The notes under the pieces are model-generated. The model was not told the DNA's origin. It did no database searches and was given only the letters and a program-made list of their open reading frames with translations. From a virus (taxonomy: Duplodnaviria > Heunggongvirae > Uroviricota > Caudoviricetes), in IMG/VR virus record IMGVR_UViG_3300045921_000484, positions 153,258-195,295 of that record: 42,038 nucleotides of DNA, one strand, 5' to 3'. Made by a program: the position numbers and the translations under genes. Positions 1 to 42,038 of the stretch are shown here, one piece after another; positions within the stretch are counted from its first letter, which is position 1; each line of letters begins with the position of its first letter.

Positions 1-1
1 T

Positions 2-2200
2 AATAAAGGATTTATAGGTGGTTCTGGTAGTTATTGGTTAAATCCAAGTAGTCCTCCTGAAAATAAATTAATTTTCGGTGATGGATTGAAATTAGAGTGG
101 GATAGTTTATTCATAAACACGTTTGTTGATATTACTTTACATGGCGCCTCGTCATCATATATTACTGAAAAGTTATTAATCATTAATAAATATGAGTCTA
201 CATTTGCTGGTCAAAAGGGATATGTTATTGAATTTCATAAATCGCTTAATTATCCTTTAAATGTTAATATTGAGTATATATCTATTGTATCAAGAAGGTT
301 CTTATGGCAAATAAGTGAAGATTTAAAAGAGTTAAATAACATTCAAAGACCAAACTCCGTTGTTAAGGAAATTCAATTCGGATATACATATTCGAATTAT
401 GAAAGCGAATTGAACTTTAAGTTTCCAACTGATTCATATGCTAAACTTTTACTATCCGATAGTGATATTGTTAGTAGTTTAAGTGCTATTATATACACTG
501 ATTATAAAAATGAGTTAGCGATGAATATTACCAGATTGGATAGAGAAATTGAGGTTCCTATTATATCAACAACTAACTTTGCGACTGGATCAAATAACTA
601 CCTATATATATCATGTTCTGAAAAGCATGGATTGGTTGAGGGTGATGGTGTTCTACTTGAGTTTAATGGCGGTACTGGTTCTTCACAAACTATTAATCCT
701 CAGTATTTTGGATTTCACACGGTTGGTATTATACCAAGCAATGAATATGACTTCTTTGTATATACCCAGTTTGGATCAGCTTCTATGGTATCTGGAGACC
801 CAGGAATTGTTAAATATGTGAGAAGAGATCCTTTTCTTAATTACCAACCAATTGATTTAATTGATCTTGGTGTTGATAAGAAGACCAAAATAGCTGTTGA
901 TTTGAGGCCAAATAATACTAATTTAGAAGGTTCTATTTATAAATTAGTTGATGTTAATACTAAAAAGTATAAGTTTAAGTTATTTGATGGATTGACATTG
1001 GATATTATTAGCAATCTGTATCCTTGGTTATTAGAGGCTGAGATATCAGATGCTCTAATTGGAATGGATGCAAATCAAAATTTGATTTGGTATAGTGGTA
1101 TTTGGTACTGTGGTAGATGGTTTGGATCATCTAATGGTAAAACAGCTACTTGGGTATCCGGTATTTGGATATCTGGTGATTGGTATGGTGGTATTTGGAA
1201 ATCAAATTCGATAGAAGATAAACTTATTTCAATATCAATTAATAATGAATCTAATAGAACTAATTCTATATGGTTTGATGGTAGATGGTATGATGGTACT
1301 TGGGAAAATGGCACCTGGTACAATGGTAGATGGTATGATGGTACTTGGAAGAACGGAGACTGGTTTAATGGTATATGGAATGATGGTCATTGGTTAGATG
1401 GTAGGTTTATTGGAGGTATTTGGGTTCTTGGTACTTGGTATAATGGTATATTTAACACAGATAATAAGCCTTCATATTGGATTGATGGTAATTGGAATGG
1501 TGGAGACTTTGAGAATGGTATTTGGTACAATGGTGTTTGGGATCAAAAGAATGGTAAGAAGTCCAGATTCGGTGTTAAATCATATAATAGTAGAACATCC
1601 ACTTGGCATGCTGGTAAATGGATTGTTGGTGATTTCCACTCAAGATTAAATTTAAATGATAATGGTCAACCGGATGTTGCTGATGATCATAAACTTTCTA
1701 TATGGAGAACTGGGTTATGGTTATCTGGTAACTGGTATGGTGGTATTGCCTACAATATTGATTTTAGGTCAGGTAACTGGTATGGTGGTATATTGGATGA
1801 TATACAAGTTGTTGGTATTGATACGATTAATAATACAATTGATGTTAATGGTGTATTTAAATTCAATATTGGTGATGAGATATCTATTATTGACAACAAT
1901 ATTGGCAATACATTCTCAATTTATGGAAGCAATGATAACCCATATACATATAAGGTTTTGTATCAAGTTGAAGATCTAATTACTAATTATACAACCCTTT
2001 ATGTAAATAGAGATCTAAGTAATATCGGCACATATTCGTTAACATACTCTCTTAGTGGATATGATTTAGGATTGAGAGTTGTTAGTAAATTTAAGGGATC
2101 TAATTGGGAGTCTGGTATATGGACTAATGGTATTTTTGAAAATGGTAATTGGAACGGTGGTATCTGGTACAATGGTGTATTTAATGGTACTTGGGGATAA
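2..2200 (+). CDS. 5'-truncated large protein with Trp/Gly-rich GxWxxGxW repeats; probable virion protein
   Basis: The frame is open from base 2 (AAT AAA GGA...), so the TTG at 86 is not the true start. The C-terminal half has dozens of G-x-W-x-x repeats (e.g. GTWENGTWYNGRWYDGTW). Confidence 0.8.
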   Translation, partial: NKGFIGGSGSYWLNPSSPPENKLIFGDGLKLEWDSLFINTFVDITLHGASSSYITEKLLIINKYESTFAGQKGYVIEFHKSLNYPLNVNIEYISIVSRRFLWQISEDLKELNNIQRPNSVVKEIQFGYTYSNYESELNFKFPTDSYAKLLLSDSDIVSSLSAIIYTDYKNELAMNITRLDREIEVPIISTTNFATGSNNYLYISCSEKHGLVEGDGVLLEFNGGTGSSQTINPQYFGFHTVGIIPSNEYDFFVYTQFGSASMVSGDPGIVKYVRRDPFLNYQPIDLIDLGVDKKTKIAVDLRPNNTNLEGSIYKLVDVNTKKYKFKLFDGLTLDIISNLYPWLLEAEISDALIGMDANQNLIWYSGIWYCGRWFGSSNGKTATWVSGIWISGDWYGGIWKSNSIEDKLISISINNESNRTNSIWFDGRWYDGTWENGTWYNGRWYDGTWKNGDWFNGIWNDGHWLDGRFIGGIWVLGTWYNGIFNTDNKPSYWIDGNWNGGDFENGIWYNGVWDQKNGKKSRFGVKSYNSRTSTWHAGKWIVGDFHSRLNLNDNGQPDVADDHKLSIWRTGLWLSGNWYGGIAYNIDFRSGNWYGGILDDIQVVGIDTINNTIDVNGVFKFNIGDEISIIDNNIGNTFSIYGSNDNPYTYKVLYQVEDLITNYTTLYVNRDLSNIGTYSLTYSLSGYDLGLRVVSKFKGSNWESGIWTNGIFENGNWNGGIWYNGVFNGTWG

Positions 2201-2216
2201 AATTAGATTATGAATT

Positions 2217-2225
2217 TAATATATA
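2217..2225 (+). promoter_or_regulatory. TAATATATA late-promoter-like motif (representative of about 16 copies)
   Basis: Found shortly upstream of gene starts on the coding strand: 2217, 6439, 8609, 13212(-), 17090(-), 17110, 19493, 21207, 21874(-), 24818(-), 25533(-), 35448(-), 36161(-), 38136, 39978, 41349(-). Confidence 0.7.
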
Positions 2226-2229
2226 GATT

Positions 2230-2616
2230 ATGTTAAAGAGATATTCACAATTTATAAAAGAGGCTGATGAGACGGTAGAGAATAAAACTACTGATTCTAA
2301 TAAATTTACTGAATTCAAAGAGGAATTGAAATCTATGATTGAGAAAACTATTGAGAAATCAGGTGGTGAGTATAAATCATTTTTAGAATCATTTATAAAA
2401 AACCCAACAGATGTTAAAATTGAGGGATTGATAAATGACTCAGATATCTATGATTTTTACCTTAAATGGAGAAATGATATAGATGAAATATTAAATGATT
2501 CTAAATTCTTTGATGAGGTTCCGAGTGAGATTAACTCATTTGGATTATATGACTATATGATAAAAGGAACTCAGAGAGCTATTGAGGAAGCTGTTAAGAT
2601 GTTATCCTCTGTTTGA
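2230..2616 (+). CDS. Hypothetical protein with CTS-like leader (MLKRYSQFIKEA)
   Basis: 128-aa ORF with TAATATATA at 2217-2225 just upstream; the N-terminus resembles T4 MKTYQEFIAE. Confidence 0.75.
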   Translation: MLKRYSQFIKEADETVENKTTDSNKFTEFKEELKSMIEKTIEKSGGEYKSFLESFIKNPTDVKIEGLINDSDIYDFYLKWRNDIDEILNDSKFFDEVPSEINSFGLYDYMIKGTQRAIEEAVKMLSSV

Positions 2617-3069
2617 TGATTCTCTTTTTACTGTAAATTTTTTACTTTTCTTAGAAGTTGCCAACATTTTCATTTTTGTTCCTTTACAAGCATCTATAAG
2701 TATTTTTGATGAAACATCAACCATTCTTAATGTATTATAGATTGCAATAACTTCAACTTTATAAAACAATTCAATATAGTCAAGGCTTCTGATTATATCT
2801 TTAAGACTATTTGATTTTATCCAATTTATTGAGTCTATAACAATAAATGATGTGTCTTCCTCAATTGCGAACTCGATATCGAGCATTATAGGTGAAGTGA
2901 TGTATTTATATTTTATTTTTGGACAAGAAAGTATTTTTCTTTCTAGCGACTTATCGTTATCTAGTGCAAAATATATAACTTTTTTATTTTTTAATGATGT
3001 CTGTTTTTTTGCTATCTCTAAAGCTAAAGATGATTTACCTGAACATCCTTCACCGAAAATTATAGTCAT
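2602..3069 (-). CDS. Small P-loop NTPase, RecA-like core
   Basis: Walker A GEGCSGKS at the N-terminus and Walker B-like IVIDSIN; only 155 aa. Confidence 0.65.
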   Translation of the reverse strand: MTIIFGEGCSGKSSLALEIAKKQTSLKNKKVIYFALDNDKSLERKILSCPKIKYKYITSPIMLDIEFAIEEDTSFIVIDSINWIKSNSLKDIIRSLDYIELFYKVEVIAIYNTLRMVDVSSKILIDACKGTKMKMLATSKKSKKFTVKRESSNRG

Positions 3070-3503
3070 ATGTATGATTTAATAATACTTAAAGTATCGT
3101 AATGTAAATGAAAATGATTTATTATTAAATACAAATATACTAAAAATTTCAGTATTATAAAATGAAGTATTGCTATCTTACCAAATGAAGTAAACTTTAT
3201 AGGTCTTATTAAAAATCCTATTATTATAGAGTAAATAAAAAGAAATAAGAAAATATACCAACTACCTGTTAGTAATCCACCAAGAGCCCACATAAATTCT
3301 ATAAAATTTAGAACAGATATACCTAAGAAAAGATTTAATTCTTCTTTTGATCTATAATCTTCTTTTTGAGGATCTTTTCCGGTTACATTTTTGAATTTCT
3401 CAACCCATTCACTTATAGATTGTATCTTTTTGAATCTTGATATATATGATATTATAGATATTAAAATGAACAGACCTATAGCGTAGTATATGTGACCTAA
3501 CAT
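3066..3503 (-). CDS. Membrane protein (3-4 hydrophobic segments)
   Basis: 145 aa with several long hydrophobic stretches; overlaps the start of the next gene by 4 nt (coupling). Confidence 0.7.
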   Translation of the reverse strand: MLGHIYYAIGLFILISIISYISRFKKIQSISEWVEKFKNVTGKDPQKEDYRSKEELNLFLGISVLNFIEFMWALGGLLTGSWYIFLFLFIYSIIIGFLIRPIKFTSFGKIAILHFIILKFLVYLYLIINHFHLHYDTLSIIKSYI

Positions 3504-3619
3504 TTTTTATTATTATTATTTTTTTTTATATGTGAAAACTTGACTTTGTTTAATCCTTTTTATTACAAACAGAAGTTGTGAATAATTATATATAGTTAAT
3601 AAAATCTAATTAAAAATAA

Positions 3620-6403
3620 ATGGCCTCTACACCTCTGTATAAGTTTTTAAAGTCAAATGGTACATCATTTTATGCTTTTCCAGGAGCGGCTGAAGATATA
3701 TCTGCAGCATATCAGAATGAAAATTACAAAATGTATTTTTCAAAATATATATTGTTGAATTTTCCAAAACAACAACTTATTAATCTCGGTGGTACACAAG
3801 CAACTCCAATATATTGGAACTTTGATAATTTTAAGAAATCAAAAAATGCAACGCCTCCAACTAACTATTCTGAACAACTAATTGAGTCATTAAGAAACTA
3901 TGTTGCTAATCAAGAAGTGGTTATAAAAGAATCTAGATTAAATAATAGTGAATATTATTACGATAATAATGAACCTTATACACCAACCGAGAAAATATTT
4001 TGGAAGTGGTGTAAAAAGTTAAATCTTATAGATTTTGAACCAGCAACACCTGAAGATGAGTACTTTTCAAATCTTGCTGAATTTGCTAGTAGAAACCCAT
4101 TAGATGATACTTATTTTCCAGAATATCTTTGGAGAGAAAGAGAAGTATTTCCTTGGCCTATATACTCTTTCTATGAAAGTAATGTTATATCACAGAAGTT
4201 AGAGGTTCAATTTTTCTCAACAACTAATTTTAGAGTAGGTGATATTGTTAAATTCTCAAATGTTAGTAATGTGACTAATTATGAGATTCCTGGGATTGAG
4301 GAAGGTACATTACAAATGCAAGTTTTAAAAGTGATACCTGCTGGTGCTACACAAGGTCAAAAAGTTATTTTTGACCTTGATAGTGGTGATGGTGATTTTA
4401 TTTTAACTTCTGAGATATTAGAAACTACTGGTACTGCTGAATTGGTATATCATAGATTAGTTCAATATATTGGTGAGGTTAATGGTATTAATAATGTTCA
4501 GGAGGCTAATAGATCATATACTGAGGTATATGCTTTGATTCCTGACCATACTGGTAGAACGCCAGATGTACTATTTAGAATACATTCTGATAATAACTAT
4601 AAGCCAAATTTAGTATTTCCTATTATACCTAGTCAATATCAACCAGAGATTATAGGAGCCGAGTTATTTACATCACCAATAGTTAATACACCTCAAAATT
4701 ATCCAGGTAGTTATTTTGGTCATTTTGATACGGAAGACTATACATATGAATTATCTACCGGTGATATGATAAGAAGAAGCGGTGATTATTATGGTATAAA
4801 TGGTGATATAAATGCCCCTATTATAGACGGGTCGACAATTGATGGTGTTATAGTTGATTTTAACACAAATCACTATGTTAAAATGAATATTAATGGTGGA
4901 GTTTTAAGGACATTTGATCAATTTAATGCTCTTGAAGTTAATAATGAGCCACCAAAGGATTTTGATTTTAATGCTATATTATGGTATTATACAATAGAGG
5001 ATATTAACGGAAATGTTTCAACTAACCTTTATGGTATATCTTTCTTGGATCACCCAGATAACAACCCAGTTAATGAAGAAACTTCAATAAGACTTCCACT
5101 TTTCAAGAAGTTAGTTACTAATGGAATGCAAGATGGTACATCTTATGCGTTTAGTTTAAATCTGAGTTTCAACATTATCAATGAGAATCCACAGGATTCT
5201 TATAATCCTGAGGCTATTAATACTCTTTATAGCATGAATAACTTTAATGATGCTATGGCGAGATTAGCATCTATTAATGATAGCTTTCTTAATATACTCG
5301 CTGAACAAATTACAATAAAAGAAGAGATCGAGAATATAAGACAACTGTTATATACTCAAACTGATATTAATACATTAAATGCTAGAATGAAATATCTTGA
5401 AGGGTTACTTCAACTGTATAAAACAAATCAGATTCAAGATTCCGATAGTATAAAAGTTATTGTTGAACAATTACCAGACTTCTCATCATTGAAATTGGAA
5501 AACATAGATACTTCATATAAGCAGATTATTAAAATAAATACAACTGATTTATATACTACTCAAGGTATTATACCTATGAACATCAATGTTCCTGAGAATA
5601 AGAATTTTCTTATTCAAGTTACGAATAATGATGAAGTTGATATTACATTGCCTAATGAGGATAAATTAACAATCGTATTGGATAGAGATTTGGATTATAG
5701 ACAATCTTGTTACATTTTAGTTGATTCAAATGCTTTATCAACACAAAATAAAAAACTGGATATATATATTAAGTATATGGTTGATAGCTCAACACCGGAA
5801 GATGTGGAGAATGCTGGTTCAAATATTCAATCAAATGTTCCGGTTATTAATCCATTAGATAACTTACCAGTTGAAACACCTATTATTACTGATATAGATT
5901 TGCCAATATTTTATAATAGTGTTACTCAACAGCCTAATTTATCAAGTATAAGTAATAAGTTTAACTTTGACATTAATTTAAATCAACCTATAATATTAAA
6001 TGCAGGTAATATATTGGAGGTTCCTTTAAATGCTCATTATATGTTAGTAAATAACTCTATTAAACAGGGTGATACTTTAATGCTAAATGACTTCCAGGTT
6101 GGTACTACTTCAGTATTTAACTTCTCAGGTCAATATAGGGTTGATAGTGTTGGTGTTACCAATTCATATTTATACTTAGACATTAGTTCTAATTCTCAAT
6201 TAGTAGCTTATGGCGCAAGTGCTACACTTCCTAAATATATACATGACCCTATTGGTTATTATGGTACATATTCAACAGAGTTATCAAATATACCATATTT
6301 CACACTTAATAAGGGTTATAGATTTAAGATAACTAGAGTTGATGAGTCTAATAGTTCATCAATTGAGAATAGATATCTAATAGAAACCGAATATCTTATA
6401 TGA
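3620..6403 (+). CDS. Large putative virion structural protein (927 aa)
   Basis: Long ORF, N/T/I/D-rich beta-type composition, a short coiled-coil segment near aa 550-600, a TTATATATA motif upstream and a structural-gene neighbourhood. No specific family recognised. Confidence 0.7.
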   Translation: MASTPLYKFLKSNGTSFYAFPGAAEDISAAYQNENYKMYFSKYILLNFPKQQLINLGGTQATPIYWNFDNFKKSKNATPPTNYSEQLIESLRNYVANQEVVIKESRLNNSEYYYDNNEPYTPTEKIFWKWCKKLNLIDFEPATPEDEYFSNLAEFASRNPLDDTYFPEYLWREREVFPWPIYSFYESNVISQKLEVQFFSTTNFRVGDIVKFSNVSNVTNYEIPGIEEGTLQMQVLKVIPAGATQGQKVIFDLDSGDGDFILTSEILETTGTAELVYHRLVQYIGEVNGINNVQEANRSYTEVYALIPDHTGRTPDVLFRIHSDNNYKPNLVFPIIPSQYQPEIIGAELFTSPIVNTPQNYPGSYFGHFDTEDYTYELSTGDMIRRSGDYYGINGDINAPIIDGSTIDGVIVDFNTNHYVKMNINGGVLRTFDQFNALEVNNEPPKDFDFNAILWYYTIEDINGNVSTNLYGISFLDHPDNNPVNEETSIRLPLFKKLVTNGMQDGTSYAFSLNLSFNIINENPQDSYNPEAINTLYSMNNFNDAMARLASINDSFLNILAEQITIKEEIENIRQLLYTQTDINTLNARMKYLEGLLQLYKTNQIQDSDSIKVIVEQLPDFSSLKLENIDTSYKQIIKINTTDLYTTQGIIPMNINVPENKNFLIQVTNNDEVDITLPNEDKLTIVLDRDLDYRQSCYILVDSNALSTQNKKLDIYIKYMVDSSTPEDVENAGSNIQSNVPVINPLDNLPVETPIITDIDLPIFYNSVTQQPNLSSISNKFNFDINLNQPIILNAGNILEVPLNAHYMLVNNSIKQGDTLMLNDFQVGTTSVFNFSGQYRVDSVGVTNSYLYLDISSNSQLVAYGASATLPKYIHDPIGYYGTYSTELSNIPYFTLNKGYRFKITRVDESNSSSIENRYLIETEYLI

Positions 6404-6469
6404 ATCACACATTAGATTATAAAATGACTATTTATTTTTAATATATAAATTAAAATTAAATAGTCGTTT

Positions 6470-7609
6470 ATGTCAACAATAGGATGTGGTGGTAATTCCT
6501 TATTTGGACCTAGTAGTCAATATATAAAAACTAACGGTGGCGACTTCATTTCAATTGAAGGAGCTAATATAAGAGAGAGGCTTATACTATCGGACTTGAG
6601 GATTCCATATAAGCAGATTTTAAAAAGTAGAATAATACTAAAAGCCGGTCAGGTTAATTACTTACTAAACCATTTAGGTTTGGGTGATAATGCAACATTT
6701 TTAGCAATAAAAGCCACCTATGATGCTAAATCAGTTATTGAAGCTGATAATTATGTTATTTGGAACTATTACAACGACTTTTATAGAAACTATTACTTTG
6801 CGCAGATGATGGTATTAACCGGTAATTCTACAAACAGAGTTCAACAGATTTATCTATCTAACCCAAATACTAAATATCCGGTATATCTTGATGTGATGGT
6901 TGCAGTTATTGATGATAACTATTCATTCTTCACAGATACAATAAATCAATCAGGTAGATCATTTGTTGGTCTTGAATATACTGATATTAAAACACATATT
7001 ATTGGTGAGTCTATCGTTATAAATGATAAGAGTAATCCTCCAAGACCATTGGTTTACATAATGTTGGTCAATATACAATCTATTGAGAGAGTAGGTAATA
7101 TTTTAACAATATATGATTCAAGTTTGGGACCTATCTTCTTACAGTTTTTGACAGAGTTTGATGCTGTACAGGCTCAATCATTAATTAATTATGTATTAGA
7201 AAATCCAAGTGTTGATATAGATGATATAGATCCACTTGAAGATTTAGTTCCACCTATTATATTCTTTAACTCAACATTCAATCCTTATGGTGATTTTATT
7301 GCATTAAATGGCGCAACATATGGTGTTCCTTATAATAGTTCACAAGGTGTTACATTTAGTACAAGCACATCATTATATAGTTATGGTGGAATTATTAATA
7401 AGACTGATATACTAAATGGACTTATTGATATTGTAACAGATAATAGAGATGGTGCTATAACATTAACATCATCAAGTGTTGTTATAACCGATAATTTAAA
7501 CAATAATTATAATACTATAACAGCAACAGGATCATACATTATTACATTTAACTTTAGTGATATAGCAACTAATAGTCCTAATGTATTAGTTAATATTAAT
7601 GTTATATAA
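6470..7609 (+). CDS. Putative virion structural protein (379 aa) with Ig-like C-terminus
   Basis: TAATATATA at 6439-6447; C-terminal beta-rich segment (VTDNRDGAITL...GSYIITFNFSDIATN). Confidence 0.65.
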   Translation: MSTIGCGGNSLFGPSSQYIKTNGGDFISIEGANIRERLILSDLRIPYKQILKSRIILKAGQVNYLLNHLGLGDNATFLAIKATYDAKSVIEADNYVIWNYYNDFYRNYYFAQMMVLTGNSTNRVQQIYLSNPNTKYPVYLDVMVAVIDDNYSFFTDTINQSGRSFVGLEYTDIKTHIIGESIVINDKSNPPRPLVYIMLVNIQSIERVGNILTIYDSSLGPIFLQFLTEFDAVQAQSLINYVLENPSVDIDDIDPLEDLVPPIIFFNSTFNPYGDFIALNGATYGVPYNSSQGVTFSTSTSLYSYGGIINKTDILNGLIDIVTDNRDGAITLTSSSVVITDNLNNNYNTITATGSYIITFNFSDIATNSPNVLVNINVI

Positions 7610-7626
7610 AAATTATATTTTATTAG

Positions 7627-8586
7627 ATGAATTTTAGTTTGGATAAGTTTTTAAAGCCATTGTCGGATTCAGATAGAAATATACAGATCTACAACAATAA
7701 TGATGTAGTTCAATTTACTATTAATCCATTTTCTGTAACAAGACTTAATATATCTAATAATCTTTTGAGAATAAATTTAAAGTATAATAAGGTTCACTCA
7801 TTAGACTTTAGAACAATCAATGAAGCTAAAGCGGCTTTAATTAAATTACAGGAACAATTAGATATTTTAAGGACTAAGGTTCCTTACTCTATTGATAAGC
7901 AGATTCAGAACTATATTGACTTCAATAATAATGTTATTAGTCAACAAAATACAGGTAGTAGAAAAGGTGATATATTAATTGAAGATCTATGGGTTGAATC
8001 TAATTTAATACCAACAGATATAAATGATGCTTTATCATCCACAATAGTTGCATCATCATCTGCAACTATGAGTTGGGTTCAGAATAGTTATTCATTTGTG
8101 ATCGATCCAAACCAAAAGACAAGAGTTGTTCCGGATGATTATGGTGATTTTTATCAACCATTATTATTCTCATCAGTTGACATGACACCTATATCAGCGA
8201 CAAGTATTCCATATTGGAAAATATCAGGAGATGTAATTACATTCTATGGTGGATTTCCATCTACTCCCGTTGTTACTCCAACTAATCCACCAATTATTAA
8301 ATATTTCAAATATACTGGTAGATTAGGTAGTTTTAATTTTGTTGGTGGATTAACGAATATAATTGAGACAACAGGAACATCTAATATAATACCACTAACT
8401 TCTAATATAAGAAGAGATAATATAATATCGGTTACTATAAATGGTATATTGATTTATAGATGGACATATAATTCACTTAATGAATTGATTATTGATGAGG
8501 CGTCACTTGGTTATCAAGTTGAACCAACTGACCTTATAAGAATAGAAACTAACACTGAACCAGGTGGTAGTTTTTCAGTGATATAG
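7627..8586 (+). CDS. Putative virion structural protein (319 aa)
   Basis: Long ORF co-oriented within the structural block. Confidence 0.6.
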   Translation: MNFSLDKFLKPLSDSDRNIQIYNNNDVVQFTINPFSVTRLNISNNLLRINLKYNKVHSLDFRTINEAKAALIKLQEQLDILRTKVPYSIDKQIQNYIDFNNNVISQQNTGSRKGDILIEDLWVESNLIPTDINDALSSTIVASSSATMSWVQNSYSFVIDPNQKTRVVPDDYGDFYQPLLFSSVDMTPISATSIPYWKISGDVITFYGGFPSTPVVTPTNPPIIKYFKYTGRLGSFNFVGGLTNIIETTGTSNIIPLTSNIRRDNIISVTINGILIYRWTYNSLNELIIDEASLGYQVEPTDLIRIETNTEPGGSFSVI

Positions 8587-8639
8587 GAAAAAAATTAATA
8601 ATTTTAAATAATATATAGAATAGAAAAAAACACTACGAT

Positions 8640-10430
8640 ATGAACGGTAAAATTCACGGTAAACAAATTAGAGATACATCGATAGATTTATTAAAATTGG
8701 ATATTTCTGGCGGTCAAGGTGCCTACCTTTTTGGCACAGGATCATATTTAGGGACATATGAAGTTCCTAATATTCCACAGGCTTTCGTCACAAAACAATA
8801 TGTTGATTCACTTTCTTCTGGGTTAGATCCAAAAGAATCTGTTTATTTAGTATCAGTTAATAATATTCCATCATTATCTGGTATACAAATCATAGATGGC
8901 GTAACAGCATCTGTTGGATCAAGAGTATTATTAGTTGGTCAATCAAGCGCGGTAGATAATGGTATCTATGTTGTTGGTGTTACTGCTTGGTCAAGAGCTG
9001 ATGATTCAGATGGTGATCCAGGAAATGAAGTTTCTTTAGGAAATTATACATTTGTTGAGAGAGGTGTAACATATAGTCAGACAGGTTGGATTCTATATGA
9101 CACAGATGCTCCAGGTTCTACGGTTTCTGTTGGTGTTAACACTCAATATTGGACGCAGTTTAATGGAGCTGGCTCATTTACATGGGGTGAGGGTTTATCA
9201 AATACTGGAAACAATATATTCGTTGACTTAGATCCTAATTCTGGTTTAACTTTCTCAACGAGTAAATTAAAAATTGCCGATTATGTTGCTGGTAATGGTT
9301 TGACAATTAATAATGGTATTTTATCGGTTGGTTCCGGTAATGGTATAATAGTTAATCCCAATACTGTTGATATTAATTATGTCCAAGTATCTGAAGGTCT
9401 TGAAGGAAATGGGTTAACTGCATCTGGTGGTAAATTAAATGTTAATACATCAAACGGATTAACAATAATAAATGACTCAGTTCAGATATCCGATACTGTT
9501 GCTGGGGATGGTTTAACATTCTCATCGGGAGTTATTAATATAACTGGTTCTACGGCTATCGGAGTTAATTCAGATAGTATATATGTTAAATATGACCCAA
9601 CAACAATCTCTATTGATGGTAACGGAGCACTAACTGTTATAAGTGCTGGTGATGCTATACTTGATATAGTTGCTGGTAGAGGTATTAGTGGTAATCAATT
9701 AAGTGGTCCTACTGCTTCACTTGATGTCGAATTGACAGATAACGGTGGTTTAACGTTCTCAGGTAGTGGTACTGGTTCTACTGTACAAGTAGATTATTCA
9801 ATTGTTGCTCTTCAATTAGAAGGGAGTGGTTTAACTGCATCCGGTGGTAAATTAAACGTTAATACAGCAAATGGTCTAACAATAAACAATGATAATGTTG
9901 AGGTGGCATCCTCAATAGCTGGAAATGGCTTATCATTTACAGCGGGAGTAATCGATATAAATGTTATAAAAGGTGTTACTTTTAGTGGCGATGCTTTATT
10001 TGCGGACGCTGATACAATATTAACAACATCTAATTTACCTACTATATCAGTAGCTACTAATTCAACAATTCAATCAGCTTTAACAGCTATTGATAATAAA
10101 TTATCTACTGTTGGTGCGCAAGAGAACATAGCTATAATGAATGTGCCAACTGGAACATTTCCTAAGAATATAAACTTACCACAAAATGTCTTAGGTTATA
10201 CATTCTCAATTCCATCTGATGGAATTGCACAAATTTTTATAAATGGGGCATTTGTTTTACCGACAACTGCTACACTATCAGCAGCGGCTTACTTCTCTAC
10301 TGATAATGGGGCTAGTGGTACAATTACTGTTGAAAATGGTTCAGTTTTATATATAAATCCAAATGTATTGGATTATACAATAGATAATACAGATGTTATA
10401 ACAGTTCACTACTTAACAAGAGTTTCTTAA
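8640..10430 (+). CDS. Tail/head fibre-like protein (596 aa)
   Basis: Contains the fibre motif TKQYVDS..GLDPKESV...LSGIQIIDGV...RVLLVGQS.AVDNGIYVV..AWSRADD, followed by many GNGL/GDGL-type Gly-rich shaft repeats. TAATATATA at 8609-8617. Confidence 0.75.
   Translation: MNGKIHGKQIRDTSIDLLKLDISGGQGAYLFGTGSYLGTYEVPNIPQAFVTKQYVDSLSSGLDPKESVYLVSVNNIPSLSGIQIIDGVTASVGSRVLLVGQSSAVDNGIYVVGVTAWSRADDSDGDPGNEVSLGNYTFVERGVTYSQTGWILYDTDAPGSTVSVGVNTQYWTQFNGAGSFTWGEGLSNTGNNIFVDLDPNSGLTFSTSKLKIADYVAGNGLTINNGILSVGSGNGIIVNPNTVDINYVQVSEGLEGNGLTASGGKLNVNTSNGLTIINDSVQISDTVAGDGLTFSSGVINITGSTAIGVNSDSIYVKYDPTTISIDGNGALTVISAGDAILDIVAGRGISGNQLSGPTASLDVELTDNGGLTFSGSGTGSTVQVDYSIVALQLEGSGLTASGGKLNVNTANGLTINNDNVEVASSIAGNGLSFTAGVIDINVIKGVTFSGDALFADADTILTTSNLPTISVATNSTIQSALTAIDNKLSTVGAQENIAIMNVPTGTFPKNINLPQNVLGYTFSIPSDGIAQIFINGAFVLPTTATLSAAAYFSTDNGASGTITVENGSVLYINPNVLDYTIDNTDVITVHYLTRVS
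9398..9958 (+). repeat. Internal duplication in the fibre shaft
   Basis: LEGNGLTASGGKLNVNTSNGLTI... (about 9400-9540) is repeated as LEGSGLTASGGKLNVNTANGLTI... (about 9815-9958); similarity is visible at DNA level. Confidence 0.75.
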
Positions 10431-10450
10431 TAAGGATATAAAAAAACCTC

Positions 10451-10940
10451 TCAAATTTTGAATCTTTTTTTCTTTTCGAAGTATTTTTCTCTTAATTCTT
10501 TTTTTGCCTTTGTATAAAGCCAGGCATCTATGGCATGTTGTTTTTGTCCAAAAAAGAAGTTTAATAGTTTACTGAATATTTTACCAGTCTTGTTTAATTT
10601 TCCTCTTATTTCTAAATCACCAGTTGTTGCTGAAACTGAAATATTCTTTTCTGTGAAGTGTGTTTTCTCTTCAGCTGTTATTATATCTTCTATAATTTCA
10701 CCATTTACATTCCATGCTAAATCCAATGCGTAGGCTAATTCAAATAGTGCATGTCCAATAGCTGCTGAGAATCCATCAATTAGTCTCCACCAAAAAGTGA
10801 AAAAAAGCATACCATTTTTTTAGTGATATTGATAACCATATCGAATATCCTAGTGAATATAAAGTTCCAATGCTAAATACCAATATACTCACCATAATTG
10901 CCCATATAAGAGCCCATAATCCTTGAAATAGTTCTTTCAT
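10451..10940 (-). pseudogene. Membrane protein gene (about 162 aa if joined) split by a +1 frameshift in a T7 run
   Basis: ATG at 10940 gives MKELFQGLWALIWAIMVSILVFSIGTLYSLGYSIWLSISLKKWYAFF and then runs out of frame to TGA at 10778-10776. Removing one T from the run at 10800-10806 fuses it to the track ORF (FTFWWRLIDG...). Confidence 0.7.
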
Positions 10941-10977
10941 CTTTTAGATTTATTTTTTAGTAATTTCCATTATAACA

Positions 10978-11676
10978 TTAAGTTATTTTTATAATTATCA
11001 TAGATCCATTATTAAATATCCTACTTATTCCAGCAGTTGTGTACTTACCTCTAATATCAACAATTTGAGTACCTGTTATTGTAATAAATCCTTGTGTATG
11101 CACGGATCCTATCCAATCATTTGATCCATTAGAAGCAATTGTTCCAAATTCTCTATATGTATATCCATTTGTTGATCCAACTTCGGTGTTGTCAACAAAC
11201 ATGGTAATTGATGCTTGTGCATTTCCAGATAGTGTGAAATTTCCACTAAAGTTCACAACATATGTTCCTGTTGATAATGAAGCACTCATGTTTGTTAATG
11301 TGGTATATGATACACCTATTGATTGTGGTGATGTATTGGTGTATTGTACTACTATCATTGCTGGCCATGTTGATCCGGTAGCACCTTCTGATCCTGTTGA
11401 ATCAGATGATACTGATATTGATTGAAATTCAGATGAATTTGAAATAACTGAACCATTATAAGAAGCAGTAAGATAATTATTAAGTGCTAAATTGAATGAA
11501 TCCGAATCTAATAACTCATTATGCTTAAATTCTTGACTAAAAAGTAAGCCATAATCAATATTTCCTTCTTCTGTACGAGGTAAAATATTTTCATCTATGT
11601 CAAAAACTTCATTTTTACCGTTATCTTCTAAATCACCTATAGCTACTATTTTATTATTGATTATTTGTACTTTCAT
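10978..11676 (-). CDS. Hypothetical protein, fibre-associated; beta-sandwich-like C-terminus
   Basis: 232-aa S/T/G-rich ORF within the minus-strand fibre cassette. Confidence 0.6.
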   Translation of the reverse strand: MKVQIINNKIVAIGDLEDNGKNEVFDIDENILPRTEEGNIDYGLLFSQEFKHNELLDSDSFNLALNNYLTASYNGSVISNSSEFQSISVSSDSTGSEGATGSTWPAMIVVQYTNTSPQSIGVSYTTLTNMSASLSTGTYVVNFSGNFTLSGNAQASITMFVDNTEVGSTNGYTYREFGTIASNGSNDWIGSVHTQGFITITGTQIVDIRGKYTTAGISRIFNNGSMIIIKIT

Positions 11677-11690
11677 AGCATTTTAATTTT

Positions 11691-13196
11691 TTATCTAAAA
11701 TCATATCTTAAAATATGTCTAACAGTTGCAACACCAGCAGGACCAATATAATAATAATATTCAAGTTGTTTATTAAAATATCTTAATTGTGAAAACATCG
11801 TTATGTTAATCACAACAGATTCGCCTGTTATAACATTAATAAAATAAGCTATACCTAATGGATTATTATTAGCTGCAAATAAAGCCCAATCAGGGTTACT
11901 TGCATCGTATAAAACTTGATAAGCATTATTTGGGGCAGTTATTGAATTTCCTATTGTTAATACTGCTGTAGGTTCTCCTGTTGATTGGTTTATTTCAAGA
12001 ATTCTTAAACTACCAAAATTACTTTGTGAAAAAATTACATAAGTTTTTCCATTACTTGCATAAACAGGTTGTATATAATAAGAATTATTTCCAAAATAAG
12101 GCATATTATACGTACCAATCAATGCGTATGTATTAATATTATACACCCTAAAACTATTAGCAGCATTTGTACTTGTACATATAAATCCATTTACCTCATC
12201 AAACCACCAAACCATATATGTAAATCCAGATCCTGTAGTTTGATCTATTAATAATGTTGTTGTAAGAGTAATAGAATCTATTTCATATAATCTAAAAAAA
12301 GAAGAAGTTGATTGAAACGATGCATAGTATAAACGATTATTTCTAACTATGTAATTTCCCCCAGATAGAGTACCACTATATGTGCTTGTAAATGTTCCAA
12401 TAATAGTATTAGTAACAGCATTTATTCTTGTTATTGTTAAAGTACCAGCTACATTATTATTAATAGCCCAATATTCATTGTTTATATAAACTACTCTCAT
12501 AACATCGTGACCACAGTTAATACCTGTAATACCTGTGTATATTTCATTAACATTAGGTCTGGTAAATATTATTACGTTATCAGTATTGGGTCCGCCTGCT
12601 ATTACATACTTATCATTTACTTCATCATATAACCAATTTTGTAATCCTAATAAACCATTACCATTATTTATATTGCCAGGATTTAAGGTCATGTATTTTA
12701 ATGAGAAGGTACTAAATGGATTTAGTTTATCCACTTTCTCAGGATCAGTAAAAGGTGTTTCGCCAGCATTCAATGTAAATCCATTTCTAACCACATAAAT
12801 TATCCAATTATTAGTCGCCGCTTGCCATGCAAACTTCTGCCCTTCTGTAAATGTAGAAGTAGGCGTCCAGGTATATAAAGCACCTAAGGATTCAGGTGTT
12901 GGGTACCATGATGCACCATCATATATTAATATGTCTCCTATACTAGGAGTGGCTGATGATATAGTAAATCCTTTAATACTTGTTGCGTCTATTAAATTAT
13001 TACCTGATGATAGTATAATCTTATTATAGATTGTTTGAGGTTTATTAGAAAGTATAAATGTCTCACCATTTGATGCTGTTGGTAAAAATAAATTTACATT
13101 ATTTGATAATGTTGTACCATATATATAATACGAATATGTTCCAGCGTTTAACGCTAGACTATTATTTATTTCTATATCATATATACTAAATGTCAT
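11691..13196 (-). CDS. Putative receptor-binding/fibre protein with beta-propeller-like C-terminal region
   Basis: N-terminal fibre motifs (ATPSIGDILIYDGASW), then repeated blades (ITRINAVTNTIIGTF, LYEIDSITLT, VYNINTYALIGTY). TAATATATA on the minus strand at 13204-13212. Confidence 0.65.
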   Translation of the reverse strand: MTFSIYDIEINNSLALNAGTYSYYIYGTTLSNNVNLFLPTASNGETFILSNKPQTIYNKIILSSGNNLIDATSIKGFTISSATPSIGDILIYDGASWYPTPESLGALYTWTPTSTFTEGQKFAWQAATNNWIIYVVRNGFTLNAGETPFTDPEKVDKLNPFSTFSLKYMTLNPGNINNGNGLLGLQNWLYDEVNDKYVIAGGPNTDNVIIFTRPNVNEIYTGITGINCGHDVMRVVYINNEYWAINNNVAGTLTITRINAVTNTIIGTFTSTYSGTLSGGNYIVRNNRLYYASFQSTSSFFRLYEIDSITLTTTLLIDQTTGSGFTYMVWWFDEVNGFICTSTNAANSFRVYNINTYALIGTYNMPYFGNNSYYIQPVYASNGKTYVIFSQSNFGSLRILEINQSTGEPTAVLTIGNSITAPNNAYQVLYDASNPDWALFAANNNPLGIAYFINVITGESVVINITMFSQLRYFNKQLEYYYYIGPAGVATVRHILRYDFR

Positions 13197-13221
13197 TCCT
13201 ATCTATATATTATTTTATTAT

Positions 13222-13950
13222 TTAGAATGTTAACTCTTCAATCAACATTGCCTTAATATTTGAATTTAAGTATGGTTTTGTTGATGAATTAATAGCATCT
13301 CTAAGTGGTTGTGTATAGCCTTCTTCAAAATATTTTATCTGTACCGATAGTGTAGTTAATAAGTCAAAAGCATAAATTTGGTTAGTTGGTGATCCTACTA
13401 ACAAATTCAACTCTCTTAATAGAACTGTTTTTGCCAAAGCTAACATATTCTTTCTTCTTGATATACCCTCATTAATGGCTTCTTCTGGTGAATAATATTT
13501 TCTCCAAGACTTTGTAGCACCAACACTATTATCTGTTAGATACCACTCAATTAGTACGTCTCTATATATGATAATACCAATCTCATTTCTTGTATATGTT
13601 CTACTCTCCCTAATTAATAGATCGCTATATGACACACCATCAAAATTTCTGTAATATTCTATTGATGTTAATTCTCCTTTAACTATTGTTCTTTTTTTAT
13701 GAAACCCTAATATATCATAGTCAACTATAAGCGGATCATTAACTCCAATTTTAAATTTCAAGTTATTAACAGGTTCGGATAGATAATCATATCCATTTTG
13801 TATGAAAAATGCTTGATAACTATAAATTGGTATTTCTGGGTTATTCGAATTACATACCTGAACTAGATCTGTATCATTATAATCACCACCCTCATAAACA
13901 ACATATTGAGGATTACTTAAAACTTTTTGACCTTTTGTTAAGTGTATCAT
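13222..13950 (-). CDS. Hypothetical protein (possible fibre assembly/accessory factor)
   Basis: 242-aa ORF in the fibre cassette. Confidence 0.6.
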   Translation of the reverse strand: MIHLTKGQKVLSNPQYVVYEGGDYNDTDLVQVCNSNNPEIPIYSYQAFFIQNGYDYLSEPVNNLKFKIGVNDPLIVDYDILGFHKKRTIVKGELTSIEYYRNFDGVSYSDLLIRESRTYTRNEIGIIIYRDVLIEWYLTDNSVGATKSWRKYYSPEEAINEGISRRKNMLALAKTVLLRELNLLVGSPTNQIYAFDLLTTLSVQIKYFEEGYTQPLRDAINSSTKPYLNSNIKAMLIEELTF

Positions 13951-13955
13951 AATCT

Positions 13956-14120
13956 TTAATTTATTATTATTGATATTGCTTCTCCACTTGCAATATAATC
14001 ATATGATGATCCATCCAGTGAGTATGAAGATATTACACCACTAATAGTTGGTGGTGTTTCTAGTATAAAGTTACATGTGTCACCAGATGCTGTACTTCCA
14101 AAAATTATATCATCTATCAT
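13956..14120 (-). CDS. Small protein (54 aa) absent from the ORF track
   Basis: MIDDIIFGSTASGDTCNFILETPPTISGVISSYSLDGSSYDYIASGEAISIIIN* exactly fills the gap between two co-oriented genes. Confidence 0.6.
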   Translation of the reverse strand: MIDDIIFGSTASGDTCNFILETPPTISGVISSYSLDGSSYDYIASGEAISIIIN

Positions 14121-14135
14121 AATATCAATTTATTT

Positions 14136-16250
14136 TTATGCTTGAGTTAACAAAGCTTTTATTCTTGTACCACCAGGTAATGAATTTGCTGTGTATCTAA
14201 TATAATTACCAACAACATCCTGTGTATTATCCCAAGCATTCCAGGATGTTCCATTATTTGATGAATACTCCCAAGTTCCATAAGCAGATGATGTAATATC
14301 ATCATCTAGTATTAAGTTATTTGTTGATGCATTATACAATCTTATTCTCATATTTGGTATATTTGAGTTCCATAAAATAGATTGCCTATACGCAAATACA
14401 TTTGTTGTGATATTTGAATTAGCAACAGATGGTTGATAATGACCATCTGTTGAGTTATCTTCGTATATAAGACTAAATCCCATCAATCTAGCTGGAATGC
14501 AAGTAGTTCCTATTACCTTAAATGAAAAAGCAAATTGTATTTCTGTTCCGGTTACTCCAGATAAATCACCACTATCATCTAGTAGATTCCAAGTTCCGCT
14601 ATTATCGGATATACCAGATGTTCTATAATAAATTCTGCATGGTTCAGTTGGCAATGAAAATGCATCTGTTCCTAGTTTTTCAATTTTATTTACATATATA
14701 TTATATAACCTACTTGATTCAGATATGTCTAATTTTGGAGTTATTAATAACTGACTATTTTGAATTGCATAATTCAAGTGAGCTCCTATTGGTAGAGTAT
14801 ATAATTGATTGGTTGCAGCAGTTGTGCCAACTCTAGCTAGATATAATATTCCTCCTTCTATCCAGAAAGAAAATGGCAATGATAATATAGCAGGATGTGG
14901 AACACTTCCTGAATCCGCTGATGATTGATCTAGTTGTTTATCATCATTTAGAAATATGTGGTCAAATGGATCTGAAATTGTATTATATTTAGTAATATAG
15001 CTTCTAGCACCAGCCGCACCAGATGTGGATATAACCAATCTATCAATATCTGATGATATTTCACATGAAGTCATTACGCTAGTAGGTGAGTATGTATTTG
15101 TTCCACCTGGTGGTATCTCAACCATTGCATCAGATTGCCAAGTAGTACTACCATTTGTTATTCCGGTTAATGCGCATCTATAAACACGAGTTGTTGTTAC
15201 AAAATATAAAGATGGTATTCCAGATCCAGGTCCATGTGAAAGTGTACCAATTCTGCCATTATTTGTTTGTGATATGGTACCTGTCACCGTTTGATTACCC
15301 GTTTGTATCGTATTTGTTGTTGTGTCTCTACCGGCAGTTAATGTTAGTGGGGCTCGAAAGTTATAACAATATACTCTAGGTCCTGTTGCGTTTAATACAT
15401 AAACCAATTGGTTTACCCAGTTTGTTCTTGAATTAAGTGCCGATCCACATGGTGTAGTATTTGTTACTGTGGGTGCATCAGCTAACCAATAAACCGCTCT
15501 TATATTATCAACTGTTGTAGCTGCTGGTATTGTTGTTCCAGTTGATGTAAATATTTCTGGTCTAATACCTTTTGCTATAAATAGACCACCATTTGTAGCA
15601 GTCACATTTAAATTTGCTGTTATTAATATAATATCTTCTATTACATATGGTGTACCGGGAGATATTGTCCCCGCATTAGATGTTAGTGTTATTGAGTTTT
15701 CTCCAGCTATGTTTGATATTTCGTACCAAGTTGATATTAAACTTGGATCAGTTGATCCAAAACCAATTCTACAACCAACCGACATTCTATCACTTAACCA
15801 AGATGTTCCTGATCCAGTAACCGTCGTTCCCGATACACCAACTGTTCCAGTTGTATATAATTCTCTACTTACACTAAACCCTCTTATTGTATGAGCTGTT
15901 GCAGTGGGATATGTTAATGTTATAAACCCTTTCCAGTTAAATATAGATGTTTCTTTATTATATTCATATAGAATAATTCTTCTTGTGGATGCTGCATTTG
16001 AGTTATCTGCTAGAAAAACCCAATCAATAGTTGATGAGAATGGTATAACATGAGGATATATTCCTGGTATAGGAGTGGATTGCTCCATTGGTCTTGCTAA
16101 TCCAATTTTAGCAGGTCCTATAAATTTATCAGTTGGTAAAGGTCCTGTATATTTCTTTATTAAACTTCCTAAATTTATCTTAGTTTCATCATAAGATGAT
16201 ATAGGAGTTGTGGTGCCTGTGAATTTAAAATTTAAAGCTTTTGTTGCCAT
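14136..16250 (-). CDS. Putative virion structural protein (704 aa, Thr/Gly/Ser-rich)
   Basis: Long beta-rich ORF with a 1-nt overlap with the upstream gene. Confidence 0.7.
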   Translation of the reverse strand: MATKALNFKFTGTTTPISSYDETKINLGSLIKKYTGPLPTDKFIGPAKIGLARPMEQSTPIPGIYPHVIPFSSTIDWVFLADNSNAASTRRIILYEYNKETSIFNWKGFITLTYPTATAHTIRGFSVSRELYTTGTVGVSGTTVTGSGTSWLSDRMSVGCRIGFGSTDPSLISTWYEISNIAGENSITLTSNAGTISPGTPYVIEDIILITANLNVTATNGGLFIAKGIRPEIFTSTGTTIPAATTVDNIRAVYWLADAPTVTNTTPCGSALNSRTNWVNQLVYVLNATGPRVYCYNFRAPLTLTAGRDTTTNTIQTGNQTVTGTISQTNNGRIGTLSHGPGSGIPSLYFVTTTRVYRCALTGITNGSTTWQSDAMVEIPPGGTNTYSPTSVMTSCEISSDIDRLVISTSGAAGARSYITKYNTISDPFDHIFLNDDKQLDQSSADSGSVPHPAILSLPFSFWIEGGILYLARVGTTAATNQLYTLPIGAHLNYAIQNSQLLITPKLDISESSRLYNIYVNKIEKLGTDAFSLPTEPCRIYYRTSGISDNSGTWNLLDDSGDLSGVTGTEIQFAFSFKVIGTTCIPARLMGFSLIYEDNSTDGHYQPSVANSNITTNVFAYRQSILWNSNIPNMRIRLYNASTNNLILDDDITSSAYGTWEYSSNNGTSWNAWDNTQDVVGNYIRYTANSLPGGTRIKALLTQA

Positions 16251-17077
16251 TATGTTTTATTTATTTTTAATGTTAAAGTAACTTGTGTAACTATTGACGC
16301 TGACTCAACATTGAATGCAATTATATCACCTTCTGTTATTGTTGTAGACCAAGCGGTTAATATATTATTATTATTTTTTATCTGAGATGATAATGTTGGT
16401 TTATCATTGCCACATATACTATCAGATAATGTTGGTGGGTAATTATCATATGTGTCCTTCCAAACATCAACTACAATACTACCAGTAGCGTTTCCAAGTA
16501 TTTCCCATCCTGTTATTATACCTGAATAAGGAACTGTTAAGTATGCTTTTACTCCAGTTGTTATTACATATCCATTTCCATTTAATGCTACACCCAACTG
16601 ACCTTTATTAGCTGAACTAGATTCTCCATTATTTATACACATCCAATACACATTTCCAGTGATAGCCGCATTAGAATTTGATAGAATTCTAAATCCATTT
16701 ACTGTTTGATTTGATATAGACCATGATCTTGATACATTTCCTATTATAGAAGTTGAATAGCTAGGTCCGCTAAATGGGGTATCAAATGTTACATCGTAAT
16801 ATCTTTGTGGTGGTGAACTAAATGATGATCCCGCTACATAACCAGCTTTTGTTCCTTGATTAATAATTTTATTTTCAATATAAGATATTATCTTATCAGC
16901 TGTCCATATATCACTAGACGCTGTTCCGAAATCATTGAACTTATAACCTGATGAAACAAGTGATGCAGTTGATGCTATAACTATTTGACTTTGTGTAAAA
17001 GTCGAGTTATTTGTTCCACCATTTTCAATTGATACTAGTCCATTTAATTGTTTCGTATTAATTCTACCATTTGACAT
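16250..17077 (-). CDS. Fibre-associated virion protein (275 aa)
   Basis: N-terminus MSNGRINTKQL resembles that of the fibre at 8640; internal lectin/gp53-like segment YDVTFDTPFSGPSY; C-terminal ITTGVKAYLTVPYSGIITGW...GDIIAFNVES domain typical of phage tail proteins. Confidence 0.65.
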   Translation of the reverse strand: MSNGRINTKQLNGLVSIENGGTNNSTFTQSQIVIASTASLVSSGYKFNDFGTASSDIWTADKIISYIENKIINQGTKAGYVAGSSFSSPPQRYYDVTFDTPFSGPSYSTSIIGNVSRSWSISNQTVNGFRILSNSNAAITGNVYWMCINNGESSSANKGQLGVALNGNGYVITTGVKAYLTVPYSGIITGWEILGNATGSIVVDVWKDTYDNYPPTLSDSICGNDKPTLSSQIKNNNNILTAWSTTITEGDIIAFNVESASIVTQVTLTLKINKT

Positions 17078-17080
17078 AAA

Positions 17081-17119
17081 TTATATATTAAAATATAAAT
17101 CCGCTATTTTAATATATAA
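17081..17119. promoter_or_regulatory. Divergent promoter pair forming a perfect 15-bp inverted repeat
   Basis: TTATATATTAAAATA (17081-17095) and TATTTTAATATATAA (17105-17119), with a 9-nt spacer. Each arm carries TAATATATA facing its own gene. Confidence 0.7.
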
Positions 17120-17122
17120 GTT

Positions 17123-18082
17123 ATGAAATTGAAAAAATATATTGACTTTATATCAGAGTCTGAGAAATTTAACTCATTGGGTGAATGGGTTGAGTCTTTA
17201 ATTGAAGATGATTATGTGAAAAACATAGTTGGTAGATACACAAAAGATATTAATCCTGGTATAGATCTATCAAATGCTATTAATATTCTTGATAAAAGAA
17301 CTCAATCTGAAATAAAATCACAAATTGAAGAATATCTACAAAATGGTATTAAAGACAAAGATCCTAATATAATTGTCTCAACTAATATAGAAGAATTAAC
17401 AGAGTCCGAAATCACAATGGCTGGTAAAGGAATATTTAGTTCATTCTTGAAGTCATTAACGGCTCTTGGTCAAAAAATGATCAATGCTAATTGGGAAAAA
17501 TGTCCTGATAATTTCCTTTTGTTTTATTATTATCCAAACTTGAATTCTATTGATGTTAAAAGTATATTTAATAGATTTAAGTCTTTATCGAGATATTCCG
17601 ATATGATTGATTACGGTAAAAATGAAGTTAACTTATACTATGGTGTTAGATGTGATGGCATTTTTGAATATGGTATAATTTATGATGATAAAACATCACC
17701 AATCGGAGAATTTAAGTTATCATCATCATCTATAAAATGGATAACAACATTAGAATCACAATCAGCTCACTCTCTTAAAAAAGAATTAGTGAATCTAACA
17801 TTATCTGATATAATTACTCTTGGTAGAATAAAAACAGATATGAAAGATTTTAATCCTGGATATCATGAAAAGAAATTAGCTCCTATTTTAAAGGATAAGG
17901 TTATTTCATTTGGATATTATGGTGTTGGTAGATGGGATAATGGTAAGTTAGATGAGGGTGAGTTTATTAATATTAAAACAAATTTTACCAATTGGTTACT
18001 TTCTAAAAGGTGGGGTAGTAAAGTTTTAATAAGTGTTAAACCACAATCATTTTGGTTATACATACATATTAAATTAAAATAA
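17123..18082 (+). CDS. Hypothetical protein with CTS-like leader (MKLKKYIDFISES)
   Basis: 319-aa ORF directly behind TAATATATA at 17110-17118. Confidence 0.75.
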   Translation: MKLKKYIDFISESEKFNSLGEWVESLIEDDYVKNIVGRYTKDINPGIDLSNAINILDKRTQSEIKSQIEEYLQNGIKDKDPNIIVSTNIEELTESEITMAGKGIFSSFLKSLTALGQKMINANWEKCPDNFLLFYYYPNLNSIDVKSIFNRFKSLSRYSDMIDYGKNEVNLYYGVRCDGIFEYGIIYDDKTSPIGEFKLSSSSIKWITTLESQSAHSLKKELVNLTLSDIITLGRIKTDMKDFNPGYHEKKLAPILKDKVISFGYYGVGRWDNGKLDEGEFINIKTNFTNWLLSKRWGSKVLISVKPQSFWLYIHIKLK

Positions 18083-18099
18083 AAAAAAATAGTAAAAAA

Positions 18100-18272
18100 A
18101 TGAATAAGATAAGAAGATTTAATGAGTCTAACGAGTCTAATAACGAATCTTTAAAATTACAGGCTTATAAATATATTGAAAATAAATCTTGGGTTAATCA
18201 TCTTTAGAAGGTGGTAATCAAAGTTATAAAGAAATATATACAGAATTTCCTAAAACAAATAAAAAAAAATAA
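18100..18272 (+). pseudogene. Small CTS-like gene (MNKIRRFNES) apparently frameshifted
   Basis: ATG at 18100 gives MNKIRRFNESNESNNESLKLQAYKYIENKSWVNHL* (TAG 18205-18207). The -1 frame continues SSLEGGNQSYKEIYTEFPKTNKKK* to 18272. Confidence 0.5.
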
Positions 18273-18279
18273 TTGGAAT

Positions 18280-18834
18280 ATGAAATATTTAAGAAAATTT
18301 AATGAGAATTATTCTGACTTGGAAAAGGAAGAACAAGAAAAGGCTAAAAAAACTGCTATTTCTAACTCACCTTATTTACAGAAAAAAGAAGCTGAGAAAA
18401 GAAAAAATAGATTAGAAAAATCATATAAGGAAGATCCTGATGGTATGTATCCAAGAGATACCGATGACAAAATAGATGATATTACATCAAGAGGTTGGCA
18501 AAATGGAATGGGCGAACCACCTTGGTTAAGTGAGTCTAATGTAGAATTTGACGTTGAATTTGCTATAACTAAAATAAAAGATAAATTTAGCGAGGATGAG
18601 GTAAACATCTTATTTGATAACGAGTTACTTGAATGGGTCGATCCAGATTGGTCAGACGAGTATGATTCCGAATATGATTGGTATGTTGAACATAACAATG
18701 GAGAAGCCCAAGATGTTGTTATTGATCAACTAATTGATTGGTATATGAAAGAATATGGTGAAATATCAGTTGATGAACAAATTGAGTTAAAGGATCGAAT
18801 TAAAAAAGAATATGATGTTTTAAACTATTATTAA
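18280..18834 (+). CDS. Acidic hypothetical protein with CTS-like leader (MKYLRKFNEN)
   Basis: The in-frame ATG at 18280 is preferred over the track GTG at 18211 because it opens with the shared leader motif. Confidence 0.75.
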   Translation: MKYLRKFNENYSDLEKEEQEKAKKTAISNSPYLQKKEAEKRKNRLEKSYKEDPDGMYPRDTDDKIDDITSRGWQNGMGEPPWLSESNVEFDVEFAITKIKDKFSEDEVNILFDNELLEWVDPDWSDEYDSEYDWYVEHNNGEAQDVVIDQLIDWYMKEYGEISVDEQIELKDRIKKEYDVLNYY

Positions 18835-18869
18835 TCTTTTTCTTATAAAAAGAAAAAAAGATTAATTAG

Positions 18870-19328
18870 ATGACCCAAAGTGCAGATGACTTTAAGAAAC
18901 AAGCTTTAGATAAATGGGTACACATACTTAATTCGATGGGTGTTACTGGTAGTAAATCTGATTGGATGTCTCAATATGTTAATGAAGATTTCCTAAAACA
19001 ACCACAACAAGAATTTCCTTCAATTTTACCAATGTCTATGTCTATTGCAATGGATTTAGTTTCAGTTCAACCTATGAAAGGATCGGGTGGTACCTCAAAA
19101 GAAGAAATGGAAAGAATTAAAGCAGAAATAAAGGCAGAAAATCGTGATAGTAAAATAGACTCTATTATCGAAGATACTGACTATACGGAGAAGAAAATAG
19201 AAGAACATCCTGATTATAAAGGTCCTGAAATGTTATTCTATTTTGATTATAGATACGAAAATTCTACATCATCTTCTATTGATAATGAGGATAATTCAAT
19301 ACTTGGTAAATTAGGTAGAGGATTATGA
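18870..19328 (+). CDS. Truncated major-capsid-protein (gp23-like) N-terminal fragment with inserted helical module
   Basis: LDKWVHIL...FPSILPMSMSIAMDLVSVQPMKGSGG, then a ~45-aa insert, then PEMLFYFDYRY. This matches the gp23-family KW...IA.D..VQPM..PTG..FY pattern as recalled; only 152 aa. Confidence 0.6.
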   Translation: MTQSADDFKKQALDKWVHILNSMGVTGSKSDWMSQYVNEDFLKQPQQEFPSILPMSMSIAMDLVSVQPMKGSGGTSKEEMERIKAEIKAENRDSKIDSIIEDTDYTEKKIEEHPDYKGPEMLFYFDYRYENSTSSSIDNEDNSILGKLGRGL

Positions 19329-19417
19329 TTGGTATTTTTAGAATTTATACAAAAAGGTTCATATTTCTATTTTTTATATTTCAAAAAAAACAAATTAGAA
19401 AAGGTAAAATAAATTGA
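19325..19417 (+). CDS. Possible 30-aa ORF ending QIRKGKIN
   Basis: ATGA overlap with the previous stop; the end resembles the R-x-x-K-I tail motif; may be decayed. Confidence 0.3.
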   Translation: MIGIFRIYTKRFIFLFFIFQKKQIRKGKIN

Positions 19418-19505
19418 ATTTTTTTGGCATAAATAAAAATATTGATACAATAAATAAATACTATAAAAATATGTTTGGGGAATCATTTGGTATAATATAT
19501 ACCAA

Positions 19506-19841
19506 ATGATTAATGTTTATTTAATTTGTGCTGAAATAGATAATAGGAAATTATATAAGATAGGATATACTAGGAGATCAATTGATGATAGAATAAGAGA
19601 GTTTAAAACTGGCAATGCCTCATCTTTTTATGTTATAGATACTTTTCAATCAAAGTGGGGAACAAAAATTGAAGCGAGATTAAAAAAGATATTTAAACAA
19701 AAAAAGATTAATGGTGAGTGGTTTGATTTAAATGATGATGATATAAAGGAGTTTAGAAAATTATCACAATCAATAAATGATATTTTAGAGTTAATATCAT
19801 CAACTAATACTTATGTTTTAGATAGAGGTGGTAGATTTTAA
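19506..19841 (+). CDS. T5orf172/GIY-YIG-like nuclease domain protein
   Basis: VYLI...YKIGYT...RIREFKTGN...GEWF signature; TAATATATA at 19493-19501. Confidence 0.8.
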   Translation: MINVYLICAEIDNRKLYKIGYTRRSIDDRIREFKTGNASSFYVIDTFQSKWGTKIEARLKKIFKQKKINGEWFDLNDDDIKEFRKLSQSINDILELISSTNTYVLDRGGRF

Positions 19842-19874
19842 ATAATAAAATAAAAAATAAAATATAATGTATGT

Positions 19875-20033
19875 GTGAATGAAATTAGTAATAATCAAGT
19901 AAGAATGAAATTTATTATACCTATTGGTAAAAATACTAATAAAAAAGAGGCGGAAATAATCGCTGAATTAATGGATAAGTATAAAGAAGATAATAAAGAT
20001 GGTAAGATAGAAAAAATTAATAAAAATATATGA
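19875..20033 (+). CDS. Mini-ORF resembling a portal (gp20-like) internal segment; absent from the track
   Basis: GTG at 19875 or ATG at 19905: (VNEISNNQVR)MKFIIPIGKNTNKKEAEIIAELMDKYKEDNKDGKIEKINKNI*. The stop overlaps the next ATG (ATGA at 20030). Confidence 0.55.
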   Translation: MNEISNNQVRMKFIIPIGKNTNKKEAEIIAELMDKYKEDNKDGKIEKINKNI

Positions 20034-20302
20034 GTTCAATGAAAGAAATGGCTATTAGGCAATATATCTCTAATATCGACTTCAATTCTGATGATTGGAA
20101 GTTATCAAAAATAAAAGAGGATATGAGAAGATTCTTAGGTGAAGAGCCTGGAATTGAAGTGGTCTATAAAAAAGATGTTATGATTAATGAGTTTTCAGGT
20201 GAGGCGAAAGAGTTTGTTGGTGTTGAAAAAGTTCAGATAGTCTTTACTGATACTGATGATAAATTCAAAAAAGTTGAATTTATTATAGGAGATAAAATTT
20301 AA
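20030..20302 (+). CDS. Hypothetical protein (90 aa)
   Basis: Clean ORF, coupled to the upstream mini-ORF. Confidence 0.7.
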   Translation: MSSMKEMAIRQYISNIDFNSDDWKLSKIKEDMRRFLGEEPGIEVVYKKDVMINEFSGEAKEFVGVEKVQIVFTDTDDKFKKVEFIIGDKI

Positions 20303-20310
20303 ATTTAAAT

Positions 20311-20526
20311 ATGAACTTTGGTAATTATTTTTTAGACTTGAAAAAGATATTAGATATAGAATCAAAAAGTGAAAGAAAAATTATTCACAACTATTATACA
20401 GAAATGATGATTGCTTTCCAAGAAGGAAGAGAAGGGATGGGTAAGTCTATAATGAATACACTAATTAACGCTGGATATTTGATTGATAATAGAGATGATA
20501 AAATTGATAAGATATTAGATGAGTAA
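20311..20526 (+). CDS. Small protein ending in NRDDKIDKILDE
   Basis: 71-aa ORF with the C-terminal R-x-x-K-I-x-x-I-L motif. Confidence 0.7.
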   Translation: MNFGNYFLDLKKILDIESKSERKIIHNYYTEMMIAFQEGREGMGKSIMNTLINAGYLIDNRDDKIDKILDE

Positions 20527-20843
20527 TTGTGAAATAGTTAAAGGAATTGACATAGGTAATAGAGAAAGTTATCTATTATACCTACGAATTGAGACTATAA
20601 AAAAGATATACAATTCTCTCTATATTCCGGATAAATCATATGGTGGTTATAGAAATAGTAAATTCTATGTATTGTAGGAATTAAATATTCTTAATACTTA
20701 GCAGATTTTTTAGATAAAAATATTTAATATTTGGAGTATCTTTCGAGGTTTATATCTGAAGTAATCGATAATAGATTATTCAACATATTTAGCTGATAAG
20801 ATAGATAACTCTATCATAACTTACAATAAATCACAATGGAAAT
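20519..20843 (+). pseudogene. Decayed gene; 52-aa ORF followed by interrupted LADFLDKNI*YLEYL / LADKIDNSIITY segments
   Basis: ATG 20519 to TAG 20677 overlaps the previous stop. Downstream frames give two related LAD-x-x-D-x-x-I-x-Y motifs separated by stops and shifts. Confidence 0.4.
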
Positions 20844-21195
20844 AAAAGTATCAATATTAGATTATTTAGGTAAAATAGAAAAGGGTATACTTGTTCTTGT
20901 TTCTTTTGTTTATCAAGAGAAGTATTACGAGGGTATGTTTTTTTATACCGATGAACAAATACTACTTAATGTTGATGATGATTTTGAAAAAGCTATTGGT
21001 TCTAAAATAGAACAACACAAAGAATATAAAGAAATTCTTAAATATCTAATTAGGAATGTTGTTCCTTGGAGCGAGATGATAACAAGAATTGATGAATTAG
21101 ATTTATCTATTTTTGACCCGAAAACATCCGAGACTGTTTACCTAGCAGGAGATGTTGATTCAGATGATATTACTTTTGGTGGTACTCAATCTTAG
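20836..21195 (+). CDS. Hypothetical protein (119 aa)
   Basis: Clean ORF; no motif recognised. Confidence 0.7.
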   Translation: MEIKVSILDYLGKIEKGILVLVSFVYQEKYYEGMFFYTDEQILLNVDDDFEKAIGSKIEQHKEYKEILKYLIRNVVPWSEMITRIDELDLSIFDPKTSETVYLAGDVDSDDITFGGTQS

Positions 21196-21235
21196 TTTTT
21201 ATTTTTTAATATATAATTCAAATATAATTTATCAT

Positions 21236-21607
21236 ATGAGGTATATTAAAAATTTTTCAGTTTTTGAGTCAAATAAAATTTATGCAAATATCTTAAAAAA
21301 GATAATATCAAATTATGCAAAAGATAAGCCTCTTGACGTTGAGGATGAATCATCGTTATTGGCTATATGTAAAAAGCTGGGAATTGAGCCAACCGATGTT
21401 TATAAAAATAAAATGGTTCCAAAATTTAAAGGAGTTAGCGAATCAAAAGAATCAGGATTATCCAGAAGAACTAAAAATTTCTTAAATAAGATAATTTGTG
21501 ACTATCTTAATGTTGATGAATTTGTGAAAGATAAAGACAAAATAGAAGAATTATTATCGAAATTAGGATTAAATTTTAATGAGGTTGTTGATAAATGTTA
21601 TACTTAG
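21236..21607 (+). CDS. Hypothetical protein with CTS-like leader (MRYIKNFSVFES)
   Basis: The in-frame ATG at 21236 follows TAATATATA at 21207-21215; the track start at 21152 lies inside the previous gene. Confidence 0.7.
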   Translation: MRYIKNFSVFESNKIYANILKKIISNYAKDKPLDVEDESSLLAICKKLGIEPTDVYKNKMVPKFKGVSESKESGLSRRTKNFLNKIICDYLNVDEFVKDKDKIEELLSKLGLNFNEVVDKCYT

Positions 21608-21765
21608 TTTTTTAGAATATCACTATCTGTTTTTTTTACCTTTATTTATCAAAATAAAAATAAGCCTTATCACTAAATCCTAATTTCCAATATCATAATC
21701 TTTAATCATCATTATGATGTATTTACTCAATTGGTTTATTTGTGGTTGAATATTAACTTTTAGTC

Positions 21766-21861
21766 CTAAAGAGATATTTCTCTAAGTATCAATTTTAGTT
21801 TAATCTTCCGGTCCTTTTTATTTTTAAATGATTCGTTAAATTTTACCAAATTTTTAATCAT
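21766..21861 (-). pseudogene. Remnant CTS-like gene (MIKNLVKFNES...)
   Basis: TAATATATA (21874-21866), then ATG 21861 gives MIKNLVKFNESFKNKKDRKIKLKLILREISL*. The -1 frame continues LGLKVNIQPQINQLSKYIIMMIKDYDIGN*. Confidence 0.5.
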
Positions 21862-21872
21862 ATTCTATATAT

Positions 21873-21900
21873 TAAACTTACAAATAAAAAATGAATATAA
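21873..21900 (+). promoter_or_regulatory. Second promoter-like class TAAAC(T/A)(T/A)-N15/16-TA(T/C)AA (representative)
   Basis: Seen at 21873(+), 38565(+), 26776(-) and 3552(-), and more loosely at 27218(-), each upstream of a non-structural gene. Confidence 0.45.
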
Positions 21901-21922
21901 AATAAAAAAATAATAATTATCA

Positions 21923-23668
21923 ATGCTTATAAGTGAATTGGGAATTCGAGGATTTAAATCATATGGGAATAATGAACAAATATTAAGACTAAATACAGAA
22001 AGAGGAGAACTTATTCTTCTTGTTGGAAATAATGGTGCTGGTAAATCATCATTATTAGACTCATTTGATTACACACTTTATGGTAAAGTAAGAGGTCGTA
22101 AGAAAAGATGGGCTACCCTATCAACACTTCCAAACCGAATTAATGGTGAACTACTTAACAGAATTAAATTTACATCAAACGGCACCGAGGTTGAGGTTCG
22201 TAGAGGCATTTCACCTAATGTATTAGAACTAATAGAAAACGGTATCACAAACGAAAGATCTGGTAAATCAAACATCGATGAAAAAATAGAAAAATATATT
22301 GGTATGGATATTGAAACATTCAAATCATTTATATCAATGTCTATAAATGATTTCAAAAACTTTATATCTCTTTCTAATGATGAGAAACAATTGCTATTAG
22401 ATAAACTATTTAATCTTGAAGTTATCAATATATTAAATGGTATTCTTAAAGATATCAATAAGAATAATAAAATAAGAATGGCTTCTCTTGATTCTGAAAT
22501 AAAAACATTAGATGAATCTATTGAATCAATTCAAAGATCTATTGATAAAGCAATTGAAAGAGAAAAGGAAGAAGCTAGATTGGCACTTGAAAGAGAGAAA
22601 GAAGATATACAAGCTGAGATTGACAGATTAACAGAAGAGATGAATTCTAAAAAAGATGAGTATAAGTCTTTGAAGGAGAAAATGGAGAAGATAAAAGAGA
22701 AAGATAATGAATTATCTGATGAACTTGAAAAGGAAAAGAAACAATATATCAATACTCAAAATGATATTAAAAATGTTCAAAAAGAAATTGATCTATATGA
22801 TTCTGGTAAATGTCCAACATGTAAGACTGATTTTACCAATTCAGAGCACTTTGCCAATTTAAGAAGTGCTCTTGTTCAAAAGAGAGACGGATTTAATGCT
22901 ATTAAGTTAGAAATTGAAGAAAATATAAAAAGAGTTAAGGAGAAACAAACTAAGTTAAAAACGATGTCTGAAAAAATTACAGCATCTTTTAATGATTTAA
23001 GTTATTTATTGAAAAATTATAAATCTCAAATTGAGAAACTAATTCAAAAAAAGTCAACCGAGTCAGTTCCGGTTGTTACTAAAACATCGGCTAATATTCA
23101 AGAGTTTCAGAAAACAATTGAAGAGTTGAAAGAGAAGAAAAATTTTAGTTCTGATAATATTGCGCTATGTAAAGATAAAGAACTTTATTACAAAGAACTG
23201 AATAAGATATTTGGTGAAGATGGCGTTAAAAAGTCTATTATTGCTGGTATAATTAAGCCAATTAATCACTTTATCAGCGAAAACATCAAGAAGATGGGAT
23301 TATCATTTGATGTTAGATTGGATGAAACATTCACCGCCGAAATCAGACAATTAGGTTCTGTTATTGAACATGATTCACTTAGCACCGGTGAACAAAAACT
23401 AACAAATATATCAATTCTAATAGCTTATTTGAAGCTTATCAGGACCAAGAAACATATTAATATTTTATTTTTAGATGAGGTATTTTCAAGTGTTGATATT
23501 GATAATATACAACGCATATTGATGTTATTAAAGTCATTCTCTAATGATTATAACATTAATATATTTGTTGTGCATCATGCCGTTCTTAATCAAGAGATGT
23601 TTGATAGAATTTTACTAATTGAGAAAAATGTATTTTCAAGTATATCAGAAGTCAATATGGGGGGTTAA
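21923..23668 (+). CDS. SMC-family ATPase, SbcC/Rad50/T4 gp46-like recombination exonuclease subunit
   Basis: Walker A GNNGAGKS, long coiled coil, zinc hook CPTC, signature LSTGE, Walker B/D-loop LFLDEVFSSVD, H-loop VVHH. Confidence 0.92.
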   Translation: MLISELGIRGFKSYGNNEQILRLNTERGELILLVGNNGAGKSSLLDSFDYTLYGKVRGRKKRWATLSTLPNRINGELLNRIKFTSNGTEVEVRRGISPNVLELIENGITNERSGKSNIDEKIEKYIGMDIETFKSFISMSINDFKNFISLSNDEKQLLLDKLFNLEVINILNGILKDINKNNKIRMASLDSEIKTLDESIESIQRSIDKAIEREKEEARLALEREKEDIQAEIDRLTEEMNSKKDEYKSLKEKMEKIKEKDNELSDELEKEKKQYINTQNDIKNVQKEIDLYDSGKCPTCKTDFTNSEHFANLRSALVQKRDGFNAIKLEIEENIKRVKEKQTKLKTMSEKITASFNDLSYLLKNYKSQIEKLIQKKSTESVPVVTKTSANIQEFQKTIEELKEKKNFSSDNIALCKDKELYYKELNKIFGEDGVKKSIIAGIIKPINHFISENIKKMGLSFDVRLDETFTAEIRQLGSVIEHDSLSTGEQKLTNISILIAYLKLIRTKKHINILFLDEVFSSVDIDNIQRILMLLKSFSNDYNINIFVVHHAVLNQEMFDRILLIEKNVFSSISEVNMGG

Positions 23669-23719
23669 GTAACTACGTGTTTTTAATCTATTTCTAAATG
23701 TAAAAAAAAAACTTTTTTA

Positions 23720-24808
23720 TTAAACGATAAATCTATAATCCTTAATTAAACCTCTTAATTCTTCTTCACTTTTAGGCTTGCCTATTTGGTCTAGAAAATA
23801 GATTAATCTATCAAGAATAATGGAATCCCCTTGAATAATATCCATATCATTAAATAATTCTATTTTATCTTTATCCCTGAATAAATTCCATATTTGATAG
23901 ACTAAATTATTACTACAGTAGAAATCTCCAACAATTGATTCCGGAGCACCTTCTAGTGAAGTTAGGTTGTTATTAGAACACCAGAATTCACTACCAACCC
24001 ATTTAGGACTGCCTTCTAGTGAAGTTAGGTTGTTATAGCAACAGTCAAAATCACCACCAACCGATTTAGGACTGCCTTCTAGTGAAGTTAGGTTGTTATA
24101 GGAACACTCGAAATTACCACTAACCGATTCAGGGCCGCCTTCTAGTGAAGTTAGGTTGTTATTGGAACAGATGAAATCACCACCAACCGATTTAGGGCTC
24201 CCTTCTAGTGAAGTTAGGTTGTTATTGTTGCAGTAGAAATTACCACCAACCGATTTGGGACTGCCTTCTAGTGAAGTTAGATTGTTATTGGAACAGTCGA
24301 AATAATCACCAATTGATTCGGGTGAACCTTCTAGTGAAGTTAGATTGTTATTGGAACAGTCGAAATAACCACCAATCCATTCTGGACTCCCTTCTAGTGA
24401 AATTAGATTGTTATTACGACACTCGAAATAACCACCAACCGATTTAGGACAACCTTCTAGTGAAGTTAGGTTGTTATTGTAACAGTTGAAATCTCCACCA
24501 ACCGATTTAGGACTGCCTTCTAGAGAGGTTAGTTTGTTATTGTCACAGTAGAAATTCCCACCAACCGATTCAGGACATCCTTCTAGAGAGGTTAATTTGT
24601 TATTGTGACAGATGAAATTACCGATAACATTTCTAAATTTAATGGGTAGTTTATCTAATCCTTTACCGGATAGATTGACATCACCATCTACATCAATAGA
24701 TCCATCACTATTTATAGTACAGTTCTCTATACCATATTCCTTACATATCAACTCAATATCTCCCCCGGTAGATTCAAATAATCTATATTGAATTAGGTGT
24801 TTCATCAT
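23720..24808 (-). CDS. LRR-like repeat protein, paralogue A (11 repeats), with CTS-like leader
   Basis: MMKHLIQYRLFES start; 11 copies of F-x-C-x-x-N-x-LTSLEG-x-P; TAATATATA at 24810-24818. Confidence 0.85.
   Translation of the reverse strand: MMKHLIQYRLFESTGGDIELICKEYGIENCTINSDGSIDVDGDVNLSGKGLDKLPIKFRNVIGNFICHNNKLTSLEGCPESVGGNFYCDNNKLTSLEGSPKSVGGDFNCYNNNLTSLEGCPKSVGGYFECRNNNLISLEGSPEWIGGYFDCSNNNLTSLEGSPESIGDYFDCSNNNLTSLEGSPKSVGGNFYCNNNNLTSLEGSPKSVGGDFICSNNNLTSLEGGPESVSGNFECSYNNLTSLEGSPKSVGGDFDCCYNNLTSLEGSPKWVGSEFWCSNNNLTSLEGAPESIVGDFYCSNNLVYQIWNLFRDKDKIELFNDMDIIQGDSIILDRLIYFLDQIGKPKSEEELRGLIKDYRFIV
23925..24620 (-). repeat. Eleven in-frame 63-bp (21-aa) tandem repeats
   Basis: The core CCTTCTAG recurs at 23949, 24012, 24075, 24138, 24201, 24264, 24327, 24390, 24453, 24516 and 24579 (period exactly 63). 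Confidence 0.95.
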
Positions 24809-24815
24809 CTATATA

Positions 24816-25523
24816 TTAAGTTACAAATCTATAACCCTTAATAACCCTTCTTAATTCTTCTTCACTTTTAGGCTTGCCTATTTGGTCTAGAAAATCGATT
24901 AATCTATCAAGAACAATTGAATCCCCTTGGATAATATCCATATCATTAAATAATTCTATTTTATCTTTATCTCTAAATAAATTCCATATCTGTTCTACTG
25001 GATTATATTGACAGTAGAAATCTCCGCCGATTAATTCCGGAGCACCTTCTAGTGAAGTTAGTTTGTTATTGAAACATTTGAAATCTCCACCAACCCATTT
25101 AGGACCACCTTTTAGTGAAGTTAGGTTGTTATTGTAACAGTAGAAATTACCACCAACCGATTTAGGACTCCCTTTTAGTGAAGTTAGGTTGTTATTGTAA
25201 CAGTCGAAATAACCACCAATTGATTCCGGTGCGCCTTCTAGTGAAGTTAGATTGTTATTGGAACAGTAGAAACCATCACCGACACATTTAGGACTGCCTT
25301 CTAGAGAAATTAGTTTGTTATTGTAACAGTCGAAATTACCACTTACGTTTTTAAATTTAAGAGGTAGTTTATATAATTCTTTACCGGATAGATCAACATT
25401 ACCATCCACATCAATAGATCCAGCTTCATTTATAGTAAAATTTTGTATACTATATTTCTCACAGATAGATTCAATATCCTGATTAGACTCAAATAATCTA
25501 TATTTAATTAGGTGTTTCATCAT
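24816..25523 (-). CDS. LRR-like repeat protein, paralogue B (5 repeats), with CTS-like leader
   Basis: MMKHLIKYRLFES start; 5 repeats; the C-terminal ~55 aa are nearly identical to paralogue A; TAATATATA at 25525-25533. Confidence 0.85.
   Translation of the reverse strand: MMKHLIKYRLFESNQDIESICEKYSIQNFTINEAGSIDVDGNVDLSGKELYKLPLKFKNVSGNFDCYNNKLISLEGSPKCVGDGFYCSNNNLTSLEGAPESIGGYFDCYNNNLTSLKGSPKSVGGNFYCYNNNLTSLKGGPKWVGGDFKCFNNKLTSLEGAPELIGGDFYCQYNPVEQIWNLFRDKDKIELFNDMDIIQGDSIVLDRLIDFLDQIGKPKSEEELRRVIKGYRFVT
25010..25340 (-). repeat. Five in-frame 63-bp tandem repeats
   Basis: Cores at 25045, 25108, 25171, 25234 and 25297. Confidence 0.9.
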
Positions 25524-25565
25524 CTATATATTAAATACCAATAATTTAATATATATTAAATAGTC

Positions 25566-25610
25566 TTTATTAAAAATCCATTGAGACTTTCTCAATGGAT
25601 TTTTAATAAA
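25566..25610 (-). terminator. Perfect 21-bp hairpin, probable terminator after the S1 gene
   Basis: TTTATTAAAAATCCATTGAGA-ctt-TCTCAATGGATTTTTAATAAA. Confidence 0.8.
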
Positions 25611-25625
25611 TTATTAATTTTCTTT

Positions 25626-26720
25626 CTAAACAACGGTTAAGAAGATTTTTCTATTCATTCTATCTACTGATAGAACTTTCACTTTAATCTCTTGACCAGG
25701 TGTGAATTTTTTATTTAATTTCTCCATTTCCGAAGTGTGAATAAGACCAACAGTTTCATCATCAAGATTAACTAGAGTTCCAAATTGTTTTATTTCTCTA
25801 ACAACACCTTTAAGTATTTGATTATTCTTGATGTTATCCCAAAGAGTTTCTCTTAGAACTTGAGTAAGGATAATTTTATCCTTAATAACTTCTTTAATGT
25901 AGAATTCAATATTGAATCCTGGTTTAATAGAAGTTAATTTTTCTTGCCACTCTGGATTCACATTAGCTTTGTGAATCATACCAGTTAAACACTCGTTGAA
26001 TTCAACGAATATACCGAAAGGTGTTGTACCAGTAACGTGACCACTGTAAACTTCACCATATTTTAACTGATTAATAGCAGATGGAATAAGGCTTTGAAGA
26101 TACTTACGTCTACTAACAATATAAGTTCCTTCTTGTTCAGCAAATGACTCAATCATAACTTCAAATGTTTTTCCAACAATTGAATTAGGGTCATAAAGTT
26201 TATTGATGCCGGCTAAGGTGTTTGGCATAAATCCGGGAAGTGTTACACCACCATAAGACAATTCAACATCATATCCAGCTGGGTTAATTGATTTAATAAA
26301 AGCTTCTACTGATTGTCCCTCTTCAAGAGATTTAAGATTTTGATGAGCTCTTGACTCGTATAGTTCAGCAATGCTTCCTCTGATAAAGAAGTTTTGTTGG
26401 TTTATTTTAGATATCAATACATCAATAAAATCACCAACATTTGAGTTTTTAAGGTATTTTGCCTCAGAAGCTTTGTTGTCTACTCGGATGTCATCTTTGA
26501 ATCCTTCCACGCTAAATACAAATGAACCTCCTGATAGTCCTTCGTATTTAGCGGAAATTACTTCACCTTCAACTGGAACTCTAACAGAGTATAAGTTGTA
26601 AAGCTTTAGTAGATCTTCTTTCTCTTTGCTTTCAAAAGAGGTTCCTTTTTTTACTTTTTTAGAATAATCTTCGCTTTCAAAAGCGAAAGCTGATTCTGGG
26701 TTTCCGATTGTTTCTGTCAT
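25626..26720 (-). CDS. rpsA: Ribosomal protein S1 homologue (about 4 S1/OB domains)
   Basis: S1 signatures: GFMPNT, GTYIVSRRKYL, GHVTGTTPFGIFVEF..GMIH, GVVREIKQFGTLVNL..VGLIHTSE, GQEIKVKVLSVDRMNRKIFL. Confidence 0.85.
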   Translation of the reverse strand: MTETIGNPESAFAFESEDYSKKVKKGTSFESKEKEDLLKLYNLYSVRVPVEGEVISAKYEGLSGGSFVFSVEGFKDDIRVDNKASEAKYLKNSNVGDFIDVLISKINQQNFFIRGSIAELYESRAHQNLKSLEEGQSVEAFIKSINPAGYDVELSYGGVTLPGFMPNTLAGINKLYDPNSIVGKTFEVMIESFAEQEGTYIVSRRKYLQSLIPSAINQLKYGEVYSGHVTGTTPFGIFVEFNECLTGMIHKANVNPEWQEKLTSIKPGFNIEFYIKEVIKDKIILTQVLRETLWDNIKNNQILKGVVREIKQFGTLVNLDDETVGLIHTSEMEKLNKKFTPGQEIKVKVLSVDRMNRKIFLTVV

Positions 26721-26783
26721 ATTTATATTTTTTTAGAAGTTACAAGATGTTGTAATTGAAAAAAATTAGAAGTTTAAGGTTAA

Positions 26784-27185
26784 TTAAAAATTATTATTAA
26801 TTCTTTTAATACCATTTCTAAGCATATAATCTCTTATACGAGCAGCATCTTCATATTTTTCATTTTTGATGCAGTCATTAAGTTTTTCATTTAGATCTTT
26901 AGTGATATCTTCTATACTTTTTTCTTTTGATATTTGTTTTATATCATCTATAAATGATTTGTAAAATTCATCCATTTGAGATATATCAACAAAATATACA
27001 GGAACAACAGATGATGAATTCTCATCTGATAGCTCTTTCAGCTTATCACTCTTTAGTATCTTTTTAATAAAATCCTGATTCAAAGCCGAATTATCGATAA
27101 GATACTTAGCTAAGTGATATGGTCTATTCTTAAACATTTTAAGAAGTAAAACCAAGCTACGATTTAGTTCTTCGTTGTTTTCCAT
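26784..27185 (-). CDS. Protein with C-terminal UVR (UvrB/UvrC coiled-coil) motif
   Basis: LNEKLNDCIKNEKYEDAARIRD. Confidence 0.75.
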   Translation of the reverse strand: MENNEELNRSLVLLLKMFKNRPYHLAKYLIDNSALNQDFIKKILKSDKLKELSDENSSSVVPVYFVDISQMDEFYKSFIDDIKQISKEKSIEDITKDLNEKLNDCIKNEKYEDAARIRDYMLRNGIKRINNNF

Positions 27186-27215
27186 AAATGTTTTATTAAA
27201 AAAATAAAACTAAGT

Positions 27216-27905
27216 TTATATCTTTTCGAATAAAATATTAAAATAGTAATCAAATGAATATTTAGAACTTGGTTTTTCTTGATTAAAAAGAACTCTAACA
27301 TTTGAATAATTATAAGATGTCTCAGTTTGTAATCTTTTAACTAGATTACTATCTGATATTATTTTGTTATTCCAATTGTTTTTATATCTTAAAACATATT
27401 GACTTCTTAGGTCATTATATCTCAAATATAAGTCTATTTTAGAATACTTATATCTGTTAAGAACATTAGTGGTCACATATTCATTCATAGCTACTGTGAT
27501 ATCATTATAGATCGTCATATTGTTCTTAACACCTTCAAATGTTCTTGCTTGTTTTAGTGATGCAAAAATATAATTAGTTAATATAGCAGATAGATTGATA
27601 TTAATTATCCATCTAGTTTGATTATCCCTTTGATATTGATTTTGAGAATCATCAATTATAAGAGTATGATTAGACTTTTTATCATTGCTAGCATTATATA
27701 TAATGGGTTGAAATGAACTCTCAATTAAAAAGTCTAATTGCTCATTCTCCAAGTTCTGATAATATATAATATTATTGTCACTTATATAAATACTATCTTC
27801 TATATCTAACATCTTGGATCCAAAGAATGTACTTTGCTCAGTCATATTATATGTACCAAACACATTCTTATATGTAAATTCTGGTGATATGTAGTTTTTT
27901 CTCAT
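27216..27905 (-). CDS. Putative virion structural protein (229 aa)
   Basis: Last gene of a translationally coupled three-gene minus-strand operon. Confidence 0.6.
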   Translation of the reverse strand: MRKNYISPEFTYKNVFGTYNMTEQSTFFGSKMLDIEDSIYISDNNIIYYQNLENEQLDFLIESSFQPIIYNASNDKKSNHTLIIDDSQNQYQRDNQTRWIININLSAILTNYIFASLKQARTFEGVKNNMTIYNDITVAMNEYVTTNVLNRYKYSKIDLYLRYNDLRSQYVLRYKNNWNNKIISDSNLVKRLQTETSYNYSNVRVLFNQEKPSSKYSFDYYFNILFEKI

Positions 27906-30900
27906 TGTTCTATACTTAAATTATTATTTCCTATACTATTAGTATTAATATTATCAGAGCATTCAATATGATATTTATAATCCCAAGTGGATTTGAATAT
28001 AAAGAAATCTATAATAGCGTATCCAAATTCATCTAACATGGGGTATATTGATTTGTAGTCTTTTCTATCCTTTAGCTTCATTATATTTTTATTAGGATTA
28101 ACTTTAGATATAATTCTTTGTTTTATTTTTCCAAAATTTGTAAGTGATGTATCGAATTTATAATTACCATATAATGATGTTGTTAATCCTGGCCTTTCAA
28201 ATAATTCAATTTCATAAAATATTGGCATATAATATCCACTGTGTCTATAAACATTATTATAAACCGTATTGACTAACCCATGTGTGTTTTTAACTAATAC
28301 CCTTTGTGGTTCTTTATCTGACACTCTAAACTCTTCTTTCCTTGAAATTTTATAAGATAGTGGTAATCCGTTATAATAGTTTAGATTATCAATATTATCA
28401 ATAATTCCTCCCTTTAATTGTTTATTAGATTTTAGTAAATTATTCGGAACCTCAACAACTTCATGTTTTAGTGAATCAACTCTAACATTAAATTCATCAG
28501 GAAAGTCACATTTTATTAAATGTGGTAATCCAACCATATTTTGATAGTTATATGTATTAATAGACCCATCTTCATTTATTATTACATAGTTTAGATAATC
28601 GGTGAATCCATATCTATTAGTTATGTCATTTATACAGTTTATTAGATTAACAGCTGTTAATTTAGAATTAATTGGACTCTTTAATCCATTTTTTGTATAT
28701 TTAAGATTCCTCTGATATAAAGCGAATCCATATAAGTCATCTCTATCAGCTCCAGATATATTCTTTATTGTATTGTCATTTATCGCTATATTAATAAGTA
28801 TATTTTTCCACTTTTTATTTATGTAGATATTTATACCATTTTCAAGTGTTGATCTTGTCTCATTACTTTTTATTATGTAATATTTATCATTTAGTAATAT
28901 TACTGGATTAGTATCCGAATCATAAACTATATTAGTATCTGGATCTATTGAACAAACTCTTGACCAATATAATGTATTTGTTGGTAAGTAATTTACCGAT
29001 GTTGTAATACATCTATAAACGGTATTATTATAAACAACAATATCACCAAAAATATATGTTTTATTAAAGTTCCAGAGTGATACTATTTTCCATCTAGACA
29101 TGGATTCATATCCAGATGTCTTTTCCCAATACTGATTGAAGTAATTAGATGTTGTATCAATGTCTGTCATTCTACTTGTTACAGTAGAAGGTCTATGTGT
29201 GTTATTACCAACTTTGGATATCCAATACTCACCTTTATAGATAACAACACTATTTGTAGCATATGTAGAATATGGATTCCATAAGGATACTGTGCCTGAT
29301 GAATCATACTTATAATATTCGCCAGAATTGTATATTACATATCCGTCTGTATATGACGCATCATAGTTTGGATTCCAAAGTATTGAAGATGTTGGTGATA
29401 CAAATTGACTAGGTGACCATACACTTGTGTATGAATAAGGAGCAAGTATATTATTTGATATGGAATTTATTGGACCATGTGCTGTAGCAGCAACATATAA
29501 TATATCATCATGTACTACTATTGAGTTTGATTCATATGATTGTCTTGAATCCCAATTATCAACAATTAGCCAATTCATTTTATTTGAAAGACTTGTATTT
29601 GATACACAAACATTACCCGAACATGAAGAAGTTATTGATATAGGATTTTCATCTTCATCCATTAGACTTATAAGTAAACTATTTCCTAATTGGTATGTAC
29701 TTCCTACATAAACATTTGATAGAGAAATACAAGAGGATGTTATTGACAATAAATCACCAACTAAAATTTTATCTGAGTCACCGTTATTTATTTCAAAAAT
29801 ATACTCAGATGTTAAAGCTAATGGTGGATTAGTTAGATCCTCTACAAGTTGATCTCTCCATCCACCCGGAATATATGTTTGAAAACTATAGCAAGTTGTT
29901 GTTACGGAAGGCTTTTTATTATCTGATAATAATATAGATAATTTGTAATCCTCAAACTTATTTGAAGTTACTAGGTTTATATTGGTTATTTTGCCATCCT
30001 CATATTTAATATTTTCTATATCAAATATTGAGAATTTAATTCCTCTGAAAAGAGAAATATTCGGAGTATCAAAATCACCTCTATTGAATGTAGAATACTT
30101 TTTAGTATTCTTAATCACTTTACCATTTTGAAATTTTGTCTTCTTACTAAAGAAGTATGAAAAATAGTCCGAACTATATGTCATAGATTGTGTGCCAACC
30201 GAATATGTTGATGTATTTAGATATAATCCCAAGTCAAACCTAAATGATGTGTTAATATAATCACCGATATGATCCTCTACATGCAAAGAGTGGTGAGAAT
30301 ATGATGATGTTGATGAGTTTATAGTATAGAAATAATCAAGATTTCTTTCTATTCTTGAAGGAATAGGTTGAAATGGATTTACGGTTCTATTATATTCCTC
30401 AAAGATATTCGAATTATTCAATAAGTATGGATAATCATTTGCTGATAAAGAGTTTTGAAATCCCCATCTACAATAAATTGGATTCTTCCTCCATATTTCA
30501 GAAAGATCATTACTCACAATCCTGAATGTTTCAAGATTTGCTGTATATTCAGATGATACTGGAATATTTGTAACTTCACCTTTATAAACATAATCATCTA
30601 AATCATACGGGAAGCTATTGGTTCTTAAATCCGGAAGATACATTTTTGTCTCATCGGTCTTAGTCAATTCATCAACTTTTTCGTACTCATATTTAGAGAA
30701 TTCCGTATCAACAATTGATGTGTCAAAGTCTTTAATATCTGTGAAGTTAATTCTATAAATTTTAAATTTCTTAGGAGCATTGTCTTTATCAACTAATAGA
30801 CTAACAGTAGTTGTATATGATTTATCTGGTTGATTTATGTAATAACTATACTTATCGATTAAAAAATCAAATCCATAATCAGTATTTACTTTTAATTTAT

Positions 30901-32221
30901 CATCTTCTTTAACTATATTGTGATATTTACCATCAATTTCTATTAGCCAAACATCGGCTTTGTCAAAGTCAGGTATACTAAAATATGAGTAATCACTATA
31001 TCTTATAATATAATTGTCTTTGTCAAAAAGACAGATATTTTTATTCAGATAGGATTCTTTACCAGATAAGCTTATATCACTTACTATTCTATATCTATAA
31101 ATATCTGTAGTTATAAACTCTTCAGATGATACAGTACTTTTTCGATTGATTGATGTATTTACTTTACCAATAGTTCTAGGTTGAGTTTCTTTATATTGCT
31201 CAATTTTATAAAAATCACCTAAATATTCAACATAGTATTCTTTTTTTGAAAAATCAAGGTCTGATTTATTATCATCAAATGGATAGTTAGAGGTGTGTGA
31301 TTTTAATGTATTAGTAGAATCTATATATACGTCACTCTTTAATTTAACTGTTAAGTATGGTGATATTGATGTTACTAAATCCATATCATCTAAATAAAAA
31401 CCATAATATCTATTTATGCTCCATTTTCTAAGTGATGTCTTAGTTGCTGGAGTATCATCAAAAAGGAAAGACATATTTAATATATTTGGAAACACTACTC
31501 TATTTTTAGCGTATCCATCAAATATAAACTTCTCTAAATCGAAAATGGCATTCTCATATTCAAATACATCATTCATAAAGAATGATTTATATGTATATCC
31601 ACCTGTATCATAATCGATACCAAACCATTTAGTAAACTCATCTTTTCTATAATCTACCTCTAATGGTGTATCAGGGAAAAGATCATTTCTAAGGAAGTTC
31701 TTTTCTATCCATTCTCCTAATGGTGAATTCTTTGTTAGGTCAAATATTTTAACACACTTCAATTTATTAATTATTTCACTTTTAAAGTTATCCTTAGTTA
31801 GATCAATTAAACCAGGACCATCTACTCGGAATATTGCAAAATATTTTGGAAAAGATCCTTTTGCAAAGTAAATAGGAGCGAAGAATTCATATTCCTCTTT
31901 ATAGTTTTTATTATCAATAATATTCCTAGCACCCATTAAATACATATCATCATATTGTTCATTATAATTAGAAAACATGTTATCATTATCATTATTGTAT
32001 CTAATGGAAAAAGCTATCTCAGTTGGTAGATTTTTGAAAAAATAAGGAACCATTTCATCAAAATAGTTCTCTTTATTAAACCTAACTTTTTTAAATTTAT
32101 TAGATGATAGTTCTGGAGCAGAGTCAATACTATCCATGAATAGATCATAGTTACTACCAACCACTATTTTCATATTGGTTGTTAATCCAGTATTTGTCCT
32201 TAGTATTGAGAATGATTTCAT
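27902..32221 (-). CDS. Very large putative virion protein (1439 aa) with tandem CBM5/12-like modules
   Basis: Four W-x4-5-Y-x2-(G/N)-x2-V-x-Y-x-G/N motifs near aa 890-1085; coupled to its neighbours. Confidence 0.7.
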   Translation of the reverse strand: MKSFSILRTNTGLTTNMKIVVGSNYDLFMDSIDSAPELSSNKFKKVRFNKENYFDEMVPYFFKNLPTEIAFSIRYNNDNDNMFSNYNEQYDDMYLMGARNIIDNKNYKEEYEFFAPIYFAKGSFPKYFAIFRVDGPGLIDLTKDNFKSEIINKLKCVKIFDLTKNSPLGEWIEKNFLRNDLFPDTPLEVDYRKDEFTKWFGIDYDTGGYTYKSFFMNDVFEYENAIFDLEKFIFDGYAKNRVVFPNILNMSFLFDDTPATKTSLRKWSINRYYGFYLDDMDLVTSISPYLTVKLKSDVYIDSTNTLKSHTSNYPFDDNKSDLDFSKKEYYVEYLGDFYKIEQYKETQPRTIGKVNTSINRKSTVSSEEFITTDIYRYRIVSDISLSGKESYLNKNICLFDKDNYIIRYSDYSYFSIPDFDKADVWLIEIDGKYHNIVKEDDKLKVNTDYGFDFLIDKYSYYINQPDKSYTTTVSLLVDKDNAPKKFKIYRINFTDIKDFDTSIVDTEFSKYEYEKVDELTKTDETKMYLPDLRTNSFPYDLDDYVYKGEVTNIPVSSEYTANLETFRIVSNDLSEIWRKNPIYCRWGFQNSLSANDYPYLLNNSNIFEEYNRTVNPFQPIPSRIERNLDYFYTINSSTSSYSHHSLHVEDHIGDYINTSFRFDLGLYLNTSTYSVGTQSMTYSSDYFSYFFSKKTKFQNGKVIKNTKKYSTFNRGDFDTPNISLFRGIKFSIFDIENIKYEDGKITNINLVTSNKFEDYKLSILLSDNKKPSVTTTCYSFQTYIPGGWRDQLVEDLTNPPLALTSEYIFEINNGDSDKILVGDLLSITSSCISLSNVYVGSTYQLGNSLLISLMDEDENPISITSSCSGNVCVSNTSLSNKMNWLIVDNWDSRQSYESNSIVVHDDILYVAATAHGPINSISNNILAPYSYTSVWSPSQFVSPTSSILWNPNYDASYTDGYVIYNSGEYYKYDSSGTVSLWNPYSTYATNSVVIYKGEYWISKVGNNTHRPSTVTSRMTDIDTTSNYFNQYWEKTSGYESMSRWKIVSLWNFNKTYIFGDIVVYNNTVYRCITTSVNYLPTNTLYWSRVCSIDPDTNIVYDSDTNPVILLNDKYYIIKSNETRSTLENGINIYINKKWKNILINIAINDNTIKNISGADRDDLYGFALYQRNLKYTKNGLKSPINSKLTAVNLINCINDITNRYGFTDYLNYVIINEDGSINTYNYQNMVGLPHLIKCDFPDEFNVRVDSLKHEVVEVPNNLLKSNKQLKGGIIDNIDNLNYYNGLPLSYKISRKEEFRVSDKEPQRVLVKNTHGLVNTVYNNVYRHSGYYMPIFYEIELFERPGLTTSLYGNYKFDTSLTNFGKIKQRIISKVNPNKNIMKLKDRKDYKSIYPMLDEFGYAIIDFFIFKSTWDYKYHIECSDNINTNSIGNNNLSIEQ

Positions 32222-35200
32222 TATGTAATTGACATGTTTATTGGTGTAGCTACTTTTTTAAGTACTACTTTGCTTCTATTTATATTAAACTTAATTGAGA
32301 ATTGAAAAGGTTTGTTTTCAGATTCATTTTCAACAAAGAATTTAAGTTTCTTTATATGTTTAATGGTACTTGTAGATGAGTTCAAATCAATATATTCATA
32401 ATTTAATCCACCTTGACTTGGATCAAGCGCATTCATTTTGAAGTAGATATTTATAGGTATTACAATCGATTTATCATCACCTCCATTTAAAACTTTTATT
32501 TTATCAGCATTTGTTTCTGTTATATCCTCTAAATTTGGAACAACAGGATGAATTGTGGTTAATAGTTTAGATGTTGAAGCAACACTCACTGTTGTATCAA
32601 TCCATTTCTTAGTATCTAATAGTGATTTATTATTACCAACAAAAGATAATATAGATGTTTCATTATATCCAATATTAAACTCGTTGGATGCTAATACCGA
32701 AGTTATTGAGTTATTATTATTTGCTATAAAATTATTATTTATATTTTCAGATAACTTAGTTACAACAGTATCAGTTACACTTTCGAAGTTAACACTCCAT
32801 ATAAATTGATTATTCAACTGAGTTCTTGTCTGACCAGTTGATGAAGATGATAATAATTCATCCTTGTCATTTACCCAGAATACTTGTGGTGCACCAGCAT
32901 TATAAATATCAGAATTTGAATTATAAGTCCTATTTGATAATAAACCTAGTGGTGAATCAACAGACTTATTTCTAATCTTTAATACAAAGTCTTTTATTAC
33001 ATAAATATTGTTTGCATAAATTCTACCCGCTTGAACTTGTCTAGTGTTAGCAGAACCTATAAATCTTTCTAAGTAATCTTCACATTCTATATTGAATGAT
33101 AATTCAGATCCATTTTGAACAACAAATTCTTGGTTATTCCTAAGTACAATAATTTCAAGCTCACCTTTAGCTCTTTTAATTTTCTCCTCAAGTGATATTA
33201 TTCTGTCTTGAAGACTTTTCAAATAATCAAATAAACTAAGAGATACACCATTAGCATCTTTGAATCCTGATAGAATCTTTGTTGTATCATGATGATAAGT
33301 TACATTATTAACAACTATCGTTCCTGATAAGTGGTTGTCTAAACCTTTAGCTGATAACTCTTGATTCATTCTAACTTTTAGCTCTTCTTTAGTGGCTTCT
33401 TGTAAAATAAAGTCATTTTCATTAACAACATTATTAAGATCATCTGGAAATTCAACTGTAAGAATCTCTGACCAATCAGATTCAACCGGTGATTCTGGCC
33501 AACCAACTTCTGAAATAGATTTAATTCTTATCTCAATTTTTTCATTTGGCTGTATTGGTATATCCAATTGATTGATATTTGGAGTGTCTGCATTTTCAAT
33601 ATCCTCAATCTCCCAAGTATATGTTCCAGTAGATGGATTAAATGTTCTCTTTCTAGCATCAGTTTTGAATTCTATCCAGTTAGAATATGCTGCGTTTTGA
33701 CTAGTTCCTTGATTATTAGAAACTCTGAATGTTTCAGTTGGTGTTTCTCTACCATCTTTAGACAAATATCTATATTGTATTCTAAACTGAACAATCTCTT
33801 GAGGAAATGTACCTCTTGTTACAATAGCTTCAGGCATTGGCCAGAAACCTCTAACTCTAAACTTAGGCTCAACTTTAGTTAGACCAGGTCTTTTAGAGAT
33901 ATCAATTATCTCTTGAGTTATAGATGCTAGTAATTTCGATTTACTTTCTCTCTTTTTACTAAGAGATTCTATTTCTAAGTTGATCTGTTTTTTGTCAGCT
34001 TCGGAAGTGAATCTTAAAACTTTATCCTTTTTATTCTTTGACTCAATAGCATCATTTATCTGAGTAATTTCAGATTTTAATGAATTCATTAAGTTATGCT
34101 TTGTCTTAATTAAATTAGCATCGGGTGTATCAGTTAAATGCTTATTAATCTGGACAACTTTGAAGTTTGATATATTTAAAGTTGGTGGTGTTGGAGTACC
34201 CGCTAATTTATTAGGTGTCTTCTTAGCAACAAGGTCTTTTAAAACTTCACCATAATCATATACATAATCGATATAGTACTGTTCCATAGTTAGACCATTA
34301 TCGTTACTACTAGATGATAATCTAAGATCATTTGTCCAATATCCTGTACCTAAGCTCCAATTTTTAGCAACCAAATGATTATCAGCATTTATTGGTTTGA
34401 TGAAAAGGACATTTCTCTCATTATAACCTATACTAACTCTTATTTTCTTAGTATAAACGATTGGAGAATACATTTTAATAGTACCTATTCCAATTGGAAT
34501 TGGTTGATTACCTTCTATTCTCTCGAATCTAACTCTGTAATTTGATTCAACTGTTGATACCTCAATTACTTTATATCTTGTGCTAGATATTTCAGCATTT
34601 AACATCACTTCATCACCTTGTGATAATTGTCTAACTTCATTTGTTTCAGTTACAAGATAATCAAGTGTATTTAAGTGATACCATAGTTTTCTATTAAGTC
34701 TATCTTCTTCTGTTTTTAAAACAGAGAATACCCCATCATATAATAAAGAATTTGGTTCCAAGTCAAATACTTGTTCGTCATAATTAGGATTTAATGGTTC
34801 AACAACACCAGGTGTTGTTCTGTGCCAAATAACAAAATCATCAATGTTGATGTTTGCTTTTCCTCTAAATTCTTGATTGAAGCTATTTAGAGCTGACTGA
34901 CCAAGTGGTGTTAAATTTCCTGCCTCATCTTTTGCAAAATCAACGATATATCTTCTTACTAAACACTTTCTAACATTGTTTTCTATTTTACCAGTTAGAT
35001 CCAATTCAATAGACAATAGTGGATTTAATAATCCATCAAATATCCAGTTTTTACTTGATTTAAAGCTATCTACAATTTGAAGTTCATTTAGACTAGCAGG
35101 TTCTTTATTCAAATCAACAGTAACAACTTTCTTAAACTTATTAATACCAGCCGCAGTTTGTATAAGAGCTCCATTGCTATTATCAATATTATAAATGGAG

Positions 35201-35418
35201 TTAACATTATTATTTAATCTATCAATTTCATTCTTTAAGAAATTAAATGATGGAAGTGTATATTGTTTCAAAACACCTTCCTCATCAATGATTGATACGT
35301 TTACAGTTGACTCTGTTGTTGTAGAAAGAGTGTTTATTTTAGATAAAATTTCTACTAAATTTTTATTAAATGTTATTATTTGTTCTGCTACTGATGGAAA
35401 TGAGCTTCTTGCTGGCAT
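32221..35418 (-). CDS. Large putative virion protein (1065 aa) with coiled coils and an FN3-like segment
   Basis: Heptad segments, EKIEIRIKSISEVG...SDWSE beta-sandwich end; TAATATATA at 35440-35448. Confidence 0.7.
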   Translation of the reverse strand: MPARSSFPSVAEQIITFNKNLVEILSKINTLSTTTESTVNVSIIDEEGVLKQYTLPSFNFLKNEIDRLNNNVNSIYNIDNSNGALIQTAAGINKFKKVVTVDLNKEPASLNELQIVDSFKSSKNWIFDGLLNPLLSIELDLTGKIENNVRKCLVRRYIVDFAKDEAGNLTPLGQSALNSFNQEFRGKANINIDDFVIWHRTTPGVVEPLNPNYDEQVFDLEPNSLLYDGVFSVLKTEEDRLNRKLWYHLNTLDYLVTETNEVRQLSQGDEVMLNAEISSTRYKVIEVSTVESNYRVRFERIEGNQPIPIGIGTIKMYSPIVYTKKIRVSIGYNERNVLFIKPINADNHLVAKNWSLGTGYWTNDLRLSSSSNDNGLTMEQYYIDYVYDYGEVLKDLVAKKTPNKLAGTPTPPTLNISNFKVVQINKHLTDTPDANLIKTKHNLMNSLKSEITQINDAIESKNKKDKVLRFTSEADKKQINLEIESLSKKRESKSKLLASITQEIIDISKRPGLTKVEPKFRVRGFWPMPEAIVTRGTFPQEIVQFRIQYRYLSKDGRETPTETFRVSNNQGTSQNAAYSNWIEFKTDARKRTFNPSTGTYTWEIEDIENADTPNINQLDIPIQPNEKIEIRIKSISEVGWPESPVESDWSEILTVEFPDDLNNVVNENDFILQEATKEELKVRMNQELSAKGLDNHLSGTIVVNNVTYHHDTTKILSGFKDANGVSLSLFDYLKSLQDRIISLEEKIKRAKGELEIIVLRNNQEFVVQNGSELSFNIECEDYLERFIGSANTRQVQAGRIYANNIYVIKDFVLKIRNKSVDSPLGLLSNRTYNSNSDIYNAGAPQVFWVNDKDELLSSSSTGQTRTQLNNQFIWSVNFESVTDTVVTKLSENINNNFIANNNNSITSVLASNEFNIGYNETSILSFVGNNKSLLDTKKWIDTTVSVASTSKLLTTIHPVVPNLEDITETNADKIKVLNGGDDKSIVIPINIYFKMNALDPSQGGLNYEYIDLNSSTSTIKHIKKLKFFVENESENKPFQFSIKFNINRSKVVLKKVATPINMSIT

Positions 35419-35513
35419 AGTTTAGCTATTAATTTTTCTTATATATTAAATTCTACTCATTTCTTTAGTATTTGTTTTTTTTTATTTTTATATAGGATTG
35501 CTTTCTAATAAAT

Positions 35514-35545
35514 AAAAAAACCCTCAAATTTCTCTGAGGGGTTTT
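35514..35545 (-). terminator. Rho-independent terminator
   Basis: Minus strand CCCTCA-gagaaatt-TGAGGG followed by a T7 run, immediately at the stop of the gene above. Confidence 0.7.
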
Positions 35546-36017
35546 ATGATTCTACTTCAACTACATATTGACCGTGGTAAGTTTTGAAATCCGGTTTTCT
35601 CATAACTGTTATAACAGTTAATTTAAACTCATTATCACCCGGTTCTAATTGACAAACAACATTTATATTATTTGTCTTATTCTTTATAACAAATCTGTTT
35701 GGTTCACCAGCTTTAACGCCCTTTGTTGGATAATCATCTTCATTCTGATAAATATCAAATTTATTCTGCATTAAAGCTATTGTGATTTCTTCTATTGCTA
35801 ATTCTATCGTTTCAATTATATCATTATCTGATATAACTTCATCTTTCATACCACCATGTCTAAATTGTCTATCAGTAGCATGTTGTATCTTTTCAATATC
35901 TATTCTTATCTCAACAGGCTCTTTAAGATATCCAATACTCTTAGGAGCTTTAAATGACATAGCTTTTCTATCAATATACCCACGAGTGAATCTTTCAAAT
36001 GTTCTTAGATGATTCAT
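35544..36017 (-). CDS. CTS-like leader (MNHLRTFE) plus a RelE/DUF4258-like domain
   Basis: ATG 36017 preferred to TTG 36032; contains HA-x-x-R-x-x-R-H...IS..DI and a terminal VVC...VITV pattern. Confidence 0.55.
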   Translation of the reverse strand: MNHLRTFERFTRGYIDRKAMSFKAPKSIGYLKEPVEIRIDIEKIQHATDRQFRHGGMKDEVISDNDIIETIELAIEEITIALMQNKFDIYQNEDDYPTKGVKAGEPNRFVIKNKTNNINVVCQLEPGDNEFKLTVITVMRKPDFKTYHGQYVVEVES

Positions 36018-36274
36018 TAGTAAATTTTCCAATTTTTATATGTATAACATTAGAGATATTTATTATGGTCTTATCGCAAACCTCAACTTTGAGTTCTAAA
36101 ACCTCAGGTTAATTAAACCTGAATTCTTCATATAATTTATATCTCATTATATTATATATTAATAATATAATCTTAGATTTTATATGAATTCGGATAAAGA
36201 AAACACAGACATGCAAATGAAATAAGACCAATTAATGTTGGCATAATTAGTCTTTATCTAACGTGTATTTCATA

Positions 36275-37015
36275 TTAAGAGAGAATTTTTACAACAACTT
36301 CCTCAACAAACTCTTTCATATCCTTTGGATCAATTGTTGATACAGTATCTTTACTGCTGTGACAGTTAAATAACATAGAGAAATCTAAGTAATTATCACC
36401 ATATTTAACACTTGTTTTTTTATCAGTAGGGGGAATCGGGTTTATAACACAAGAATCAATTCCATTTTGTCTGAATATAACTGAGTCATTAAATGGTGTA
36501 TTAACAATCGGTGCATCAGGGAATAATGATTTAATCTTGTCTTGTAGTTTACCTGGGTAATTACCAATAAAGAAATACTTACCACCTTTACCAGTAAGTT
36601 CTAAGTTAAGTACCCATTCAATATCTCCGAAATACCCATCATTTATTTTATCAGATATAGCTTTTGAACCCTTACCTCCAAATTCTTCACCATCTAAAAG
36701 AACAACATGAATATGTGGCATTAGTTTCTTAACCATAATTGCATTGATTACAGAACAAGAATTATCATTAGCATTATCAATATTTGGATTATTAATATCG
36801 TGATGAGCAACAACCATCTTATTGGATGAACCTTTTAGAATAAGGTTATATAGTGTTGTCTCTCCTATTTTGGATTTATCTAATTCATATTTAATTCCTT
36901 CCGAATCAAGTAAAGACATTAAGAATTTAACTCTTGGAGTTGGTTCATTCGGATCATTCTCATAAACTGTTCCAAGGTTTCTTACTTTACAGAAGTCATA
37001 TATCTTTGAATACAT
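36275..37015 (-). CDS. M28-family metallopeptidase
   Basis: VVAHHD, ANDNSCSV, LLDGEEFG, NLELTG and terminal HSSKDT metal-ligand motifs. Confidence 0.85.
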   Translation of the reverse strand: MYSKIYDFCKVRNLGTVYENDPNEPTPRVKFLMSLLDSEGIKYELDKSKIGETTLYNLILKGSSNKMVVAHHDINNPNIDNANDNSCSVINAIMVKKLMPHIHVVLLDGEEFGGKGSKAISDKINDGYFGDIEWVLNLELTGKGGKYFFIGNYPGKLQDKIKSLFPDAPIVNTPFNDSVIFRQNGIDSCVINPIPPTDKKTSVKYGDNYLDFSMLFNCHSSKDTVSTIDPKDMKEFVEEVVVKILS

Positions 37016-37083
37016 ATATTAATCTAAAAAATGTTTTTAAACATCGAATGAGATAAACATCTAAAATGATTTTAGTAAAATCA

Positions 37084-37704
37084 TTATTTATATTTATGCT
37101 CTTCTATTAAATATTTATCAATTATTTTTTGGTCAATTTTATTAACCTGTGTTAGTAAGTCACCAAACACTTTTTTATCAACGTCCTCATAATTGTGAAT
37201 TATATAATCAGCTTTTTGATTTTTATCTAAATCAACCATTTCAACAGACATATTTTGATATATATCAGAAATAAGCATATCAGGATTTAGATATTTACAT
37301 CTTTCCATTCTCTCGGTAGGAGGCGAAAAGACATTTATATTATAATCCATTTTCTTATCCCATCCTCTTTCAAATAAAATTGATGAATGAAATATAGTAT
37401 AGATTGAATGTTTATTTTTAAGTCGAAACTTCTCATATGCCTTGAATAACTCAAATTCTGCTTGATCAACTATTTTATCGAAAGCGCCATATAGAGCTAT
37501 CATTTTTTCATCTAAAAAACCATCATTTTTGAAAATACCTGTACCGATTTTGTTTTTTAGTATATGTCGAATTTCAAAGTTATGATTGATTATAAACTTT
37601 AATATAATATCGGCATGAAATACAGGAATACTAATTTGTTGGAATATCTTAGAAACTCTATCCTTACCTGAATATCTATTACCGGTGAGACCTATTTTTA
37701 CCAT
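37084..37704 (-). CDS. coaE: Dephospho-CoA kinase-like protein
   Basis: KIGLTG..SGK P-loop, IPVFHAD, ILFE..W, and a terminal ADYIIHN typical of CoaE; the P-loop is atypical. Confidence 0.7.
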   Translation of the reverse strand: MVKIGLTGNRYSGKDRVSKIFQQISIPVFHADIILKFIINHNFEIRHILKNKIGTGIFKNDGFLDEKMIALYGAFDKIVDQAEFELFKAYEKFRLKNKHSIYTIFHSSILFERGWDKKMDYNINVFSPPTERMERCKYLNPDMLISDIYQNMSVEMVDLDKNQKADYIIHNYEDVDKKVFGDLLTQVNKIDQKIIDKYLIEEHKYK

Positions 37705-37984
37705 ATATACAAATATATAAAGAATATTTTAACAAAACAAATTTGAAAAATTATAATTTTTATTTACACAAATTGTTTATCATATCAGGTTATAAAAAAT
37801 AAACTATCTAAAATAATAATATTTGTTGATAATGATGAACCGCTTCTATAATAAGAAATTTATTTAATCATTTCAGAAATATCTTAATAGTAAATTTGCT
37901 GAACATTACTTTCAAAAGAAGAAGATATAGAAGGTTAAACATAACGATTAAAAGTAATTAACTTCATTAATAAAAATAATTAAT

Positions 37985-38011
37985 AATTGTGTCCTCAACA
38001 GGGACACAATT
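37985..38011. terminator. Stem-loop in a non-coding region
   Basis: AATTGTGTCC(T)-caaca-(G)GGACACAATT. Confidence 0.5.
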
Positions 38012-38168
38012 TAAGATGTGGAATATCAAACAAACTGTATTAACCGAACTGAGCTGGGCACATCACCGAACTATTTTTTCAAGATGCCAAAGTATTGAGG
38101 AAAAATATTTTACATTTAAAATAGGAAATTTTAATTAATATATACTAAAAAAAATTAACCACGATAAA

Positions 38169-38321
38169 ATGAGAAAACAGCCTCTTTACAACGATAGCGA
38201 TATTGGATATTGCGATCCAGAATGGATGGAAATTGAAAAAGTAATTTCACAAGAAATTATTGAAGAATTAAAATCCATCAATAAAGAGATAATTAAAGAA
38301 GAAAATGTAAAAGATGAATAA
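38169..38321 (+). CDS. Small acidic protein (50 aa) absent from the track
   Basis: MRKQPLYNDSDIGYCDPEWMEIEKVISQEIIEELKSINKEIIKEENVKDE*; TAATATATA at 38136-38144. Confidence 0.55.
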   Translation: MRKQPLYNDSDIGYCDPEWMEIEKVISQEIIEELKSINKEIIKEENVKDE

Positions 38322-38614
38322 ATGAAAGTAGAACTATCTATAATAATAAACCTATTAATATAGAAATCTATCAGATAGATTATTTACAACCTGATGAAAC
38401 TTAGTAATTGTTTCATACTAACATTGATTTTCTCGTTTTTTTTTGATTGACCAAATGATATTTTGATATTATTTCTTTTGAAATTTTTGGTTAAACAGCA
38501 ACCATCGTTTATATAAATATCTAATTTAATAATAGATGAATATAATCACTTTTTTGTTAAAATATAAACTTAATTTTATAAAATTATATAACCATTAAAC
38601 TCTAAAAGATTAAA

Positions 38615-39727
38615 ATGATAGTTAACTTAAAATCACAAACGGATCTTTCTGGATTCTATGTTGTATATGAAGGATCTACAAACCTTGAAAAAAAAGGATG
38701 GTATGGTATATCACATTTAATGGAACACTTAATGTGTAAAAATTTTGAACATCTTCAAGAAGACTTCGATAAAGATGGAATCGATTGGAATGCTTACACA
38801 TCATCAAATGAGATTGTATTTTATATACAAGGTCTTGATGAAAAAGTAAACAAGTGGAAAGGTGAGTTTATGAACCTGCTAGGTCAATTTAATGTAACCA
38901 AAGAACAATTTGAGAACGAAAGAAATATAGTTCTTGAAGAATATATGGATTGTTTCAATGACCAAACACAATCACACATGTTAAATCTTCATCGTAAATT
39001 ATTTAATGACTATGATCCAATTGGATTAAGACAAGATTTAGAAAATCTAAAATATATGGACTGTTTGAGGTATTTCGAATTGCAGTACGCTAATCCTTCT
39101 AAAATTATCAATGTTTCTAAAAATAAGAAATATAAGAATAATAGTATTGACTTTGTAGAAAGAAAATTTGATAAAAAATTAGAGTTTGGAAATCACAAAG
39201 TAACACTTGAGTTAAATAACGATTTCAAAGATAAAACATCAGTTGTTATTTTATCTCCAGTTATTAATGAAGATTTCGCATATGTTCACTTCATAAATGC
39301 TATGTTATCTCTTGGATTGAAATCTCCTTTATATCAGGAAATTCGTGAGAAAAGAGGATTAGTATATTATATACACTGCTACCAATCGAGAATGTGCAAT
39401 CAAGGTATCAATACAATTGCAACACAAACATCTAATAAGAATTATGATGCAGTTATTGAATCAGTGAAGGAAGTGATAACAAATCCTGATAAGTATTTAA
39501 CAAAAGAAAGATTCAATCTTGTTAAAGATTACTATAAGGTAAGAATGAAGAAGGATGAAATACTTCGATATAAAAATGTAAATCAGTGGATTAATCCTCC
39601 TAAATGGGGAGTCTATGATATTATAGACGAAGTTAGCCTTAAAAAGGTAAAGGAAGTTTATAGTAAATACTATGACTTCGATAAATTTTATATATCAAAT
39701 GATAAGAAGGAATTTAAATCTAAATAA
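38615..39727 (+). CDS. M16-family (insulinase-like) zinc peptidase
   Basis: Inverted zincin HLMEH, NAYTS, ERNIVLEE, SPLYQEIREKRGLVY. Confidence 0.9.
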   Translation: MIVNLKSQTDLSGFYVVYEGSTNLEKKGWYGISHLMEHLMCKNFEHLQEDFDKDGIDWNAYTSSNEIVFYIQGLDEKVNKWKGEFMNLLGQFNVTKEQFENERNIVLEEYMDCFNDQTQSHMLNLHRKLFNDYDPIGLRQDLENLKYMDCLRYFELQYANPSKIINVSKNKKYKNNSIDFVERKFDKKLEFGNHKVTLELNNDFKDKTSVVILSPVINEDFAYVHFINAMLSLGLKSPLYQEIREKRGLVYYIHCYQSRMCNQGINTIATQTSNKNYDAVIESVKEVITNPDKYLTKERFNLVKDYYKVRMKKDEILRYKNVNQWINPPKWGVYDIIDEVSLKKVKEVYSKYYDFDKFYISNDKKEFKSK

Positions 39728-39732
39728 AAGTT

Positions 39733-39972
39733 ATGGAAACAAAAAAAACAAAAAAACCAGTAGTTAAGAAGAATCAGGCTAAAACCGAAACAAAAACTAC
39801 TAAAGCTAGTCAGAGTAAAGTTAAAAAAACAAAAGTTCGGCTAAATGTGCTATCTGAACTCAACAAAATCGCTGAGGCTTACGGTCAAGCGATTGATGGT
39901 AAAATCAAATTTAGAAAGGTGAAAGAAATGTTCATCAAATTACACAAGGATTTAAAGAAAACATCTGAGTAA
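39733..39972 (+). CDS. Small Lys-rich protein, possibly nucleic-acid binding
   Basis: 79 aa with a K/T-rich N-terminal tail. Confidence 0.6.
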   Translation: METKKTKKPVVKKNQAKTETKTTKASQSKVKKTKVRLNVLSELNKIAEAYGQAIDGKIKFRKVKEMFIKLHKDLKKTSE

Positions 39973-39993
39973 TTTTTTAATATATAGTGAACG

Positions 39994-40716
39994 ATGCTAA
40001 TACCCTATTTAGGAGAAAAATCAAAGTTTGCTAATTTTATAATACCAAATATTCCCAAAGATATTTCTACTTATGTAGAACCATTCGGAGGAATGTTTGG
40101 TATTTTTTTCTCATTAGATTTTACAAAATATAAAAACGTTAATTTTATCTACAATGACGCTAATGAGTTGAACTATATTTTATTCAAAAGTTTAAAGTCT
40201 AATGATTTTATAGAACTAGTCAAATCAAAAAAAGTGACCAAGGAAGACTATTTAGATTCACTTAAAAATCTTTTCACTGAAAAAGATGAGCATCTTATTG
40301 CCTTAAATTGGTTAATCATACTGACTTGTTCTTCACCTTATGAGATAGGAAAGGATTCCTGGAGAAACAATAGTGAGTTCGAGATATTTAAGATGAAACA
40401 TAGAGCTTATAAATATCACATTGACAAAATATCAGAGATCCTTAATATGGATTATAAAGAAGTGATTAATAAATATGACTCACCTTCAACATTTTTCTAT
40501 ATTGATCCGCCATATATGGGTAAGGAGGAATACTATATCAATCATAATTTCACTAAAGAATCACACTATGAACTAGCAGATATATTAAATAATATACAAG
40601 GTAAGTTCTTATTGAGTTATTATTACTTTGATGGACTAGAAGATCTTTATAAGAACTGCCAAATGGATTCAAAGATTACTCTTATGGGTACAGAATATAT
40701 TATAATGAATTATTAG
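39994..40716 (+). CDS. dam: DNA adenine methyltransferase (D12/Dam class)
   Basis: PYLGEK, YVEPFGG, YND and catalytic YIDPPY; TAATATATA at 39978-39986. Confidence 0.88.
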   Translation: MLIPYLGEKSKFANFIIPNIPKDISTYVEPFGGMFGIFFSLDFTKYKNVNFIYNDANELNYILFKSLKSNDFIELVKSKKVTKEDYLDSLKNLFTEKDEHLIALNWLIILTCSSPYEIGKDSWRNNSEFEIFKMKHRAYKYHIDKISEILNMDYKEVINKYDSPSTFFYIDPPYMGKEEYYINHNFTKESHYELADILNNIQGKFLLSYYYFDGLEDLYKNCQMDSKITLMGTEYIIMNY

Positions 40717-40756
40717 ATTTTGAAAATTATAAGAGTAGGTAAGAGTTTTATCACTA

Positions 40757-41320
40757 CTATTTATATATTTCCTTTACATACTTTATTAGCTTTAATAGAT
40801 TATCGGTGTTATCAACATATTTATCTAATAATGATTCTAGAAATTTTAGTCTACCAACACGGTATGTTTCTTTACCATATGATTTGTATTCGGCATAGAT
40901 TCCTCTCTCCCATTCTAAAAGTTCTTCAAAATCTCTTTCAACAATATTCATATCATATTGATTAAACTTTTTAGATAGCATTGTTTTTGAATGATGATTT
41001 TTTGTATCAAGTATCATTTGTTTAATTTCAAGGATATCAGGATTTGATTTATCGGAACAACACTCCATAAAGAAGTCTGCACTTTTATCTTCATTATCAG
41101 TTTTCATTGGATCATAAACACAGTCATGAAATAAAGCGGTAATTAATAACTTCTCATATTCTTTTTCTGAATATTTTGACTTATCATCATTAATCTGAGA
41201 TATTAAGTCATTAAGGTGATTTAGATTATGGTAATGTCTATGTGATTCATTCCACATAGCTAGTAATGTATTAATATCACATTTGATATTCCACTTATTA
41301 AGAAGTTCTTGTAAATTCAT
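40757..41320 (-). CDS. HD-superfamily phosphohydrolase
   Basis: RHYHNLNHL...ALFHDCVYDP..DNEDKSA; TAATATATA at 41341-41349. Confidence 0.85.
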   Translation of the reverse strand: MNLQELLNKWNIKCDINTLLAMWNESHRHYHNLNHLNDLISQINDDKSKYSEKEYEKLLITALFHDCVYDPMKTDNEDKSADFFMECCSDKSNPDILEIKQMILDTKNHHSKTMLSKKFNQYDMNIVERDFEELLEWERGIYAEYKSYGKETYRVGRLKFLESLLDKYVDNTDNLLKLIKYVKEIYK

Positions 41321-41390
41321 AAAATTATTTCAACTTTAGTTATATATTAAAAATTCTTTCAATTATTTTCTTTCTATCAGAAACTCTAAC

Positions 41391-41540
41391 TTATTTTAGA
41401 TACTCTTTTTGCCATTTGAACATATTTAGACTAATTGACGAATATCCGGATCTTCGAGACTTTAATAAAACAATGTTAGTTTGTTTCATTGTGTAATCAA
41501 CATAAATAATGTTAGTGGAAGGTAAATCTAAACTTTCCAA
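41391..41540 (-). CDS. Mini-ORF with terminase-Walker-A-like motif; absent from the track
   Basis: TTG 41540 or ATG 41489: (LESLDLPSTNIIYVDYT)MKQTNIVLLKSRRSGYSSISLNMFKWQKEYLK*. Confidence 0.45.
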   Translation of the reverse strand: MESLDLPSTNIIYVDYTMKQTNIVLLKSRRSGYSSISLNMFKWQKEYLK

Positions 41541-41560
41541 TTGGATTATAAAAATTTTCT

Positions 41561-41839
41561 TTATCCATTTAATATCTCATTTAAAATGTATTCTCTTCTA
41601 TTTGAAGTTACTTGACTAATTAGTAGTTCATTTAATTGACTATCTTGGATAGATGTAGAATTTTTTGCAAACTTAGCCAATTTATTCTTAAATCTATTAA
41701 GAAGGAGTTGTCTAAAAAGACAAGTTGAGTCACTCATCTGAAAGTAATTATTTTCCCATTTTTTAACACCATATTTATATTTATGTTCAGATATATACAA
41801 TTTCCCAAAAAAGACATCTCCTGAATTTATAATATACAA
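41561..41839 (-). CDS. Hypothetical protein ending NRREYILNEILNG
   Basis: 92-aa ORF with a TTG start; the C-terminal motif is related to the R-x-x-(K/I)-I/L tail. Confidence 0.6.
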   Translation of the reverse strand: MYIINSGDVFFGKLYISEHKYKYGVKKWENNYFQMSDSTCLFRQLLLNRFKNKLAKFAKNSTSIQDSQLNELLISQVTSNRREYILNEILNG

Positions 41840-42036
41840 AGTATCTTTATCCTTAAAGGATCGAAAACATAATATTGAATAGAAACAAAATCTTTACCCT
41901 CGTTTATTACTGCATACATTTTATCAAAATCGTATTTTAATGGCTTACCATTAATATCTAATGTACCTTCAGGCAAGGGTTTATTATAGGCTTTTATTGT
42001 TTTTTTATTTCCTAACAAATCTGTAACAGTTAAATC
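41827..42036 (-). CDS. 5'-truncated hypothetical protein
   Basis: The frame stays open to the window end (…DLTVTDLLGNKK…). Confidence 0.55.
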   Translation of the reverse strand, partial: DLTVTDLLGNKKTIKAYNKPLPEGTLDINGKPLKYDFDKMYAVINEGKDFVSIQYYVFDPLRIKILCIL

Positions 42037-42038
42037 AA

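Follow-up and report, generated by a model that had tools for sequence, protein, structure and literature searches.

The capsid-targeting sequence carried by phage T4's internal proteins was reportedly described by Mullaney and Black in 1996. The tag reads MKTYQEFIAE (PMC8442874). It is present on IPI, IPII and IPIII and on the Alt propeptide and is removed by the protease gp21 at the cleavage motif (L/I)-x-E (PMC9026906, PMC3012670). Residues 4 and 7 (Y4, F7) are required for targeting, residues 8 and 10 (I8, E10) for processing (PMC9026906). T4 core proteins begin alike: gp22 with MLKEQLIAEA, Inh with MIDKDYIAEL and gp21 with MNEPQLLIET. At the polymorphic internal-protein loci of the T-even phages, diverse, fast-changing and mostly orphan genes keep just the N-terminal tag (PMC3012670), and the genes described below resemble them in this.

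In phiKZ, 201phi2-1 and SPN3US, gp175/gp245 process inner-body and ejection proteins at S/A/G-x-E (PMC9026906, PMC7411985). What these giant phages may share with the phage described here is the trimming of many head proteins (about 20–50 in the phiKZ type) after Glu by a gp21 relative and the delivery of a large cargo together with the DNA. They differ by long and dissimilar propeptides without a common short N-terminal tag, and by a different capsid lineage.

A further kind of exchangeable element, the mobile promoter-stem-loop cassettes (PeSLs) of T4-type phages, was reportedly described by Arbiol et al. in 2010. PeSLs act as early promoters and encode no protein.

Here we describe a leader family in a huge phage. 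The window is the stretch of 42,038 nucleotides at positions 153,258 to 195,295 of IMG/VR record IMGVR_UViG_3300045921_000484. The scale on which the leader is used and its match to the repeat of the phage's own scaffold are the novel parts.

Results

The source phage belongs to the LR756502/LR756501 clade of huge phages (385–735 kb). Its own contig is a 195-kb fragment with 241 ORFs, about 34% of the genome, and has a G+C content of 29%. For comparison we used G001, a 483-kb relative that is 98% complete and has 651 genes; a Lak phage locus with a coding fraction of 0.69 under table 11 was left out. Megablast with 7.5 kb of the window gave no match to GenBank phages. The clade itself is uncultured, and no comparable leader family was present in the 75 kb read from PTm1, the nearest cultured relative, which is distant (capsid protein 29% identical).

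The contig encodes a T4-type portal of the gp20 type (PF07230, E 7e-60), a T4-type major capsid protein of the gp23 type (PF07068, E 4e-29) and a fusion of protease and scaffold of 692 aa (phrog_207, E 2e-29). PF03420 had no match in a six-frame search of the contig and was weakly positive when the 692-aa protein was scanned directly. The N-terminal domain of this protein is 27% identical to T4 gp21 (E 9e-6), in an alignment that spans the motifs GE.[ND]HP (His) and SSR.G (Ser). Its N-terminus reads LIVE/N (here and below a slash stands after the Glu), compared with LLIE/T in T4 gp21, and the propeptide of the capsid protein contains the conserved sequence WMSEYAE[YF]HSINE/N. The scaffold of the phage itself, and that of all 78 relatives with a whole protease-scaffold gene, contains 8–13 tandem units of Y-x-E-Y-[ILV]-A-E. 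Such tandem units were also found in LR756504 and LR756501. The repeat unit, NIAYSEY[IL]AE/NLDK, resembles the leader.

A first-pass annotation had reported at least nine genes with a shared N-terminal leader in the window. The N-terminal peptides and start codons of all nine are real and lie exactly at the coordinates in Table 1; as a count, nine was far too low: about 50 leader genes lie in the contig, and a complete genome holds over 100. The bodies behind the leaders had been described as unrelated except for a pair with leucine-rich repeats (LRR), and this was borne out: with the first 14 residues removed, the LRR pair matched with E 4e-92, and all other pairs had E > 0.3. The annotation had further assigned an upstream sequence to seven of the genes. 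We found exact TAATATATA within 60 nt upstream in only six of the nine.

Table 1. Leader genes of the window, with positions in the window, N-terminus (slash after the leader Glu) and exact TAATATATA boxes within 60 nt upstream
Feature	Position	Strand	N-terminus	Type	Box
Leader gene, 128 aa	2230..2616	+	MLKRYSQFIKE/A	A, Y-x-x-F-I-x-E	2217-2225, 4 nt 5' of ATG
Leader gene, 319 aa	17123..18082	+	MKLKKYIDFISE/S	A	17110-17118
Tiny leader ORF, 35 aa	18100..18207	+	MNKIRRFNE/S	B	no own box
Leader gene, 184 aa	18280..18834	+	MKYLRKFNE/N	B	
Leader gene, 123 aa	21236..21607	+	MRYIKNFSVFE/S		21207-21215, 20 nt 5' of ATG
Tiny leader ORF, 31 aa	21766..21861	-	MIKNLVKFNE/S		21866-21874
Leader gene with LRR, 362 aa	23720..24808	-	M-MKHLIQYRLFE/S		24810-24818
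Leader gene with LRR, 235 aa	24816..25523	-	M-MKHLIKYRLFE/S		25525-25533, 25550-25558
Leader gene, 157 aa	35544..36017	-	MNHLRTFE/R	B, no hydrophobic P3	no box

The genes starting at 18100 and 18280 are located downstream of the 17123 gene on the same strand, and the start at 21236 is an in-frame internal start within a longer ORF (21152-21607). The two neighbouring LRR genes show 68% identity; the 362-aa gene is part of a paralogue family of about 12 members distributed over the genome, and these paralogues have about 45 nt of upstream DNA in common. No Pfam family matched the 128-aa or the 184-aa protein. The IMG/VR search returned one partial relative only for the 184-aa protein and no relative for the 157-aa protein. 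In the AF2 model of the 319-aa protein, residues 1–13 form a detached helix of low confidence and the body (94–319) has a pLDDT of about 90; the model gave no fold match in the PDB (Foldseek, E ≤ 0.001).

In the whole contig about 46–50 of the 241 ORFs start with the leader, and in G001 the classifier was positive at 107 of the 651 gene starts. This amounts to about 16–20% of the genes, about one in five or six, compared with a handful of tagged proteins in T4. As at the T-even loci, small tagged genes can form tandem arrays (for instance at 184.9–187.2 kb of G001); the T-even phages have one or two such loci, whereas leader genes are found genome-wide here.

The leader pattern far exceeds chance. 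At internal methionines of G001 the classifier was positive in 3 of 2228 cases (0.13%), compared with 16% at gene starts. The profile search that the first-pass annotation had suggested was performed without the Met column, and an initiator Met immediately preceded nearly all of its top matches. The heptad [YFW]xx[FY][LIVM]xE occurred at 10 N-termini of the own proteome, compared with 1.3 expected from shuffles; it was found 11 times in the scaffold and 17 times elsewhere, with a whole-proteome internal expectation of about 10.

The leader comprises 10–12 residues with the consensus M-K-x-[LI]-K-x-[FY]-..-[F/I/L]-x-E and falls into three sequence sub-types, of which type A reads M-I-K-K-Y-L-E-F-I-K-E. 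Position 4 was L or I in 87% of 153 leaders, and the first aromatic residue (Y/F/W) was at position 7 in 100 of the 153. At the first Glu that follows the aromatic residue, P3 is hydrophobic in about 70% of the 153 and in eight of the nine in the window, with F as common as I/L. The remaining leaders (about 30%) lack a hydrophobic residue at this position, for example K-T-F-E. The hydrophobic P3 differs from the small P3 of the phiKZ-type phages. The P1' residue is mostly S, N or E.

The leader does resemble the T4 capsid-targeting sequence, and more closely than the earlier description had it. It retains the four experimentally defined residues at the same spacing. Both tags follow the Met without a gap, are about 10 residues long, have a hydrophobic or aromatic residue at each of positions 4 and 7 and then, in most of the leaders here, [ILF]-x-E. 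In both cases the carrier proteins are unrelated and the genome encodes a portal, a capsid protein and a protease of the gp20, gp23 and gp21 types. The predicted targeting system differs from that of T4 by its three leader sub-types and by the fusion of the protease to a scaffold of tandem tag-like repeats.

We compared the 319-aa protein with 12 orthologues (52–72% identical). Exactly K4, Y6, F9, I10 and E12 of its leader were invariant, with Y and F at the i, i+3 spacing that is also seen in T4, and indels began directly after the leader Glu. Orthologues of a 167-aa protein of the head module, a region that contains small tagged genes, kept the leader pattern with quite different letters. 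Codon choice within the leaders equalled genome-wide usage, with synonymous sites varying freely, and we concluded that the peptide is what is selected.

The tag is separable from the protein body. A 158-aa family of the head module has nine members with MKHLRKFEEL and the TAATATATA box, and seven members that start exactly at the tag end and have the box TAT[CA]TTTG(T), of the Bacteroidota type TAnnTTTG, instead. One event on the tree is sufficient for this switch, and it therefore counts as a single anecdote. A search for other families that mix leader and leaderless members gave only one further weak case.

The leader was associated with the upstream, promoter-like box. Of 46 leader genes, 26 have TAATATATA within 50 nt, compared with 37 of 195 others (odds ratio 5.6, p 1e-6), and units headed by the box hold 90 of the 107 leader genes of G001 compared with 190 of the 544 other genes. 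The box also precedes the portal, protease-scaffold and fibre-like genes. The box lies at a bimodal distance from the ATG, and leaders occurred with both spacing classes. Many boxes are located just 4–5 nt 5' of the ATG, which suggests leaderless transcripts. Avoidance of TAnnTTTG by leader genes was not significant in the own genome (3 of 46 compared with 21 of 195), the reason being that it occurs too often in DNA with 29% G+C. Against a capsid tag, variants of the box are found ahead of the genes for RNR and SbcD and of a PhoH-like gene, and exact TAATATATA ahead of a UvsX-like and a homing endonuclease gene, so that the box may not be specific to late genes.

The tagged proteins are 30 to about 670 aa long. 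In G001, 19 different Pfam families are represented among them, and the tagged proteins include an SLT lytic transglycosylase, a T4-type RNA ligase 1, a CCA-type nucleotidyltransferase, NUDIX, GNAT and ankyrin proteins, and a 2H phosphoesterase that has a sub-threshold match to Acb1 and is joined to RNase T. Pfam matches among 18 tagged proteins of the own genome were limited to LRR and ankyrin and one RuvA_C-like match that was weak. None of the core replication or core structural proteins had the tag. As far as the sequence tells, the motif is thus not equally common in early non-virion genes, as it would have to be to speak against the reading of the first-pass annotation. The mature parts of the tagged proteins have a median pI of 4.9–5.2, and 61–81% are below pI 6, in contrast to the small, highly basic, DNA-associated internal proteins IPI–III of T4. 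These acidic proteins, together with the leaders without hydrophobic P3, also argue against a capsid tag.

Discussion

The leader is best read as a T4-like propeptide for capsid targeting, which the protease would then remove; to this reading we assign a probability of roughly 0.6. In its favour are the T4-type head genes and gp21-like protease of the contig, the strictly N-terminal position of the tag, its match to the mapped T4 residues and to the scaffold repeat, the selection on the peptide, the box common to leader and head genes, the separable tag, its absence from core replication and core structural proteins and the detached leader helix of the AF2 model. A very large and varied set of proteins is probably packed into the head. 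We propose that the leader is a short amphipathic N-terminal helix that resembles one repeat unit of the scaffold. Through it, a tagged protein would be pulled into the scaffold core during prohead assembly. The scaffold-fused gp21-like protease would then cleave after hydrophobic-x-Glu, both in the scaffold repeats and in the propeptide of the capsid protein, and would also remove the tag after its Glu. The mature protein would stay in the head, from which it could exit along with the DNA. Core binding, cleavage, residence in the virion and ejection are steps that we infer, as is any anti-defence role.

More tentatively, we suggest that megaphages of 385–735 kb load more than 100 rapidly exchanged proteins per head by mimicry of a scaffold unit. 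As parts of the same tentative reading, the load would include RNA repair enzymes (RNA ligase 1, CCA-type enzyme), a lytic transglycosylase, LRR and ankyrin binders and hydrolases of nucleotide signals (NUDIX and the 2H phosphoesterase with its weak Acb1-like match), and a sixth of the genome would represent a pre-made payload for time zero that is partly swappable via gene cassettes. More than 100 tagged proteins per genome by far exceeds any head cargo that we know of, and some of the enzymes with the tag (RNA ligase, CCA-type enzyme, methyltransferase) have to our knowledge not been described inside any phage capsid. Both points argue against a capsid tag.

For T4 the principle is already established; what is gained here concerns scale, lineage and mechanism. 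If the tag functions as it does in T4, the packaged and injected proteome of uncultured huge phages could be read from sequence. A large part of their puzzling surplus of coding capacity would then be pre-made cargo and not genes expressed after entry, and hundreds of orphan proteins would be flagged as candidate agents of host takeover or counter-defence. It would also suggest that the T4 tag originated as an imitation of a scaffold segment with its cleavage site, and would add a second portable tag with which proteins could be loaded into phage capsids.

The very high number of tagged proteins and the presence of several enzymes unexpected in heads, together with the acidic cargo and the roughly 30% of leaders that do not fit hydrophobic-x-E, would also be consistent with a docking helix for another common partner. 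The partner could be a phage chaperone or a tag-recognising modifying enzyme such as a radical-SAM/SPASM maturase; alternatively, the leader might be a signal for sorting to another late structure or compartment. We consider such a non-capsid role unlikely, since it leaves unexplained the match to the four mapped T4 determinants and to the scaffold's own repeat, and small tagged genes lie within the head module. Furthermore, no radical-SAM gene (PF04055) was found in the 195-kb contig, that is in about a third of the genome.

We regard it as improbable that recombination has spread a mobile 5' cassette (box, start and first codons) in the manner of PeSLs, with the leaders as its copies and the peptide as a functionless passenger. 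The association of leader and box, the joint exchange of promoter and leader in the 158-aa family and the upstream DNA common to the LRR paralogues would fit such copies, and in one subfamily of the genome promoter and gene start may, as in PeSLs, be exchangeable between genes. However, the DNA differs outside the LRR and cassette subfamilies, and the upstream DNA is varied for most leaders. The bimodal distance between box and ATG, and the 20 of 46 leader genes without a box within 50 nt, are also difficult to reconcile with copying. In the orthologues Y, F, I and E stay invariant as the neighbouring residues and the DNA drift, and the leader of the 167-aa protein is kept as a pattern, not in its letters. 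Unlike in PeSLs, the conserved part is a peptide under selection at the amino-acid level and is linked to a box of head genes; the average synonymous codon use also argues against a passenger.

The pattern could in principle follow from the codon bias of AT-rich DNA (towards Lys, Asn, Ile, Phe and Tyr) and from a general preference for A-rich codons behind the start, perhaps related to translation of leaderless mRNA. This would suit the low G+C content and the boxes close to the ATG, but is effectively refuted by the shuffles and the internal-methionine control, and codon choice shows no constraint at the DNA level and the leader occurs in both spacing classes.

Two of the leader genes in the window, the ORFs starting at 18100 on the plus strand and at 21861 on the minus strand, encode only 35 and 31 aa and are therefore possibly remnants.

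Occurrence of the N-terminal leader

All nine leader starts reported by the first-pass annotation were recovered exactly as it gave them; two of these ORFs encode only 35 and 31 aa. Once the leaders were removed, only the two LRR proteins were related, as it had stated. It had counted seven genes with TAATATATA, a promoter-like motif (the box), upstream; the exact box was present within 60 nt of six. The nine genes are only a part of the pattern, since with a simple gene call about one ORF in five carries the leader contig-wide. A fixed classifier was positive for 46 of 241 ORFs of the contig (about six more were missed by the gene call) and for 107 of 651 ORFs of G001, a 98%-complete 483-kb relative. 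At internal methionines of G001 it was positive in 3 of 2228 cases. These different rates mean that composition alone does not explain the leaders, and compositional bias as their cause was thus refuted by the controls. A profile scan, also proposed at the first pass and run in six frames without the Met column, placed nearly all best matches directly after an initiator Met.

Some very short ORFs still have a leader (see the table), and the box was present at those at 21861 and 36147. By appearance these are tagged genes that have decayed or been truncated, which speaks for rapid turnover. About 12 LRR paralogues lie in tandem arrays. The ~45 nt before the ATG are common to them. This segment, which contains the box, is the 3' end of the copy ahead, and it suggests that the genes were recently duplicated or underwent gene conversion.

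The leader keeps the determinants of the T4 tag

Anchored on the first aromatic residue, 153 leaders gave the consensus M-K-[Y/H]-[L/I]-K-[K/T]-[Y/F]-x-x-[F/Y]-x-E, with an aromatic at position 7 in 100 of them. We distinguished type A (M-x-K-K-Y-x-x-F-I-x-E), type B (M-K-[HY]-[LI]-[KR]-x-F-[NE]-E-[SN]) and type C of the LRR family (M-K-H-L-I-x-Y-R-L-F-E-S). The T4 tag is MKTYQEFIAE (PMC8442874). In suppressor scanning its residues 4 and 7 mattered for targeting and 8 and 10 for processing, and gp21 cleaves after L/I-x-E (PMC9026906). Type A leaders keep these four mapped residues with identical spacing. Among 12 orthologues (52-72% identical) of the tagged 319-aa protein, the invariant leader residues are precisely K, Y, F, I and E; those in between vary, and indels set in right after the Glu. 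In an AF2 model of this protein the body is folded with confidence, and residues 1-13 form a low-confidence helix that stands apart in front of it. A hydrophobic P3 precedes the first Glu in ~70% of all leaders (8/9 in the window), and the residue after it is mostly S, N or E. A 167-aa protein, encoded at the end of the head module opposite a 158-aa protein next to the portal (see below), has orthologues that retain the pattern in very different letters, e.g., MKIKTFIKYLEN, MIQKYKRFTERV and MKLKKYDSYLKED. T4 core proteins also open with tag-like leaders (gp22 MLKEQLIAEA, Inh MIDKDYIAEL, gp24 MAKINELLRES).

Leaders differ from one another in codons and upstream DNA, the exceptions being the LRR paralogues and one cassette subfamily. 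For K, F, Y, E, L, I, H, N, S and R, synonymous codons are used in them as frequently as in the genome on average. The constraint thus acts on the peptide. A mobile 5' cassette explains one subfamily and would account for promoter and leader having been swapped together, but it leaves the free synonymous sites and the invariant Y/F/I/E unexplained.

Nine members of a 158-aa protein family adjoining the portal carry the box and begin with MKHLRKFEEL-DYSTY. Seven others lack this segment and begin with M-[NK]-Y-[ST]-T-Y; in them TAT[CA]TTTG(T), 20-35 nt upstream, takes the place of the box. This element has the form TAnnTTTG, the -7 box known from Bacteroidota promoters. One leader/no-leader change suffices on the tree of the bodies, so the switch is a single event and not a statistic. 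It fits the notion that a protein needed early may be either transcribed early or made late with the tag and carried in.

The head module contains tag-like segments

The contig harbors a T4-type head module outside the window. In its 692-aa protein, residues 1-~270 are a head-maturation protease and the rest is a coiled-coil scaffold. The protease part has 27% identity over 150 residues to gp21 from the T4 record (pairwise E 9e-6), with GE.[ND]HP and SSR.G motifs inside the alignment, and its N-terminal L-I-V-E|N parallels L-L-I-E|T of gp21. Residues ~290-440 comprise ~11 tandem 14-residue units N-I-A-Y-S-E-Y-[I/L]-A-E-N-L-D-K, followed by an acidic low-complexity stretch. Y-x-E-Y-[ILV]-A-E was found in 8-13 copies in all relatives with the protease-scaffold gene recovered whole (78/78). 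LR756504 and LR756501 likewise have 8-13 copies, and the repeats are degenerate in the more distant LR756500. This heptad is near Y-Q-E-F-I-A-E of the T4 tag and matches the type A leader. In the contig's own proteome, [YFW]xx[FY][LIVM]xE occurred 10 times at N-termini (1.3 expected), 11 times in the scaffold and 17 times elsewhere (~10 expected from shuffles over all internal positions).

The capsid-protein propeptide has a conserved W-M-S-E-Y-A-E-[YF]-H-S-I-N-E|N ~40 residues ahead of the conserved mature domain, a position comparable to the T4 cut site. Its first ~50 residues are near-invariant among ~58 relatives (WMSEYAE[YF]HSINE|NAY), and a variable Gly/Pro/Ser-rich spacer separates this segment from the mature domain.

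In the most economical model, the leader would imitate a scaffold segment and join the core; with scaffold degradation, cleavage of the leader would follow at a site of the same kind. A capsid-targeting propeptide removed by the protease is, in our view, the more likely identity of the tag (roughly 0.6). The tag could still serve a different partner, e.g., a chaperone or a modifying enzyme. No radical-SAM gene was found within the contig.

The 230-aa protein adjoining the capsid gene has a G001 orthologue of only 129 aa with the leader MIKKYNYFFES, where the former has ...IMNFSLFNES. The longer gene may be a fusion, or its true start may be Met103.

The promoter-like box

The box lay within 50 nt upstream of 26/46 leader genes versus 37/195 others in the contig (odds ratio 5.6, p 1e-6), and of 52/107 versus 73/544 in G001. 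When operons were allowed for, 90/107 leader genes of G001 were in box-headed units, versus 190/544 others. Further genes with the box are those of the portal, the protease-scaffold and fibre-like proteins and the one in front of the tail sheath, with close variants upstream of the capsid and sheath genes; it was absent at DNA polymerase, helicases and DnaB. From this distribution, late expression of box-headed genes is plausible, though the picture is not clear-cut: the exact box also stands ahead of one gene resembling UvsX and one for a homing endonuclease, and one-mismatch variants ahead of RNR, SbcD and a PhoH-like gene. The distance to the ATG is bimodal contig-wide, 1-9 nt (mostly 4-5) or 18-30 nt (window examples 2217-2229, 17110-17122 and 21207-21235). 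Should the box act as a -10-like element, mRNAs of the short class would be leaderless or nearly so.

Proteins carrying the tag

Most tagged proteins are orphans, and 18 of the contig's own, searched against Pfam, matched only LRR, ankyrin and, weakly, RuvA_C-like domains. We scanned the 83 tagged proteins of G001 with at least 110 aa against Pfam (see the table). In the RNA ligase 1 the ligase domain begins only at residue 77, and the 2H phosphoesterase matched Acb1 with E 9e-6, just under the Pfam threshold. Wall-degrading enzymes are classic virion passengers. For tagged enzymes of RNA repair and signal degradation, counter-defence at time zero would be a sensible role. The tag was not found on core replication or core structural proteins. 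The mature parts are acidic (median pI ~5), whereas T4 internal proteins are basic.

Features of the contig and its relatives (L005, head-module locus of the contig; L126, locus of G001)
Feature	Location	Strand	Remarks
Tagged 319-aa protein	window 17123-18082	+
Short leader ORF	window 18100-18207	+
Short leader ORF	window 21766-21861	-
Short leader ORF, 12 codons	window, start 36147	-
LRR arrays	window 23720-25558; genome 22.3-26.1, 109.2-110.8, 131.1-133.2 kb
Head module	contig 1.9-11.5 kb	-	T4-type
Portal	head module	-	PF07230, E 7e-60
Protease-scaffold fusion, 692 aa	L005:6396-8474	-	phrog_207, E 2e-29; PF03420 sub-threshold
Major capsid protein	L005:4622-6313	-	PF07068, E 4e-29
230-aa protein	L005:3850-4542	-	NFACT-R (RNA-binding) domain at its end
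Large HNH-type homing endonuclease	L005:12334-13920	+	TAATATATA box upstream
Large HNH-type homing endonuclease	L007:5897-7600	+	directly after tail-sheath gene
1439-aa protein	window 27902-32221	-	CBM_5_12 carbohydrate-binding module
1065-aa protein	window 32221-35418	-	sole match phrog_29329, function unknown; TAATATATA box
PolyA_pol/CCA-type nucleotidyltransferase	G001, tagged		Pfam E 2e-30
T4-type RNA ligase 1, 421 aa	L126:18129-19391	+	tagged, MKKLSKYLEFINES; Pfam E 3e-21
NUDIX	G001, tagged		Pfam E 1e-13
SLT lytic transglycosylase	G001, tagged		Pfam E 1e-11
Methyltransferase domain; GNAT domain; ankyrin repeats	G001, tagged		Pfam
2H phosphoesterase (2'-5' RNA ligase superfamily) joined to RNase T exonuclease, 436 aa	L126:4046-5353	-	tagged, MLKKYKEFIKES

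Relation to known phages

The principle of a capsid-targeting tag is textbook knowledge for T4. Loading of varied proteins via the tag by T4-like phages was already suggested in reviews (PMC9026906, PMC3012670). A literature link between huge phages and capsid targeting was not found, nor does a 2026 jumbo-phage review contain one. What is new is that the phages are of a 385-735-kb lineage, that as many as 16-20% of genes are tagged, that the leader comes so close to the T4 determinants and that the scaffold repeats resemble the tag.

The window covers bases 153,258-195,295 of an IMG/VR contig. This contig (195,295 bp, 28.8% G+C) is 34% complete according to CheckV, and three IMG/VR relatives rated 95-98% complete have genomes of 385-483 kb. 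Its major capsid protein shares 77% identity with that of LR756502.1 (uncultured huge phage, 642 kb), 52-54% with LR756504 (636 kb) and LR756501 (735 kb), and ~28% with Tenacibaculum phage PTm1 and Lak phages. The Lak-B5 locus (28.5-70.4 kb of MK250024.1) was left out of the comparison because under table 11 its ORFs are short and only 69% is coding, as would be expected from the recoding of stop codons that has been reported for Lak phages. The products of the two very large adjoining genes of the window (1439 and 1065 aa) are probably tail or baseplate parts.

Follow-up and report, generated by a model that had tools for sequence, protein, structure and literature searches.

A conserved block of small genes at 18.2-21.2 kb of the window (the whole stretch of 42,038 nucleotides analysed here), which belongs to a T4-related megaphage with relatives of 634-642 kb, contains several genes which sequence comparison shows to be shortened and much diverged copies of segments through which the phage's own morphogenesis proteins interact, each copy covering a single such segment (Table 1). 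Three of them, ORFs A, B and C, are true homologues of the major capsid protein (MCP), the portal and the protease-scaffold protein of the same phage, respectively, in agreement with the original prediction, which had described a gp23-like piece, a gp20-like piece and a decayed scaffold-like piece, each motif-sized and far too small to do the native job. Identity of the fragments to their parent genes is only 28-40%, which indicates that they are old, yet they are still open in relatives. Pfam and PHROG scans of the window copies of A, B, C and ORF D gave no matches; the head-protein signal emerges only in comparisons with the phage's own genes and with the help of intact relatives. What these comparisons add is a fourth, sheath-like fragment gene, and a motif which tags other small proteins of the genome as well.

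Table 1. Features of the small-gene block and ORF D (positions in the window)
Feature	Position	Strand	Remarks
Conserved neighbour gene 'o109'	18283..18834	+	Related loci; dN/dS
ORF A, mini-MCP	18870..19328	+	tblastn, family profile, dN/dS, AF2 model
Decayed remnant of a mini-gene resembling the tail-sheath N-terminus	19316..19440	+	48-72 aa in relatives
Conserved hairpin, 14-bp stem	19481..19511	+	Overlaps the MUG113 start codon
Stand-alone MUG113/T5orf172 (GIY-YIG-superfamily) gene	19506..19841	+	MUG113 E 3.6e-18; T5orf172 E 1.8e-11
ORF B, shortened mini-portal	19875..20033	+	Genome search, intact relatives, Pfam Portal_T4
90-aa core gene of the block	20030..20302	+	>1200 clusters at >=75% identity
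71-aa gene	20311..20526	+	C-terminal end is the shared motif (NRDDKIDKILDE)
ORF C region, pseudogene of a 108-aa gene	20519..20843	+	Stops and frameshifts; profile of intact relatives
Conserved 119-aa gene	20836..21195	+	Last of the block, before an SbcC-like gene
ORF D, claimed gp17-like piece	41391..41540	-	Rejected; outside the system

ORF A is a true copy of the N-terminal part of the phage's MCP, which is of T4 type. Its ~130 MCP-like residues take in the propeptide helix, the segment of the N-arm ('Gol-region') and the first strand of the E-loop, and a helical insert of ~45 residues bearing ENRDSKIDSII has been added to them; in the window copy, 5 aa are missing from the N-arm block. The MCP N-terminus was found with A by tblastn in the 195-kb genome (E 1.5e-5), and a profile of 31 family members recovered the MCP N-termini of three megaphage genomes (G000, LR756502 and LR745206) at E 1e-19 to 1e-20, with a second, collinear piece of the match following the N-terminal one. 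Against T4 gp23 this profile aligned weakly, though again collinearly, over residues 3-52 and 90-122, and an intact relative of A matched phrog_138 'major head protein' at E 3.4e-4; A itself gave no match to the Pfam Gp23 model. The homology covers the propeptide and N-arm of gp23-type MCPs (Pfam Gp23, PF07068) and stops short of the complete, shell-forming HK97-type fold (E-loop, P and A domains), as the 152-aa product ends after the first E-loop strand. The AF2 model of A shows two long helices and a short one in an otherwise largely disordered chain; the shared motif discussed below lies within a confidently predicted helix (aa 77-101, pLDDT about 80). The disorder of the MCP-like N-arm part in this monomer model is what would be expected for a segment that folds on binding.

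The A family comprises 614 metagenomic clusters, nearly all of them short (60-236 aa), and it is under purifying selection, with a dN/dS of 0.22 between the window copy and L022, its closest relative. Most other pairs of sequences were saturated (dS above 1), so that only the window-L022 pairs could be used for such estimates. The original prediction had left neutral debris from recombination as the alternative to a function, and for A this fails: the size of the family, the low dN/dS and the synonymous variation of the motif codons all speak against it. Copies of A are 47-54% identical while the corresponding MCPs are 76-78% identical, and A was not found to co-vary with the MCP encoded in the same genome. 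When A was used as a query in a search of viral contigs for related loci, no locus was confirmed.

Directly behind A lies the remnant of what is probably a piece of the tail-sheath protein. In L022, L029 and L002 the start of this gene overlaps the stop of A as ATGA, an arrangement which indicates that the two genes are translationally coupled in relatives; in the window its start has been lost, and it carries a 1-nt frameshift and a 43-nt deletion. Pairwise comparisons with the phage's own 1308-aa sheath aligned N-terminus to N-terminus, with E values of 8.6e-4, 0.009 and 0.059. A profile of the sheath-like ORFs gave no significant match in the whole genome, and among solved structures only weak sheath matches (3lml and 9ezm, E 0.7-1.5) were obtained.

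Between A and B there is a candidate free-standing homing endonuclease, identified by its MUG113/T5orf172 nuclease domain and by its patchy presence at one genomic site, some related loci having it and others, such as L029, lacking it; no DNA-binding domain was recognised within its 111 aa. The hairpin at its start holds a TAATATATA box, like that found upstream of the MCP, sheath, portal and protease genes. ORF B covers the portal from the last part of the stem helix into the beginning of the clip; wing, crown and the full stem, which a dodecameric portal requires, are absent from its 52 aa, and from the 110-113 aa of its relatives. It is a deletion derivative of the longer gene, having lost the ATG and, through in-frame deletions of 39 nt and ~117 nt, about 60 codons. 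Its C-terminal end is NKDGKIEKINKNI, and the next gene starts in overlap with its stop. The window copy alone gave only a weak hit in the genome (E 0.007). The intact 113-aa relative matched the portal of the phage at E 4.5e-14 and passed Pfam Portal_T4 (PF07230) with 29.5 bits against a cut-off of 22.9, at profile positions 218-275 of 433, and the B profile aligned to aa 262-335 of the phage's own portal at E 3.7e-14. Residues 267-305 of this portal correspond approximately to T4 gp20 273-311. In T4 the gp17-binding clip comprises residues 279-358 of gp20, and packaging is inhibited by a gp17-binding peptide that consists of residues 288-311 (PMC4493910). Intact copies of B carry a Trp-rich insert of 12-13 aa at the clip tip, and the dN/dS of B versus L022 was 0.31.

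One explanation of such an arrangement would be that head and tail pieces were copied to a hotspot by homing-endonuclease-driven or illegitimate recombination and are mostly neutral and in the course of being lost, only A having later been co-opted. In its favour, B occurs in a tiny family of 5 clusters and only beside the MUG113 gene (4/4 loci with B have it; 3 further loci have MUG113 without B), as would be expected of hitch-hiking with a mobile endonuclease, and the phage's own head module and TerL are rich in homing endonucleases and contain an intein. Moreover, the distribution of B, C and the sheath-like gene across relatives is patchy, and in this genome they are broken, shortened or otherwise eroding, which makes debris or dispensability plausible for them. 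On the other hand, A is too widespread and too constrained for debris, fragments as old as these remain open in relatives, intact B copies at 56-67% identity retain the portal core, and the motif insert of A and the sheath-like pieces is absent from the parents. We consider this explanation rather improbable.

ORF C is a pseudogene; in its intact form this 108-aa gene consists of the repeat unit of the prohead protease-scaffold protein. The window remnant was recognised by a profile of intact relatives (E 1.3e-9 and 0.0077), and this profile matched four tandem repeats, located at aa 284-449, in the protease-scaffold ORF of 692 aa (E 4.8e-47); the match is confined to the repeats and leaves out the protease domain (aa 5-267; phrog_207 protein).

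Another possible reading is that the small proteins are cargo or core components of the prohead, with the propeptide of A serving as a capsid-targeting element, C joining the scaffold repeats and the motif acting as a packaging tag, so that the proteins would be loaded into the prohead and processed by the protease. The best similarity between A and the MCP indeed falls in the N-terminal propeptide helix (about 50% identity across 28 aa), T4 and giant phages are known to target proteins into proheads through N-terminal propeptides which the protease removes (PMC5694885), and a cargo signal would be expected, like the motif, on several unrelated small proteins. However, many members of the A family have no propeptide helix and begin at the N-arm block, no protease-site pattern is consistently conserved, and it is hard to see where pieces of portal clip and sheath would fit within a head. 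We regard such a role as improbable.

The common tail noticed in the original prediction on two of the fragments proved to extend further. It corresponds to a short helical motif, [R/K]xxKIxxI[L/I/F], present on A, the sheath-like gene, B and C. When the 195 kb were translated in six frames, a strict version, N[RK]DxKI[DE], was found at three places, all within the block: A, B and the 71-aa gene, for which a parent protein was not detected. None of the 31 members of the A family departs from the R, K and I of the motif, while the motif codons vary synonymously, which indicates constraint on the protein rather than on the DNA. In A and the sheath-like pieces the motif forms an insert that has no counterpart in the parent proteins. 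It also terminates a 253-aa paralogue of the C-terminal half of the MCP (C1:1140-1901), and it is found on a TK/AAA-like protein and on other unrelated small proteins elsewhere in the genome; it is thus a general tag and not a feature specific to decoys.

The explanation that we favour, tentatively and at somewhat less than even odds, is that the mini-genes encode microProtein-like competitive mimics of the interfaces used in virion assembly. Each of A, B and C is a small protein related to one interaction segment of a larger protein, which is what such a mimic should be. Each would display a single interface of a virion protein and thereby occupy the partner of that interface. A would in this way engage either the core or the protease of the prohead, or else a host protein that binds the Gol region, for instance EF-Tu; B would engage the terminase or neck, and C the scaffold. 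Through the shared motif the mini-proteins would be docked on a common, putative hub. The benefit might lie in the timing of the phage's own assembly, in interference with co-infecting relatives or in blunting of host sensors.

Several observations were counted against interface mimicry in our assessment. Two members, C and the sheath-like gene, are pseudogenes in this genome, and B has been deprived of its ATG and of about 60 codons. Changes in A do not follow those in the MCP of the same genome, and the B family is tiny and linked to MUG113. The motif, being present on unrelated proteins, need not relate to virion mimicry at all.

A further version would make the fragments a motif-tagged microProtein set of huge phages, each copying one assembly interface (capsid N-arm/Gol segment, portal clip, scaffold repeat or N-terminal strand of the sheath), recruited by the helix to one hub and acting in trans, either as dominant-negative agents against co-infecting relatives or as blockers of host sensors; this is possible, but we hold it unlikely. 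The original prediction had proposed, among other possibilities, immune decoys; in this reading the fragments would titrate or block host sensors of virion proteins (of Lit/Gol, CapRel or Avs type) without triggering them. A does retain exactly the gp23 segment sensed by Lit-type exclusion, and Avs families were reported to sense the MCP, the portal and several tail proteins (bioRxiv 10.64898/2026.01.04.697583). A also evolves faster than the MCP, and its companions are gained and lost among relatives, as is typical of arms-race accessory genes. Nevertheless, the free Gol peptide of T4 activates Lit instead of blocking it (PMC3014915), fragments of 50-150 aa are unable to reproduce the sensed folds, and the motif is common to unrelated proteins. 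A decoy function seems to us improbable.

Returning to interface mimicry, one close likeness is to the microProteins of plants and animals, such as LITTLE ZIPPER and Id, which keep one interaction segment and form non-productive complexes with the partners of the parent. The anatomy of A, B and C fits this description; the known microProteins, however, regulate eukaryotic transcription factors, whereas the parents here are phage virion proteins, an extra motif is held in common and the dominant-negative action is putative. A comparable case is CpmB of SaPI1, a small protein that imitates the capsid-binding helix at the C-terminus of the helper phage's scaffold; there too a short interface element of an assembly protein is reused, in order to redirect capsid assembly or to compete in it. 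SaPI1 is a satellite parasitising a helper phage, whereas here the phage itself carries the mimics, and of four virion proteins. We know of no stand-alone Gol-like gene described so far: Gol of T4 is part of full-length gp23 and triggers host suicide, whereas A stands alone and its interaction with EF-Tu or Lit is putative. The Gol region is a 29-residue, most conserved part of gp23 that binds EF-Tu (PMC3014915), and A presents the homologous N-terminal gp23-type segment as a free-standing small protein. Similarly, B covers the portal segment homologous to the T4 gp20 peptide 288-311 (PMC4493910), but that peptide is a laboratory reagent, while B is a natural gene with putative binding to the terminase. 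Duplicated head genes are kept in large myoviruses, as exemplified by T4 gp24 versus gp23 and by a diverged prohead-protease paralogue in SPN3US (PMC5694885); such paralogues keep the whole fold, whereas the mini-genes keep 40-130 residues.

Should interface mimicry prove correct, the mini-proteins would represent the first natural regulators or inhibitors of microProtein type that a phage encodes and directs at capsid assembly and DNA packaging. The A family, with hundreds of metagenomic clusters and no Pfam or PHROG family, would offer a stand-alone handle on the Gol segment, long a puzzle, and on its proposed general interaction with EF-Tu, and the motif defines a new tag on many small megaphage proteins. 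Should A alone be functional, the block still illustrates how very large phage genomes capture fragments of structural genes and convert them into new small genes.

A separate problem is that of candidates which did not hold. ORF D had been claimed as a piece of gp17, but against the split TerL (N-terminal exon and C-terminal part) its best pairwise E values were 0.18-0.65, which is not significant, and the resemblance is due to chance. It has no Pfam or PHROG match, and it is absent from the syntenic regions of relatives though both flanking genes are conserved there. A 59-aa ORF (C1:66322-66498) resembling a piece of the MCP spine helix scored E 7.9e-4, which is at chance level after 2072 queries. 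A scan for sigma-70 promoters gave a count of sites not above that in shuffled sequence.

The remaining genes of the block are well conserved. Neither the 90-aa nor the 119-aa gene has a paralogue in two complete relatives (0.63-0.64 Mb), and in the ESM Atlas they gave sub-threshold leads only (retropepsin-like; a T4 neck-protein fragment cluster at 0.87). With nothing detectable as a parent, they were not counted as virion-protein fragments, and that these core genes are no detectable fragments was in turn counted against the mimic reading. In o109 a similarity to structural proteins was sought and none was found. Its C-terminal 108 aa are kept in all related loci, the window copy has an additional insert of ~75 aa with a motif-like DKIDDI, and its dN/dS versus L022 is 0.12.

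The prediction that four mini-ORFs each carry a piece of a different head protein held for three of them and could be extended: on comparison with the phage's own full-length head genes, ORF A, ORF B and region C matched the MCP, the portal and the protease-scaffold ORF, respectively, and only ORF D had to be abandoned. These T4-type head genes lie at a distance from the window on the 195-kb fragment (CheckV completeness 34%), for which the closest public genomes, both from 'uncultured phage', are LR756502 (642 kb) and LR745206 (635 kb), with ~72% DNA identity across the block of small genes. Pfam and PHROG scans gave no match for A, B, C or D, whereas the phage's own genes, used as comparison, were matched.

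Positions of the features discussed, in the window, in the 195-kb fragment (C1) or in locus L022
Feature	Position	Strand	Remark
109-aa-type gene	window 18283-18834		
ORF A	window 18870-19328		mini-MCP
Hairpin	window 19481-19511		perfect 14-bp stem across MUG113 start codon; conserved in L022
ORF B	window 19875-20033		mini-portal
Intact mini-portal	L022:6092-6433		
90-aa gene	window 20030-20302		
71-aa gene	window 20311-20526		
Region C	window 20519-20843		scaffold-repeat pseudogene
119-aa gene	window 20836-21195		
ORF D	window 41391-41540	-	TTG start
MCP paralogue (C-terminal half), 253 aa	C1:1140-1901	+	ends in KNRDSKINNILNEEK, same motif as ORF A
MCP	C1:4622-6313	-	Pfam Gp23 E 2.5e-29
Protease-scaffold ORF, 692 aa	C1:6396-8474	-	residues 5-267, head maturation protease phrog_207; remainder repeat-rich
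Portal	C1:9235-10944	-	Portal_T4 E 2.3e-61
Large terminase (TerL), split	C1:31210-34970		
Tail sheath, 1308 aa	C1:41874-45800		
Small protein, 74 aa	C1:50806-51030		R[D/E]xKIxxI[L/F] at end
Small protein, 180 aa	C1:75707-76249		R[D/E]xKIxxI[L/F] at end
Small protein, 162 aa, TK/AAA-like	C1:82515-83003		R[D/E]xKIxxI[L/F] at end
Small protein, 76 aa	C1:86527-86757		R[D/E]xKIxxI[L/F] at end

The 'gp23-like' ORF A is indeed a homologue of MCP. Its residues 9-71 aligned with MCP residues 8-111 (tblastn E 1.5e-5 over the whole 195 kb; pairwise E 8e-8), and 37 homologues of 97-166 aa were found in a metagenome protein collection. A profile of 31 homologues matched, with positions 5-78, the MCP N-terminus of this genome and of the two complete relatives, LR756502 and LR745206 (E 1e-19 to 1e-20), and with positions 125-147 the MCP residues immediately downstream of the first segment. 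On this collinear two-segment match, ORF A corresponds to MCP residues 1 to ~130 with an insert of ~45 residues. Among solved structures, the profile aligned collinearly but weakly (E 0.16) with T4 gp23 residues 3-52 and 90-122, which are the propeptide start and the segment called the Gol region; the MCP-like N-arm part is disordered in the AF2 model. The family comprises 614 representatives at E up to 1e-3 and 247 at E up to 1e-10 (50% clustering), nearly all of the best 150 of the 614 being 60-236 aa long. In a set of 50,697 deposited phage genomes, only LR756502 and LR745206 had A-type genes; LR756500, LR756501, LR756503 and LR756504 matched residues 9-85, the MCP-like part, alone (~35%), and because of this restriction the matches were read as probable MCP genes of those huge uncultured phages. 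ORF A evolves faster than MCP (47-54% vs 76-78% identity among three genomes), and no genome-specific co-variation of the two was detected in the three genomes compared.

The 'gp20-like' assignment of ORF B was borne out chiefly by its relatives. Residues 1-39 of the window copy align with residues 267-305 of the phage's own portal (36% identity; E 0.007 genome-wide). L022, a 94-kb ENA scaffold and the closest relative, encodes a 113-aa version that matches the same portal at E 4.5e-14 and Pfam Portal_T4 above the gathering score, as well as phrog_213. A profile of three B sequences covered own portal residues 262-335 (E 3.7e-14), equivalent in an alignment to T4-type portals to about gp20 residues 268-341, a stretch running from the end of stem helix alpha5 through most of the clip. 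In T4 the clip (residues 279-358) serves as the attachment site for gp17 and the neck, and packaging is inhibited by a gp20 peptide, residues 288-311, that binds gp17 (PMC4493910). Only five clusters constitute the B family, and a MUG113 gene is always adjacent. In the window a 16-nt deletion has removed the ATG, and in-frame pieces of 39 nt and ~117 nt are also missing. In the intact mini-portals of L022 and relatives, the place of the clip tip, a contact point with terminase in T4, carries a basic, Trp-rich insert, NKKWWQFWKKSG, which is missing from the window ORF B.

Region C was correctly described as scaffold-like and decayed. It contains many stops, and its position is occupied by an intact 108-aa gene in L022 and an 80-aa gene in L029, another related locus. 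The profile of this family matches the protease-scaffold ORF in four tandem repeats, at residues 284-449 (E 4.8e-47), and also picks up the window remnant in two frames (E 1.3e-9 and 0.0077). A further candidate is the ORF that follows A in related loci (48-72 aa, N-terminus xSPGVYxxExDIS); in L022, L029 and a third locus, L002, its start and the stop of A overlap in an ATGA. Compared N-terminus to N-terminus with the own sheath it gave pairwise E values of 8.6e-4, 0.009 and 0.059; its profile had no significant match in the whole genome, and sheath matches among solved structures were weak only. It is probably related to the sheath N-terminus. The window copy is a remnant with a lost start, a frameshift and a 43-nt deletion; this gene and region C are pseudogenes in this genome. 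ORF D, proposed as a gp17-like piece, showed no similarity to either TerL part (best pairwise E 0.18-0.65) and no family match in Pfam or PHROG. It has no counterpart in the syntenic regions of relatives, where its two neighbouring genes are both conserved (42-76%), and was rejected and treated as a chance ORF.

The pair of window and L022 was the one usable for dN/dS, the others being saturated. Values were 0.22 for A, 0.31 for B (52 codons) and 0.10 for MUG113, with dS of 0.55-0.82; the 90-aa gene gave 0.04 and the 71-aa gene 0.12, at the dS of ~1-2.3 found for other genes. A is clearly a maintained gene. B, C and the sheath-like gene are confined to some lineages, and this genome, in which they are pseudogenes or shortened, can dispense with them; for these three, here, the view that the mini-genes are recombination leftovers is fitting. 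Neutral debris does not fit A. The original interpretation is upheld in part: these are genuine genes, some of them under selection.

The tail noted as common to two mini-ORFs was recovered and found in a third gene. A six-frame translation of the 195 kb contains the strict form, N[RK]DxKI[DE], at three sites, which lie in frame in ORF A, ORF B and the 71-aa gene. In family A (31 members) R, K and I are invariant whereas their codons differ synonymously (R, CGT/AGA/CGC; I, ATA/ATC/ATT), therefore the constraint acts on the protein; in ORF A the motif lies inside a confident 25-residue helix (aa 77-101, pLDDT ~80, AF2). A related form, IRKxKIxRI[L/F], sits in the sheath-like ORFs as an insert not found in sheath, the C family has a variant form, and the B tail is less regular across its few relatives. 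A looser pattern has 12 sites in the genome, about 8 of which look genuine, several being C-termini of other small proteins. The four listed in the table suggest a genome-wide C-terminal tag with a putative receptor. The MCP paralogue ending in the motif matches MCP residues 440-533 (blastp E 1.8e-7; Pfam Gp23 E 1.4e-3, below cut-off). Since unrelated small proteins have it too, the motif appears to be a general tag in this phage, enriched on virion-protein pieces and present also elsewhere.

The mini-proteins share one anatomy, an interaction segment of a virion protein (MCP propeptide with N-arm, portal clip, scaffold repeat and, probably, N-terminal strand of the sheath) joined to a helical tag. 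The model that fits best is microProtein-like competitive mimicry, in which a mini-protein would bind, and so block, the partner of whichever segment it copies; the benefit may lie in timing the phage's own assembly, in competing with co-infecting relatives or in evading host sensors. In concept the eukaryotic microProtein comes closest, and among viral systems the nearest analogue is CpmB of SaPI, which copies the capsid-binding helix of the scaffold. Our literature search found no description of natural phage genes for isolated MCP N-arm, portal-clip or scaffold-repeat pieces; known head-protein paralogues, such as gp24 and the SPN3US protease paralogue (PMC5694885), are whole-fold, unlike the isolated pieces described here. 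That such segments could be active on their own has direct precedents in the T4 clip peptide blocking packaging (PMC4493910) and in the Gol segment, 'the most conserved region' of gp23, which binds EF-Tu (PMC3014915). Free Gol activates Lit (PMC3014915), and Avs sensors reportedly recognise entire core folds (bioRxiv 10.64898/2026.01.04.697583), both of which weaken the idea of immune decoys that bind and blunt host sensors of virion proteins. The propeptide might instead direct prohead cargo, being a capsid-targeting sequence in T4 and SPN3US (PMC5694885); this fits A, but many A members are without the propeptide helix, and the portal and sheath pieces are left unaccounted for.

In related loci a 319-aa gene and variable genes precede a 109-aa gene, which is followed in order by A, the 48-72-aa ORF, MUG113, B, the 90-aa gene, the 71-aa gene and/or C, a 102-122-aa gene and SbcC, the presence of MUG113, B, the 71-aa gene and C varying. 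The 90-aa and 119-aa genes are conserved and have no paralogue in the two complete genomes. The former, with >1200 metagenomic clusters at >=75% identity, is among the most conserved small genes met in this analysis; its name in some JGI records, 'threonine aldolase', is implausible at that size. The 109-aa-type gene of the window has an MKYLRKFNE-type leader, as elsewhere in this genome, and a window-specific insert of ~75 aa with a motif-like DKIDDI; upstream of it (window 18154-18270), all that is left of a 246-aa gene present in L022 is its final ~39 codons. The gene between A and B encodes a 111-aa MUG113/T5orf172 protein of the GIY-YIG superfamily. The hairpin at its start contains, in loop and stem, a TAATATATA-type box, and the MCP, sheath, portal and protease genes are likewise preceded by such a box at a distance of 25-35 nt; the hairpin brings to mind T4 homing endonucleases, whose late translation is hairpin-gated.

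Sequencing runs containing window 18200-21700 with near-complete coverage are labelled hot springs or microbial mat metagenome, and some may be the source sample; no RNA runs were found among them. Outside the window, TerL (cf. locus L007) is a 'fractured' gene: its N-terminal ORF stops just past Walker A 'SRQVGK', followed by a Cys-led intein-like start, a 323-aa endonuclease-like ORF lies between the parts, and a 740-aa ORF has a Hint-like segment ending 'SHN|T' before the remaining TerL. The arrangement resembles an intein, split or interrupted, accompanied by a free-standing homing endonuclease. Two further homing-endonuclease-like genes (PHROG) lie either side of the portal gene, at C1:8617-9015 and 12331-13920.

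Follow-up and report, generated by a model that had tools for sequence, protein, structure and literature searches.

In phage T4 the N-terminal part of gp23, the major capsid protein, comprises a propeptide (residues 1-65), the N-arm and N-fist (66-105), the Gol peptide (94-122) and the first strands of the P domain (to ~131). Gol binds EF-Tu, as described in the Lit literature, and both capsid proteins and the T4 Gol peptide trigger abortive-infection systems. The 65 N-terminal residues of gp23 are removed by the prohead protease, while residues 66-105, disordered in the unexpanded head starting from the inward-pointing L106, probably touch the scaffolding core made of gp22; it is only on expansion that they turn into the N-arm and N-fist (PMC9546572). 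Three capsid-length mutations, A66D, A94V and G97S, fall within this region, and linker 1 of the I domain begins at residue 132 (PMC9546572). Proteins fused to the gp23 N-terminus are also strongly directed to GroEL (PMC3012670, with reference to Snyder and Tarkowski 2005).

The window analysed here, a stretch of 42,038 nucleotides, forms the final 42 kb of a 195-kb viral contig (29% G+C, estimated 34% complete), and the recognisable genes around the locus of interest are those of a phage, namely an SbcC-like nuclease subunit, virion proteins and a DNA methyltransferase. A small gene in this window (Table 1) had been interpreted, from the letters and open reading frames alone, as a stand-alone N-terminal fragment of the major capsid protein carrying an insertion. 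The open reading frame and every string quoted in that sequence-only reading are present as described in the 152-aa translation (LDKWVHIL at 13-20, WMSQY at 32-36, FPSILPMSMSIAMDLVSVQPMKGSGG at 49-74, ENRDSKIDSII at 90-100 and PEMLFYFDYRY at 119-129), and the identical protein is encoded on three contigs.

Table 1. Coordinates of the small gene and its parts, of two features upstream of it and of a second capsid-derived gene. Positions refer to the window unless marked as genome positions; residues are those of the 152-aa protein.
Feature	Residues	Position (strand)	Basis or remark
Whole gene, 152 aa	1-152	18870..19328 (+), stop codon included	ORF list and sequence
Propeptide (delta-domain)-like module	1-39	18870..18986 (+)	Alignment A3, hhalign, PDB profile, AF2
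End of N-arm and first strand of putative hairpin, FPSILPMSMSIAMDLVSVQPMK	49-70	19014..19079 (+)	Equivalent of T4 gp23 Gol region
Insert of 47-48 aa in the turn of the putative hairpin	71-117	19080..19220 (+)	No capsid protein has it
Long alpha-helix with tag	77-101	19098..19172 (+)	AF2, pLDDT about 98
NRDSKIDSII, internal copy of tag	91-100	19140..19169 (+)	Family conservation, C-terminal tag matrix
Second strand of putative hairpin, GPEMLFYFDYRY	118-129	19221..19256 (+)	Equals capsid GPKIDLLYIDFQY, T4 PTGQVFALRAVY
Ser/Asp/Glu-rich tail with short basic end KLGRGL	130-152	19257..19325 (+)	Alignment A1; predicted disordered
Upstream neighbour, 207 aa		18211..18834 (+)	C-terminal EWVDxDW...HNNGEAQDVVID domain, syntenic in closer relatives
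AT-rich hairpin, between upstream stop and small-gene start		18832..18864 (+)	RNA fold -8.9 kcal/mol, z = -2.6
Truncated gp23 paralogue, 253 aa, C-terminal half		genome 1140-1901 (+) (G000:C1 = L011:1140-1901)	Capsid alignment

The small protein is a free-standing paralogue of the gp23-type capsid protein encoded by the same phage, corresponding to the first ~125 residues of that protein. A single true gp23-family capsid gene is present in this phage (563 aa, 102.5 bits against PF07068), located at genome 4622-6313 (-) beside an acidic repeat protein; the small gene lies at 172 kb, about 150 kb away, and the corresponding distance in the complete genome LR756502 is 88 kb. The similarity to gp23 proposed from the sequence is not seen directly, as PF07068 (Gp23) gave no match to the 152-aa protein even at E <= 10, with the gathering score not reached, and scans of Pfam and PHROG returned chance-level matches only and no PHROG family. 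It is recovered, however, by a profile of the small-protein family, which matches the phage's own capsid N-terminus with E = 6e-20 over profile positions 5-78 and again, collinearly, at positions 125-147, skipping 79-124. The capsid protein of LR756502 shows the same two-block pattern (E = 3e-20), and BLASTP of the small protein against its own capsid protein gives E = 8e-8 at 28% identity. At the level of sequence, a capsid resemblance far beyond chance is confirmed, visible through profiles only.

Aligned jointly, nine small proteins and eight N-termini of capsid proteins (A3) share three blocks in the same order: the propeptide, then the N-arm together with the Gol-equivalent strand, then the partner of that strand. 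The alignment has 15 columns invariant across both protein types (M1, K15, W16, W32, L53, P54, M57, L63, V64, V66, P68, L122, Y124, D126 and Y129). In A3 the insert falls exactly between capsid VKPSP and GPK, and the Gly/Ala-rich linker of the capsid proteins (about 40 aa) is missing from the small proteins. The position claimed for the inserted module, exactly between the VQPM and LFY elements, is thus borne out by the skipped profile positions, by the gap in A3 and by a predicted helix (see below), and the Gol-equivalent segment indeed belongs to the homologous region. Homology also covers the capsid propeptide (aa 1-39), which the earlier description did not mention. When the whole T4 genome was compared with the joint profile the sole match was gp23, residues ~2-122 (E = 8.8e-4), and no similarity was seen to the core proteins gp67, gp68 and gp22. 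The propeptide part aligns by hhalign with gp23 residues 4-40 (78% probability, E = 1.8e-5), and a PDB profile search matches the propeptide-like module to gp23 residues 4-59 and family positions 49-80 to gp23 residues 89-121, the Gol region, a match to T4 that is weak alone and is bridged by the phage's own capsid protein. A slight hint of processing by the prohead protease is that E39 aligns with capsid SINE|N in close relatives, an alignment that is lost in the wide family. Read against the anatomy of T4 gp23, what has been copied is the propeptide, the arm that faces the scaffold and the first pair of strands, stopping just short of the E-loop-equivalent linker. The strand pair probably forms a hairpin, judging from the alignment and general knowledge of the fold.

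The gene belongs to a large family. A word-based search found 38 close clusters. An exhaustive profile search, clustered at 50%, yielded 601 representatives; E <= 1e-10 was reached by 245, and almost all of the 601 measure between 60 and 190 aa. Named relatives are confined to LR756502 (642 kb) and LR745206 (635 kb), which rank among the largest 'megaphages' and come from a freshwater lake and the subsurface (PMC9723777). The residues most invariant within the family are V64, R92, K95 and I96 (alignment A1), in which the C-terminus of relatives is often a Lys/Arg run. First-strand residues are kept in 142-144 of the 149 top representatives, and conservation of the tag within the insert (see below) equals that of the hairpin in the wide family, its R being present in 135/140 and its K in 127/139; hairpin and tag occur together in 125/149. 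The propeptide-like module is missing in 55/149, and in a minority of short members (P0034-P0038) the tag lies at the very C-terminus. With 601 representatives in which both hairpin residues and insert are highly conserved, the suggestion that the gene is a repurposed domain, and not a product of decay, holds. Between the same two phages the small protein retains 48% identity and the capsid protein 77%; the small protein diverges faster, as accessory and scaffold-like proteins do.

The helix in the insert is a copy of a genome-wide C-terminal tag, which the sequence-only reading had not recognised. The tag follows the pattern R-[DEN]-x-K-[IL]-x-x-[ILV]-[ILVM], with the core R-D-x-K-I-x-x-I-L, and in its C-terminal form reads R-[DEN]-x-K-[IL]-x-x-[ILV]-L with 0-7 further residues behind it. 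On this 195-kb contig a motif scan places it at the extreme C-terminus of at least 6 other, unrelated ORFs; nearby, a 71-aa ORF (20311-20526, +) ends in the tag (...NRDDKIDKILDE) and a 52-aa ORF (19875-20033, +) in a degenerate form of it (...NKDGKIEKINKNI). For a census the complete genome of LR756502 was stitched together, yielding 89 motif matches against 1.25 in shuffled proteins, with carriers distributed genome-wide and 69 of the 89 matches <= 8 residues from the C-terminus (0.15 expected). After masking of the motif, the 88 carriers of LR756502 fall into 86 BLAST clusters. No Pfam family is found in 66 of the 69 C-terminal carriers, the remaining three having weak or DUF matches, and the ten largest carriers have no informative PHROG. 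About 125 unrelated ORFans of LR756502 end in the tag. Codon usage in the tag tracks that of the genome and the DNA 3' of carrier stop codons is unrelated, indicating selection at the level of the peptide. On these two grounds we reject the idea, also considered, that the tag is a portable 3' cassette or a repeat in the DNA.

Since the search pattern had been derived from the small protein itself, and the argument could be circular, reference-free tests were made. De novo, gapped triplets such as R..KL, RD.K and R..K...I show an 11-17-fold excess within the 14 C-terminal residues of ORFs. A weight matrix trained only on 125 C-terminal instances from LR756502 ranks the helix of the small protein first among 61,549 internal windows of this genome, with a score of 21.9 compared with a median of 22.0 for true tags and a background of -30 +/- 9.5, and ranks the helix of the orthologue fifth among 209,437. 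Tags accompany the small-protein family on four further contigs. The copy in the small protein is not terminal, ending 52 residues before the C-terminus.

About nine of the 69 C-terminal carriers in LR756502 start with a hydrophobic, transmembrane-like segment (e.g. L021:4788-5159, L026:15182-15571 and L039:1434-1823), so the tag is not confined to soluble proteins, and these membrane-like carriers together with the genome-wide spread make it probable that the tag is not simply a capsid-packaging signal. Two further observations concern its distribution. Near the N-terminus of the 144-aa carrier P0307 (LR756502:503876-504310 (-) = L046:3879-4310) stands …PIKKWRPIIE…, similar to KKWxPxLE, which is the first motif conserved in the capsid propeptide; the remainder of P0307 is unrelated. 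A 555-aa DNA helicase (phrog_2488; G000:C1:86875-88542 (-) in this phage, LR756502:256301-257968 (+)) contains a conserved internal tag-like segment, …RDLKLSKLL… / …RDLKISKIL….

A second capsid fragment carries the tag. The 253-aa ORF in Table 1 matches residues 439-532 of the capsid protein at E = 2e-9, and it also shows a sub-threshold alignment, E = 1.4e-3, with positions 180-307 of Pfam Gp23. It has the tag at its end (...KNRDSKINNILNEEK) and lies 3 kb from the capsid gene, beside head genes; its 261-aa orthologue (LR756502:234417-235202) is 6 kb from the capsid gene and has the C-terminus ...QRDIKIDNVLDEED. The 152-aa and 253-aa proteins are two capsid-derived members of the very few carriers with recognisable ancestry, the other carrier in this genome with a recognisable domain having a weak P-loop/thymidine-kinase-like match. 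The two fragments might conceivably be halves of one split vertex protein, an idea that the data do not support: joined, they would still miss residues ~126-315 of the capsid protein, and the tag occurs well beyond these two proteins.

For the small protein AF2 with a 149-sequence alignment, which replaced a 30-sequence model (pLDDT 60), gave a mean pLDDT of 77 and three helices plus extended segments, and in its 152 aa no complete HK97-type fold, with P and A domains and spine helix, is found. The propeptide-like part is predicted as helices 5-22 and 28-42 and the tag as a helix (77-101) with the confidence given in Table 1, while the capsid-like core 44-74 (pLDDT 53-65) and LFYFDYRY are extended and unpaired. 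The earlier description of a small soluble protein is doubtful as regards a folded entity, because the capsid-like segments are predicted to be extended and unpaired when alone. In the model the unpaired segments would fit a protein that becomes ordered only on a partner, like the T4 gp23 N-terminus. A Foldseek search of the AF2 model against the PDB gave no match and the ESM Atlas held no usable look-alike of the small protein; the predicted complex of capsid and small protein scored 0.00, run without controls, and speaks neither for nor against binding.

The small gene sits among small ORFs upstream of the SbcC-like gene, and a syntenic 104-kb contig has the order large ORFs, 109-aa gene, small gene, small ORFs, SbcC-like gene; distant members have other, variable neighbourhoods. 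It is not within the head-gene module, and head genes adjoin it in none of five contexts. Its upstream neighbour, a candidate functional partner, matches no Pfam or PHROG family, and the pairing of neighbour and small gene recurs in L006 (5629-5958) and LR756502 (L015:1106-1438). The conserved domain of this neighbour is acidic and aromatic-rich (EWVDxDW...DWYxxHNNGEAQDVVID), and here it is preceded by an MKYLRKFNE-type N-terminal leader. The AT-rich hairpin between the two genes has a counterpart of different sequence at the same place in LR756502 (L015:1447-1481, z = -4.3) and may act as a terminator, in processing or in translation.

Directly downstream lies a 111-aa T5orf172/MUG113 (GIY-YIG-like) gene, 19506-19841 (+), whose start codon is overlapped by a perfect 14-bp stem-loop (19481-19511) containing TAATATATA. 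Because of this gene we considered that the small gene might be part of a split or intron-containing capsid gene, an idea rejected because none of five contexts has the remainder of a capsid gene nearby and because an intact capsid gene is present as well. A box, TTAGGAT-N-(T)ATATATAGAT, is common to both capsid genes about 35 nt upstream of the start (before 6313 (-) in G000 and before 227452 (+) in LR756502) and is a possible late promoter; it was not found upstream of the small gene. A sigma-70 promoter scan was at chance level (41 found, 40.7 expected), and inspection of upstream regions gave no clear timing class. Just upstream of the LR756502 capsid gene, a 699-aa open frame contains a match to Peptidase_S77, the T4 gp21 prohead protease (225326-225685 (+), 22.7 bits, cut-off 27), which hints at a protease that is either joined to a scaffold-like region or precedes one. 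The DNA runs listed by a sequencing-run search are hot-spring and microbial-mat metagenomes, which may be the source sample, and no RNA run was listed.

We tentatively propose, at somewhat less than an even chance, that the small protein is an adaptor or modulator of head assembly that docks like the capsid N-terminus while displaying the tag. The proposal follows from the T4 gp23 counterpart, which lies inside the unexpanded shell, probably on the scaffolding core, affects capsid length and becomes ordered only against neighbouring subunits. The capsid-derived segments would dock where the capsid N-terminus docks, on the scaffold core and/or neighbouring capsid subunits, folding on binding, and the rigid helix would expose the tag to whatever reads it. 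As an outcome, the tag system would be coupled to the procapsid, or the small protein would compete with capsid subunits for the same sites. We favour a role in head assembly because capsid-type contact residues are kept identical, the copied region is scaffold-facing and size-determining, two of the few carriers with recognisable ancestry are capsid-derived, and the protein looks scaffold-like, folding on binding. The gene's location outside the head module argues against it, as do the presence of the tag on apparently membrane-anchored ORFans, the missing ATATATAGAT box and the lack of similarity to gp67, gp68 and gp22. Nor can scaffold contact through the propeptide module be the core function, since more than a third of the family's top representatives (the 55/149 above) lack it.

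It is possible, though unlikely, that the protein is instead an ordinary client of the tag whose capsid ancestry is incidental, an exapted fold-on-binding peptide with a function unrelated to heads that the tag delivers to a common reader for localisation, turnover or oligomerisation. The short members P0034-P0038, which end in the tag like ordinary carriers, agree with this, as do the non-structural gene context and the tag's occurrence on about 125 unrelated ORFans, some apparently membrane-anchored. Against it, the capsid-type residues P54, D62, L63, V64, V66, P68, L122, Y124, D126 and Y129 rank among the best-conserved columns in hundreds of divergent sequences and are still identical to those of the capsid protein, a sign that these contacts have been kept.

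We regard as improbable a mimic whose Gol-equivalent hairpin occupies capsid-recognising host sensors of the Lit/EF-Tu or CapRel type ahead of the real capsid protein or in its place, the insert blocking activation or rerouting the complex via the tag. The strand pair equivalent to Gol is precisely the conserved core of the family, abortive-infection systems are known to be triggered by capsid proteins and by the T4 Gol peptide, and the gene evolves fast among small ORFs far from the head genes. But a free Gol-like peptide is expected to trigger a Lit-type system, not to block it, and epitope mimicry alone leaves the strict conservation of tag helix and strand pairing unexplained.

Little weight is given to two further explanations. 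In one, the small protein would be a module that recruits or titrates the host folding or translation machinery, the tag helix linking it to the reader or to tagged proteins. Retention of both the propeptide and the Gol-equivalent parts would suit this, as would binding of Gol to EF-Tu and the model-based prediction that the small protein does not fold alone; against it, the propeptide part is missing in more than a third of the family. The idea arises from the targeting of fusion proteins to GroEL by the gp23 N-terminus (PMC3012670). In the other, the small protein would be a physical link between procapsid and tag system through which the assembling head would recruit or exclude dozens to more than a hundred tagged ORFans: the hairpin would enter or cap the capsid/scaffold lattice and the helix would pair with tags or share their reader, a form of cargo sorting whose key component is a duplicated capsid segment.

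That the gene is a non-functional remnant of the capsid gene or an assembly artefact, including a mis-assembled capsid piece, can be given practically no credence, the failure of Pfam Gp23 to recognise the protein notwithstanding, because intact orthologues occur in hundreds of clusters and many independent assemblies with length and architecture conserved, and because the protein is only 28% identical to a capsid protein encoded about 150 kb away and is found unchanged on three contigs.

The small protein is the meeting point of two problems, how very large heads are built and sized and what purpose the lineage-specific C-terminal tags of huge-phage ORFans serve. With a recognisable capsid element and a rigid, confidently predicted copy of the tag it is a natural bait for the tag reader, and as a capsid-derived carrier it offers a first handle on tag function; co-expression with the capsid protein can test it without phage culture. 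Duplicated full-length capsid paralogues, such as T4 gp24, are familiar. In the literature we found no description of stand-alone capsid N-terminal paralogues, nor of the R-D-x-K-I-x-x-I-L tag, and a widespread family copying only the N-terminal, assembly-controlling part of the capsid protein appears to be new on that basis.

Set beside known systems, the small protein is closest to the N-terminal region of T4 gp23, with which it shares collinear similarity over residues ~2-122, its match to its own capsid protein being much stronger. It differs from gp23 in being a separate 152-aa gene product without A, P or I domains, without the Gly/Ala linker and with a 47-48-aa helix insert, encoded far from the head genes. 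The T4 prohead core proteins gp67 and gp68 are similarly small, and a role inside a T4-type prohead is possible for the small protein too, but there is no sequence similarity and the small gene is not between portal and protease genes. The tag recalls the T4 capsid targeting sequence, encapsulin cargo-loading peptides, clamp-binding tails and the helix with which P22-type scaffolding proteins bind coat protein at their C-terminus, in that a single short terminal peptide is common to many otherwise unrelated proteins, with selection acting on the protein. It differs from these terminal address peptides in sequence and in that some carriers look membrane-anchored, and in the small protein it is internal, embedded in a long helix. 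Finally, by an analogy of principle, the small protein may be compared with the delta-domain scaffolds of HK97 and T5 and with SaPI CpmB, being short, elongated, helical and charged and akin to a head-protein segment that governs assembly (PMC9546572). Scaffold mimics of the SaPI CpmB type copy part of an assembly protein and redirect capsid assembly; in the present case the source is the capsid protein itself, and the copy belongs to the phage and not to a satellite.
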